From Macrostomum lignano (lineage: Eukaryota), in assembly GCA_002269645.1 (NCBI GenBank), contig NIVC01002389.1, positions 1-64,000 of the forward strand: a DNA stretch of 64,000 bases. The letters run 5' to 3'. Positions 1 to 64,000 of the stretch are shown here, piece by piece. Every line of letters begins with the position of its first letter. Positions within the stretch are counted from its first letter, which is position 1. Position numbers and translations under genes: made by a program. The notes under the pieces were generated by a model, which was given only the letters and a program-made list of their open reading frames with translations, made no database searches and was not told the origin of the DNA.

Positions 1-305
1 GACTTTCTCAATGATGTGGCGCCACCGACTCTCTCAATAAGTGACGCCACCGACTCTCTCAATATTGTGGCGCACTGAATGTCTCAATATTGTGGCGCCA
101 ACGACTCTCTCAATGATGTGGCGCCACCGACTGTCTCAATATTGTGGTGCAACTGACTGTCTCAATAATATGGCGCCACCGACTGTCTCAATGTGGGCAA
201 CTCTCTCAATAATGTGGCGCCGACTCTCTTAATATTGTGGCGCCACCGACTGTCTCAATAAGTTGACGCCACTGACTGTATCAATGTGGCGCCACCGACT
301 GTCTC
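1..305. repeat. About 26-bp GTGGCGCCAC minisatellite (inverted copy of TMCO4 intron 2 array)
   Basis: Repeated gtggcgccac/ctgtctcaat units; reverse complement of 34580-34891. Confidence 0.9.
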
Positions 306-751
306 AATAATAATAATAACGGTAGCTACGAGCACTCATTCGCGCCTAGCGCGATCCAAGTTACGTAACAAGATCTGCAGCATCACCTGTTCCTCTTCAT
401 CGCCTCGTCCACCACCTCGGCCTCGCTGGCCGGATCGTTTAACAGCGCGGCAGTTTTGAGCTCCCACTCCTCCAGCGAGGCCCAGCTGATCCGCATGGCG
501 AAGGCCACGTGCTTCAGCAGGTAGCGAGCCCTGGCGTCGTAGCAGCCTTCGCGCAGTGCGACGAGCAGGAGGTCCTGCAGCACCATCTCCGGGCAGGCGC
601 GACGGACTCCTCGGTCAGCAGCGCCTCGGCGAACGGCAGCATGGAACAGTCGCCTGGCCGTGCCGAAGGATGGCGGTGGCCGAGTTGCGAATCGAATCCG
701 GCCGCTTGTGGAGCACGTCGGCCAGGAACTTCTCGCGGAATTCCTGTGGAC

Positions 752-895
752 AGGCGGGGGTGGGCGGGGGTCAGAGCGGGGAGGCGGGTGGTGGGCGGGG
801 GTCAGAGCGGCGAGGCGGGCGGTGGGCGGGGGTCAAAGCGGGGAGGCGGTGTGTGGGCGGGGGTCAGAGCGGAGAGGCGGGTGGAGGCTAGCGGG
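752..895. repeat. About 31-bp GC-rich minisatellite (inverted copy of 33990-34132)
   Basis: gggcgggggtcagagcggggaggcgggtggt units. Confidence 0.85.
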
Positions 896-1294
896 TGAGG
901 GTGAGAGTGGGGAGTAGGCTGAGAGGGCCTGTCAACTTAGCTCATAAAGAGGAGCCCGAGTAACCTATGTATACAAATGATACGTCATTCTGCTCAGTGA
1001 CACCCAGGAAGCTGGGTTTCGTGAATAAGCGATGAAAATTGGACTTGGATAGAGGAGAACAAACAAGGGGATAATTAGGGACTCCACTTCATGAGCTTAA
1101 GTTGACAGGCCCTTTCAGTAAAGAATAGTGAGATTTAGGGAAACAAATTTGGAGTTGGATGGAAATATTTGAAACTTGAGCAAGGGGAAAGAAGGGAAGA
1201 AGGAAGGGAGAAGGGGGAGATGAAGGGTAAGAAGACTGAGATAAAGAGAAGAAGGGTGATATAAAGAGGAAGAAGGGTGAGATAAAGAGGAGAG

Positions 1295-1710
1295 GGTGAA
1301 GAGATGAAGGGGCAGGGTGAAGAGATGAAGGGGCAGGGTGAAGAGATGAAGGGGCAGGGTGAAGAGATGAAGAGGCAGGGTGAAGAGATGAAGGGAGGGT
1401 GAAGAGATGAAGGGCAGGGTGAAGAGATGAAGGGGCAGGGTGAAGAGATGAAGAGGCAGGGTGAAGAGATGAAGGGGCAGGGTGAAGAGATGAAGGGGCA
1501 GGGTTAAGAGATGAAGGGGCAGGGTGAAGAGATGAAGGGGCAGGGTGAAGAGATGAAGGGGCAGGGTGAAGAGATGAAGGGGCAGGGTGAAGAGATGAAG
1601 GGGCAGGGTGAAGAGATGAAGGGCAGGGTGAAGAGATGAAGAGGCAGGGTGAAGAGATGAAGGGGCAGGGTGAAGAGATGAAGAGGCAGGGTGAAGAGAT
1701 GAAGGGGAGG
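1295..1710. repeat. 21-bp minisatellite (GGGTGAAGAGATGAAGGGGCA)n
   Basis: Tandem units; translates as a 7-aa repeat. Confidence 0.9.
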
Positions 1711-2409
1711 GTAAAGAGATTAAGGTGCAGAAAGGAGATAGAAGACACGAGATGTTCTCACTTCAGGGCTAGAAGCAGAGACCAGCAGAAAGACCCAGCC
1801 CCTGGGAACCAGAGAGCTCACTTGTGCCAGTCCTCTGGGTACAGCTGGGCCAGAGCGGTAGCAGTGAGAGAGCAGTAGGCAAAGATGCCGGCATCAGAGA
1901 GCATGCCGCTGTTGTTATTGTTGAGCCGGGCTGTCGCCTCAGCCCCGGCTCTGCTTGCAGCTTCTGCTTTGCCTCGTCTGCTGCTGCTCCTGCGGCAGCC
2001 GGCTTGCTTGCGGCGGGTTTCTTTTTAAACATTGCTTTTGCAGACTATTGAAATTTATAAAATCCAAGAAAATGAGTAGAGATTAGTTTAGACTGCCGTT
2101 CAAACGCTCCGGTGGAGAAATTGACAGCAGATTGGATTGGCTTTGCAATCTGGAGCACAAGTGGTGGAAAATTTCCTCAATAGTGGTTTGTTTTGAAAAT
2201 GAAATGCCGATAAAACAGAAACAGAACACAAATTATTCATGTCTCAGAGCGCTGCCACGCGCAGAGTTTGATAAGATAGCCAAGCAAACTGACTGAGGGG
2301 AGGGGTGTAGATCTGCAGTGCTCGGCGAGCCTAAGTGAGCATAAATTACTCACTGCCACTCTCTCCCTGTCCCTGCGGCTCGATACCTGCGCCTCAGCTA
2401 TCTCCGTCA

Positions 2410-2878
2410 CTCCCTGCCCTCCTTTCTCCTCCCTGCCCTCCTTTTCTCCTCCCTGCCCTCCATTCTCCCTCCTTGCCCTCCTTTTCTCCCTCCCTGCCCT
2501 CCTTTCTCCCTACCTGCCCTCCTTTTCTCCCTCCCTGCCTCCTTTTCTCCCTCCCTGCCCTCCTTTTCTCCCTTCCTGCCCTCCTTTCCTCCCTCCCTGC
2601 CCTCCTTTTCTCCCTCCCTGCCCTCCTTTTCTCCCTCCCTGCCCTCCTTTTCTCCTTCCTGCCCTCCTTTCCTCCCTCCCTGCCCTCCTTTCTCCCTCCT
2701 TGCCCTCCTTTCTCCCTCCTTGCTCTCCTTTTCTCACTCCCTGCTCCTTTTCTCACTCAATGCTCCTTTTCTCCCTCCCTGCCCTCCTTTTCTCCCTCAC
2801 TGCCCTCCTTTTCTCCCTCCTTGCCCTCCTTTCTCCCTACCTGCCCTCCTTTTCTCCCTCAATGCTCCCTCACTCAAT
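2410..2878. repeat. 21-bp C/T-rich minisatellite (CCCTCCTTTTCTCCCTCCCTG)n
   Basis: Tandem units; reverse complement of 31981-32460. Confidence 0.9.
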
Positions 2879-5800
2879 CACTGCATTCCCACACTGCATT
2901 GGGGAGGGGAAACACACTGCATTCAGGGGAAACACACTGCATTGAGGGGAAACACACTGCATTGGGGAGGGGAAACACACTGCATTGGGAAAAACACTGC
3001 ATTGGGGAGGAAACACACTGCATTGGGAGGGGAAACACACTGCATTGGGGAGGGGAAACACACTGCATTGGGAGGGGAAACACACTGCATTGGGGAGGGG
3101 AAACACACTGCATTGGGGAGGGGAAACACACTGCATTGGGAGGGGAAACACACTGCATTGGGGAGGGGAAACACACTGCATTGGGGAGGGGAAACACACT
3201 GCATTGGGGAGGGGAAACACACTGCATTGGGGAGGGGAAACACACTGCATTGGGGAGGGGAAACACACTGCATTGGGAGGGGAAACACACTGCATTGGGA
3301 GGGGAAACACACTGCATTGGGGAGGGGAAACACACTGCATTGGGAGGGGAAACACACTGCATTGGGGAGGGGAAACACACTGCATTGGGGAGGGGAAACA
3401 CACTGCATTGGGGAGGGGAAACACACTGCATTGGGGAGGGGAAACACACTGCATTGGGGAGGGGAAACACACTGCATTGGGGAGGGGAAACACACTGCAT
3501 TGGGGAGGGGAAACACACTGCATTGGGGAGGGGAAACACACTGCATTGGGGAGGGGAAACACACTGCATTGGGGAGGGGAAACACACTGCATTGGGGAGG
3601 GGAAACACACTGCATTGGGGAGGGGAAACACACTGCATTGGGGAGGGGAAACACACTGCATTGGGGAGGGGAAACACACTGCATTGGGGAGGGGAAACAC
3701 ACTGCATTGGGGAGGGGAAACACACTGCATTGGGGAGGGGAAACACACTGCATTGGGGAGGGGAAACACACTGCATTGGGGAGGGGAAACACACTGCATT
3801 GGGGAGGGGAAACACACTGCATTGGGGAGGGGAAACACACTGCATTGGGGAGGGGAAACACACTGCATTGGGGAGGGGAAACACACTGCATTGGGGAGGG
3901 GAAACACACTGCATTGGGGAGGGGAAACACACTGCATTGGGGAGGGGAAACACACTGCATTGGGGAGGGGAAACACACTGCATTGGGGAGGGGAAACACA
4001 CTGCATTGGGGAGGGGAAACACACTGCATTGGGGAGGGGAAACACACTGCATTGGGGAGGGGAAACACACTGCATTGGGGAGGGGAAACACACTGCATTG
4101 GGGAGGGGAAACACACTGCATTGGGGAGGGGAAACACACTGCATTGGGGAGGGGAAACACACTGCATTGGGGAGGGGAAACACACTGCATTGGGGAGGGG
4201 AAACACACTGCATTGGGGAGGGGAAACACACTGCATTGGGGAGGGGAAACACACTGCATTGGGGAGGGGAAACACACTGCATTGGGGAGGGGAAACACAC
4301 TGCATTGGGGAGGGGAAACACACTGCATTGGGAGGGGAAACACACTGCATTGGGGAGGGGAAACACACTGCATTGGGGAGGGGAAACACACTGCATTGGG
4401 GAGGGGAAACACACTGCATTGGGGAGGGGAAACACACTGCATTGGGGAGGGGAAACACACTGCATTGGGGAGGGGAAACACACTGCATTGGGGAGGGGAA
4501 ACACACTGCATTGGGGAGGGGAAACACACTGCATTGGGGAGGGGAAACACACTGCATTGGGGAGGGGAAACACACTGCATTGGGGAGGGGAAACACACTG
4601 CATTGGGGAGGGGAAACACACTGCATTGGGGAGGGGAAACACACTGCATTGGGGAGGGGAAACACACTGCATTGGGGAGGGGAAACACACTGCATTGGGG
4701 AGGGGAAACACACTGCATTGGGGAGGGGAAACACACTGCATTGGGGAGGGGAAACACACTGCATTGGGGAGGGGAAACACACTGCATTGGGGAGGGGAAA
4801 CACACTGCATTGGGGAGGGGAAACACACTGCATTGGGGAGGGGAAACACACTGCATTGGGGAGGGGAAACACACTGCATTGGGGAGGGGAAACACACTGC
4901 ATTGGGGAGGGGAAACACACTGCATTGGGGAGGGGAAACACACTGCATTGGGGAGGGGAAACACACTGCATTGGGGAGGGGAAACACACTGCATTGGGGA
5001 GGGGAAACACACTGCATTGGGGAGGGGAAACACACTGCATTGGGGAGGGGAAACACACTGCATTGGGGAGGGGAAACACACTGCATTGGGGAGGGGAAAC
5101 ACACTGCATTGGGGAGGGGAAACACACTGCATTGGGGAGGGGAAACACACTGCATTGGGGAGGGGAAACACACTGCATTGGGGAGGGGAAACACACTGCA
5201 TTGGGGAGGGGAAACACACTGCATTGGGGAGGGGAAACACACTGCATTGGGGAGGGGAAACACACTGCATTGGGGAGGGGAAACACACTGCATTGGGGAG
5301 GGGAAACACACTGCATTGGGGAGGGGAAACACACTGCATTGGGGAGGGGAAACACACTGCATTGGGGAGGGGAAACACACTGCATTGGGGAGGGGAAACA
5401 CACTGCATTGGGGAGGGGAAACACACTGCATTGGGGAGGGGAAACACACTGCATTGGGGAGGGGAAACACACTGCATTGGGGAGGGGAAACACACTGCAT
5501 TGGGGAGGGGAAACACACTGCATTGGGGAGGGGAAACACACTGCATTGGGGAGGGGAAACACACTGCATTGGGGAGGGGAAACACACTGCATTGGGGAGG
5601 GGAAACACACTGCATTGGGGAGGGGAAACACACTGCATTGGGGAGGGGAAACACACTGCATTGGGGAGGGGAAACACACTGCATTGGGGAGGGGAAACAC
5701 ACTGCATTGGGGAGGGGAAACACACTGCATTGGGGAGGGGAAACACACTGCATTGGGGAGGGGAAACACACTGCATTGGGGAGGGGAAACACACTGCATT

Positions 5801-8800
5801 GGGGAGGGGAAACACACTGCATTGGGGAGGGGAAACACACTGCATTGGGGAGGGGAAACACACTGCATTGGGGAGGGGAAACACACTGCATTGGGGAGGG
5901 GAAACACACTGCATTGGGGAGGGGAAACACACTGCATTGGGGAGGGGAAACACACTGCATTGGGGAGGGGAAACACACTGCATTGGGGAGGGGAAACACA
6001 CTGCATTGGGGAGGGGAAACACACTGCATTGGGGAGGGGAAACACACTGCATTGGGGAGGGGAAACACACTGCATTGGGGAGGGGAAACACACTGCATTG
6101 GGGAGGGGAAACACACTGCATTGGGGAGGGGAAACACACTGCATTGGGGAGGGGAAACACACTGCATTGGGGAGGGGAAACACACTGCATTGGGGAGGGG
6201 AAACACACTGCATTGGGGAGGGGAAACACACTGCATTGGGGAGGGGAAACACACTGCATTGGGGAGGGGAAACACACTGCATTGGGGAGGGGAAACACAC
6301 TGCATTGGGGAGGGGAAACACACTGCATTGGGGAGGGGAAACACACTGCATTGGGGAGGGGAAACACACTGCATTGGGGAGGGGAAACACACTGCATTGG
6401 GGAGGGGAAACACACTGCATTGGGGAGGGGAAACACACTGCATTGGGGAGGGGAAACACACTGCATTGGGGAGGGGAAACACACTGCATTGGGGAGGGGA
6501 AACACACTGCATTGGGGAGGGGAAACACACTGCATTGGGGAGGGGAAACACACTGCATTGGGGAGGGGAAACACACTGCATTGGGGAGGGGAAACACACT
6601 GCATTGGGGAGGGGAAACACACTGCATTGGGGAGGGGAAACACACTGCATTGGGGAGGGGAAACACACTGCATTGGGGAGGGGAAACACACTGCATTGGG
6701 GAGGGGAAACACACTGCATTGGGGAGGGGAAACACACTGCATTGGGGAGGGGAAACACACTGCATTGGGGAGGGGAAACACACTGCATTGGGGAGGGGAA
6801 ACACACTGCATTGGGGAGGGGAAACACACTGCATTGGGGAGGGGAAACACACTGCATTGGGGAGGGGAAACACACTGCATTGGGGAGGGGAAACACACTG
6901 CATTGGGGAGGGGAAACACACTGCATTGGGGAGGGGAAACACACTGCATTGGGGAGGGGAAACACACTGCATTGGGGAGGGGAAACACACTGCATTGGGG
7001 AGGGGAAACACACTGCATTGGGGAGGGGAAACACACTGCATTGGGGAGGGGAAACACACTGCATTGGGGAGGGGAAACACACTGCATTGGGGAGGGGAAA
7101 CACACTGCATTGGGGAGGGGAAACACACTGCATTGGGGAGGGGAAACACACTGCATTGGGGAGGGGAAACACACTGCATTGGGGAGGGGAAACACACTGC
7201 ATTGGGGAGGGGAAACACACTGCATTGGGGAGGGGAAACACACTGCATTGGGGAGGGGAAACACACTGCATTGGGGAGGGGAAACACACTGCATTGGGGA
7301 GGGGAAACACACTGCATTGGGGAGGGGAAACACACTGCATTGGGGAGGGGAAACACACTGCATTGGGGAGGGGAAACACACTGCATTGGGGAGGGGAAAC
7401 ACACTGCATTGGGGAGGGGAAACACACTGCATTGGGGAGGGGAAACACACTGCATTGGGGAGGGGAAACACACTGCATTGGGGAGGGGAAACACACTGCA
7501 TTGGGGAGGGGAAACACACTGCATTGGGGAGGGGAAACACACTGCATTGGGGAGGGGAAACACACTGCATTGGGGAGGGGAAACACACTGCATTGGGGAG
7601 GGGAAACACACTGCATTGGGGAGGGGAAACACACTGCATTGGGGAGGGGAAACACACTGCATTGGGGAGGGGAAACACACTGCATTGGGGAGGGGAAACA
7701 CACTGCATTGGGGAGGGGAAACACACTGCATTGGGGAGGGGAAACACACTGCATTGGGGAGGGGAAACACACTGCATTGGGGAGGGGAAACACACTGCAT
7801 TGGGGAGGGGAAACACACTGCATTGGGGAGGGGAAACACACTGCATTGGGGAGGGGAAACACACTGCATTGGGGAGGGGAAACACACTGCATTGGGGAGG
7901 GGAAACACACTGCATTGGGGAGGGGAAACACACTGCATTGGGGAGGGGAAACACACTGCATTGGGGAGGGGAAACACACTGCATTGGGGAGGGGAAACAC
8001 ACTGCATTGGGGAGGGGAAACACACTGCATTGGGGAGGGGAAACACACTGCATTGGGGAGGGGAAACACACTGCATTGGGGAGGGGAAACACACTGCATT
8101 GGGGAGGGGAAACACACTGCATTGGGGAGGGGAAACACACTGCATTGGGGAGGGGAAACACACTGCATTGGGGAGGGGAAACACACTGCATTGGGGAGGG
8201 GAAACACACTGCATTGGGGAGGGGAAACACACTGCATTGGGGAGGGGAAACACACTGCATTGGGGAGGGGAAACACACTGCATTGGGGAGGGGAAACACA
8301 CTGCATTGGGGAGGGGAAACACACTGCATTGGGGAGGGGAAACACACTGCATTGGGGAGGGGAAACACACTGCATTGGGGAGGGGAAACACACTGCATTG
8401 GGGAGGGGAAACACACTGCATTGGGGAGGGGAAACACACTGCATTGGGGAGGGGAAACACACTGCATTGGGGAGGGGAAACACACTGCATTGGGGAGGGG
8501 AAACACACTGCATTGGGGAGGGGAAACACACTGCATTGGGGAGGGGAAACACACTGCATTGGGGAGGGGAAACACACTGCATTGGGGAGGGGAAACACAC
8601 TGCATTGGGGAGGGGAAACACACTGCATTGGGGAGGGGAAACACACTGCATTGGGGAGGGGAAACACACTGCATTGGGGAGGGGAAACACACTGCATTGG
8701 GGAGGGGAAACACACTGCATTGGGGAGGGGAAACACACTGCATTGGGGAGGGGAAACACACTGCATTGGGGAGGGGAAACACACTGCATTGGGGAGGGGA

Positions 8801-11800
8801 AACACACTGCATTGGGGAGGGGAAACACACTGCATTGGGGAGGGGAAACACACTGCATTGGGGAGGGGAAACACACTGCATTGGGGAGGGGAAACACACT
8901 GCATTGGGGAGGGGAAACACACTGCATTGGGGAGGGGAAACACACTGCATTGGGGAGGGGAAACACACTGCATTGGGGAGGGGAAACACACTGCATTGGG
9001 GAGGGGAAACACACTGCATTGGGGAGGGGAAACACACTGCATTGGGGAGGGGAAACACACTGCATTGGGGAGGGGAAACACACTGCATTGGGGAGGGGAA
9101 ACACACTGCATTGGGGAGGGGAAACACACTGCATTGGGGAGGGGAAACACACTGCATTGGGGAGGGGAAACACACTGCATTGGGGAGGGGAAACACACTG
9201 CATTGGGGAGGGGAAACACACTGCATTGGGGAGGGGAAACACACTGCATTGGGGAGGGGAAACACACTGCATTGGGGAGGGGAAACACACTGCATTGGGG
9301 AGGGGAAACACACTGCATTGGGGAGGGGAAACACACTGCATTGGGGAGGGGAAACACACTGCATTGGGGAGGGGAAACACACTGCATTGGGGAGGGGAAA
9401 CACACTGCATTGGGGAGGGGAAACACACTGCATTGGGGAGGGGAAACACACTGCATTGGGGAGGGGAAACACACTGCATTGGGGAGGGGAAACACACTGC
9501 ATTGGGGAGGGGAAACACACTGCATTGGGGAGGGGAAACACACTGCATTGGGGAGGGGAAACACACTGCATTGGGGAGGGGAAACACACTGCATTGGGGA
9601 GGGGAAACACACTGCATTGGGGAGGGGAAACACACTGCATTGGGGAGGGGAAACACACTGCATTGGGGAGGGGAAACACACTGCATTGGGGAGGGGAAAC
9701 ACACTGCATTGGGGAGGGGAAACACACTGCATTGGGGAGGGGAAACACACTGCATTGGGGAGGGGAAACACACTGCATTGGGGAGGGGAAACACACTGCA
9801 TTGGGGAGGGGAAACACACTGCATTGGGGAGGGGAAACACACTGCATTGGGGAGGGGAAACACACTGCATTGGGGAGGGGAAACACACTGCATTGGGGAG
9901 GGGAAACACACTGCATTGGGGAGGGGAAACACACTGCATTGGGGAGGGGAAACACACTGCATTGGGGAGGGGAAACACACTGCATTGGGGAGGGGAAACA
10001 CACTGCATTGGGGAGGGGAAACACACTGCATTGGGGAGGGGAAACACACTGCATTGGGGAGGGGAAACACACTGCATTGGGGAGGGGAAACACACTGCAT
10101 TGGGGAGGGGAAACACACTGCATTGGGGAGGGGAAACACACTGCATTGGGGAGGGGAAACACACTGCATTGGGGAGGGGAAACACACTGCATTGGGGAGG
10201 GGAAACACACTGCATTGGGGAGGGGAAACACACTGCATTGGGGAGGGGAAACACACTGCATTGGGGAGGGGAAACACACTGCATTGGGGAGGGGAAACAC
10301 ACTGCATTGGGGAGGGGAAACACACTGCATTGGGGAGGGGAAACACACTGCATTGGGGAGGGGAAACACACTGCATTGGGGAGGGGAAACACACTGCATT
10401 GGGGAGGGGAAACACACTGCATTGGGGAGGGGAAACACACTGCATTGGGGAGGGGAAACACACTGCATTGGGGAGGGGAAACACACTGCATTGGGGAGGG
10501 GAAACACACTGCATTGGGGAGGGGAAACACACTGCATTGGGGAGGGGAAACACACTGCATTGGGGAGGGGAAACACACTGCATTGGGGAGGGGAAACACA
10601 CTGCATTGGGGAGGGGAAACACACTGCATTGGGGAGGGGAAACACACTGCATTGGGGAGGGGAAACACACTGCATTGGGGAGGGGAAACACACTGCATTG
10701 GGGAGGGGAAACACACTGCATTGGGGAGGGGAAACACACTGCATTGGGGAGGGGAAACACACTGCATTGGGGAGGGGAAACACACTGCATTGGGGAGGGG
10801 AAACACACTGCATTGGGGAGGGGAAACACACTGCATTGGGGAGGGGAAACACACTGCATTGGGGAGGGGAAACACACTGCATTGGGGAGGGGAAACACAC
10901 TGCATTGGGGAGGGGAAACACACTGCATTGGGGAGGGGAAACACACTGCATTGGGGAGGGGAAACACACTGCATTGGGGAGGGGAAACACACTGCATTGG
11001 GGAGGGGAAACACACTGCATTGGGGAGGGGAAACACACTGCATTGGGGAGGGGAAACACACTGCATTGGGGAGGGGAAACACACTGCATTGGGGAGGGGA
11101 AACACACTGCATTGGGGAGGGGAAACACACTGCATTGGGGAGGGGAAACACACTGCATTGGGGAGGGGAAACACACTGCATTGGGGAGGGGAAACACACT
11201 GCATTGGGGAGGGGAAACACACTGCATTGGGGAGGGGAAACACACTGCATTGGGGAGGGGAAACACACTGCATTGGGGAGGGGAAACACACTGCATTGGG
11301 GAGGGGAAACACACTGCATTGGGGAGGGGAAACACACTGCATTGGGGAGGGGAAACACACTGCATTGGGGAGGGGAAACACACTGCATTGGGGAGGGGAA
11401 ACACACTGCATTGGGGAGGGGAAACACACTGCATTGGGGAGGGGAAACACACTGCATTGGGGAGGGGAAACACACTGCATTGGGGAGGGGAAACACACTG
11501 CATTGGGGAGGGGAAACACACTGCATTGGGGAGGGGAAACACACTGCATTGGGGAGGGGAAACACACTGCATTGGGGAGGGGAAACACACTGCATTGGGG
11601 AGGGGAAACACACTGCATTGGGGAGGGGAAACACACTGCATTGGGGAGGGGAAACACACTGCATTGGGGAGGGGAAACACACTGCATTGGGGAGGGGAAA
11701 CACACTGCATTGGGGAGGGGAAACACACTGCATTGGGGAGGGGAAACACACTGCATTGGGGAGGGGAAACACACTGCATTGGGGAGGGGAAACACACTGC

Positions 11801-14800
11801 ATTGGGGAGGGGAAACACACTGCATTGGGGAGGGGAAACACACTGCATTGGGGAGGGGAAACACACTGCATTGGGGAGGGGAAACACACTGCATTGGGGA
11901 GGGGAAACACACTGCATTGGGGAGGGGAAACACACTGCATTGGGGAGGGGAAACACACTGCATTGGGAGGGGAAACACACTGCATTGGGGAGGGGAAACA
12001 CACTGCATTGGGGAGGGGAAACACACTGCATTGGGGAGGGGAAACACACTGCATTGGGGAGGGGAAACACACTGCATTGGGGAGGGGAAACACACTGCAT
12101 TGGGGAGGGGAAACACACTGCATTGGGGAGGGGAAACACACTGCATTGGGGAGGGGAAACACACTGCATTGGGGAGGGGAAACACACTGCATTGGGGAGG
12201 GGAAACACACTGCATTGGGGAGGGGAAACACACTGCATTGGGGAGGGGAAACACACTGCATTGGGGAGGGGAAACACACTGCATTGGGGAGGGGAAACAC
12301 ACTGCATTGGGGAGGGGAAACACACTGCATTGGGGAGGGGAAACACACTGCATTGGGGAGGGGAAACACACTGCATTGGGGAGGGGAAACACACTGCATT
12401 GGGGAGGGGAAACACACTGCATTGGGGAGGGGAAACACACTGCATTGGGGAGGGGAAACACACTGCATTGGGGAGGGGAAACACACTGCATTGGGGAGGG
12501 GAAACACACTGCATTGGGGAGGGGAAACACACTGCATTGGGGAGGGGAAACACACTGCATTGGGGAGGGGAAACACACTGCATTGGGGAGGGGAAACACA
12601 CTGCATTGGGGAGGGGAAACACACTGCATTGGGGAGGGGAAACACACTGCATTGGGGAGGGGAAACACACTGCATTGGGGAGGGGAAACACACTGCATTG
12701 GGGAGGGGAAACACACTGCATTGGGGAGGGGAAACACACTGCATTGGGGAGGGGAAACACACTGCATTGGGGAGGGGAAACACACTGCATTGGGGAGGGG
12801 AAACACACTGCATTGGGGAGGGGAAACACACTGCATTGGGGAGGGGAAACACACTGCATTGGGGAGGGGAAACACACTGCATTGGGGAGGGGAAACACAC
12901 TGCATTGGGGAGGGGAAACACACTGCATTGGGGAGGGGAAACACACTGCATTGGGGAGGGGAAACACACTGCATTGGGGAGGGGAAACACACTGCATTGG
13001 GGAGGGGAAACACACTGCATTGGGGAGGGGAAACACACTGCATTGGGGAGGGGAAACACACTGCATTGGGGAGGGGAAACACACTGCATTGGGGAGGGGA
13101 AACACACTGCATTGGGGAGGGGAAACACACTGCATTGGGGAGGGGAAACACACTGCATTGGGGAGGGGAAACACACTGCATTGGGGAGGGGAAACACACT
13201 GCATTGGGGAGGGGAAACACACTGCATTGGGGAGGGGAAACACACTGCATTGGGGAGGGGAAACACACTGCATTGGGGAGGGGAAACACACTGCATTGGG
13301 GAGGGGAAACACACTGCATTGGGGAGGGGAAACACACTGCATTGGGGAGGGGAAACACACTGCATTGGGGAGGGGAAACACACTGCATTGGGGAGGGGAA
13401 ACACACTGCATTGGGGAGGGGAAACACACTGCATTGGGGAGGGGAAACACACTGCATTGGGGAGGGGAAACACACTGCATTGGGGAGGGGAAACACACTG
13501 CATTGGGGAGGGGAAACACACTGCATTGGGGAGGGGAAACACACTGCATTGGGGAGGGGAAACACACTGCATTGGGGAGGGGAAACACACTGCATTGGGG
13601 AGGGGAAACACACTGCATTGGGGAGGGGAAACACACTGCATTGGGGAGGGGAAACACACTGCATTGGGGAGGGGAAACACACTGCATTGGGGAGGGGAAA
13701 CACACTGCATTGGGGAGGGGAAACACACTGCATTGGGGAGGGGAAACACACTGCATTGGGGAGGGGAAACACACTGCATTGGGGAGGGGAAACACACTGC
13801 ATTGGGGAGGGGAAACACACTGCATTGGGGAGGGGAAACACACTGCATTGGGGAGGGGAAACACACTGCATTGGGGAGGGGAAACACACTGCATTGGGGA
13901 GGGGAAACACACTGCATTGGGGAGGGGAAACACACTGCATTGGGGAGGGGAAACACACTGCATTGGGGAGGGGAAACACACTGCATTGGGGAGGGGAAAC
14001 ACACTGCATTGGGGAGGGGAAACACACTGCATTGGGGAGGGGAAACACACTGCATTGGGGAGGGGAAACACACTGCATTGGGGAGGGGAAACACACTGCA
14101 TTGGGGAGGGGAAACACACTGCATTGGGGAGGGGAAACACACTGCATTGGGGAGGGGAAACACACTGCATTGGGGAGGGGAAACACACTGCATTGGGGAG
14201 GGGAAACACACTGCATTGGGGAGGGGAAACACACTGCATTGGGGAGGGGAAACACACTGCATTGGGGAGGGGAAACACACTGCATTGGGGAGGGGAAACA
14301 CACTGCATTGGGGAGGGGAAACACACTGCATTGGGGAGGGGAAACACACTGCATTGGGGAGGGGAAACACACTGCATTGGGGAGGGGAAACACACTGCAT
14401 TGGGGAGGGGAAACACACTGCATTGGGGAGGGGAAACACACTGCATTGGGGAGGGGAAACACACTGCATTGGGGAGGGGAAACACACTGCATTGGGGAGG
14501 GGAAACACACTGCATTGGGGAGGGGAAACACACTGCATTGGGGAGGGGAAACACACTGCATTGGGGAGGGGAAACACACTGCATTGGGGAGGGGAAACAC
14601 ACTGCATTGGGGAGGGGAAACACACTGCATTGGGGAGGGGAAACACACTGCATTGGGGAGGGGAAACACACTGCATTGGGGAGGGGAAACACACTGCATT
14701 GGGGAGGGGAAACACACTGCATTGGGGAGGGGAAACACACTGCATTGGGGAGGGGAAACACACTGCATTGGGGAGGGGAAACACACTGCATTGGGGAGGG

Positions 14801-17800
14801 GAAACACACTGCATTGGGGAGGGGAAACACACTGCATTGGGGAGGGGAAACACACTGCATTGGGGAGGGGAAACACACTGCATTGGGGAGGGGAAACACA
14901 CTGCATTGGGGAGGGGAAACACACTGCATTGGGGAGGGGAAACACACTGCATTGGGGAGGGGAAACACACTGCATTGGGGAGGGGAAACACACTGCATTG
15001 GGGAGGGGAAACACACTGCATTGGGGAGGGGAAACACACTGCATTGGGGAGGGGAAACACACTGCATTGGGGAGGGGAAACACACTGCATTGGGGAGGGG
15101 AAACACACTGCATTGGGGAGGGGAAACACACTGCATTGGGGAGGGGAAACACACTGCATTGGGGAGGGGAAACACACTGCATTGGGGAGGGGAAACACAC
15201 TGCATTGGGGAGGGGAAACACACTGCATTGGGGAGGGGAAACACACTGCATTGGGGAGGGGAAACACACTGCATTGGGGAGGGGAAACACACTGCATTGG
15301 GGAGGGGAAACACACTGCATTGGGGAGGGGAAACACACTGCATTGGGGAGGGGAAACACACTGCATTGGGGAGGGGAAACACACTGCATTGGGGAGGGGA
15401 AACACACTGCATTGGGGAGGGGAAACACACTGCATTGGGGAGGGGAAACACACTGCATTGGGGAGGGGAAACACACTGCATTGGGGAGGGGAAACACACT
15501 GCATTGGGGAGGGGAAACACACTGCATTGGGAGGGGAAACACACTGCATTGGGGAGGGGAAACACACTGCATTGGGAGGGGAAACACACTGCATTGGGGA
15601 GGGGAAACACACTGCATTGGGGAGGGGAAACACACTGCATTGGGGAGGGGAAACACACTGCATTGGGGAGGGGAAACACACTGCATTGGGGAGGGGAAAC
15701 ACACTGCATTGGGGAGGGGAAACACACTGCATTGGGGAGGGGAAACACACTGCATTGGGAGGGGAAACACACTGCATTGGGGAGGGGAAACACACTGCAT
15801 TGGGGAGGGGAAACACACTGCATTGGGGAGGGGAAACACACTGCATTGGGGAGGGGAAACACACTGCATTGGGGAGGGGAAACACACTGCATTGGGGAGG
15901 GGAAACACACTGCATTGGGGAGGGGAAACACACTGCATTGGGGAGGGGAAACACACTGCATTGGGGAGGGGAAACACACTGCATTGGGGAGGGGAAACAC
16001 ACTGCATTGGGGAGGGGAAACACACTGCATTGGGGAGGGGAAACACACTGCATTGGGAGGGGAAACACACTGCATTGGGGAGGGGAAACACACTGCATTG
16101 GGGAGGGGAAACACACTGCATTGGGGAGGGGAAACACACTGCATTGGGGAGGGGAAACACACTGCATTGGGGAGGGGAAACACACTGCATTGGGGAGGGG
16201 AAACACACTGCATTGGGGAGGGGAAACACACTGCATTGGGGAGGGGAAACACACTGCATTGGGGAGGGGAAACACACTGCATTGGGGAGGGGAAACACAC
16301 TGCATTGGGGAGGGGAAACACACTGCATTGGGGAGGGGAAACACACTGCATTGGGGAGGGGAAACACACTGCATTGGGGAGGGGAAACACACTGCATTGG
16401 GGAGGGGAAACACACTGCATTGGGGAGGGGAAACACACTGCATTGGGGAGGGGAAACACACTGCATTGGGGAGGGGAAACACACTGCATTGGGGAGGGGA
16501 AACACACTGCATTGGGGAGGGGAAACACACTGCATTGGGGAGGGGAAACACACTGCATTGGGGAGGGGAAACACACTGCATTGGGGAGGGGAAACACACT
16601 GCATTGGGGAGGGGAAACACACTGCATTGGGGAGGGGAAACACACTGCATTGGGGAGGGGAAACACACTGCATTGGGGAGGGGAAACACACTGCATTGGG
16701 GAGGGGAAACACACTGCATTGGGGAGGGGAAACACACTGCATTGGGGAGGGGAAACACACTGCATTGGGGAGGGGAAACACACTGCATTGGGGAGGGGAA
16801 ACACACTGCATTGGGGAGGGGAAACACACTGCATTGGGGAGGGGAAACACACTGCATTGGGGAGGGGAAACACACTGCATTGGGGAGGGGAAACACACTG
16901 CATTGGGGAGGGGAAACACACTGCATTGGGGAGGGGAAACACACTGCATTGGGGAGGGGAAACACACTGCATTGGGGAGGGGAAACACACTGCATTGGGG
17001 AGGGGAAACACACTGCATTGGGGAGGGGAAACACACTGCATTGGGGAGGGGAAACACACTGCATTGGGGAGGGGAAACACACTGCATTGGGGAGGGGAAA
17101 CACACTGCATTGGGGAGGGGAAACACACTGCATTGGGGAGGGGAAACACACTGCATTGGGGAGGGGAAACACACTGCATTGGGGAGGGGAAACACACTGC
17201 ATTGGGGAGGGGAAACACACTGCATTGGGGAGGGGAAACACACTGCATTGGGGAGGGGAAACACACTGCATTGGGGAGGGGAAACACACTGCATTGGGGA
17301 GGGGAAACACACTGCATTGGGGAGGGGAAACACACTGCATTGGGGAGGGGAAACACACTGCATTGGGGAGGGGAAACACACTGCATTGGGGAGGGGAAAC
17401 ACACTGCATTGGGGAGGGGAAACACACTGCATTGGGGAGGGGAAACACACTGCATTGGGGAGGGGAAACACACTGCATTGGGGAGGGGAAACACACTGCA
17501 TTGGGGAGGGGAAACACACTGCATTGGGGAGGGGAAACACACTGCATTGGGGAGGGGAAACACACTGCATTGGGGAGGGGAAACACACTGCATTGGGGAG
17601 GGGAAACACACTGCATTGGGGAGGGGAAACACACTGCATTGGGAGGGGAAACACACTGCATTGGGGAGGGGAAACACACTGCATTGGGGAGGGGAAACAC
17701 ACTGCATTGGGGAGGGGAAACACACTGCATTGGGGAGGGGAAACACACTGCATTGGGGAGGGGAAACACACTGCATTGGGGAGGGGAAACACACTGCATT

Positions 17801-20800
17801 GGGGAGGGGAAACACACTGCATTGGGGAGGGGAAACACACTGCATTGGGGAGGGGAAACACACTGCATTGGGGAGGGGAAACACACTGCATTGGGGAGGG
17901 GAAACACACTGCATTGGGGAGGGGAAACACACTGCATTGGGGAGGGGAAACACACTGCATTGGGGAGGGGAAACACACTGCATTGGGGAGGGGAAACACA
18001 CTGCATTGGGGAGGGGAAACACACTGCATTGGGGAGGGGAAACACACTGCATTGGGGAGGGGAAACACACTGCATTGGGGAGGGGAAACACACTGCATTG
18101 GGGAGGGGAAACACACTGCATTGGGGAGGGGAAACACACTGCATTGGGGAGGGGAAACACACTGCATTGGGGAGGGGAAACACACTGCATTGGGGAGGGG
18201 AAACACACTGCATTGGGGAGGGGAAACACACTGCATTGGGGAGGGGAAACACACTGCATTGGGGAGGGGAAACACACTGCATTGGGGAGGGGAAACACAC
18301 TGCATTGGGGAGGGGAAACACACTGCATTGGGGAGGGGAAACACACTGCATTGGGGAGGGGAAACACACTGCATTGGGGAGGGGAAACACACTGCATTGG
18401 GGAGGGGAAACACACTGCATTGGGGAGGGGAAACACACTGCATTGGGGAGGGGAAACACACTGCATTGGGGAGGGGAAACACACTGCATTGGGGAGGGGA
18501 AACACACTGCATTGGGGAGGGGAAACACACTGCATTGGGGAGGGGAAACACACTGCATTGGGGAGGGGAAACACACTGCATTGGGGAGGGGAAACACACT
18601 GCATTGGGGAGGGGAAACACACTGCATTGGGAGGGGAAACACACTGCATTGGGGAGGGGAAACACACTGCATTGGGGAGGGGAAACACACTGCATTGGGG
18701 AGGGGAAACACACTGCATTGGGGAGGGGAAACACACTGCATTGGGGAGGGGAAACACACTGCATTGGGGAGGGGAAACACACTGCATTGGGGAGGGGAAA
18801 CACACTGCATTGGGGAGGGGAAACACACTGCATTGGGAGGGGAAACACACTGCATTGGGGAGGGGAAACACACTGCATTGGGGAGGGGAAACACACTGCA
18901 TTGGGGAGGGGAAACACACTGCATTGGGGAGGGGAAACACACTGCATTGGGGAGGGGAAACACACTGCATTGGGGAGGGGAAACACACTGCATTGGGGAG
19001 GGGAAACACACTGCATTGGGGAGGGGAAACACACTGCATTGGGGAGGGGAAACACACTGCATTGGGGAGGGGAAACACACTGCATTGGGGAGGGGAAACA
19101 CACTGCATTGGGGAGGGGAAACACACTGCATTGGGAGGGGAAACACACTGCATTGGGGAGGGGAAACACACTGCATTGGGGAGGGGAAACACACTGCATT
19201 GGGGAGGGGAAACACACTGCATTGGGGAGGGGAAACACACTGCATTGGGGAGGGGAAACACACTGCATTGGGGAGGGGAAACACACTGCATTGGGGAGGG
19301 GAAACACACTGCATTGGGGAGGGGAAACACACTGCATTGGGGAGGGGAAACACACTGCATTGGGGAGGGGAAACACACTGCATTGGGGAGGGGAAACACA
19401 CTGCATTGGGGAGGGGAAACACACTGCATTGGGGAGGGGAAACACACTGCATTGGGGAGGGGAAACACACTGCATTGGGGAGGGGAAACACACTGCATTG
19501 GGGAGGGGAAACACACTGCATTGGGGAGGGGAAACACACTGCATTGGGGAGGGGAAACACACTGCATTGGGGAGGGGAACACACTGCATTGGGGAGGGGA
19601 AACACACTGCATTGGGAGGGGAAACACACTGCATTGGGGAGGGGAAACACACTGCATTGGGGAGGGGAAACACACTGCATTGGGAGGGGAAACACACTGC
19701 ATTGGGGAGGGGAAACACACTGCATTGGGGAGGGGAAACACACTGCATTGGGGAGGGGAAACACACTGCATTGGGGAGGGGAAACACACTGCATTGGGGA
19801 GGGGAAACACACTGCATTGGGGAGGGGAAACACACTGCATTGGGGAGGGGAAACACACTGCATTGGGGAGGGGAAACACACTGCATTGGGGAGGGGAAAC
19901 ACACTGCATTGGGGAGGGGAAACACACTGCATTGGGGAGGGGAAACACACTGCATTGGGGAGGGGAAACACACTGCATTGGGGAGGGGAAACACACTGCA
20001 TTGGGGAGGGGAAACACACTGCATTGGGGAGGGGCACTGCATTGGGAGGGGAAACACACTGCATTGGGGAGGGGAAACACACTGCATTGGGAGGGGAAAC
20101 ACACTGCATTGGGAGGGGCACTGCATTGGGGAGGGGAAACACACTGCATTGGGGAGGGGAAACACACTGCATTGGGGAGGGGAAACACACTGCATTGGGG
20201 AGGGGAAACACACTGCATTGGGGAGGGGAAACACACTGCATTGGGGAGGGGAAACACACTGCATTGGGGAGGGGAAACACACTGCATTGGGGAGGGGAAA
20301 CACACTGCATTGGGGAGGGGAAACACACTGCATTGGGGAGGGGAAACACACTGCATTGGGAGGGGAAACACACTGCATTGGGGAGGGGAAACACACTGCA
20401 TTGGGGAGGGGAAACACACTGCATTGGGGAGGGGAAACACACTGCATTGGGAGGGGAAACACACTGCATTGGGAGGGGAAACACACTGCATTGGGGAGGG
20501 GAAACACACTGCATTGGGGAGGGGAAACACACTGCATTGGGGAGGGGAAACACACTGCATTGGGGAGGGGCACTGCATTGGGAGGGGAAACACACTGCAT
20601 TGGGGAGGGGAAACACACTGCATTGGGAGGGGAAACACACTGCATTGGGAGGGGCACTGCATTGGGGAGGGGAAACACACTGCATTGGGGAGGGGAAACA
20701 CACTGCATTGGGGAGGGGAAACACACTGCATTGGGGAGGGAAACACACTGCATTGGGGAGGGGAAACACACTGCATTGGGAGGGGAAACACACTGCATTG

Positions 20801-22070
20801 GGGAGGGGAAACACACTGCATTGGGGAGGGGAAACACACTGCATTGGGGAGGGGAAACACACTGCATTGGGGAGGGGAAACACACTGCATTGGGGAGGGG
20901 AAACACACTGCATTGGGGAGGGGAAACACACTGCATTGGGGAGGGGAAACACACTGCATTGGGGAGGGGAAACACACTGCATTGGGGAGGGGAAACACAC
21001 TGCATTGGGGAGGGGAAACACACTGCATTGGGAGGGGAAACACACTGCATTGGGGAGGGGAAACACACTGCATTGGGGAGGGGAAACACACTGCATTGGG
21101 GAGGGGAAACACACTGCATTGGGGAGGGAAACACACTGCATTGGGGAGGGGAAACACACTGCATTGGGGAGGGGAAACACACTGCATTGGGGAGGGGAAA
21201 CACACTGCATTGGGGAGGGGAAACACACTGCATTGGGGAGGGGAAACACACTGCATTGGGGAGGGGAAACACACTGCATTGGGAGGGGAAACACACTGCA
21301 TTGGGGAGGGGCACTGCATTGGGGAGGGGAAACACACTGCATTGGGGAGGGGAAACACACTGCATTGGGGAGGGGAAACACACTGCATTGGGGAGGGGAA
21401 ACACACTGCATTGGGGAGGGGAAACACACTGCATTGGGGAGGGCACTGCATTGGGGAGGGGAAACACACTGCATTGGGGAGGGGAAACACACTGCATTGG
21501 GGAGGGGCACACTGCATTGGGGAGGGGAAACACACTGCATTGGGGAGGGGAAACACACTGCATTGGGGAGGGGAAACACACTGCATTGGGGAGGGGAAAC
21601 ACACTGCATTGGGGAGGGGAAACACACTGCATTGGGAGGGGAAACACACTGCATTGGGGAGGGGAAACACACTGCATTGGGGAGGGGAAACACACTGCAT
21701 TGGGAGGGGAAACACACTGCATTGGGAGGGGAAACACACTGCATTGGGGAGGGGAAACACACTGCATTGGGGAGGGGAAACACACTGCATTGGGGAGGGG
21801 AAACACACTGCATTGGGGAGGGGAAACACACTGCATTGGGGAGGGGAAACACACTGCATTGGGAGGGGAAACACACTGCATTGGGGAGGGGAAACACACT
21901 GCATTGGGGAGGGGAAACACACTGCATTGGGGAGGGGAAACACACTGCATTGGGGAGGGGAAACACACTGCATTGGGGAGGGGAAACACACTGCATTGGG
22001 GAGGGGAAACACACTGCATTGGGAGGGGAAACACACTGCATTGGGGAGGGGAACACACTGCATTGGGGGA
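2879..22070. repeat. 23-bp satellite (GGGGAGGGGAAACACACTGCATT)n, about 830 copies; intron of the minus-strand RRP36 copy
   Basis: Near-perfect tandem array. 22-bp and shorter variants are enriched near both ends. It begins about 73 nt inside the GT donor at 22143. Confidence 0.99.
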
Positions 22071-22143
22071 AAATTGGGAGAGGGAGATGGACAGGTATGT
22101 CATAAAATGCAGATTAAGACAGACTATACGGTAAATTTCCCAC

Positions 22144-22521
22144 CTGACGCCGCGAGTCCCGCAGCTGCTCCCGCCGCTCCAGCTGACGCAGCCTGAGCAG
22201 CAGACTCTTGGCCCGCTCGCGCTCCTCCTCCGACAGGGGCTGGTGCCGCCCGCCGCCGCTGCCGTCGCGCCGCTTCAGCCACTTCTCCAGCCTGTTGGCC
22301 TCCCTACGGCGCTCCTCGCGCAAGAAGTCCCAGGCGGCCGGCACGCACCGGCCGTTGACCAGCGGGTCGTGGCGCGGATCGCGCGGCGCGCTACGCTTAG
22401 GCGCCGTTTTGGCGAGTTCGGCCAGCGCCGGGGTCAGCCGGTGCAGCGCCTTGCGCGACTTGCTGCTGTACTCGGCTGGAGCCTCGTCGGCACTGTCAGG
22501 TTCGGGCTCCGGCGCGGACAT
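22144..22521 (-). CDS. RRP36: rRNA biogenesis protein RRP36-like (DUF947), exon 1 (126 codons)
   Basis: MSAPEPE...EYSSKS...RDPRHDPLVNG...WDFLREERRRE...ERAKSLLLRLRQLERREQLRDSRRQ matches the RRP36 pattern (P-x-E-x-SSK, DPRF, Y-x-FL, coiled coil). It ends at a phase-0 CAG|GTGGGA donor. Confidence 0.8.
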
Positions 22522-22811
22522 GCATGAAGGGTAAAGCAATAAATCTAGTTTAGCTACATGCTACTGGCAGTAATATAAAAAACTAATACTTTTCAATAAA
22601 CTTCGGCCAAATACACTTTAAATAGAAATATTTTCAGTGCACTATTGAAAGTAATAAAATACGCCACGCAATAATTTTCGTCAGAATAGAAGTAAAACAC
22701 ACAGAAGCTTTGCATTTTACTGCTTAGATAATTATATAATCGGTATATTTGTTATTCATTTTAATTAGCTGTTTAAATTTGCACAGTAAAGGTGAAAACC
22801 TTTTCTAGATA

Positions 22812-23061
22812 CCCGCTGGGAAAAATTGCAGTGACGACCAGCCACGACAGTTTAGAGACGACAGCCTTGTCGATTTACTATCGATTTACAGAAATAAGTA
22901 TGATTTGTTCAACTCAGTAGTATCGTGCAAATGCGCGCTACCAAATCTGCTTCGCTGCCTGCTTTCTATCGGCCTCTGATTGGTCGACTGCCAATGGCGA
23001 CGACAGGGTGACTTGTCGTCAACTTGTCGTCAGCCTGTGGTCGCAATTTTTTCCCAGTGGG
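22812..23061. mobile_element. 250-bp MITE with CCC(A/G)CTGGG-type terminal inverted repeats (CACTA/EnSpm-like ends)
   Basis: Left TIR cccgctgggaaaaattgc and right TIR gcaattttttcccagtggg, with internal gacgac/gtcgtc subterminal repeats. No clear TSD. Confidence 0.7.
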
Positions 23062-24230
23062 TGCCGACAGAAGACAGGACAAGCGGAGAGACAAGTTTTT
23101 GAGTGAATGATAAATTCAAATAACAGTTGCACTGGTGCACAGACAGGGAATGAACTGTGGGGCTGAAAAGACGCTGAGCCGCTAATTAGGAGGCAAGCAG
23201 AGGGCAGTTAACATAGCGGGGGGTCTGCAATCGTTGCAATTATCCAAATAAAAATTATTAGTATTAAATGAATATCAAAAAGCTCCTCGACGACACAATG
23301 AAGAAATTGTAACAAACAAACAACACAGATATCGGTTAGTTAAAATAACAAGAAGGTAAATCTAAAATTAAATCTTGATTGTATAGATTTTTATAGTTGT
23401 TAATTTTATCTGAGAGAGGTCATAAATGATTTGCCAAGAAAAATTAAATTACCGCATAAAGAATGTTCATTCTCGGAGCCAGAGCTATCTCACTATCTAA
23501 TAAGCCATGCTTTATCACTACTTAAAACTAAGTAGTCTAAGTAGACTATTTATAGAGTACCCAGCTGTCATCACTTACAGGCGCTGCAGAAATAAAAAAT
23601 AAAAAGAAGAAGCAAAGCCAAACTACTTCATAAGCATAAGCGGACAGCCAAAATCATCAGAGAGTAGCAGAAATAATAAATGGAAACAGAATTCACCTTC
23701 TCTCATCAGTTACGAATAACTCGCTAAACAAAAAACAAAAACCCAATATTGTGTAAAAATAAGTTACAAAAATACCAGGCGAACGTTTCTACTTGAGTAG
23801 ACTGTCAGTAGTGTAAAGGGAAAATGTATTAAATTATGATTAAAAAAACATCAAAGACAACAACAGCGCTTAAGCGAACTGAATTATCGATAGGGCGGGC
23901 ACAAAACCAACTGTTGCAGCCATTAAAATTCGCCATTGAAAACTTTGTCGACTTATAACAAATTAAAATTGTATCGAATAATATAACACTGAAAGACGAG
24001 CAGACGAAATTACGCCACAAATATGCTTAATTATATATGTGACAAAAAATAGTGAATTAGACACGAATATTTTTGTTGTTTATATATAAGCCCGTTTGAT
24101 TATGCGTTGGACTGTAGGCAGTTAAGCAGTGTGCGCTGAACTTCAATTTTTAAACAAAAAACCCAATGCATTTATCGATTGCACACTGAGTGACGGAGCG
24201 AGCGTAAAGAACATTGTAGCTTAGGGAACT

Positions 24231-24880
24231 NNNNNNNNNNNNNNNNNNNNNNNNNNNNNNNNNNNNNNNNNNNNNNNNNNNNNNNNNNNNNNNNNNNNNN
24301 NNNNNNNNNNNNNNNNNNNNNNNNNNNNNNNNNNNNNNNNNNNNNNNNNNNNNNNNNNNNNNNNNNNNNNNNNNNNNNNNNNNNNNNNNNNNNNNNNNNN
24401 NNNNNNNNNNNNNNNNNNNNNNNNNNNNNNNNNNNNNNNNNNNNNNNNNNNNNNNNNNNNNNNNNNNNNNNNNNNNNNNNNNNNNNNNNNNNNNNNNNNN
24501 NNNNNNNNNNNNNNNNNNNNNNNNNNNNNNNNNNNNNNNNNNNNNNNNNNNNNNNNNNNNNNNNNNNNNNNNNNNNNNNNNNNNNNNNNNNNNNNNNNNN
24601 NNNNNNNNNNNNNNNNNNNNNNNNNNNNNNNNNNNNNNNNNNNNNNNNNNNNNNNNNNNNNNNNNNNNNNNNNNNNNNNNNNNNNNNNNNNNNNNNNNNN
24701 NNNNNNNNNNNNNNNNNNNNNNNNNNNNNNNNNNNNNNNNNNNNNNNNNNNNNNNNNNNNNNNNNNNNNNNNNNNNNNNNNNNNNNNNNNNNNNNNNNNN
24801 NNNNNNNNNNNNNNNNNNNNNNNNNNNNNNNNNNNNNNNNNNNNNNNNNNNNNNNNNNNNNNNNNNNNNNNNNNNNNNNN
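24231..24880. other. Assembly gap (650 N)
   Basis: Run of N. Confidence 1.
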
Positions 24881-27800
24881 GTGTTTCCCCTCCCAATGCA
24901 GTGTGTTTCCCCTCCCCAATGCAGTGTGTTTCCCCTCCCCAATGCCAGTGTGTTTCCCTCCCCAATGCAGTGTGTTTCCCCTCCCAATGCATAGTCTGTG
25001 TTTCCCCTCCCCAATGCAGCTGTGTTTCCCCTCCCCAATGCAGTGTGTGTTTCCCCTCCCAATGCCCAGTGTGTTTCCCCTCCCCAATGCAGTGTGTTTC
25101 CCCCCCAAATCCCCAAGCAGTGTGTTTCCCCTCCCCAATGCAGTGTGTTCCCTCCCCAATGCAGTGTGTTTCCCCTCCCCAATGGCAGTGTGTTTCCCCT
25201 CCCAATGCAGGTGTGTTTCCTACCTCCCAATGCAGTGTGTTTCCCCTCCCCAATGCAGTGTGTTTCCCCTCCCAATGCAGGCGTTGTGTTTCCCCTCCCC
25301 AATGCAGTGTGTTTCCCCTCCCCAATGCAGTGTGTTTCCCCTCCCAATGCAGTGTGTTTCCCCTCCCAATGCAGTGTGTTTCCCTCCCCCTCCCCCAATG
25401 CAGTGGTGTTTCCCTCCCCAATGCAGTGTGTTTCCCCTCCCCAATGCAGATGTGTTTCCCCTCCCAATGCAGTGTGTTTCCCCTCCCCAATGCAGTGTGT
25501 TTTCCCTCCCAATGCAGTGTGTTCCCCTCCCCAATGCAGTGTGTGTTTCCCCTCCCAATGCAGTGTGTTTCCCTCCCCAATGCAGTGTGTTTCCCCTCCC
25601 CAATGCAGTGTGTTTCCCCTCCCCAATGCAGAGTGTGTTTCCCTCCCCAATGCAGTGTGTTTCCCCTCCCCAATGCAGTGTGTTTCCTCCCCATGCAGTG
25701 TGTTCCCCTCCCAATGCAGTGTGTTTCCCTCCCCAAATCCGCAGTGTGCCCCTGTGTTTCCCCTCCCCAATGCAGTGTGTTTCCCCTCCCCAATGCAGTG
25801 CCACCTCCTCAATGCAGTGTGTTTCCCCTCCCTAATGCAGTGTGTTTCCCCTCCCAATGCAGTGTGTTTCCCCTCCCAATGCAGTGCCACCTCCCCAATG
25901 CAGTGTGTTTCCCCTCCCCAATGCAGTGTGTTTCCCCTCCCCAATGCAGTGTGTTCCCCTCCCCAATGCAGTGTTTTCCCCTCCCCAATGCAGTGTGTTT
26001 CCCTCCCCAATGCAGTGTGTTTCCCCTCCCAATGCAGTGTGTTTCCCCTCCCCAATGCAGTGTGTTTCCCCTCCCCAATGCAGTGCCCCTCCCCAATGCA
26101 GTGTGTTTCCCCTCCCCAATGCAGTGTGTTCCCCTCCCCAATGCAGTGTGTTTCCCCTCCCAATGCAGTGTGTTTCCCCTCCCCAATGCAGTGTGTTTCC
26201 CCTCCCAATGCAGTGTGTTTCCCCTCCCCAATGCAGTGTGTTTCCCCTCCCAATGCAGTGTGTTTCCCCTCCCAATGCAGTGTGTTTCCCCTCCCCAATG
26301 CAGTGTGTTTCCCCTCCCCAATGCAGTGTGTTTCCCCTCCCCAATGCAGTGTGTTTCCCCTCCCCAATGCAGTGTGTTTCCCCTCCCCAATGCAGTGTGT
26401 TTCCCCTCCCCAATGCAGTGTGTTTCCCCTCCCCAATGCAGTGTGTTTCCCCTCCCCAATGCAGTGTGTTTCCCCTCCCCAATGCAGTGTGTTTCCCCTC
26501 CCCAATGCAGTGTGTTTCCCCTCCCCAATGCAGTGTGTTTCCCCTCCCCAATGCAGTGTGTTTCCCCTCCCAATGCAGTGTGTTTCCCCTCCCCAATGCA
26601 GTGTGTTTCCCCTCCCCAATGCAGTGTGTTTCCCCTCCCCAATGCAGTGTGTTCCCCTCCCCAATGCAGTGTGTTTCCCCTCCCCAATGCAGTGTGTTTC
26701 CCCTCCCCAATGCAGTGTGTTTCCCCTCCCCAATGCAGTGTGTTTCCCCTCCCCAATGCAGTGTGTTTCCCCTCCCCAATGGTGTGTGTTTCCCCTCCCA
26801 ATGGTGTGTTTCCCCTCCCCAATGCAGTGTGTTTCCCCTCCCCAATGCAGTGTGTTTCCCCTCCCCAATGCAGTGTGTTTCCCCTCCCCAATGCAGTGTG
26901 TTTCCCCTCCCCAATGCAGTGTGTTTCCCCTCCCCAATGCAGTGTGTTTCCCCTCCCCAATGCAGTGTGTTTCCCCTCCCCAATGGTGTGTTTCCCCTCC
27001 CCAATGCAGTGTGTTTCCCCTCCCCAATGCAGTGTGTTTCCCCTCCCAATGCAGTGTGTTTCCCCTCCCCAATGCAGTGTGTTTCCCCTCCCCAATGCAG
27101 TGTGTTTCCCCTCCCCAATGCAGTGTGTTTCCCCTCCCCAATGCAGTGTGTTTCCCCTCCCCAATGCAGTGTGTTTCCCCTCCCCAATGCAGTGTGTTTC
27201 CCCTCCCAATGCAGTGTGTTTCCCCTCCCCAATGCAGTGTGTTTCCCCTCCCAATGCAGTGTGTTTCCCCTCCCCAATGCAGTGTGTTTCCCCTCCCCAA
27301 TGCAGTGTGTTTCCCCTCCCCAATGCAGTGTGTTTCCCCTCCCCAATGCAGTGTGTTTCCCCTCCCCAATGCAGTGTGTTTCCCCTCCCCAATGCAGTGT
27401 GTTTCCCCTCCCCAATGCAGTGTGTTTCCCCTCCCCAATGCAGTGTGTTTCCCCTCCCCAATGCAGTGTGTTTCCCCTCCCCAATGCAGTGTGTTTCCCC
27501 TCCCCAATGCAGTGTGTTTCCCCTCCCCAATGCAGTGTGTTTCCCCTCCCCAATGCAGTGTGTTTCCCCTCCCCAATGCAGTGTGTTTCCCCTCCCCAAT
27601 GCAGTGTGTTTCCCCTCCCCAATGCAGTGTGTTTCCCCTCCCCAATGCAGTGTGTTTCCCCTCCCAATGCAGTGTGTTTCCCCTCCCCAATGCAGTGTGT
27701 TTCCCCTCCCCAATGCAGTGTGTTTCCCCTCCCAATGCAGTGTGTTTCCCCTCCCAATGCAGTGTGTTTCCCCTCCCCAATGCAGTGTGTTTCCCCTCCC

Positions 27801-30800
27801 CAATGCAGTGTGTTTCCCCTCCCCAATGCAGTGTGTTTCCCCTCCCCAATGCAGTGTGTTTCCCCTCCCCAATGCAGTGTGTTTCCCCTCCCAATGCAGT
27901 GTGTTTCCCCTCCCCAATGCAGTGTGTTTCCCCTCCCCAATGCAGTGTGTTTCCCCTCCCCAATGCAGTGTGTTTCCCCTCCCCAATGCAGTGTGTTTCC
28001 CCTCCCCAATGCAGTGTGTTTCCCCTCCCCAATGCAGTGTGTTTCCCCTCCCCAATGCAGTGTGTTTCCCCTCCCCAATGCAGTGTGTTTCCCCTCCCCA
28101 ATGCAGTGTGTTTCCCCTCCCCAATGCAGTGTGTTTCCCCTCCCCAATGCAGTGTGTTTCCCCTCCCCAATGCAGTGTGTTTCCCCTCCCCAATGCAGTG
28201 CCACCTCCTCAATGCAGTGTGTTTCCCCTCCCTAATGCAGTGTGTTTCCCCTCCCCAATGCAGTGTGTTTCCCCTCCCCAATGCAGTGCCACCTCCCCAA
28301 TGCAGTGTGTTTCCCCTCCCCAATGCAGTGTGTTCCCCTCCCCAATGCAGTGTGTTTCCCCTCCCAATGCAGTGTGTTTCCCCTCCCCAATGCAGTGTGT
28401 TTCCCCTCCCCAATGCAGTGTGTTTCCCCTCCCCAATGCAGTGTGTTTCCCCTCCCCAATGCAGTGTGTTTCCCCTCCCAATGCAGTGTGTTTCCCCTCC
28501 CCAATGCAGTGTGTTTCCCCTCCCCAATGCAGTGTGTTTCCCCTCCCCAATGCAGTGTGTTTCCCCTCCCCAATGCAGTGTGTTTCCCCTCCCCAATGCA
28601 GTGTGTTTCCCCTCCCCAATGCAGTGTGTTTCCCCTCCCCAATGCAGTGTGTTTCCCCTCCCCAATGCAGTGCCACCTCCTCAATGCAGTGTGTTTCCCC
28701 TCCCTAATGCAGTGTGTTTCCCCTCCCCAATGCAGTGTGTTTCCCCTCCCCAATGCAGTGCCACCTCCCCAATGCAGTGTGTTTCCCCTCCCCAATGCAG
28801 TGTGTTCCCCTCCCAATGCAGTGTGTTTCCCCTCCCCAATGCAGTGTGTTTCCCCTCCCCAATGCAGTGTGTTTCCCCTCCCAATGCAGTGTGTTTCCCC
28901 TCCCCAATGCAGTGTGTTTCCCCTCCCCAATGCAGTGTGTTTCCCCTCCCCAATGCAGTGCCACCTCCCCAATGCAGTGTGTTTCCCCTCCCCAATGCAG
29001 TGTGTTTCCCCTCCCCAATGCAGTGTGTTTCCCCTCACCAATGCAGTGTGTTTCCCCTCCCCAATGCAGTGTGTTTCCCCTCCCCAATGCAGTGTGTTTC
29101 CCCTCCCCAATGCAGTGTGTTTCCCCTCCCAATGCAGTGTGTTTCCCCTCCCCAATGCAGTGTGTTTCCCCTCCCCAATGCAGTGTGTTTCCCCTCCCCA
29201 ATGCAGTGTGTTTCCCCTCCCCAATGCAGTGTGTTTCCCCTCCCCAATGCAGTGTGTTTCCCCTCCCCAATGCAGTGTGTTTCCCCTCCCCAATGCAGTG
29301 TGTTTCCCCTCCCCAATGCAGTGTGTTTCCCCTCCCCAATGCAGTGTGTTTCCCCTCCCCAATGCAGTGCCACCTCCCCAATGCAGTGTGTTTCCCCTCC
29401 CCAATGCAGTGTGTTTCCCCTCCCCAATGCAGTGTGTTTCCCCTCCCAATGCAGTGTGTTTCCCCTCCCCAATGCAGTGTGTTTCCCCTCCCCAATGCAG
29501 TGTGTTTCCCCTCCCCAATGCAGTGTGTTTCCCCTCCCAATGCAGTGTGTTTCCCCTCCCCAATGCAGTGTGTTTCCCCTCCCCAATGCAGTGTGTTTCC
29601 CCTCCCCAATGCAGTGTGTTTCCCCTCCCCAATGCAGTGTGTTTCCCCTCCCCAATGCAGTGTGTTTCCCCTCCCCAATGGTGTGTGTTTCCCCTCCCCA
29701 ATGGTGTGTGTTTCCCCTCCCCAATGCAGTGTGTTTCCCCTCCCCAATGCAGTGTGTTTCCCCTCCCCAATGCAGTGTGTTTCCCCTCCCCAATGCAGTG
29801 TGTTTCCCCTCCCCAATGCAGTGTGTTTCCCCTCCCCAATGCAGTGTGTTTCCCCTCCCCAATGCAGTGTGTTTCCCCTCCCCAATGGTGTGTGTTTCCC
29901 CTCCCCAATGCAGTGTGTTTCCCCTCCCCAATGCAGTGTGTTTCCCCTCCCCAATGCAGTGTGTTTCCCCTCCCCAATGCAGTGTGTTTCCCCTCCCCAA
30001 TGCAGTGTGTTTCCCCTCCCAATGCAGTGTGTTTCCCCTCCCCAATGCAGTGTGTTTCCCCTCCCCAATGCAGTGTGTTTCCCCTCCCCAATGCAGTGTG
30101 TTTCCCCTCCCAATGCAGTGTGTTTCCCCTCCCCAATGCAGTGTGTTTCCCCTCTCCAATGCAGTGTGTTTCCCCTCCCCAATGCAGTGTGTTTCCCCTC
30201 CCAATGCAGTGTGTTTCCCCTCCCCAATGCAGTGTGTTTCCCCTCCCCAATGCAGTGTGTTTCCCCTCCCCAATGCAGTGTGTTCCCCTCCCCAATGCAG
30301 TGTGTTTCCCCTCCCCAATGCAGTGTGTTTCCCCTCCCCAATGGTGTGTGTTTCCCCTCCCCAATGCAGTGTGTTTCCCCTCCCCAATGCAGTGTGTTTC
30401 CCCTCCCCAATGCAGTGTGTTTCCCCTCCCCAATGCAGTGTGTTTCCCCTCCCCAATGCAGTGTGTTTCCCCTCCCCAATGCAGTGTGTTTCCCCTCCCC
30501 AATGCAGTGTGTTTCCCCTCCCCAATGCAGTGTGTTTCCCCTCCCCAATGCAGTGTGTTTCCCCTCCCAATGCAGTGTGTTTCCCCTCCCCAATGCAGTG
30601 TGTTTCCCCTCCCCAATGCAGTGTGTTTCCCCTCCCCAATGCAGTGTGTTTCCCCTCCCAATGCAGTGTGTTTCCCCTCCCCAATGCAGTGTGTTTCCCC
30701 TCCCCAATGCAGTGTGTTTCCCCTCCCCAATGCAGTGTGTTTCCCCTCCCCAATGCAGTGTGTTTCCCCTCCCCAATGCAGTGTGTTTCCCCTCCCAATG

Positions 30801-31518
30801 CAGTGTGTTTCCCCTCCCCAATGCAGTGTGTTTCCCCTCCCCAATGCAGTGTGTTTCCCCTCCCCAATGCAGTGTGTTTCCCCTCCCCAATGCAGTGTGT
30901 TTCCCCTCCCCAATGCAGTGTGTTTCCCCTCCCCAATGCAGTGTGTTTCCCCTCCCCAATGCAGTGTGTTTCCCCTCCCCAATGCAGTGTGTTTCCCCTC
31001 CCCAATGCAGTGTGTTTCCCCTCCCCAATGCAGTGTGTTTCCCCTCCCCAATGCAGTGTGTTTCCCCTCCCCAATGCAGTGTGTTTCCCCTCCCCAATGC
31101 AGTGTGTTTCCCCTCCCCAATGCAGTGCCACCTCCTCAATGCAGTGTGTTTCCCCTCCCTAATGCAGTGTGTTTCCCCTCCCCAATGCAGTGTGTTTCCC
31201 CTCCCCAATGCAGTGCCACCTCCCCAATGCAGTGTGTTTCCCCTCCCCAATGCAGTGTGTTCCCCTCCCCAATGCAGTGTGTTTCCCCTCCCCAATGCAG
31301 TGTGTTTCCCCTCCCCAATGCAGTGTGTTTCCCCTCCCAATGCAGTGTGTTTCCCCTCCCCAATGCAGTGTGTTTCCCCTCCCCAATGCAGTGTGTTTCC
31401 CCTCCCCAATGCAGTGCCACCTCCTCAATGCAGTGTGTTTCCCCTCCCCAATGCAGTGCCACCTCCTCAATGCAGTGTGTTTCCCCTCCCTAATGCAGTG
31501 TGTTTCCCCTCCCCAATA
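24881..31518. repeat. 23-bp satellite in opposite orientation (TGTGTTTCCCCTCCCCAATGCAG)n, about 290 copies, truncated by the gap
   Basis: Same unit reverse-complemented; noisy near the gap; ends 11 nt before the RRP36 exon 2 acceptor. Confidence 0.99.
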
Positions 31519-31529
31519 CACTCCGGCAG

Positions 31530-31724
31530 GTGATGCAGGAGGTGCGCCGCGAGCAGGTGGAGCAGGCGGAGTGCAGCGGCCGGGTCAGCTACCTGTCCAG
31601 GGCGCAGCTGCGCGCCCGCCTGGAAGCCGCCAAAACTGCCAGCCTATCCGAGAAGGCGCGACAAAAACTGGAGAAGCGGAAAGCAGCTCGCGAGAAGAAG
31701 AGACGCCTGCCGCCGAAGTCGTGA
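31530..31724 (+). CDS. RRP36: RRP36-like, exon 2 (C-terminal 64 aa)
   Basis: Acceptor ccggcag|GTG in phase 0. VMQEVRREQVEQAECSGRVSYLSRAQLR...KRKAAREKKRRLPPKS resembles the RRP36 C-terminus (G-x-x-P/S-F/Y-L-K/S, basic tail ending in LP). AATAAA at 31797-31802. Confidence 0.75.
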   Translation: MMQEVRREQVEQAECSGRVSYLSRAQLRARLEAAKTASLSEKARQKLEKRKAAREKKRRLPPKS

Positions 31725-31899
31725 CCTCTGAGAGTCCGAGGCAGACTGGCGGGCATTTCAAGTTTAAATTTGCTTATTTATGTGTATAAACTGTTAAATA
31801 AATGCTTCAAATATTCAATTGAATCCACGGATGTACCTTTTATGTTTAATTATTTTTTAATATTTTCTGTTTCAACTTAGGATTTGTAAATATTCCTCA

Positions 31900-32460
31900 A
31901 TCAGTGGCCTGAAGGAGAAAAGAAGGAGGGGAGATGAAGCATGGAGGGAGAAAAGAGGGGAGGGAGGGAGAAAGGAGGGCATTGAGTGAGAAAAGGAGCA
32001 TTGAGGGAGAAAAGGAGGGCAGGTAGGGAGAAAAGGAGGGCAAGGAGGGAGAAAAGGAGGGCAGTGAGGGAGAAAAGGAGGGCAGGGAGGGAGAAAAGGA
32101 GCATTGAGTGAGAAAAGGAGCAGGGAGTGAGAAAAGGAGAGCAAGGAGGGAGAAAGGAGGGCAAGGAGGGAGAAAGGAGGGCAGGGAGGGAGGAAAGGAG
32201 GGCAGGAAGGGAGAAAAGGAGGGCAGGGAGGGAGAAAAGGAGGGCAGGGAGGGAGAAAAGGAGGGCAGGGAGGGAGGAAAGGAGGGCAGGAAGGGAGAAA
32301 AGGAGGGCAGGGAGGGAGAAAAGGAGGGCAGGGAGGGAGAAAAGGAGGGCAGGTAGGGAGAAAAGGAGGGCAGGGAGGGAGAAAAGGAGGGCAAGGAGGG
32401 AGAATGGAGGGCAGGGAGGGAGAAAAGGAGGGCAGGGAGGGAGAAAGGAGGGCAGGGAGT
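31900..32460. repeat. 21-bp G/A-rich minisatellite between RRP36 and TMCO4
   Basis: gggagggagaaaaggagggca units. Confidence 0.9.
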
Positions 32461-32844
32461 GACGGAGATAGCTGAGGCGCAGGTATCGAGCCGCAGCGGA
32501 CAGGGAGAGAGTGGGCAGTGCTGAGTAATTTATGCTCACTTAGGCTCGCCCGAGCACTGCAGATCTACACCCCTCCCCTCAGTCAGTTTGCTTGGCTATC
32601 TTATCAAACTCTGGCGCGTGGCAGCGCTCTGAGACATGAATAATTTGTGTTCTGTTTCTGTTTTATCGGCATTTCATTTTCAAAACAAACCACTATTGAG
32701 GAAATTTTCCACCACTTGTGCTCATGATTGCAAAGCCAATCCAATCTGCCTGTCAATTTCTCCACCGGAGCGTTTGAACGGCAGTCTAAACTAATCTCTA
32801 CTCATTTTCTTGGATTTTATAAATTTCAATAGTCTGCAAAAGCA

Positions 32845-35800
32845 ATGTTTAAAAAGAAACCCGCCGCAAGCAAGCCGGCTGCCGCAGGAGCAGCAGCAGA
32901 CGAGGCAAAGCAGAAGCTGCAAGCAGAGCCCGGGGCTGAGGCGACAGCCCGGCTCAACAATAACAACAGCGGCATGCTCTCTGATGCCGGCATCTTTGCC
33001 TACTGCTCTCTCACTGCTACCGCTCTGGCCCAGCTGTACCCAGAGGACTGGCACAAGTGAGCTCTCTGGTTCCCAGGGGCTGGGGTCTTTCTGCTGGTCT
33101 CTGCTTCTAGCCCTGAAGTGAGAACATCTCGTGTCTTCTATCTCCTTTCTGCACCTTAATCTCTTTACCCTCCCCTTCATCTCTTCACCCTGCCTCTTCA
33201 TCTCTTCACCCTGCCCCTTCATCTCTTCACCCTGCCTCTTCATCTCTTCACCCTGCCCCTTCATCTCTTCACCCTGCCCCTTCATCTCTTCACCCTGCCC
33301 CTTCATCTCTTCACCCTGCCCCTTCATCTCTTCACCCTGCCCCTTCATCTCTTCACCCTGCCCCTTCATCTCTTAACCCTGCCCCTTCATCTCTTCACCC
33401 TGCCCCTTCATCTCTTCACCCTGCCTCTTCATCTCTTCACCCTGCCCCTTCATCTCTTCACCCTGCCCCTTCATCTCTTCACCCTCCCCTTCATCTCTTC
33501 ACCCTGCCTCTTCATCTCTTCACCCTGCCCCTTCATCTCTTCACCCTGCCCCTTCATCTCTTCACCCTGCCCCTTCATCTCTTCACCCTCTCCTCTTTAT
33601 CTCACCCTTCTTCCTCTTTATATCACCCTTCTTCCTCTTTATCTCAGTCTTCTTACCCTTCATCTCCCCCTTCTCCCTTCCTTCTTCCCTTCTTTCCCCT
33701 TGCTCAAGTTTCAAATATTTCCATCCAACTCCAAATTTGTTTCCCTAAATCTCACTATTCTTTACTGAAAGGGCCTGTCAACTTAAGCTCATGAAGTGGA
33801 GTCCCTAATTATCCCCTTGTTTGTTCTCCTCTATCCCAAGTCCAATTTTCATCGCTTATTCACGAAACCCAGCTTCCTGGGTGTCACTGAGCAGAATGAC
33901 GTATCATTTGTATACATAGGTTACTCGGGCTCCTCTTTATGAGCTAAGTTGACAGGCCCTCTCAGCCTACTCCCCACTCTCACCCTCACCCGCTAGCCTC
34001 CACCCGCCTCTCCGCTCTGACCCCCGCCCACCACCCGCCTCCCCGCTTTGACCCCCGCCCACCGCCCGCCTCGCCGCTCTGACCCCCGCCCACCACCCGC
34101 CTCCCCGCTCTGACCCCCGCCCACCACCCGCCTGTCCACAGGGAATTCCGCGAGAAGTTCCTGGCCGACGTGCTCCACAAGCGGCCGGATTCGATTCGCA
34201 ACTCGGCCACCGCCATCCTTCGGCACGGCCAGGCCGACTGTTCCATGCTGCCGTTCGCCGAGGCGCTGCTGACCGAGGAGTCCGTCCGCGCCTGCCCGGA
34301 GATGGTGCTGCAGGACCTCCTGCTCGTCGCACTGCGCGAAGGCTGCTACGACGCCAGGGCTCGCTACCTGCTGAAGCACGTGGCCTTCGCCATGCGGATC
34401 AGCTGGGCCTCGCTGGAGGAGTGGGAGCTCAAAACTGCCGCGCTGTTAAACGATCCGGCCAGCGAGGCCGAGGTGGTGGACGAGGCGATGAAGAGGAACA
34501 GGTGATGCTGCAGATCTTGTTACGTAACTTGGATCGCGCTAGGCGCGAATGAGTGCTCGTAGCTACCGTTATTATTATTATTGAGACAGTCGGTGGCGCC
34601 ACATTGATACAGTCAGTGGCGTCAACTTATTGAGACAGTCGGTGGCGCCACAATATTAAGAGAGTCGGCGCCACATTATTGAGAGAGTTGGCGCCACATT
34701 GAGACAGTCGGTGGCGCCATATTATTGAGACAGTCAGTTGCACCACAATATTGAGACAGTCGGTGGCGCCACATCATTGAGAGAGTCGTTGGCGCCACAA
34801 TATTGAGACATTCAGTGGCGCCACAATATTGAGAGAGTCGGTGGCGTCACGTTATTGAGAGAGTCGGTGGCGCCACATCATTGAGAAAGTCGGTGGCGCC
34901 ACGTTATTGAGAAAGTCGGTGGCGCCACATCATTGAGAAAGTCAATGGCGCCACATTATTGAGAGAGTCGGTGGCGCCACATCATTGAGAGAGTCGGTGG
35001 CGCCACATCATTGAGAGAGTCGGTGGCGCCACATCATTGAGAAAGGCAGTGGCGCCACAATATTGAGAGAGTCGGTGGCGCCACATCATTGAGAGAGTCG
35101 GTGGCGCCACATCATTGAGAAAGCCAGTGGCGCCACATCATTGAGAAAGGCAGTGGCGCCACGTTATTGAGAGAGTCGGTGGCGCCACACTATTGCGAGT
35201 CCGTGGCGCCAAATATTGAGACAGTCAGTGGCGCCACAATATTGAGACAGTCAGTGGCGCCACAATATTGAGACAGTCAGTGGCGCCACAATATTGAGAC
35301 AGTCAGTGGCGCCACAATATTGAGACAGTCAGTGGCGCCACAATATTGAGAGAGTCGGTGGAGCCACATCATTGAGAGAGTCGGTGGCGCCACGTTATTG
35401 AGAGAGTCAGTGGCGCCACATCATTTAGAAAGGCAGTGGCGCCACAATATTGAGAGAGTCAGTGGCACCAACTTATCGAGACAGTCAATGGCGCCACAAT
35501 ATTGAGACAGTCAGTGGCGCCACAATATTGAGAAAGTCAGTGGCGCCACAATATTGAAACAGTGGCGCCACAATATTGAGAGAGTCAGTGGCACCAACTT
35601 ATCGAGACAGTCAATGGCGCCACAATATTGAGACAGTCAGTGGCGCCACAATATTGAAACAGTCAGTGGCGCCACAATATTGAGAGAGTCAGTGGCACCA
35701 ACTTATCGAGACAGTCAATGGCGCCACAATATTGAGACAGTCAGTGGCGCCACAATATTGAGAAAGTCAGTGGCGCCACAATATTGAGACAGTCAGTGGC

Positions 35801-38800
35801 GCCACAATATTGAGAGAGTCAGTGGCACCAACTTATCGAGACAGTCAATGGCGCCACACTATTGCGAGTCCGTGGCGCCACAATATTGAGAGAGTCAGTG
35901 GCACCAACTTATCGAGACAGTCAATGGCGCCACACTATTGCGAGTCCGTGGCGCCACAATATTGAGAGAGTCAGTGGCACCAAATCCAATATCGTTGATG
36001 GCAACCGCGCATCTGCAGGCGCCGCAAGGTGAACCGCGCCTTCTTAATCGGTGCCAGCGCCGTCGGCGGCGGCCTGCTGATCGGCCTGACGGGCGGACTG
36101 GCTGCCCCGCTGGTGGCCGCCGGCGCCGGCGTCATCATCGGCGGGGCGGGCGCCGCTGCCATCGGCACCGCGGCAGGCGCGGCCGTCCTCGGCTCCGTGT
36201 TCGGCGTGGCGGGCGCCGGCCTGACGGGCTGGAAGATGCGCAAGCGCGTGGGTAGCTTGGCGCAGTTCCAGTTTGTCCAGCTGACCCCGCCGCCTACTCC
36301 GCAGCTGCACCTGTGCATCGCAGTGTCGGGCTGGATTGATCAGGGCGACCTGGACTTCCTGCTGCCCTGGCAGTCCCTGGCTATGAGCCCCGAGCAGTAC
36401 GCGCTCTGCTGGGAGTCGCGCTACCTCAAGGAGATGGGCCAAGCGTTGGACTACTTTATGTCCTATCTGAAGTCCTTCGCTATCCAGGTGAGCTCTTCTT
36501 GCTTTACCAATCTCGTGTCCCCTCCCTAACAATCTCGTGTCCCCTCCCTAACAATCTCGTGTCCCTCCCTAACAATCTCGTGTCCCCTCCCTAACAATCT
36601 CATGTCCCCTCCCTAACAATCTCGTGTCCCCTCCCTAACAATCTCGTGTCCCCTCCCTAACAATCTCGTGTCCCCTCCCTAACAATCTCGTGTCCCTCCC
36701 TAACAATCTCGTGTCCCTCCCTAACAATCTCATGTCCCCTCCCTAACAATCTCATGTCCCCTCCCTAAAAATCTCGTGTCCCTCCCTAACAATCTCGTGT
36801 CCCTCCCTAACAATCTCGTGTCCCCTCCCTAACAATCTCATGTCCCCTCCCTAACAATCTCATGTCCCCTCCCTAACAATCTCATGTCCCCTCCCTAACA
36901 ATCTCATGTCCCCTCCCCATTAATCTCATGCCCCCTCCCCATTAATCTCATGCCCCCTCCCTACTAATCTCATGTCCCCTCCCCATTAATCCCATGCCCC
37001 CTCCCCATTAATCTCATGCCCCCTCCCTACTAATCTCATGTCCCCTCCCTAACAATCTCATGTCCCCTCCCTAACAATCTCATGTCCCCTCCCTAACAAT
37101 CTCGTGTCCCCTCCCCATTAATCTCATGCCCCCTCCCTAACAATCTCATGTCCCCTCCCCATTAATCTCATGCCCCCTCCCATTAATCTCATGCCCCCTC
37201 CCTACTAATCTCATGTCCCCTCCCTAACAATCTCATGTCCCCTCCCCATTAATCTCATGCCCCCTCCCTAACAATCTCATGTCCCCTCCCCATTAATCTC
37301 ATGCCCCCTCCCCATTAATCTCATGCCCCCTCCCTACTAATCTCATGTCCCCTCCCTAACAATCTCATGTCCCCTCCCCATTAATCTCATGCCCCCTCCC
37401 TAACAAGCTCATGCCCCCTCCCCATTAATCTCATGCCCCCTCCCCATTAATCTCATGCCCCCTCCCTACTAATCTCATGTCCCCTCCCTAACAATCTCAT
37501 GTCCCCTCCCTATCAATCTCATGTCCCCTCCCCATTAATCTCATGCCCCCTCCCTAACAATCTCATGTCCCCTCCCTAACAATCTCATGTCCCCTCCCCA
37601 TTAATCTCATGCCCCCTCCCTAACAATCTCATGTCCCCTCCCCATTAATCTCATGCCCCCTCCCCATTAATCTCATGCCCCCTCCCTACTAATCTCATGT
37701 CCCCTCCCTAACAATCTCATGTCCCCTCCCTAACAATCTCATGTCCCCTTCCCATTAATCTCATGCCCCCTCCCTAACAAGCTCATGCCCCCTCCCCATT
37801 AATCTCATGCCCCCTCCCCATTAATCTCATGCCCCCTCCCTACTAATCTCATGTCCCCTCCTCACCAATCTCATGTCCCCTCCCCATAATCTCATGTCCC
37901 CTTCCCATTAATCTCATGTCCCCTCCCTACTAATCTCATGTCCCCTCCTCACCAATCTCATTTCCCCTTCCCATTAATCTCATGCCCCCTCCCCATTAAT
38001 CTCATGCCCCCTCCCCATTAATCTCATGCCCCCTCCCCATTAATCTCATGCCCCCTCCCCATTAATCTCATGTCCCCTCCCCGCCAATCTCATGTCCCTT
38101 CCTCACCAATCTCATGTCCCTTCCTGACCAATCTCATGTCCCTTCCTCACCAATCTCATGTCCCTTCCTGACCAATCTCATGTCCCTTCCTGACCAATCT
38201 CATGTCCTCTCGCCACCCCATGAACACCCGCAGGAAACGCTGAAGCTGACGGTGCTGTCGGGCCTGCTAGCGGCGATCACCTGGCCAGCCGCGGTACTGT
38301 CCGCCTCCAACGTAATCGACAACCCTTGGTCCGTGTGCGGCAACAGGGCTGTGGAAGGCGGCAAGGTGCTGGCCGACGTGCTGCTGAGCCGGGAGTACGG
38401 CCAGCGGCCGGTCACCCTGATCGGCTTCAGCATGGGCGCCAAGCTGATCTTCAGCTGCCTGCAGGAGCTGGCGAGTAGGAAGAAGGGTGAGAGTCTCGGA
38501 GTGGCTGGCTGTATGTGTTGCCTGGCAGGGGGTTAATCGATTGGTTTAATAACTGGTTAAATTGATTGAGTGCACTATTTATTTGTTGATAGACTCACTA
38601 CTCGATTGATTGATTGATGCGTCGGTTTATTGATTTGTTTTTTTTAGTTTGTTTGTTGATTAACTGTCTACGGGTACTTGATTGATCGATTTATTGATTA
38701 ACCTGCTGATTTATTGATTGACAGGTTCATTCGTTGACTGATTGATTGGTGACTGATTAATCAGTTGGTGACTGGTGACTGACTGATTAGTGATTGATTG

Positions 38801-48859: not shown

Positions 48860-51800
48860 TCAAGACAGCTGGTTTCCAAGAAACTGAGAATTAAGAGCCA
48901 GCAGAAGCTGTTGCTGCTGCTGCTGCTGCTGCTGTTGCTGCTGCTGTTGCTGCGCCAAGGTGGCCAGACTCAGCAGCTGGAGCTGGTGCTGATGCAGGTG
49001 CAGATGCTGGTGCTGCTGCAACTGCTGGTGCTGGTGAAATCCGCCAGGCGGTCGCCTCCTGGAGTAGGGCGCCAGCCGGTGCTGGTGGTGGTTGTGGTGG
49101 TCCTCGCAGCCGGGCGATCCGTTGCACCTGGTCGATGACGGGTTGTCAAAGGCGGCCTTGTCCTGACGCACTCGGTCAAGCATGCCCAGCAGCTTCTTGA
49201 TGGCGCCCTGGGTGAACTGCTCCGCCTCCAGGTCGGCTCGGTCCAGATTCAGCAGTCTGTCGAAGCTGTACTTCTTCAGCCTGTCGTGGTACTTGTGCAT
49301 CCGGTGTGCCTTCAGCCAGGTGAGCAGCTTGGCGCTGTACTCTGAGCTGCAAAGGTGAGGGAAAGACATGGCGATGTGATAAGCATTGCTTTCTGCATTG
49401 ATGAGACTGCAAGCGCCAGAAAGGAGCAGGTTAGGCGCTAGAAGAGAACAGGTGAGGCGCTAGAAGGGAACAGGTGAGGCGCTAGAAGGGAACAGGTGAG
49501 GCGCTAGAAGAGAACAGGTGAGGTGCTAGAAGGGAACAGTTGAGGTGCTAGAAGGGAACAGGTGAGGAGCTAGAAGAGAACAGGTGAGGCGCTAGAAGAG
49601 AACAGGTGAGGTGCTAGAAGGGAACAGTTGAGGTGCTAGAAGGGAACAGGTGAGGAGCTAGAAGAGAACAGGTGAGGCGCTAGAAGAGAACAGGTGAGGC
49701 GCTAGAAGAGAACAGGTGAGGCGCTAGAAGAGAACAGGTGAGGCGCTAGAAGAGAACAGGTGAGGCGCTAGAAGAGAACAGGTGAGGCGCTAGAAGAGAA
49801 CAGGTGAGGTGCTAGAAGGGAACAGGTGAGGTGCTAGAAGAGAACAGGTGAGGCGCTAGAAGGGAACAGGTGAGGTGCTAGAAGAGAACAGGTGAGGCGC
49901 TAGAAGAGAACAGGTGAGGCGCTAGAAGAGAACAGGTGAGGCGCTAGAAGAGAACAGGTGAGGCGCTAGAAGAGAACAGGTGAGGTGCTAGAAGGGAACA
50001 GGTGAGGTGCTAGAAGAGAACAGGTGAGGCGCTAGAAGGGAACAGGTGAGGTGCTAGAAGGGAACAGGTGAGGTGCTAGAAGAGAACAGGTGAGGCGCTA
50101 GAAGGGAACAGGTGAGGTGCTAGAAGGGAACAGGTGAGGTGCTAGAAGAGAACAGGTGAGGCGCTAGAAGAGAACAGGTGAGGCGCTAGAAGGGAACAGG
50201 TGAGGCGCTAGAAGAGAACAGGTGAGGCGCTAGAAGAGAACAGGTGAGGCGCTAGAAGAGAACAGGTGAGGCGCTAGAAGAGAACAGGTGAGGCGCTAGA
50301 AGAGAACAGGTGAGGAGCTAGAAGGGAACAGATAATATCGCAGCGAACTCACCCGCCTCTCTGACTTCCATTGTGTTCAATGGGCAGCTTTGCTGCTGCC
50401 TGAAGCGGTTTGGCGACCTGCTGTGGCTGCGACTTCAAAGTTTGCGGCTGAATCTGATGCGGCAGCGGCTGCGGCAGAATTCCCAGGCCTTGGCGAATTG
50501 AGAGCAGAAAGTCCGATCCAGATTGCAAACTTTGAGATTTTCATGACTCAGTTGCTTCATTAATAACAGCAGCAGCATTGATAACAGTCCCTGCCGTCAG
50601 ATTTCAGCCATGGACAACTTTTTAAAGAAAAAACTTGAAAGTCACTCCGAATCTACCAGACTCCCAGCAAAAGTCACTCCCAGCACCCCAGAAAGTCACA
50701 ACACCCCAAAAAGTTACTCCAAGGACCTCAGAGTCACTCCCAACTTACCGAAAAGTCACTCCCAATCCCCTAGAAAGTCACTCCCAACCTACCGAAAAGT
50801 CACGCTCAAGCTCCCAGAAAGTCACTCCCAACCTCTCGAAAAGTCACTCTCAAGCTCCCAGAAAGTCACTCCCAACCTACCGAAAAGTCACTCTCAGCAC
50901 CTCGGAAAGTCACGGATGGAATGTCACTCCTAGCACCCCAGAATGTCACTCTCAGTCGCCCGTAAATTCGTAAATTCACTCTCAATCTCCCAGGAAGTTA
51001 CTCCTAACTCTCCGGAAAGAAAGTGATTATCTACTCAAGAAAGTCACTCCCAAGTCCCAGCCGCCGAGCCCAGGTTGCGACTGTCCGGCAGTTAGCAAGG
51101 TCTCGGACGCCCCCAGACCCGAGAGGGGCTTCGTGCTAAACAAGCAATTATTTCCAACGCAGGGCAGACTCGGAGCAACAGTGGGAGGCTTTTGTCAATT
51201 ACGGCTGCCAAAGGGGAGACAAAAGAAGGGAGGCCTCAGTTCGGGGGATGAGGACGGGGCTGGGGGTTCGTTTCTCGGGTTGCCGTGTTTCCCAGCCGGT
51301 GTAATTAACGAGTGGGAGCCCTCTGAGTCTGGGCTGAGCTCTGCAGGCGACTGACCCAACTCAATCTGGGAGGCTGGCGAGCAGCTTCATCCAATCTCAC
51401 TCTTCCCGCCCTCTCGCTGCCTCACTCAGCTGTCGGACTCCCATTTCGTGTGTTCCACTTTCTACTTTTTTCTCCCCCCCTTCTTACAGAGCAGTTTGCC
51501 CTAATGAGCCGCTGGGAGGTTGGACTGGGGAGGATGGCGTGAGGCCGGGGGGGGGGAGCCGAGCCGGGAACTCCAAGGTCTGCTCTTCTGCTTCCGGGTG
51601 AAAGCAAACGGAGGCAACGCTTAAATGTTCTTCTATCTGTTCTTGCATCAATGTTATATCGATATATTTTTATACCGACTTTTATTAGGGTGCTGAAGGT
51701 GCCGCACTCAAGTGCCGGGGGTTCGATTCCCGCATGGGTGTGCTCACACACTCGCAATCTCTGAGGGTGAGCAACTCACCTTCAGGAGTCAGCGGAATGG

Positions 51801-52876
51801 AGCTGCGGCAGCGCCCAGAACCCCCCCCCCTGCCGACTGACTAATTTATGTAATGTAACTAATTTATACTGACATTCTAAATGTCACCATCCGTTCGCAC
51901 ACCTGAGACTTTCTGGAAAATCACTCATACCAGATTAAAATTAAGGTAACTCCTCAAAACAGACTGTCGATAGCAGGTTAATAAAGTCACTCAAGAGCAC
52001 CAGAGAGCCACTCCCAGCACACCAGAAAGTCACACCCAGCACCCCAGAGAGCCACTCCCAGCACACCAGAAAGTCACTCCCAGCACCCCAGAAAGTCACT
52101 CCCAGCACCCCAGAAAGTCACTCCCAGCACCCCAGAAAGTCACTCCCAGCACCCCAGAAAGTCACTCCCAGCACCCCAGAGAGCCACTCCCAGCACACCA
52201 GAAAGTCACTCCCAGCACCCCAGAAAGTCACTCCCAGCACCCCAGAAAGTCACTCCCAGCACCCCAGAAAGTCACTCCCAGCACCCCAGAAAGTCACTCC
52301 CAGCACCCCAGAAAGTCACTCCCAGCACCCCAGAAAGTCACTCCCAGCACCCCAGAAAGTCACTCCCAGCACCCCAGAAAGTCACTCCCTGCCACCCCAG
52401 AAAGTCACTCCCAGCACCCCAGAAAGTCACTCCCAGCACCCCAGAAAGTCACTCCCAGCCACCCCAGAAAGTCACTCCCAGCACCCCAGAAAGTCATTCC
52501 CAGCACCTTAGAAAGTCACTCCCAGTACCTCAGAAAGTCACTCCCAGCACCCCAGAAAGTCACTCTAGCTTCACTCCAACTCACCCGCCAGCATCGCCTG
52601 CTGGCTGTTCAACGCAGCTAGCTGGCCGCCGAGTCCGGTTCCCGCAGTCTGGGCAAAGTAGGCCGCAGCGGCGGCGGCGGCGGCAGAAGACTGCGAGGCT
52701 GGCAGCAGCGCGGCGGGTGGCAACAACAGTCCAGGCGGCTGCTGCTGCTGCTGCACCTGGGCAAATGCGGCCAGGAATGCCTGCTGCTGCTGCTGCGATG
52801 CAGAGCCGGAGGCCATGACAGCCTGGCTGGGGTACAGCAGCTGGGCACTTGACAGCGAGTAGAGCTGCATCTGCAT
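48860..52876 (-). CDS. SAMD4: Smaug/Vts1 (SAMD4)-family RNA-binding SAM-domain protein with Q/A- and Q/H-rich regions; 5' exon structure only partly resolved
   Basis: Last exon 49346-48860 encodes WLKAHRMHKY...LEAEQFTQGAIKKLL, matching the Smaug SAM motifs WLKxLRLHKY and TxGAxxK. Upstream exons end at GTGAGT donors at 50353, 51780 and 52585. The first coding exon probably starts MQMQLYS at 52876. Frame continuity needs a 1-nt correction in the G10 run near 51825, and an in-frame TGA near 50545 is unresolved. Confidence 0.75.
49420..50330. repeat. 22-bp minisatellite (GCTAGAAGAGAACAGGTGAGGC)n, about 41 copies, in the last intron of the Smaug-like gene
   Basis: Tandem units. Confidence 0.95.
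50640..51050. repeat. Degenerate copy of the GAAAGTCACTCCCAGCACCCCA minisatellite
   Basis: Recurrent gaaagtcactc motifs. Confidence 0.8.
52000..52570. repeat. 22-bp minisatellite (GAAAGTCACTCCCAGCACCCCA)n directly after a Smaug-like donor site
   Basis: Tandem units. Confidence 0.95.
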
Positions 52877-53469
52877 CGCTGGCTTGGCTAACAGGCGAAT
52901 GAATTTGCAAAACAATCAGATATGGATGGCTAACAGAGAGAGACAGAGGTAGGCAGAGAGTTGGTCACTTAAAACGCGGCCAGAGCAGGTGCTTTTTGCC
53001 TTTTATTTTAACTTGCTCTGTAAGCTATTCTCGAGACCGAGTGGCGTGAGAGAGGGAGAGAGAGAGAAATTGAGAAATATACACAGAGAGAAATGAATAT
53101 GAATGGCGGTTAACCCCCCCCCCCTCCTGCAGGTAGTTGTTGAGGTCGGGTTTTAGCGAGAGATTTTAGCGAGAGCTCTCATTGGCTGGAGATGCAAGCA
53201 GACTGGGAGACTGGGGGGGGGGGGTTGAAGGACACTAAAGCCAATAAATTGGGGAATTTACGAGCTGAGCTGCTGGTTGACGAATGCGAGAAAACGAGAG
53301 TAGGTTTTTGGCGATCATTTTGCTTTGATAGTGAGACTGCATTCTTTCATTCTCCTTCTGTACTGACTCGATCTGATTATGCTATTCTTCTGCCTTTTCC
53401 GCCTTCTTGAGATCATTAATCTCTGTTAGAAAACTCGCACATCTACTTCTTGTGCCCCGCGCGTCTCAC

Positions 53470-53725
53470 TTTCTCACGAATCTCATTCTTCTCATGCATC
53501 TCATTCTCCTCATGCATCTCATTCTCCTCATGCATCTCATTCTCCTCATGCATCTCATTCTCCTCATGCATCTCATTCTCCTTCTCATTCACCTCACTCT
53601 CCTTCTCATGCATCTCCTTCTCCTTCTCATGCATCTCACTCTCCTTCTCATGCATCTCACTCTCCTTCTCATGCATCTCAGTCTCCTTCTCATGCATCTC
53701 ATTCTCCTTCTCATGCATCTCTCCC
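53470..53725. repeat. 18-21-bp ATGCAT-containing C/T-rich minisatellite
   Basis: ctcatgcatctcattctc units. Confidence 0.9.
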
Positions 53726-54454
53726 TCACAAATCTATCTGATAAGCCTCCTTCTCATGCATTTCGCTACCAAAAAGCCTATTAAATTTAACTTCTAGCGA
53801 GGTAATTGCTCAGTAGAGGTGAAACTGCAAACCGCTGGAATTAAAAATTAGTTAATCAAAGACGCAGATCATTATGCTGTGAGAAAGCCACTTTTTCTAT
53901 GCACCTATTAATTTAGCTTGGGAACCAAGGCAAAGGCCCAAAAATGAGTTAATATGTATATCAAACTCGGTACAGGGCTGCAGGTTCAGCTCTCTGCATG
54001 GCCGCTGCCCGTCCAACACTGTTGCGCATAAACAAATTGGCTTTTTTTGCAACTCTTTCAAACCACCTTCTGGCTTTCTCTATTTATTAAAAAGGCACTG
54101 CAGTCAGTGCTGGTTTCTTTTCATGAGCTGCATTAGCTGAATATGACTAAGTGCTAATGTGCTGCGTTGCGCTTTGCCTGCCGAGTTTTTCTGCAGTCGA
54201 GACTTTTTTGGCTTTGATTTTGCTTTAATAAATTATGCCTATAGCTACGAGCGCAAGTGAATGGGGACCAGCAGTTTTCTTGCAGCTTTCTTCTCAGTCT
54301 GACAGCAGTATGCGCCAGCGAAATTTGAATTCTTTTTAGAGATGTCAATAGCACTCAAAGTAGCAGCCGACTAGCTCACAGCCGAAGACCACATCTAGCT
54401 CATAGGATGAGCGGTTATAGACCCACACCCTGCATGAGAGGCCACAGGCAACAA

Positions 54455-54547
54455 ACAAACAAACTAACTAACTAACTAAATAACCAACTAACTAACTAGC
54501 TAACTCACTAACTTACTAACTAACTAACTAACTAACTAACTAAGTAT

Positions 54548-54633
<86 letters not shown>

Positions 54634-54634
54634 C

Positions 54635-54670
<36 letters not shown>

Positions 54671-54678
54671 GCTAACTC

Positions 54679-54751
<73 letters not shown>

Positions 54752-54752
54752 A
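54455..54752. repeat. (ACTA)n microsatellite
   Basis: Long taactaac run. Confidence 0.95.
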
Positions 54753-54965
54753 TCACTAAATAACAAAATGACAATCAAATAAAAAATATACTTTTCTGCG
54801 ATTGACAATGGAAAATTTGGACAATTTTGACACTGTTAGTAGTGTCCAGTCTATTTTATTTTCACTTTGCTCTGAATTCGCTTTAATCACTGCATTTTAT
54901 TACCTCCTGTGAGTGTTTCTTTTTAACAACTGATCAAGACTTTAGGCTCAATTGGGGATAAAACT

Positions 54966-55694
54966 TCAGCCGACGATCCAGACATTGCCAGTCTCGTTGG
55001 CGAAGGCGGTGGCGAAGCTGCTGAGGCGGCAGAGGCCGCTGCTGCTGTTGAAGCGATAGGAGGAGCAGCTGGAAGTCCGGGCGCAGAAGGCGGCGCACTT
55101 CATCCGGCTCTGCGTCTTGACGTCCCAGCCCAGGGAGCTGGCGAATGCAGCGGTGGTGACCAGCGGAGGAGCGGCAGAGGCGGCGAACTTGCGAAAATTT
55201 ATCTGGGATCCTGCAACCGGAGAATGATGAGGTTGGGCATCGCCGAGTTGAATACCATTTAACATACCAAAGCACTCGGTAGCGTTCGCTCACTCGGTGA
55301 CTGAAAATTCTCGTAGATGGAGTTTCTGAACCCTCCGCCGCAGATCTGGCCAGCATTCCCAGAGCAGCTGGTGCTGCACTCAGAGTCTGGCGCGGGACCC
55401 CAGGACCCGTAGCTGGAGCCGCACATGCAGTGCCTGAAATTCTGCAGTCCGAAGTACCGGAAGCCGCCGTAGACGCAGATCTCGCTGCACAGCTGCACCG
55501 TCATGTCGGCTCTTTTTACAGCCGCCTGGGCCATGTAGGTGACGCTGAATGGGCCGAGCTGGGCGATGCCAACGAGGCCCTGCAAGTCTCTGCTGGGAGC
55601 AGCTCGGAGTGGCTTTGCGCTGGCACAGCGACCCGGAGACCAGCAGAGCGGCCACCGCAACACTGAACAATGCTGTGCGACTGCACTGATGCAT
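54966..55694 (-). pseudogene. WSC-PAN/apple secreted protein, copy A (frameshifted by a 26-nt deletion)
   Basis: Exons 55694-55294 and 55210-54966. It lacks the 26 nt encoding VYVGCFVDQ seen in copies B-D. The WSC (CSEIC...CMCG...C...CSG...CGG) and PAN (CAAFC...C..YRF...C.L) parts are otherwise intact. Confidence 0.8.
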
Positions 55695-56089
55695 CGAAAC
55701 CCGTCTGCCTGGAGTGGTTTTTCACCTGCGAGTATATGGCATTTCGCATAGATATGAGCTGTGTTGTAGATAGAATCAATACCTGCTAATCTGCCCTAGT
55801 CTGACACTTTTAAATTCTTTTTTTACTCCTTGATGATGAGGACGGTGTGCATGCAAACCATATGCAGCCTTTCTCAGAGGAAGGCGGTTACAGAAATCGC
55901 TTGAAACTGGAGACTGATTGGAGCGATGAGGTGTTGGATGCTGGGGTGAATGAGCCGTTGGGACATACGTTCTCTTGACGGGTTTCTTAAACTCAAAAGA
56001 ATATTTACTCTGATAGATATTGATTGACAGCTTTTCTGATTTGCTGCCTGTCAGTTGGATCGAGAGAATTCAACTAAAAATTAAACTCA

Positions 56090-57016
56090 TGTAGTGAGCC
56101 GCTAGTTTAGTGTTAGGCGTCCCCCCTTTGTCAGCAGTTTTCTTCGCCTTCGCCCTCGCCCTCGCCCTCGCGGGTCGCTGTCTGCCGCTGGTCAGCCTCC
56201 CGCACCCTCTTGTCTGCCTGTTTGCCGTTCCCGCTCCCCCTTTTTCTGTCTGTTTTCTGCGCTCTTGTTTGCAGACATGATTTTCCCTGCTGTGGTCTGC
56301 TCTTGTTTCCATTCCCGTCCTGTGGTCACAAGTCACATGACAAGTCTTGTTTTCTCGAAGTCCGAAAGTGAACGGCTGGTCCGTGTTTACTGGGGAATCA
56401 CGTGCCCGAGGAAAAGGGGTGACTCATGTTTCTAAAAATAGACACTGAGTCACAGCCTGGCGCACTCTGCCCGGGACCCCAAGTGACGCCAGTTCTAAAA
56501 ATAGAACAAAGTCACGAGGTCTTGTGCGCATTGGGGCAGTGGAGAATCCCGCCTATAAATACGGATCCCCTCGGCCCTCACCTCACCCTTGGATCAGTCA
56601 AGGAGTCCTTTCTCGGTTTCACTGTTCTCCAACCGTTCGTTCGTCCCGCGTGTGCGTACAACTTATCATTCTTTTCTTTGCCTGACCATCCAGCCCAGGC
56701 CCGAGCCTACGAGAGGCTACCTCAGTCCTCCCAACCGCCCTCTTAGCCCGGCAGGTTCTGCTGACGAGACGCTATGTTCGTTGAACTGCAATTCTGCACA
56801 CGGTGCTGTATTCGCTCATCTTTATTATTTCGTCCCGACAGAAGCTCACCTCACCAAAGGCCGAGACCCGACGGACTGGTGGCAGGCAGCACTACCTTAC
56901 CTATGCTATTGAGAGCTACAAGAGAACTTCCAAGAAGAGGCGCGAAACTTAAGGCAGAATTTAAGTGCCTGTAAATCGGGAAGTGAACGCTCTATACTTC
57001 ACTGGTGGCAGCGGTG
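56090..57016 (+). mobile_element. LTR-retrotransposon 5' LTR followed by a tRNA-Leu primer-binding site, with no internal ORFs
   Basis: Starts TG (56090 or 56111) and ends ...ctatacttCA at 57001. Then TGGTGGCAGCGGTG (57003-57016), complementary to the conserved tRNA-Leu(AAG/TAG) 3' end plus CCA. TATA box at 56554. Absent from the paralogous duplicated unit. Confidence 0.7.
56420..56561 (+). promoter_or_regulatory. AP-1 / MEF2 / CRE-like site cluster plus TATA box within the LTR
   Basis: TGACTCA 56420, CTAAAAATAG 56432, TGAGTCA 56446, TGACGCCA 56484, CTAAAAATAG 56495, TATAAATA 56554. Confidence 0.6.
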
Positions 57017-57254
57017 ATATTCCAAGACCTACCAGGCTACCCCGAGACAACCTATACTTCACTCACATAAAGACTCTGTTTTCGTGCAAAAGACTCAAGT
57101 CTGGACACAACTGCACACCAACGTGTTATTTGAATGCTCTTTGGTTCAAGTCTGCCTCCAAAAAGCTGTCATAACCTCAATCCGGTGTATTTCTAAGAGC
57201 GAACGCAGACTACAGTCTAAGTCTATTTCTCAGGACAGTCTGAACACTGAATTT

Positions 57255-57566
57255 TCAGCCGATGATCCACACATCGCCAGTCTCGTTGGCGAAGGCGTTG
57301 GCGAAGCTGCTGAGGCGGCAGAGGCCGCCGTAGACGCAGATCTCGTAGCACAGCTGCACAGTCATGTCGCTTCTGATCACAAGTCCTTGTCTCCTGTCGC
57401 TGATGCTAAATGGGCCGAGCTGGGCAATGCCAACGAGGCCCAGCATGTCTCTGTTGGCATGTCCTTGGTCAACAAAGCAGCCGACGTAGACCGGAGTGGC
57501 TTTGCGCTGGCACAGCGACCCGGAGATCAGCAGAGCGGCGACAACAACGACCAGCTTGCAGCGCAT
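57255..57566 (-). CDS. WSC-PAN paralogue B: intronless in-frame internal-deletion derivative (103 aa)
   Basis: Signal peptide plus the WSC N-half (YVGCFVD...LCYEICVYGG) fused directly to the PAN C-end (LCRLSSFANAFANETGDVWIIG). Confidence 0.7.
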   Translation of the reverse strand: MRCKLVVVVAALLISGSLCQRKATPVYVGCFVDQGHANRDMLGLVGIAQLGPFSISDRRQGLVIRSDMTVQLCYEICVYGGLCRLSSFANAFANETGDVWIIG

Positions 57567-58300
57567 TTTGAATAATTTTTCGAGATGGGAGCATTGGTCG
57601 GGAGAATCTTCCCATATTTATTGACAACTCCTTCTTCTCCGTCAGCTCAAGAGAGGCGGAAAAAGAAGCTTCCCACTGCGGGCTCTCGCTGCAAAAGATC
57701 TCGATAGCTTTTCAAGTAAAAAACAATGCATTTCTTCTGCTCTCGTCGTCTGACGTAGAAAAAAAGTTTAGATTTTTTTTTCTGCAAGATCTCCTAAGCG
57801 GGGAACAAGTAGTGTAGCTCTGCTATAGAAAATATGCGTGGGTCGACTCAGAGTCAAGCTCTGGGCTGAGCTGGAGGCCCGAGATGTGGGAGAGACCCAC
57901 AGCTGCCAGATGCTGCATGGAACGCTTGAGAGCGAAAGATGCAGTAAGTCTCTGAACTCATCAGTATCCAAGTAGTGTCTGTGAAATAAGGGGGTAAAAC
58001 TCCTTTTTTTCTAATTTCATTTCTTCCTCTGCATCAAGAACTGGAAATTCCGTGCGGTCCTCTCTCTCTGGCCCTCGGGTCCTTTGAAACTCAAGCTTTA
58101 TATCTCTTCTCAGCTCTCTTATTTCTCCTCTCTCCCCTCTCACTCGTGTTTTCTCTCCTTTTCTCGGTCATCTCTTCTCTCCTTATAGTATTTTGCCGAT
58201 GAGGTCATTGACACCGACCAACAAAACAGCCGTTATTGACCGGAGCTGGCACAGCGCCCAAAAGCTAGCAGTGCGGCCACCGCAACCGCAACGGGAAGGG

Positions 58301-58640
58301 GGGCTGTAGCCCAGCGGTAGCGCAGCTGCTCTGGTGTGCCAGCGACCCAGGCTCGATTCCAAGTGCAGTCACATTAATTTGGGGCTGGATTGGAATCTTT
58401 GCTTGGCTCTGCTGGTGCGATTAACGGGCTTGAGAGCCAACCCCCCAAGGCGCAGTGAAGTGTACATGCCTAACGATAATATAAAGTTAGGGCCGCTGTA
58501 CACTCCTGTGTGAGTGTGTGCCTGCGTACGTATCCGCGCGCTTGTATGCCTGCTCAGGGGAGTCGGCGGAATGGGCAGTAATGCCTCTCGCCGGTTGTGT
58601 GCCTGTCGCTTAAAGTGCGCCAGGGTGCACACAACCCCCC
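58301..58640 (+). mobile_element. tRNA-derived SINE-like element (degenerate tRNA head 58301-58371)
   Basis: A-box TAGCCCAGCGG and B-box-like GGCTCGATTCC; acceptor-stem pairing GGCTGTA/TGCAGTC. The body is related to 60720-60860 in the opposite orientation. Confidence 0.6.
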
Positions 58641-59049
58641 TGCCTCTAATAAAAAAAACGGCAATGGGAGCTGTGACTCAGCGTCTCTTCTTAGGCTGTG
58701 TTGTCTTGTTGAATTTGGCTGCTATTTGTATTAAAAACAAAAGTGCAAATGCAAACAACTGCCAAGCGCCGCCTTCTTCTGTCGCAGGCAGCATGAATTG
58801 AGAAAATGAATTAACAAGCACGTCATGCATGGTTTAAAGAAGCTAATGCTTTCAAAAATAAACTAAATTATGATTGATTTTCTCTTCGTTTATTGTTTTT
58901 TTCAATAGATTTTAATAGCTCAGTAATAAAACAAAAAAGCAAATCCCATTTGCAAAAACCCAGCAGATTAAAGAAAATAGTTTCCACCAAACCGGAGCGT
59001 TACGTCCTGATACGAGCTGGCAGTCAGATGCTGCCAGACGCTTGGGTCT

Positions 59050-59804
59050 TCAGCCGACGATCCAGACATCGCCAGTCTCGTTGGCGAAGGCGGTGGCGAA
59101 GCTGCTGAGGCGGCACAGGCCGCCGCTGCTGTTGAAGCGATAGGAGGAGCAGCTGGCAGTCCGGGCGCAGAAGGCGGCGCACTGCATCCGGCTCTGCGTC
59201 TTGACGTCCCAGCCCAGGGAGCCGGCGAATGCAGCGGTGGTGACCAGCGGAGGAGCGGCAGAGGCGGCGAACTTGCGAAAATGTATCTGGGATCCTGCAA
59301 CCGGAGAATGATGAGGTTGGGCATCGCCGAGTTGAATACCATTTAACATACCAAAGCACTCGGTAGCGTTCGCTCACTCGTTGGCTGAAAATTCTCGTAG
59401 ATGGAGTTTCTGAACCCTCCGCCGCAGATCTGGCCAGCATTCCCAGAGCAGCTGGTGCTGCACTCAGAGTCTGGCGCGGGACCCCAGGAGCCGTGGCTGG
59501 AGCCGCACATGCAGTGCCTGAAATGCTGCAGTCCGAAGTACCGGAAGCCGCCATAGACGCAGATCTCGCTGCACAGCTCCACAATCATGTCGTGCCTTCG
59601 GACAGCTGCCTGGGCCATTTAGATGACGCTGAACGGGCCGAGCTGGGCGATGCCAACGAGGCCCTGCAAGTCTCTGCCAGTGCCACTGTGGTCAACAAAG
59701 CAGCCGACGTAGACCGGAGTGGCTCTATGCTGGCACAGCGACCCGGAGACCAGCAGAGCGGCCAGTGCAACACTGAACAATGCTGTGCGACTGCACTGAT
59801 GCAT
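59050..59804 (-). pseudogene. WSC-PAN/apple secreted protein, copy C (premature TAA at 59621-59619)
   Basis: Exons 59804-59378 and 59294-59050. TAA replaces the TAC (Tyr) codon present in copies A and D. Confidence 0.8.
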
Positions 59805-60084
59805 CGAAACTCGTCTGGCTGCAGTGATTTTTCTATATACGCCTTTTCGTATATGAGCTGTGCTGCAGATGGAGAATAAATGTTTGCCAGTCTGCCTCCG
59901 TCTGACACTTTTTGATGCTTTTCTTTCCTATATTGCGCTGAGAGGAGTGGCGCACACGCAACCGATAAGCAGCCCTTCTTAGAGGAAAGTGAGTCACAGA
60001 AATCGCTTGAAATGGGAGACTGATTGGAGCGATAAGATGTTGGATGCTTGAGTAAATGAGCCGTTGGGAAATACTTTCTTCAGA

Positions 60085-60650
60085 AGGCTGAAGCTCTCCT
60101 CTGCCGGAAACGGCATCTCCGGCGGCAGCGTCAGACTGTCTGGCAGCGGGGGTGGCGGCGCGTTGACAACGGCAGCGGAGAACTCACGCAGCTCGTTCTT
60201 GCGCTCGTCCGCAGAGTCGCCTGTCAGGTTTAGCGGAATGCGCCGCTTTCGCCCCGTCAGAGCATTGATAGCCGACCAGGCCACGCGACCTCTGGCATCG
60301 GGGCCCAGCGGCAGAGACGGACCGAATGGCGTCATCAACAGCAGCTTGCTGACGCTGCAAATAGACAGCCGCCAAGGCCTCCTCTGCCTCGCGGGTTGGT
60401 CGCCTGCTCAAGCGGAGTCTCTCCAGCTCTTCCCTCGCTTGCCGAATCGCGGGGTCATCTTGCCAGACCGGCTGCCCCCGCTGGGCCGGTCGCATCAGCG
60501 GGACTGCTTGTTTCGCGGCGGCTCGATCTGCAGCGCACACCTCCGCGTACTCGGCACCTCCAAGCTTTCCGCCGAGCGCAGTGCTGAAAGCGCTAGCAAA
60601 GTGGCTGTGCGTGTTGACGTCCCTGAGCGCGCGGTAGTGGCGCCGTAGTA
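60085..60650 (-). mobile_element. Non-LTR (LINE) retrotransposon ORF2 linker fragment, frameshifted
   Basis: Two overlapping frames give ...AAAKQAVP...WQDDPAIRQAREEL...VDDAIRSV...AWSAINALTGRKRR...DSADERKNELREF, resembling the endonuclease-RT linker of LINE ORF2. No RT catalytic motif is present. Confidence 0.5.
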
Positions 60651-60719
60651 GTTTGCTTTGAGGAAACAAAAGCAAAGGTTGCAACTGAAATCTAAGCTAT
60701 TAAACCGTCACAAGCCAAT

Positions 60720-60860
60720 GTGACAGGCAAGTTGCAAGAAGTCATGCACATTCCGGTGACGCCTACACGTACACAGATCCCTACGCAGGCACATGCTCAC
60801 TGGGGTGTACACAGCGGCCCTGAGTTTCCCTCCGCACCTTGGGGGTTGGCCCCTTTGTAC
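60720..60860 (-). mobile_element. Diverged partial copy of the 58301-58640 SINE body
   Basis: Reverse complement shares gccaacccccaagg...agggccgctgt..acac...gtgag..tgtgcctgcgta with 58435-58535. Confidence 0.55.
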
Positions 60861-61146
60861 ATATTGTTTGACAGGAAGCCATTGTGTGAAATATTTTCAC
60901 TTTTGAGTGTCGCGGTACCTCTGTGGAGCTGAAATAATTGGCTTATTGCTGTTTAGATATGCGAATTCTGAGTAAAAGACTCAAGTCTGGACACAGCTTC
61001 ACGCAGACAGACAGGTGCCTTTTGAATGCGATGCGGTTCAAGTCTGCTTTCAAAAAGCTGTTAAAAGTTAAATCCGGTGTATTTCTAAGAGCAAACACAG
61101 ATCACAGTTCAAGTCTCTTTTTCAGGACAGTCTGGACTCTGAATGT

Positions 61147-61981
61147 TCAGCCGACGATCCAGACATCGCCAGTCTCGTTGGTGAAGGCGGTGGCGAAGCT
61201 GCTGAGGCGGCAGAGGCCGCTGCTGCTGTTGAAGCGATAGGAGGAGGAGCTGTCAGTCCGGGCGCAGGAGGCGGCGCAATTGATCCGGCTCTGCGCCTTG
61301 ACGTCCCAGCCCAGGGAGCCGGTGAATTCGGCAGTGGTGACCAGCGGAGGGGCGGCAGAGGCGGCGAACTTGCGGAAGAGCCGGCCTTGGGAGCCTTCAG
61401 CGAATAGAAAAGGGTTTAGAAAAGCGTAAATGCTGTTTATAACAGACTCGTAGCGAAAATTAAAAATCTCATTCAAACGCTCGTAGATTAACGATTGCAT
61501 GCAAATAGGGTATTTAAGGCACAACGCGCAGAGCAAAGTCTAGCAGATTGGCGACTATGCAAATTGACTCACTGGTTGAGTACGTATTCTCGTAGATGGA
61601 GTTTCGGTACGACCCGCAAACTTGGGCGGCATTTCCAGCACACTGGTACATGCACTCAGATTCTGGCGCTGGACCCCAGGAACCGAAGCTGGAGTCGCAG
61701 GCGCAGTCATTGATGCCCTGCACCGCAGCGTATCGAAAGCCACCGTAGGTGCAGATCTCGCTGCACAGATCCACCGTCATGTCGCTTCTTCGCACAAAGC
61801 CTTGCGCCATGTAGGTGACGCTGAACGGGCTGAGCTCGGCGATGCCAAACAGGCCCTGCAAGTCTCTGTTGGGAGCAGCTTGGTCAACAAAGCAGCCCAC
61901 ATAGACCGGAGTGGCCTTGCGCTGGCACAGCAACCCGGAGACCAGCAGAGCGACCACCGCAACGACGAGCCTGCTGCGCAT
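61147..61981 (-). CDS. WSC-PAN/apple secreted protein, copy D (intact; exons 61981-61573 and 61394-61147; 218 aa)
   Basis: Signal peptide and a full WSC Cys pattern; phase-1 GTGAGT...AAG intron. The PAN domain has one Cys-to-Ser change (CARTDSSSSYRF). Confidence 0.85.
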
Positions 61982-63142
61982 CCTGAATAATCTTGCGAGT
62001 TAGGAGCATGGGCTGGGAGAAATTTCCCGTATTTATCGACAGCTTCTTCTCCAGCATCAGCTCAAGAGAGGCGGAAAAATTGCTCGGCTTCTGGAGTCTT
62101 GCAGCATGTGACTGCGGGTCTGCTCTCGCTGCAAAAGATCGATGACTATTCAAGTAAAAACAATGCATTTCTCCTGATCTAGTCGTCTGATGTAGAAAAA
62201 TGAGCATAACAACTTTTCTGCAAGATCTCTCAAGCGGTGGACGAGTAGTGTAACTCTGCCATGGAAAATAGGCGTGAATAGACTCAAAATCAAGCTCCGG
62301 GCTGAGCTGGAGTCCCGCTAGATGCTGCATGAACGCTTGAATGCAAAAGATGCAGTAAGCCTCGGAATTCATCAGTATGCAAGTAGTGCCTCTAAAGTAA
62401 GGGGGTAAAACTCACTTCACTTCCAATATCATTGTTTCCTCTGCATCAAGAGTGGGAAGCCTCTCTATCCTGATCTCGGGTTCTTTGAAACTTGCAATAG
62501 GAATCCGGCCCGCTCAGGGTTTGTGTCTCTTCTTAGCTGTTTTCTCTCCTCTCTCCCCCTCACTAATCTCTCCTTTCATCTCTTATCTCATCTCCTCTCT
62601 TCTTCTCTCTTATCATTTATCAGCCTGATGGAAAAGTCTGTGTAGAATAATAGAGTTAAATAACTGACAAATTTTTTACATTGAGTTCTTGACATATCTA
62701 GCGTTTTCTGATCTGAGGTGTCGACCAGCAAATACTAAATAAGTATTTCGCCCATGAGCCAAAGATTCACCGACCAAGTCCGCCCTCTTGCCAGGGTTTC
62801 GAACGGTAAACCGCATGTCAGAAGTCTTAGGATTCAAAGCAGCGGCAAGACCTGGGATCAAATTCTGTGGACAGCGAGCGGTCCTGCCTGTCAGTCCTGC
62901 ACTCTGCTCAAGGACGGCTAGAATTTACAACGATAACTTCCAGTGATCCTTGACTCCGCTATCAGCAGATCAATCGTTATTTTCATGGAACCAGTCACGT
63001 CTAGGATGCGAGTTGGCTGATTTCAATCAGCTTCTGTACGCTATGATTGAATGTACGAAGTACGCTCGTACAAATACAGCATCACATTGAATGCATAAGC
63101 TATCGAATTCACAACAAATTGATTACCCCATAATATACCTTA

Positions 63143-63877
63143 CTTGCGCCCAAAAAGTTCTTAGACACCCCTCGTATCTCTGCACCTGTTCGATTAGTTT
63201 TGATATAATAAATTTCACAAACCTGGGCCCATATTTAATGAAATTTAGTGCTAGATTTTCAGCTTAATGGGGTTGATAGAGAAAAAGCAATCCATCATTT
63301 ACTGAAGAACCTACAAAATTAGCAATACGACTAGCAATCAGCGCCCCCCGTTAGGGAGCCAAAAAATGCAGTACAAGTTTTTTAATGAACTACATGTAGC
63401 GTCTCTTTGCAATACGAGTATACCTCAGCAGTCCCTTGTAAGCCTTGACATCTCAGCGATGCCCCCCCATAAGCCTTGAAATCTTAAAAAATCTGTCAAC
63501 CTTCTAACCCTAACCCTAGCCTAACCATAACCCTAACCCTAATGCATTGAAATTTCAGTAATTCTCCCCAAGAGTCATTATAGCACTACAGCATTATAGC
63601 GATTCCCTGCAAGCCTCGACATCGTAGCGATTCCCAAATGAATCTCTTAACTTCGACATGACGCTTCTTTTTTTACATTTTAGACAATTTAACCACTAAG
63701 CTCTAGAGTAGATGCTCTTCAAAAATCGTATTGCTAATTCTGTGGGTTCATCAGTAAATGATCGATTGCTTTTGCTCTGTCAGCCCGATCGAGCTGAAAC
63801 GTTAGTACTGACTTCATTACATATAGGTCCATGCGTGTGTAATTTTAAGGGTGCCTAAAAACTTTTCGGACGCACTA
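63143..63877. mobile_element. Non-autonomous Tc1/mariner-like element with degenerate TIRs
   Basis: Left tgcgcccaaaaagttcttagacaccc vs right reverse complement tgcgtccgaaaagttttaggcaccc; no transposase ORF. Confidence 0.5.
63505..63543. repeat. Short interstitial (CCCTAA)n telomere-like tract
   Basis: ctaaccctaaccctagcctaaccataaccctaaccctaa. Confidence 0.7.
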
Positions 63878-64000
63878 AGGTACATGTAAATAAATGCTCA
63901 TCGCTCAACTATAGGTAGGAGCTGGGCTGAAACTTTCCATGCAGTGACAATTAGTCACGTTTTTTACCTCTTACGAGTAAACCGTATATACTACGAACGT

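What the first reader, a model, noticed from the sequence alone, without database searches (positions are those of the whole stretch)
1..34891. RRP36 exons on opposite strands across a ~35-kb inverted duplication
Seen: exon 1 (22521-22144, minus) ends ...RDSRRQ in phase 0, and exon 2 (31530-31724, plus) starts VMQEVRR in phase 0. Joined, they give a coherent 190-aa RRP36-like protein. Neither arm holds both exons: the right arm lacks exon 1 (gap) and the left arm lacks exon 2. Inference: most likely two overlapping haplotype or paralogue contigs were scaffolded head-to-head through the satellite, and the left arm's many single-base deletions fit a low-coverage consensus. If the palindrome is real, an essential ribosome-biogenesis gene would need strand-discordant (trans-) splicing, or sits in a satellite-mediated foldback.
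Basis: partly seen in the sequence, partly recalled or inferred. Interest (0 to 1): 0.72.

Follow-up and report, generated by a model that had tools for sequence, protein, structure and literature searches.

The report
Mis-scaffolded duplicate contig splits RRP36
The two halves of this flatworm ribosome-biogenesis gene sit on opposite strands only because a short, error-rich duplicate contig was joined back-to-front across an unread gap in a draft assembly, so the gene is almost certainly an ordinary two-exon gene.

Summary
Exon 1 (22521-22144, minus) and exon 2 (31530-31724, plus) join into a 190-aa RRP36 protein. They lie in mirror-image arms built mainly from a 23-bp minisatellite.

The window is bases 1-64000 of scaffold NIVC01002389.1 of the Macrostomum lignano draft assembly Mlig_3_7 (Canu on PacBio, Pilon, SSPACE). 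The left arm is a 24.2-kb contig at the scaffold's end. It is tied to the rest only by the 650-N gap.

Each contig on its own is colinear with two paralogous loci in the same assembly. Those loci read upstream, exon 1, 0.86-0.96 kb of the same satellite, exon 2, TMCO4, all on one strand. One of them encodes the identical 190-aa protein (PAA54382.1).

The 2.9 kb of shared unique sequence differs by 28 deletion events in the left arm against 1 in the right, and by 2 substitutions. The deletions frameshift the left arm's copies of TMCO4 exons 1 and 2. This is the pattern of a poorly supported, unpolished duplicate contig.

Trans-splicing is not needed. Whether the left contig's 461-bp loss of exon 2 and its 19-kb array exist in any real molecule cannot be decided without reads.

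The parts
1..24230 (-). Contig A, a 24.2-kb contig at the very start of scaffold NIVC01002389.1. Read on the minus strand it is: RRP36 upstream, exon 1, 19.2-kb satellite, (exon 2 missing), TMCO4 exons 1-2.
   Evidence: Window coordinates equal record coordinates. The N gap starts at 24231. The contig is colinear with L002 and L001. Its left end lies in the 26-bp array at 1-311. Its right end lies about 90 bp short of where L002 has a 40-bp array.
1..2884 (-). Unique part of the left arm. It duplicates 31979-34891 and holds frameshifted copies of TMCO4 exon 1 (2032 down to about 1817) and exon 2 (about 383-720).
   Evidence: 98.7% identity. 28 deletion events here against 1 in the right arm, and 2 substitutions. 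The reading frames are broken after ...QAEPG in exon 1 and within exon 2.
2890..22068 (-). 23-bp minisatellite AATGCAGTGTGTTTCCCCTCCCC (gene orientation), 838 units. 789 of the 837 units counted are identical.
   Evidence: TRF; unit census.
22069..22143 (-). Unique 5' end of the RRP36 intron, starting with the GT donor (GTGGGAAATTTA).
   Evidence: The donor and flank are identical in L001 and L002.
22144..22521 (-). RRP36 exon 1, 126 codons from ATG to ...RDSRRQ.
   Evidence: It differs from both paralogues at two synonymous sites, exon nt 30 and 42 (window 22492 and 22480).
22522..24230 (-). AT-rich RRP36 upstream and promoter region, including a 270-bp element bounded by inverted repeats at 22801-23070.
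   Evidence: Aligns to L002 8278-10000 and to L001 944-2666.
24231..24880 (.). Assembly gap of 650 N. This is the SSPACE join between contig A and contig B.
   Evidence: Assembly method in PMC5730564.
24881..31517 (+). The same 23-bp minisatellite in gene orientation, 276 units (TRF gives 292 copies). The first units are noisy (contig end). It carries 19-bp 'GCCACCTCC' variant units and T-variant units that contig A's array lacks.
31518..31529 (+). 3' end of the intron with the AG acceptor (ATACACTCCGGCAG|).
   Evidence: The paralogues have GCACTCCCGCAG|.
31530..31724 (+). RRP36 exon 2, 64 codons plus TGA. The assembly's annotation lists it here only as a 65-aa partial protein.
   Evidence: Its nucleotide sequence is identical to exon 2 of L002.
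31725..31978 (+). RRP36 3'UTR (AATAAA at 31797-31802) and the start of the 21-bp array. Together with 31518-31724 this makes up the 461 bp absent from contig A.
31979..34891 (+). Unique part of the right arm. It is the better-quality copy of 1-2884 and holds intact TMCO4 exons 1 and 2.
   Evidence: It has no indels against L002 in the 689-bp segment tested.
32845..40572 (+). TMCO4-like gene (DUF726, annotated product 644 aa). It lies downstream of RRP36, as in both paralogous loci.

Best explanation
The strand-discordant RRP36 and the '35-kb palindrome' come from scaffolding, not from the genome.

**What the real locus looks like (inferred).** The real locus in this subgenome copy of Macrostomum lignano is most likely: upstream region, exon 1, an intron made almost wholly of a 23-bp minisatellite, exon 2, TMCO4, all on one strand and spliced in cis through the GT and AG sites.

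**How the artefact arose (partly shown, partly inferred).**
- Canu broke the PacBio assembly inside the tandem arrays.
- Contig B (24881 onward) starts in the intronic array and carries exon 2 and TMCO4.
- Contig A (1-24230) is a short, poorly supported second representation of the same locus. It carries the only copy of exon 1 and the upstream region, a homogenised 19-kb array, and 2.9 kb of the TMCO4 5' region.
- Contig A overlaps contig B rather than abutting it.
- SSPACE then attached A to B's satellite end in inverted orientation across an estimated 650-N gap.

**Shown:** the provenance of the window, the gap-only join, the colinearity of each contig with the paralogues, and the error signature.

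**Inferred:** that the join is wrong, and why SSPACE made it. Read pairs landing in repeated or duplicated sequence are the likely cause.
For: 1. The window is positions 1-64000 of NIVC01002389.1 in GCA_002269645.1, so the left arm ends where the scaffold ends.
2. The assembly was made with Canu 1.4 on PacBio reads, then Pilon, then SSPACE with read pairs. N gaps are therefore SSPACE joins of estimated size (PMC5730564).
3. Two paralogous loci in the same assembly are colinear on one strand. In L002 the exons are at 10001-10378 and 11240-11434, and in L001 at 2667-3044 and 4005-4199. Both have identical GT and AG junctions, 34-40 units of the same satellite in the intron, and DUF726 downstream.
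4. PAA54382.1 at L002 is 100% identical to the joined window protein.
5. Contig A read backwards, and contig B read forwards, each align colinearly with those loci.
6. The arms differ by 2 substitutions in 2884 bp. The paralogues differ by about 1.6% in the same segment.
7. There are 28 deletion events in A against 1 in B. They are absent from L002 as well, so they are specific to A. 23 of the 27 single-base deletions lie in runs of the same base.
8. These deletions frameshift A's copies of TMCO4 exons 1 and 2.
9. PMC10733133 reports three subgenomes in this assembly and says many 4-copy blocks have only 3-fold read coverage, which it reads as excess representation. The window, L001 and L002 account for the three copies. 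Contig A's arm is a fourth.
Against: - No reads, Hi-C or optical map could be examined, so the join itself is not directly disproved.
- Contig A is not a plain noisy copy of B. It lacks 461 bp that include exon 2. Its array lacks B's variant units. At one 2-bp site it agrees with L002 rather than with B. It may therefore come from a real allele or a rare structural variant rather than from the same molecules as B.
- The true neighbour of contig A's upstream end is expected to be a third copy of the alsin-like gene seen upstream in L002. I could not locate it.
Confidence: 0.88

Rival explanations
1. Contig A is a real second allele or a rare structural variant of this locus. It would carry an expanded, homogeneous 19-kb intronic array and a 461-bp deletion that removes exon 2. 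It was assembled from few reads and is still wrongly oriented by the scaffolder. In this reading there is no palindrome, but one genuinely broken RRP36 copy exists in the pooled worms.
For: - The array composition differs from B: none of B's V/T variant units appear among A's 838 units.
- The breakpoint is clean and joins the satellite to the 21-bp array.
- A 2-bp difference exists at which A matches L002.
- DV1 is karyotypically polymorphic, and its S subgenome is diploid.
Against: - The error rate of about 1.1% single-base deletions points to support from very few reads, not a full allele's share of 130x PacBio coverage.
- Read correction and consensus in long satellites can homogenise units and create false junctions. 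This rests on my own knowledge and was not tested here.
- Exon 1 and the upstream region exist only once for this subgenome copy.
Confidence: 0.3
2. The inverted duplication is real. A foldback or palindrome formed at the expanded minisatellite in one subgenome copy, disrupted that RRP36 copy, and left it a pseudogene. The other two copies supply the function.
For: - The scaffold as deposited shows this arrangement.
- The genome is a repeat-rich neopolyploid with unstable chromosomes.
- Loss of one of three copies would be tolerated.
Against: - The only link between the arms is an N gap.
- The arms are strongly asymmetric: 19.2 against 6.6 kb of array, different variant units, and the 461-bp loss.
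- The duplication stops exactly at the scaffold end.
- The differences between the arms look like sequencing errors, not divergence.
- A 650-bp gap cannot hold the 2.2 kb of upstream region plus exon 1 that a symmetric palindrome would need.
Confidence: 0.05
3. The palindrome is real and RRP36 from this locus is made by joining transcripts from opposite strands by trans-splicing.
For: - Both exons keep intact frames and canonical GT and AG sites.
- M. lignano has active spliced-leader trans-splicing machinery (PMC8629364, listed; abstract only).
Against: - Everything listed against a real palindrome applies here too.
- Intact frames are equally expected for a normal cis gene.
- The identical protein is encoded in cis at L002, so no transcript or protein evidence requires this.
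- The assembly's own annotation places only a 65-aa fragment here.
Confidence: 0.01
4. A simple inversion of the segment holding the upstream region, exon 1 and part of the array.
For: 2890-31517 taken alone would fit an inversion with one breakpoint in the array.
Against: Left of the inverted array lies a second copy of the TMCO4 5' region (1-2884), not the sequence that lies upstream of RRP36 in the paralogues. The structure is a duplication, not an inversion.
Confidence: 0.01

Closest known systems
False duplications and mis-oriented redundant contigs in long-read draft assemblies of polyploid or heterozygous genomes. For this assembly, PMC10733133 describes 'excessive representation of paralogous regions'. 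The general phenomenon rests on my own knowledge.
   Same: - A short terminal contig duplicates the neighbouring sequence.
- It is joined only through Ns.
- It is bounded by tandem repeats at both ends.
- Its differences from the better copy are one-directional indel errors.
- It gives a fourth copy where three subgenomes are expected.
   Different: The duplicate contig also carries the only copy of exon 1, so the error splits a gene across strands instead of simply duplicating it. The contig also has a 461-bp loss and a differently composed array.
Palindromic chimeric reads from PacBio libraries (missed adapter) that produce foldback contigs (my own knowledge).
   Same: Inverted repeat arms of near-identical sequence in a PacBio CLR assembly.
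   Different: Such reads give arms that are symmetric about one point within a single contig. Here the centre is an N gap between two contigs and the arms are asymmetric. This mechanism is not the best fit.
Strand-discordant trans-splicing, as at Drosophila mod(mdg4) (my own knowledge).
   Same: Exons of one protein lie on opposite DNA strands in the deposited sequence.
   Different: In mod(mdg4) the arrangement is backed by continuous sequence and by transcripts. Here it rests on a scaffold gap, and cis-colinear paralogues encode the same protein.
RRP36 family (Pfam PF06102), a component of small-subunit ribosome biogenesis.
   Same: Full-length domain match at E=1e-17. The two exons cover complementary parts of the profile.
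   Different: Nothing unusual in the protein. The intron is filled by a minisatellite that is much longer in this copy than in the paralogues.

Membership tests
RRP36 (PF06102) | Domain match above Pfam's gathering score. | tested here: met
   65.1 bits against a cut-off of 27.1, E=1e-17, residues 11-184 on profile positions 3-162 of 165.
RRP36 (PF06102) | The two pieces are consecutive parts of one domain and are joined by canonical splice sites. | tested here: met
   Exon 1 covers profile 3-102 and exon 2 covers 105-162. GT donor and AG acceptor are present. The same junction is used in PAA54382.1 and PAA45871.1.
Assembly artefact: redundant contig joined in the wrong orientation | The unusual arrangement depends only on a scaffold gap, not on read-through sequence. 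| tested here: met
   The single N run 24231-24880 separates the arms. The assembly was scaffolded with SSPACE.
Assembly artefact: redundant contig joined in the wrong orientation | Each contig alone agrees with the normal gene order seen elsewhere. | tested here: met
   Contig A reversed, and contig B, are each colinear with L001 and L002.
Assembly artefact: redundant contig joined in the wrong orientation | The copies differ by technical errors rather than by divergence. | tested here: met
   28 against 1 deletion events and 2 substitutions. 23 of 27 single-base deletions lie in homopolymer runs. They are absent from L002 and frameshift the TMCO4 exons.
Assembly artefact: redundant contig joined in the wrong orientation | Read depth of the duplicated arms is halved or collapsed, and no long read spans the join. 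| not testable with these tools
   No reads are available. SRX1063031 (the PacBio data named in PMC5730564) would have to be mapped.
Genuine palindrome or foldback duplication | Arms symmetric about a centre, with continuous sequence through it. | tested here: not met
   Arrays of 19.2 against 6.6 kb with different variant units. 461 bp are missing from one arm. The centre is an N gap too small for a second copy of exon 1 plus the upstream region.
Strand-discordant trans-spliced gene | No cis-encoded source of the mature mRNA or protein. | tested here: not met
   The identical 190-aa protein is encoded in cis at L002, and a 99% identical one at L001.
Strand-discordant trans-spliced gene | Transcripts that join exons from this copy specifically. 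| not testable with these tools
   This needs RNA-seq reads carrying the copy-specific exon 1 variants found.
TMCO4 / DUF726 (PF05277), the neighbouring gene | Domain match above the gathering score. | tested here: met
   Three exon ORFs cover profile positions 4-342 of 343, with E=1e-31 to 1e-38. A 644-aa product is annotated.

The most novel reading that the evidence does not exclude
Contig A and its join reflect a real molecule. In this reading, one subgenome copy of a karyotypically unstable neopolyploid flatworm holds a foldback or inverted duplication that began in a massively expanded intronic minisatellite, and this inactivated one of three copies of an essential ribosome-biogenesis gene. 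Trans-splicing would still not be needed.
Probability: 0.05. Interest if true: 0.4.

Novelty: not a real feature. Interest (0 to 1): 0.07.

Why it matters
Mainly as quality control. Anyone using Mlig_3_7 would see a truncated 65-aa RRP36 fragment here, an apparent 35-kb palindrome, and a false extra copy of the TMCO4 5' exons. These should not be read as gene loss, gene gain or exotic splicing.

The one piece of likely real biology is modest. The single RRP36 intron is a 23-bp minisatellite whose unit resembles a 3' splice site. It is at least 8 times longer in this subgenome copy (at least 6.6 kb) than in the other two (about 0.8-0.9 kb). This shows how fast tandem arrays change between the subgenomes of this species.

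Tried and rejected
- **Neighbour test, failed.** L002 has an alsin-like gene (RCC1/VPS9) and a 40-bp array upstream of RRP36. I tried to find the third copy of that gene, to see whether it sits at another contig end that should abut contig A. Two protein searches with its C-terminal exons returned nothing, although a 1779-aa product is annotated there.
- **Simple inversion, rejected.** 1-2884 duplicates the TMCO4 side, not the alsin side.
- **Missed-adapter palindromic read, not favoured.** The centre is a gap between two contigs, and the arms are asymmetric.
- **Overlap between the two arrays, none found.** B's variant units (19-mers with GCCACCTCC, and T units) never occur in A. The arrays cannot be merged, and the true array length is unknown.
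- **Quality of contig A's centre, uninformative.** I compared single-base indels against the paralogues to judge the quality of the central region. The indels were symmetric.
- **One tool error.** One search failed because the region was given on the wrong strand. One search replaced it.

Full report
**Provenance and the gap.** The window has one N run, 24231-24880, 650 bases. A search with the joined protein found only Macrostomum lignano proteins. The 65-aa protein encoded by exon 2 is on record on NIVC01002389.1 of GCA_002269645.1 (assembly Mlig_3_7) at record positions 31527-31724. These equal the window coordinates, so window base 1 is scaffold base 1. Mlig_3_7 was built from PacBio reads with Canu 1.4, polished with Pilon using Illumina and RNA-seq data, and scaffolded with SSPACE using read pairs (PMC5730564). 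The gap is therefore an SSPACE join of estimated size between a terminal 24,230-bp contig (A) and the next contig (B).

The letters on the two sides of the gap are not continuous. A ends in the distal RRP36 upstream region read backwards, equivalent to L002:8278. B begins inside the intronic satellite on the other strand. Nothing is in frame across the gap.

Exon 1 (22521-22144, minus) gives 126 aa ending RDSRRQ and is followed by CAG|GTGGGA. Exon 2 (31530-31724, plus) is preceded by CCGGCAG| and gives VMQEV...PPKS and a stop, with AATAAA at 31797-31802. The joined 190 aa match Pfam RRP36 at E=1e-17, with exon 1 on profile positions 3-102 and exon 2 on 105-162. Each exon is present once in the window.

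**Anatomy of the arms.**
- 1-2884 is the reverse complement of 31979-34891 at 98.7% identity.
- Inside those segments lie mirror-image arrays of a 23-bp unit, AATGCAGTGTGTTTCCCCTCCCC.
  - 2890-22068 holds 838 units. Of the 837 counted, 789 are identical.
  - 24881-31517 holds 276 units (TRF gives 292 copies). It starts with noisy units and carries recurring 19-bp variant units and T-variant units that the left array lacks.
- The left arm joins the satellite directly to the 21-bp array and lacks 31518-31978. That is 461 bp: the acceptor, exon 2 and the 3'UTR.
- So only 2.9 kb of unique sequence is duplicated, and the arms are far from symmetric.

**Nature of the differences.**
- In the shared 2.9 kb there are 28 deletion events in the left arm, 1 in the right, and 2 adjacent substitutions. 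Of the 27 single-base deletions, 23 lie in runs of the same base and 24 remove a G or a C. By my arithmetic the two-sided binomial p is about 1e-7.
- In a 689-bp segment, contig A has 8 gap events against both contig B and paralogue L002. B has none against L002. The deletions are therefore specific to A.
- The deletions frameshift A's copies of TMCO4 exon 1 (after ...QAEPG) and exon 2.
- Substitution divergence between A and B is 2 in 2884. In the same segment B differs from L002 by about 1.6%.
- A's arm is therefore the same subgenome copy as B, seen through a poor consensus.

**What the gene normally looks like.** The same assembly holds two paralogous loci.
- At L002 (NIVC01002921.1) the exons lie at 10001-10378 and 11240-11434 on one strand, separated by an 861-bp intron with 34 units of the same satellite. 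An alsin-like gene lies upstream and DUF726/TMCO4 downstream. The annotated product PAA54382.1 is identical to the joined window protein.
- At L001 (NIVC01005261.1) the exons lie at 2667-3044 and 4005-4199, with about 40 satellite units between them. The product is PAA45871.1, 99% identical.
- The donor and acceptor flanks are the same in all three copies.
- Contig A reversed aligns colinearly with these loci: upstream, exon 1, array, 21-bp array, TMCO4 5' region. Contig B does too: array, exon 2, TMCO4 and beyond to 41 kb.
- The window's exon 1 differs from both paralogues at two synonymous sites, so it is the third copy and not a stray piece of L001 or L002.
- PMC10733133 reports that this assembly consists mostly of three-copy blocks (subgenomes S, L1 and L2, about 1.4-1.6% apart). 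It also reports that many four-copy blocks have only three-fold read coverage, which it reads as excess representation. The window, L001 and L002 are the three copies. Contig A's arm is a fourth.

**Best explanation (confidence 0.88).** The real locus is an ordinary two-exon gene spliced in cis, whose intron is a long minisatellite. Canu broke the assembly in tandem arrays. Both ends of contig A and the start of contig B lie in or next to arrays. Contig A overlaps contig B rather than abutting it, and SSPACE joined them head-to-head.

The provenance, the gap-only join, the colinearity and the error signature are shown. That the join is false is inferred. So is the likely cause, ambiguous or mis-oriented read pairs in repeated sequence.

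One detail fits this view but does not discriminate. The unique centre of A, including exon 1, is clean, while its duplicated arm is not. That is expected if short reads used for polishing preferred the better copy in B.

**What stays open.** Contig A is not just a noisy copy of B. It has the 461-bp loss, a differently composed and very homogeneous 19-kb array, and one 2-bp site where it agrees with L002. It may derive from a real allele or a rare variant in the pooled worms (rival, 0.3; compatible with the scaffolding error). Or these features may come from read correction and consensus in a satellite. The true array length is unknown, beyond being at least 6.6 kb.

**Other rivals.**
- A genuine palindrome (0.05) is disfavoured by the asymmetry, by the gap being too small for a second exon 1 plus upstream region, and by the arm ending exactly at the scaffold end.
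- Trans-splicing (0.01) is unnecessary, because the identical protein is encoded in cis.
- A simple inversion is contradicted by 1-2884.

**Comparison with what is known.** The case matches the known class of false duplications and misjoins in draft long-read assemblies of repeat-rich polyploids. It only superficially resembles strand-discordant trans-spliced genes such as Drosophila mod(mdg4) (my own knowledge). It does not fit a missed-adapter palindromic read. The protein is a plain RRP36 family member. The finding is therefore not a real genomic feature, and interest is low.

**What could not be done.** No reads, Hi-C or other assemblies of this species were reachable. The attempt to locate the true upstream neighbour, a third copy of the alsin-like gene, failed.

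Noticed in passing
window 2890-22068 and 24881-31529; L001 3117-3995; L002 10451-11230: The only RRP36 intron is almost pure 23-bp minisatellite. Each unit (TTTCCCCTCCCCAATGCAG) looks like a pyrimidine tract plus CAG acceptor, and the last unit runs into the real acceptor. The paralogues have 34-40 units. This copy has at least 276 units (contig B) and 838 in contig A. The array seems to have grown from the 3' splice-site region and offers hundreds of cryptic acceptors.
   Followed up: partly
window 2151-2152 versus 32724-32725: This is the only substitution-type difference between the arms: TG in contig A against AT (reverse complement) in contig B. Contig A's state agrees with paralogue L002. 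Either it is a real variant or contig B was mis-polished with reads from a paralogue.
   Followed up: partly
window 22801-23070 (minus): A 270-bp element bounded by inverted repeats (…CACTGGGAAAAAATTGC … GCAATTTTTCCCAGCGGG…) lies about 300-550 bp upstream of the RRP36 start codon. It is present at the same place in all three paralogous loci (92-98% identity), so it predates the subgenome split. It could be a MITE-like insertion or a promoter element.
   Followed up: partly
window 32460-54800 and the matching parts of L001 and L002: The TMCO4 introns and flanks are packed with minisatellites of period 21-48 bp, for example 34579-35982, 36508-38211, 44552-46146 and 49413-50331. The same arrays occur in the same order in the paralogous loci but with different copy numbers.
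   Followed up: no
window 55259-61981 (minus): A tandem cluster of small genes encoding a signal-peptide-like N-terminus plus WSC domains (E=5e-16 and 6e-14), with PAN/apple-domain exons alongside (E=1e-7). At least three or four repeats of the unit are present.
   Followed up: partly
window 48860-49369 (minus): An ORF with a weak SAM-domain match (E=0.007, below Pfam's cut-off), followed by a long polyglutamine and histidine-rich stretch.
   Followed up: no
L002 1-7652: A 1779-aa alsin-like product (RCC1, PH, VPS9) is annotated upstream of RRP36. Two protein searches with its C-terminal exons returned no hit at all, not even itself. This is unexplained and may be a gap in the search index.
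   Followed up: partly
protein P0002 (UniRef A0A1I8FKG6, ML2 assembly): The older ML2 gene model for RRP36 is named 'Ribosome biogenesis protein NOP53'. It has a garbled N-terminus and skips part of exon 2 (…RDSRRGAGGECSG…). This looks like a mis-named and mis-predicted model in the source database.
   Followed up: no

What the first reader, a model, noticed from the sequence alone, without database searches (positions are those of the whole stretch)
33057..52584. Intronic minisatellites built from splice-signal modules: a possible splice-site-seeded repeat expansion system
Seen on the sense strand: TMCO4 intron 1 3' array has CTGAC units running into the acceptor. Intron 3 has about 77 units of CTAAC/CTAAT plus a pyrimidine tract. 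Intron 4 has about 8 units of GCTCACCCCATCCTTCAG|G before the true acceptor. The Smaug last intron has about 41 units of CCTCACCTGTTCTCTTCTAG|C, mirroring its real acceptor CCTCACCTTTGCAG|C. The RRP36 intron has the tract-plus-CAG units. Arrays next to donors look donor-like (GAGTGACT after GG|GTGAGT at 52584; AAGTGAGGTAG in 43529-44188). The arrays are unrelated in sequence but share this logic. Inference: tandem duplication is repeatedly seeded at splice signals, or such units are selectively tolerated, enlarging introns and perhaps acting as sponges for U2/U2AF/U1 or as recursive sites. Counter-example: the intron 2 array lacks a pyrimidine tract.
Basis: partly seen in the sequence, partly recalled or inferred. 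Interest (0 to 1): 0.82.

Follow-up and report, generated by a model that had tools for sequence, protein, structure and literature searches.

The report
Ordinary minisatellites inflating short flatworm introns
The introns of three neighbouring genes of the flatworm Macrostomum lignano are swollen by unstable tandem repeats; a few of these grew out of the real splice sites, as in known cases from amphioxus and human F7, but nothing indicates a special splice-signal repeat system.

Summary
The window is Macrostomum lignano. My gene models for TMCO4 (100% to an annotated protein), RRP36 and a Smaug-type-SAM gene place them in introns.

The claimed shared splice-signal logic does not exceed base composition.
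- With unit-shuffle controls, sense-strand acceptor, donor and branch motifs are not enriched (Fisher p 0.18, 0.28, about 1).
- 7 of 14 units look splice-like on the sense strand, and 7 of 14 on the antisense strand.
- Donor-like purine-rich arrays also lie outside introns.
- The CTAAC columns are the most variable part of the 77-unit array.

What is real:
- Arrays make up 68% of intron bases. Three introns would be 42-113 nt without them.
- Two arrays grew from the authentic splice site. Others stop 8-22 nt short of the acceptor.
- Copy numbers differ up to 25-fold among three copies that are 96-99.8% identical in unique DNA.

Verdict: these are hypervariable minisatellites expanding inside short introns, at least two of them ancient. 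The boundary-spanning ones match amphioxus "mirages" and the human F7 IVS7 VNTR. A sponge role is untested and a recursive-splicing role is contradicted.

The parts
2890..22068 (-). RRP36 intron array, left (inverted) copy: 23-bp unit x837.7, 99% matches
   Evidence: TRF. This copy runs straight into the 21-bp spacer array and lacks RRP36 exon 2.
22144..22521 (-). RRP36 exon 1, with donor CAG|GTGGGA (score 8.3)
   Evidence: Pfam PF06102, E 2.5e-10.
24881..31517 (+). RRP36 intron array, right copy: 23-bp unit GTGTTTCCCCTCCCCAATGCAGT x291.8, cut off by the N gap at 24231-24880. 276 pseudo-acceptors score at least 5; the real acceptor scores 4.2.
   Evidence: The array ends 12 nt before the acceptor AG at 31528-31529.
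31530..31724 (+). RRP36 exon 2 through the stop codon
   Evidence: Exon 1 plus exon 2 gives 190 aa, identical to the product of the locus in the older assembly (L001).
31939..32459 (+). Spacer array between RRP36 and TMCO4: 21-bp unit GCAGGGAGGGAGAAAAGGAGG x25.4. It is purine-rich on the gene strand, and its pyrimidine tract lies on the antisense strand.
   Evidence: This is a non-intronic counter-example.
32845..40573 (+). TMCO4 (DUF726) gene. Exons: 32845-33056, 34142-34501, 36019-36487, 38234-38486, 39932-40573. All four introns are GTGAG...CAG.
   Evidence: open frame. (100% to P0001, Macrostomum lignano). Introns 1 and 4 sit at the same codons as introns of the nemertean Tubulanus TMCO4.
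33149..33678 (+). Intron 1, 5' part: two adjoining pyrimidine-rich 21-bp arrays (x21.1 and x4.7). They lie 92 nt from the donor and about 460 nt from the acceptor.
   Evidence: No acceptor, donor or CTRAY signal on the sense strand. Absent from L001.
34000..34133 (+). Intron 1, 3' end: 31-bp unit CCACCCGCCTCCCCGCTCTGACCCCCGCCCA x4.3 (x15.3 in L001). It is AG-free and ends 8 nt before the acceptor.
   Evidence: The acceptor core itself is not a copy of the unit (p 0.92).
34579..35982 (+). Intron 2: 26-bp unit TATTGAGACAGTCAGTGGCGCCACAA x54.9. It makes up 93% of the intron. CTGAC occurs only on the antisense strand, in 21 units.
36508..38211 (+). Intron 3: 22-bp unit CAATCTCATGTCCCCTCCCTAA x77.8 (x109.7 in L001). 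It makes up 98% of the intron, starts 20 nt after the donor and ends 22 nt before the acceptor. There are only 2 AG dinucleotides in 1704 nt.
   Evidence: The CTAAC columns are the least conserved in the unit.
38678..39125 (+). Intron 4: TTGA-rich array with a 28-bp unit
39598..39931 (+). Intron 4: 34-bp unit CCCATCCTTCAG|GCGGGTATCTGAGGCCGCTCAC x7.4 (x18.4 in L001), followed by a degenerate tail that ends in the real acceptor at 39930-39931. Pseudo-acceptors score 8.1; the real site scores 12.0.
   Evidence: The real acceptor region aligns with the unit through CAG|G (p 0.039).
40631..41017 (+). TMCO4 3' flank: 24/48-bp purine-rich array AGGTAGATAAGG..., with 24 donor-like sites scoring at least 5. 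It is not in an intron.
   Evidence: It is related to the Sec2 intron unit (p 0.01).
43529..44188 (+). Intron of a small secreted-protein gene (Sec2: exons 43285-43528 and 44189-44353). It holds the 21-bp array TAGACAGAGAAGTGAGGTAGA x22 at 43661-44103.
   Evidence: The unit is not related to the adjacent donor (p 0.27).
48860..52876 (-). Smaug-type-SAM gene. Exons: 52876-52585, 50488-50353, and 49346-48860 (with stop).
   Evidence: the only open 3-exon frame. (SAM domain against Smaug 1OXJ, E 6e-4). (homology to the paralogue P0121 starts exactly at the last exon).
49413..50331 (-). Last intron: 22-bp unit CTCACCTGTTCTCTTCTAG|CGC x41.8, making up 91% of the intron. 41 pseudo-acceptors score 8.7; the real site, 66 nt downstream, scores 8.4. 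The reverse complement reads CAG|GTGAGG, giving 38 antisense donor sites scoring at least 8.
50670..50913 (-). Intron 1: 22/44-bp array of the same GGGAGTGACTTT family
52000..52593 (-). Intron 1, 5' end: 22-bp unit GGTGCTGGGAGTGACTTTCTGG x25.6 at 52000-52565. It is preceded by two degenerate in-register units, the first of which (52593-52572) spans the exon 1/intron 1 boundary.

Best explanation
These are ordinary hypervariable minisatellites that arose by local tandem duplication inside short introns that already existed. They were then expanded and contracted by replication slippage or unequal exchange.

The founding introns were only about 40-140 nt long. A 21-34-nt unit taken from such an intron must include, or touch, the branch/pyrimidine region or the donor-proximal region. 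An array can also only grow until it reaches bases that splicing or coding needs.

This explains three things: why units look like splice modules, why arrays stop 8-22 nt from acceptors and about 20 nt from donors, and why in two cases the authentic splice site is itself the degenerate terminal repeat.

The arrays are removed with the intron. Pseudo-sites are presumably ignored, or their products are degraded.

- **Shown:** the arrays exist, where they sit, their instability, their local origin in two cases, the great age of two host introns, and the lack of motif enrichment.
- **Inferred:** the duplication mechanism and the neutrality of the arrays.
For: - **Organism and background.** The window is Macrostomum lignano. 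About 15% of that genome is reported to be simple and tandem repeats (PMC5730564).
- **Intron geometry.** Arrays make up 68% of intron bases, 36% of non-coding flanks and 3% of exons. The non-array remainders of three introns are 113, 42 and 87 nt. One array-free intron read in the neighbouring WSC genes is about 83 nt, and another appears to be about 170 nt.
- **Age of the host introns.** TMCO4 introns 1 and 4 split the same codons as in a nemertean orthologue. The introns therefore predate the arrays.
- **Instability.** Three copies that are 96-99.8% identical in unique DNA differ in copy number: 4.3 vs 15.3, 78 vs 110, 7.4 vs 18.4, and 34 vs at least 292 vs 838. One array is absent from one copy.
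- **Local origin.** The donor boundary is an in-register zeroth unit. The intron 4 acceptor is a degenerate last unit.
- **No motif selection.**
  - Shuffle tests are not significant on the sense strand.
  - 7/14 units look splice-like on the sense strand and 7/14 on the antisense strand, against a 24-41% baseline for random windows treated as units.
  - The branch-like columns are the most variable.
  - Donor-like purine arrays also occur outside introns.
Against: - Pseudo-acceptors as strong as the real site lie upstream of it. There are 41 at 8.7 against 8.4 in the Smaug-like last intron, and 276 at 5.6 against 4.2 in RRP36. Under strict neutrality these should cause mis-splicing, so suppression or tolerance is needed and is unexplained.
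- Intronic arrays tend to be pyrimidine-rich on the sense strand (9 against 2 among clearly skewed units, p 0.065), while flank arrays are purine-rich. This hints at an orientation filter.
- The sample is small: 14 intronic arrays from about 4 genes at one locus.
- No RNA data were available.
- The splice-site matrices are generic, not trained on this species.
Confidence: 0.7

Rival explanations
1. Selective tolerance filter. Duplications arise anywhere, but only arrays that are harmless to splicing survive in introns. That would favour arrays that are pyrimidine-rich on the sense strand, poor in AG when next to acceptors, and weak in pseudo-donors. Splicing would then shape which units persist and in which orientation, without any seeding and without any function for the arrays.
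For: - Sense-strand pyrimidine bias of intronic units: 9 against 2, p 0.065. Flank arrays are purine-rich.
- The two arrays that abut acceptors are essentially AG-free: the 31-bp array has none, and the 22-bp array has 2 AG in 1704 nt.
- Pseudo-donors in the boundary-derived array have decayed, from GG|GTGAGT (10.2) to GA|GTGACT (2.1).
Against: - The bias is not significant.
- Absence of AG is expected about three times in four from unit composition alone (my own rough estimate, not computed with a tool).
- The Smaug-like last-intron, RRP36 and TMCO4 intron 4 arrays carry many good AG sites upstream of the real acceptor.
- The Sec2 intron array carries 27 sense donors scoring at least 5.
Confidence: 0.2
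2. Functional splice-factor decoys or recursive sites. The arrays would be kept because they bind U2AF, SF1, U2 or U1, or because they allow stepwise removal of long introns.
For: - Hundreds of tract-plus-CAG units lie in a single RRP36 intron.
- 41 strong pseudo-acceptors lie in the Smaug-like last intron.
- 43 CTRAY motifs lie in a 1.7-kb stretch of TMCO4 intron 3 that is almost free of AG and could in principle act as redundant distant branch sites.
Against: - No unit has an AG|GT junction, so recursive splicing at the units is not possible.
- The motifs are not enriched over shuffles or over the antisense strand.
- The branch-like columns are the least conserved.
- Copy number varies up to 25-fold between near-identical copies, and one array is missing in one copy.
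- Array-free introns of neighbouring genes carry the same GTGAG...CAG splice signals.
Confidence: 0.04
3. Assembly artefact. The arrays, or their sizes, would be products of long-read mis-assembly.
For: - An N gap at 24231-24880 sits at the centre of a head-to-head duplicate. The right contig starts inside the 23-bp array.
- The 838-copy array is 99% uniform.
- A 1-nt homopolymer difference breaks Sec1 in the window.
Against: All TMCO4-region arrays except the 21-bp intron 1 arrays are present, with the same units and in the same places, in an independent older assembly (GCA_002269645.1, L001). Artefacts may therefore affect copy numbers and the palindrome, but not the existence of the arrays.
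Confidence: 0.06

Closest known systems
[quoted passage not shown] 2002, Nucleic Acids Res)
   Same: - Short tandem units (10-160 bp) that overlap 5' or 3' splice sites and so multiply AG/GT signals.
- Length instability between haplotypes.
- Here, the Smaug-like intron 1 array includes 9 exonic bases plus the donor as its zeroth unit. The TMCO4 intron 4 array ends in the real acceptor.
   Different: - Most arrays here do not span a boundary. They are internal to the intron and stop 8-22 nt from the acceptor.
- The exonic share of the unit is tiny: 9 nt in one case, and possibly 1 nt in the other.
- Whether splicing stays normal, as reported for mirages, could not be tested.
- The host is a flatworm rather than a cephalochordate.
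Human F7 IVS7 37-bp VNTR (PMC1557585)
   Same: The first repeat spans the exon-intron boundary, so the authentic donor is followed by a tandem series of 5' pseudo-sites that stay silent. The Smaug-like intron 1 array has this same layout.
   Different: - In F7 the pseudo-sites are identical to the real donor and are functional in principle. Here they have decayed (2.1 against 10.2).
- F7 has a handful of copies. Here there are about 26, plus a second array of the same family in the same intron.
Classical hypervariable minisatellites (VNTRs) with strand-asymmetric G-rich/C-rich units (my own background knowledge)
   Same: - Unit sizes of 9-44 bp.
- Strong purine/pyrimidine strand asymmetry.
- Large copy-number differences between alleles.
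- Occurrence in introns, flanks and spacers alike.
   Different: - The density is extreme: 68% of intron bases at this locus.
- I tested for a shared core motif and did not find one.
Intron gain or sliding by tandem duplication of AGGT-containing segments (PMC3265369, PMC4974935, PMC2891723)
   Same: Tandem duplication that involves splice signals changes intron structure. The Sec2 intron, which is 68% array, is absent from the tandem paralogue Sec1 at the same codon.
   Different: - TMCO4 introns 1 and 4 are ancient, so the arrays there did not create the introns.
- Gain and loss of the Sec2 intron could not be told apart.
Recursive splice sites and repeat-RNA protein sponges such as PNCTR-PTBP1 (my own background knowledge)
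   Same: Only the idea is shared: many splice-factor-like motifs lying in one transcript.
   Different: - No unit has a juxtaposed 3'ss|5'ss.
- There is no binding or expression evidence.
- Copy number is not constrained.

Membership tests
Mirage / F7-IVS7-type boundary-spanning minisatellite | Tandem array of short units within or adjoining an intron | tested here: met
   TRF. Gene models.
Mirage / F7-IVS7-type boundary-spanning minisatellite | The repeat unit spans an exon-intron boundary, so the authentic splice site is one of the repeats | tested here: inconclusive
   - Met for the Smaug-like intron 1 22-bp array. The in-register boundary unit scores p 0.028 and beats all 252 22-mers of exon 1.
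- Likely met for the TMCO4 intron 4 34-bp array (p 0.039).
- Not met for the TMCO4 31-bp, 26-bp, 22-bp and 21-bp arrays, the RRP36 23-bp array and the Sec2 21-bp array.
- Borderline for the Smaug-like last-intron array (one 8-mer, p about 0.1).
Mirage / F7-IVS7-type boundary-spanning minisatellite | Length instability between haplotypes or copies | tested here: met
   Copy numbers differ up to 25-fold among three copies that are 96-99.8% identical.
Mirage / F7-IVS7-type boundary-spanning minisatellite | Pseudo-sites remain silent and the mRNA is spliced normally | not testable with these tools
   No transcript data were available. The only indirect support is that the annotated protein P0001 matches the model that uses the real sites.
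Recursive splice (ratchet) sites | Juxtaposed acceptor and donor, YnNCAG|GTRAGT, inside the repeat unit | tested here: not met
   There are no AGGT sites in the intron 2, intron 3 and Smaug-like last-intron arrays. No array unit has both acceptor and donor scores of at least 3. Only three single non-repeat sites do: one in the RRP36 intron and two in TMCO4 intron 4.
Splice-factor sponge or decoy repeat | Motif enrichment on the transcribed strand beyond composition | tested here: not met
   Fisher p is 0.18 (acceptor), 0.28 (donor) and about 1 (CTRAY) on the sense strand. Splice-like units number 7/14 on each strand.
Splice-factor sponge or decoy repeat | Binding of U2AF, SF1 or U1, and a dosage effect | not testable with these tools
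   This needs CLIP and perturbation experiments. The 25-fold copy-number variation argues against dosage constraint.
TMCO4 (DUF726) gene | Full-length homology and the DUF726 domain | tested here: met
   100% to M. lignano P0001. 45-53% to metazoan TMCO4 proteins, all carrying PF05277.
   The SAM-like exon matches Smaug 1OXJ at E 6e-4 and Vts1 at about 5e-3. There is no Pfam hit. The protein-database search returned a single hit, the M. lignano paralogue P0121, and no Smaug orthologue.

The most novel reading that the evidence does not exclude
In Macrostomum lignano, intron growth genome-wide might be dominated by minisatellites born from the splice-site-proximal parts of introns that were once 40-140 nt long. 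Splicing would impose an orientation and composition filter on them: pyrimidine-rich on the sense strand, AG-free next to acceptors, and decayed pseudo-donors. Many introns would then carry tens to hundreds of redundant branch-like sites or decoy acceptors that the spliceosome must actively ignore. That would be a general rule for how introns inflate, and a natural system for studying splice-site choice among identical competitors.
Probability: 0.15. Interest if true: 0.55.

Novelty: new member of a known kind. Interest (0 to 1): 0.25.

Why it matters
As it stands, this is mostly a caution. In a genome that is about 15% tandem repeat and has short introns, almost any intronic repeat unit will contain something that looks like a branch point, a pyrimidine tract, an AG or a GT. 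It will do so on either strand.

The useful residue is modest.
- Two clear flatworm examples of arrays that grew out of an authentic splice site. This kind was previously described in amphioxus ("mirages") and in human F7.
- Introns in which dozens to hundreds of pseudo-acceptors, as good as the real one, lie upstream of it.

If RNA data showed these are cleanly ignored, the locus would be a convenient natural test bed for 3' splice-site choice. A confirmed genome-wide orientation bias would say something about how splicing constrains intron expansion.

Tried and rejected
- **A mini genome-wide test on more M. lignano loci.**
  - My third protein search (WSC family) returned only three hits, and only one had a contig.
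  - That locus (L002) turned out to overlap the right end of the window and has almost no gene calls.
  - P0002, P0039 and P0008 are not on record.
  - The sample therefore stayed at 14 intronic arrays.
- **A shared G-rich core motif (GGGAGG / CCCCTCCC) linking the arrays.** I rejected this. Among 210 unit pairs, the number with p of 0.05 or less (10) equals the chance expectation. Only the two Smaug-like intron 1 arrays are clearly related.
- **Use of pseudo-sites visible in annotated proteins.** P0002 differs from P0001 at the exon 3/4 junction, but this looks like a prediction difference and not use of an array site.
- **RNA genes hidden in the introns.** Rfam gave no matches at gathering thresholds.
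- **The 'mirror' between the Smaug-like last-intron unit and its real acceptor.** It is a single 8-mer, p about 0.1.
- **The RRP36 and TMCO4 intron 1 acceptor cores as copies of their units.** I rejected this; only the last partial unit upstream aligns.

Full report
**Source and gene models**

The window comes from the flatworm Macrostomum lignano. A five-exon model on the plus strand gives an open 643-codon frame. Its exons are 32845-33056, 34142-34501, 36019-36487, 38234-38486 and 39932-40573, and all four introns are GTGAG...CAG. The model is 100% identical to the annotated M. lignano protein BOX15_Mlig003167g1 and 45-53% identical to metazoan TMCO4 proteins, all of which carry DUF726.

RRP36 is split between the two arms of the window. 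Exon 1 lies at 22521-22144 on the minus strand and exon 2 at 31530-31724 on the plus strand. The joined product is identical to that of the same locus in the older assembly, and Pfam PF06102 supports it.

The label rests on a weak SAM-domain match to Drosophila Smaug (1OXJ, E 6e-4) and to yeast Vts1. Pfam finds nothing. The paralogue P0121 becomes similar exactly at the start of the last exon, which supports that acceptor.

A small secreted-protein gene, which I call Sec2, has one intron at 43529-44188.

The same locus in assembly GCA_002269645.1 was fetched as L001. It is collinear: an alsin-like gene, then RRP36, TMCO4 and Sec1.

**Checking the observation**

Four details need correcting.
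- Only 43 of about 77 intron 3 units carry CTAAC, CTAAT or CTGAC.
- The RRP36 arrays lie outside the given coordinates.
- The array beside the donor at 52584 is a poor donor mimic by matrix score (2.1, against 10.2 for the real site).
- The two arrays in Smaug-like intron 1 belong to one family. The other pairs are no more alike than chance.

**Is the 'splice-signal logic' more than chance?**

I scored each consensus unit, treated as a circular tandem, with generic donor and acceptor matrices and for the branch motif CTRAY. I did this on both strands and compared the result with composition-preserving shuffles of the same unit.
- For 14 intronic arrays (12 from the window and 2 from the alsin-like gene in L001), the combined sense-strand p-values are 0.18 (acceptor), 0.28 (donor) and about 1 (CTRAY). 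The antisense donor signal is, if anything, stronger (0.022).
- Under a fixed criterion (acceptor at least 5, donor at least 5, or CTRAY present), 7 of 14 units are splice-like on the sense strand and 7 of 14 on the antisense strand. Random 22-31-nt windows of array-free sequence treated as units give 24-41%.
- The strongest single signal is antisense. It scores 11.2, with 38 sites of at least 8.
- Purine-rich units with donor-like GT sites occur just as readily outside introns. The TMCO4 3' flank has 24 sites of at least 5, and the Smaug-like 3' flank has 11.
- The Sec2 intron unit resembles the TMCO4 3'-flank unit (p 0.01) but not its own donor (p 0.27).
- In the 77-unit array, the CTAAC columns are the least conserved positions (40-90% identity, against 80-99% at all but one of the other columns).
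- The only trend is that intronic units tend to be pyrimidine-rich on the sense strand: 9 against 2 among clearly skewed units, p 0.065. Flank arrays tend to be purine-rich.

**What is real**

Between 31530 and 53000, arrays make up 68% of intron bases, 36% of non-coding flanks and 3% of exons. TMCO4 introns 2 and 3 and the Smaug-like last intron are 93%, 98% and 91% array. Without the arrays they would be 113, 42 and 87 nt long. One array-free intron read in the neighbouring WSC-domain genes is about 83 nt, and another appears to be about 170 nt; both begin with GTGAG donors like those of the array-bearing introns.

TMCO4 introns 1 and 4 interrupt the same codons as introns of the nemertean Tubulanus polymorphus orthologue. 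These introns are therefore old, and the arrays expanded inside them. Introns 2 and 3 lie about 10 codons from the nearest Tubulanus introns.

In an intron this short, a 21-34-nt internal segment must include or touch the branch/pyrimidine region or the donor-proximal region. An array can then expand only until it meets bases that splicing or coding requires. The positions fit this.
- The intron 3 array starts 20 nt after the donor and ends 22 nt before the acceptor.
- The 31-bp intron 1 array ends 8 nt before the AG.
- The RRP36 array ends 12 nt before the AG.
- The Smaug-like last-intron array, together with a partial unit ahead of it, runs from about 11 nt after the donor to 66 nt before the acceptor.

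**Origin from real splice sites**

Two arrays include the authentic site.
- **Smaug-like intron 1.** The segment TGCTGGCGG|GTGAGTTGGAGTG consists of 9 exonic bases plus the donor. It lies exactly two periods upstream of the first full unit TGCTGGGAGTGACTTTCTGGGG. At that fixed register it aligns better than shuffles (p 0.028) and better than any of the 252 22-mers of exon 1. The unit between them is an obvious degenerate copy.
- **TMCO4 intron 4.** The real acceptor region ATCTGAG-TCTCTCCCC-TCC-CCAG|G aligns with the unit ATCTGAGGCCGCTCACCCCATCCTTCAG|G (p 0.039). It is preceded by TTTGAGGCCGCTCAC, a near-exact piece of the unit.

For the other arrays, the acceptor or donor core is not a copy of the unit.

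**Instability**

The right arm of the window, the inverted left arm and L001 are 96-99.8% identical in unique DNA. Their copy numbers nevertheless differ.

| Array | Copy numbers in the three copies |
|---|---|
| RRP36 23-bp | 34, at least 292, 838 |
| TMCO4 intron 1, 31-bp | 4.3, 4.3, 15.3 |
| TMCO4 intron 2, 26-bp | 55, 74 |
| TMCO4 intron 3, 22-bp | 78, 110 |
| TMCO4 intron 4, 34-bp | 7.4, 18.4 |
| 23-bp array downstream of Sec2 | 69, at least 244 |

L001 lacks the 21-bp intron 1 arrays together with about 320 bp of adjoining sequence. This is what unconstrained minisatellites look like. It argues against a dosage-sensitive role.

**Mechanism**

*Shown.* The arrays lie in introns that already existed; they are unstable; some contain the authentic splice site as a terminal degenerate unit; and the splice-like motifs are neither strand-specific nor conserved.

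*Inferred.* A local tandem duplication in a short intron was followed by slippage or unequal exchange. Array limits are set by purifying selection on the essential splice signals and exons. The arrays leave the transcript with the intron. Pseudo-donors downstream of the real donor stay silent, as was shown experimentally for the F7 IVS7 VNTR (PMC1557585); here they have also decayed.

*Left unexplained.* Pseudo-acceptors upstream of the real one are as strong as it by generic scoring. There are 41 at 8.7 against 8.4 in the Smaug-like last intron, and 276 at 5.6 against 4.2 in RRP36. Use of the last Smaug-like pseudo-site would shift the frame, by my reading. The cell must therefore ignore these sites or degrade the products.

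**Rivals**

- A selective orientation and composition filter is plausible and compatible with the main explanation, but it is unproven (p 0.065).
- Recursive splicing at the units is excluded, because no unit has an AG|GT junction.
- A sponge or decoy role is untested and is disfavoured by the copy-number variation.
- Assembly artefacts may affect copy numbers and the palindrome. They do not explain the arrays themselves: the arrays of the TMCO4 region, apart from the 21-bp intron 1 arrays, recur in an independent assembly.

**Comparison with known cases**

- M. lignano is reported to be about 15% simple and tandem repeat, with a mean intron length of 1.1-1.4 kb (PMC5730564).
[quoted passage not shown] There they multiply AG/GT signals, vary in length between haplotypes, and do not disturb splicing (PMC3087553, PMC3902484).
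- The human F7 IVS7 37-bp VNTR has its first unit across the exon 7 boundary (PMC1557585).
- The Smaug-like intron 1 array, and probably the TMCO4 intron 4 array, belong to this kind. The remainder are ordinary intronic VNTRs.

I therefore rate the finding as a new member of a known kind, of low to moderate interest.

Noticed in passing
window 1-24230 against 24881-35985, with an N gap at 24231-24880: The left part of the window is an inverted second copy of the RRP36-TMCO4 5' region, 98-99.7% identical in unique DNA. It is joined head-to-head to the right copy across a 650-N gap. The left copy has 838 copies of the 23-bp unit and lacks RRP36 exon 2 together with about 420 bp. The right contig begins inside the array. 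This is either a mis-scaffolded haplotype or homeologue, or a real palindromic duplication.
   Followed up: partly
window 42439-42852 (Sec1) and 43285-44353 (Sec2); L001 21710-22123: Two tandem paralogues encode a small secreted cysteine-containing protein. Sec1 has no intron. Sec2 has a 660-nt intron, 68% array, that splits the homologous codon. This is an intron presence/absence difference, and gain or loss is undecided. In the window, Sec1 also has a 1-nt homopolymer deletion (GGGG against GGGGG in L001) that breaks the frame; this could be a sequencing error or a pseudogene.
   Followed up: partly
window 33765-33965: A MITE-like element of about 200 bp with 21-nt terminal inverted repeats (95% complementary) lies inside TMCO4 intron 1. 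It belongs to the roughly 850-bp segment (33149-33999) that is missing from L001.
   Followed up: partly
window 49413-50331, plus strand: On the strand antisense to the gene, the 22-bp unit reads AACAG|GTGAGG. This gives 38 near-consensus donor sites in a row. Several other sense-pyrimidine units also contain (C)TCACC, the reverse complement of GGTGAG. No plus-strand gene was identified here.
   Followed up: partly
window 36508-38211: This 1.7-kb array has only 2 AG dinucleotides but 43 CTRAY motifs upstream of the TMCO4 exon 4 acceptor. It forms an unusually long stretch without AG, in which distant branch points would be possible in principle.
   Followed up: partly
window 54900-62000, minus strand; L002: A cluster of at least four tandem genes with WSC and PAN/apple-like domains. 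Each has two exons and a short array-free intron. Only 3% of this stretch is array. L002, from contig NIVC01002389.1, overlaps this cluster and extends beyond the end of the window.
   Followed up: partly
window 39060-39200: Two single AG|GT junctions in TMCO4 intron 4, neither part of a repeat unit, have both good acceptor and good donor scores (6.0/9.1 and 5.1/10.9); the coordinates are my estimate from reading the sequence. They could be recursive-type sites or the edges of an unannotated micro-exon.
   Followed up: no
window 63504-63542 and 54450-54764: A short interstitial telomere-type repeat, (CTAACC)n x6.7, which is TTAGGG on the other strand. There is also a 79-copy (AACT)n microsatellite.
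   Followed up: no
window 31939-32459, 40631-41017, 48521-48730: Arrays in spacers and 3' flanks are purine-rich on the strand of the adjacent gene (pyrimidine fraction 0.05-0.22). Most intronic arrays show the opposite skew. M. lignano uses spliced-leader trans-splicing and polycistronic precursors (PMC5730564), so some of these 'flanks' may be transcribed.
   Followed up: no
TMCO4 introns 2 and 3 (window 34502-36018 and 36488-38233): These two intron positions lie about 10 codons from the nearest introns of the Tubulanus orthologue, whereas introns 1 and 4 coincide exactly. This could reflect intron sliding or independent gain. Two species are not enough to decide.
   Followed up: no
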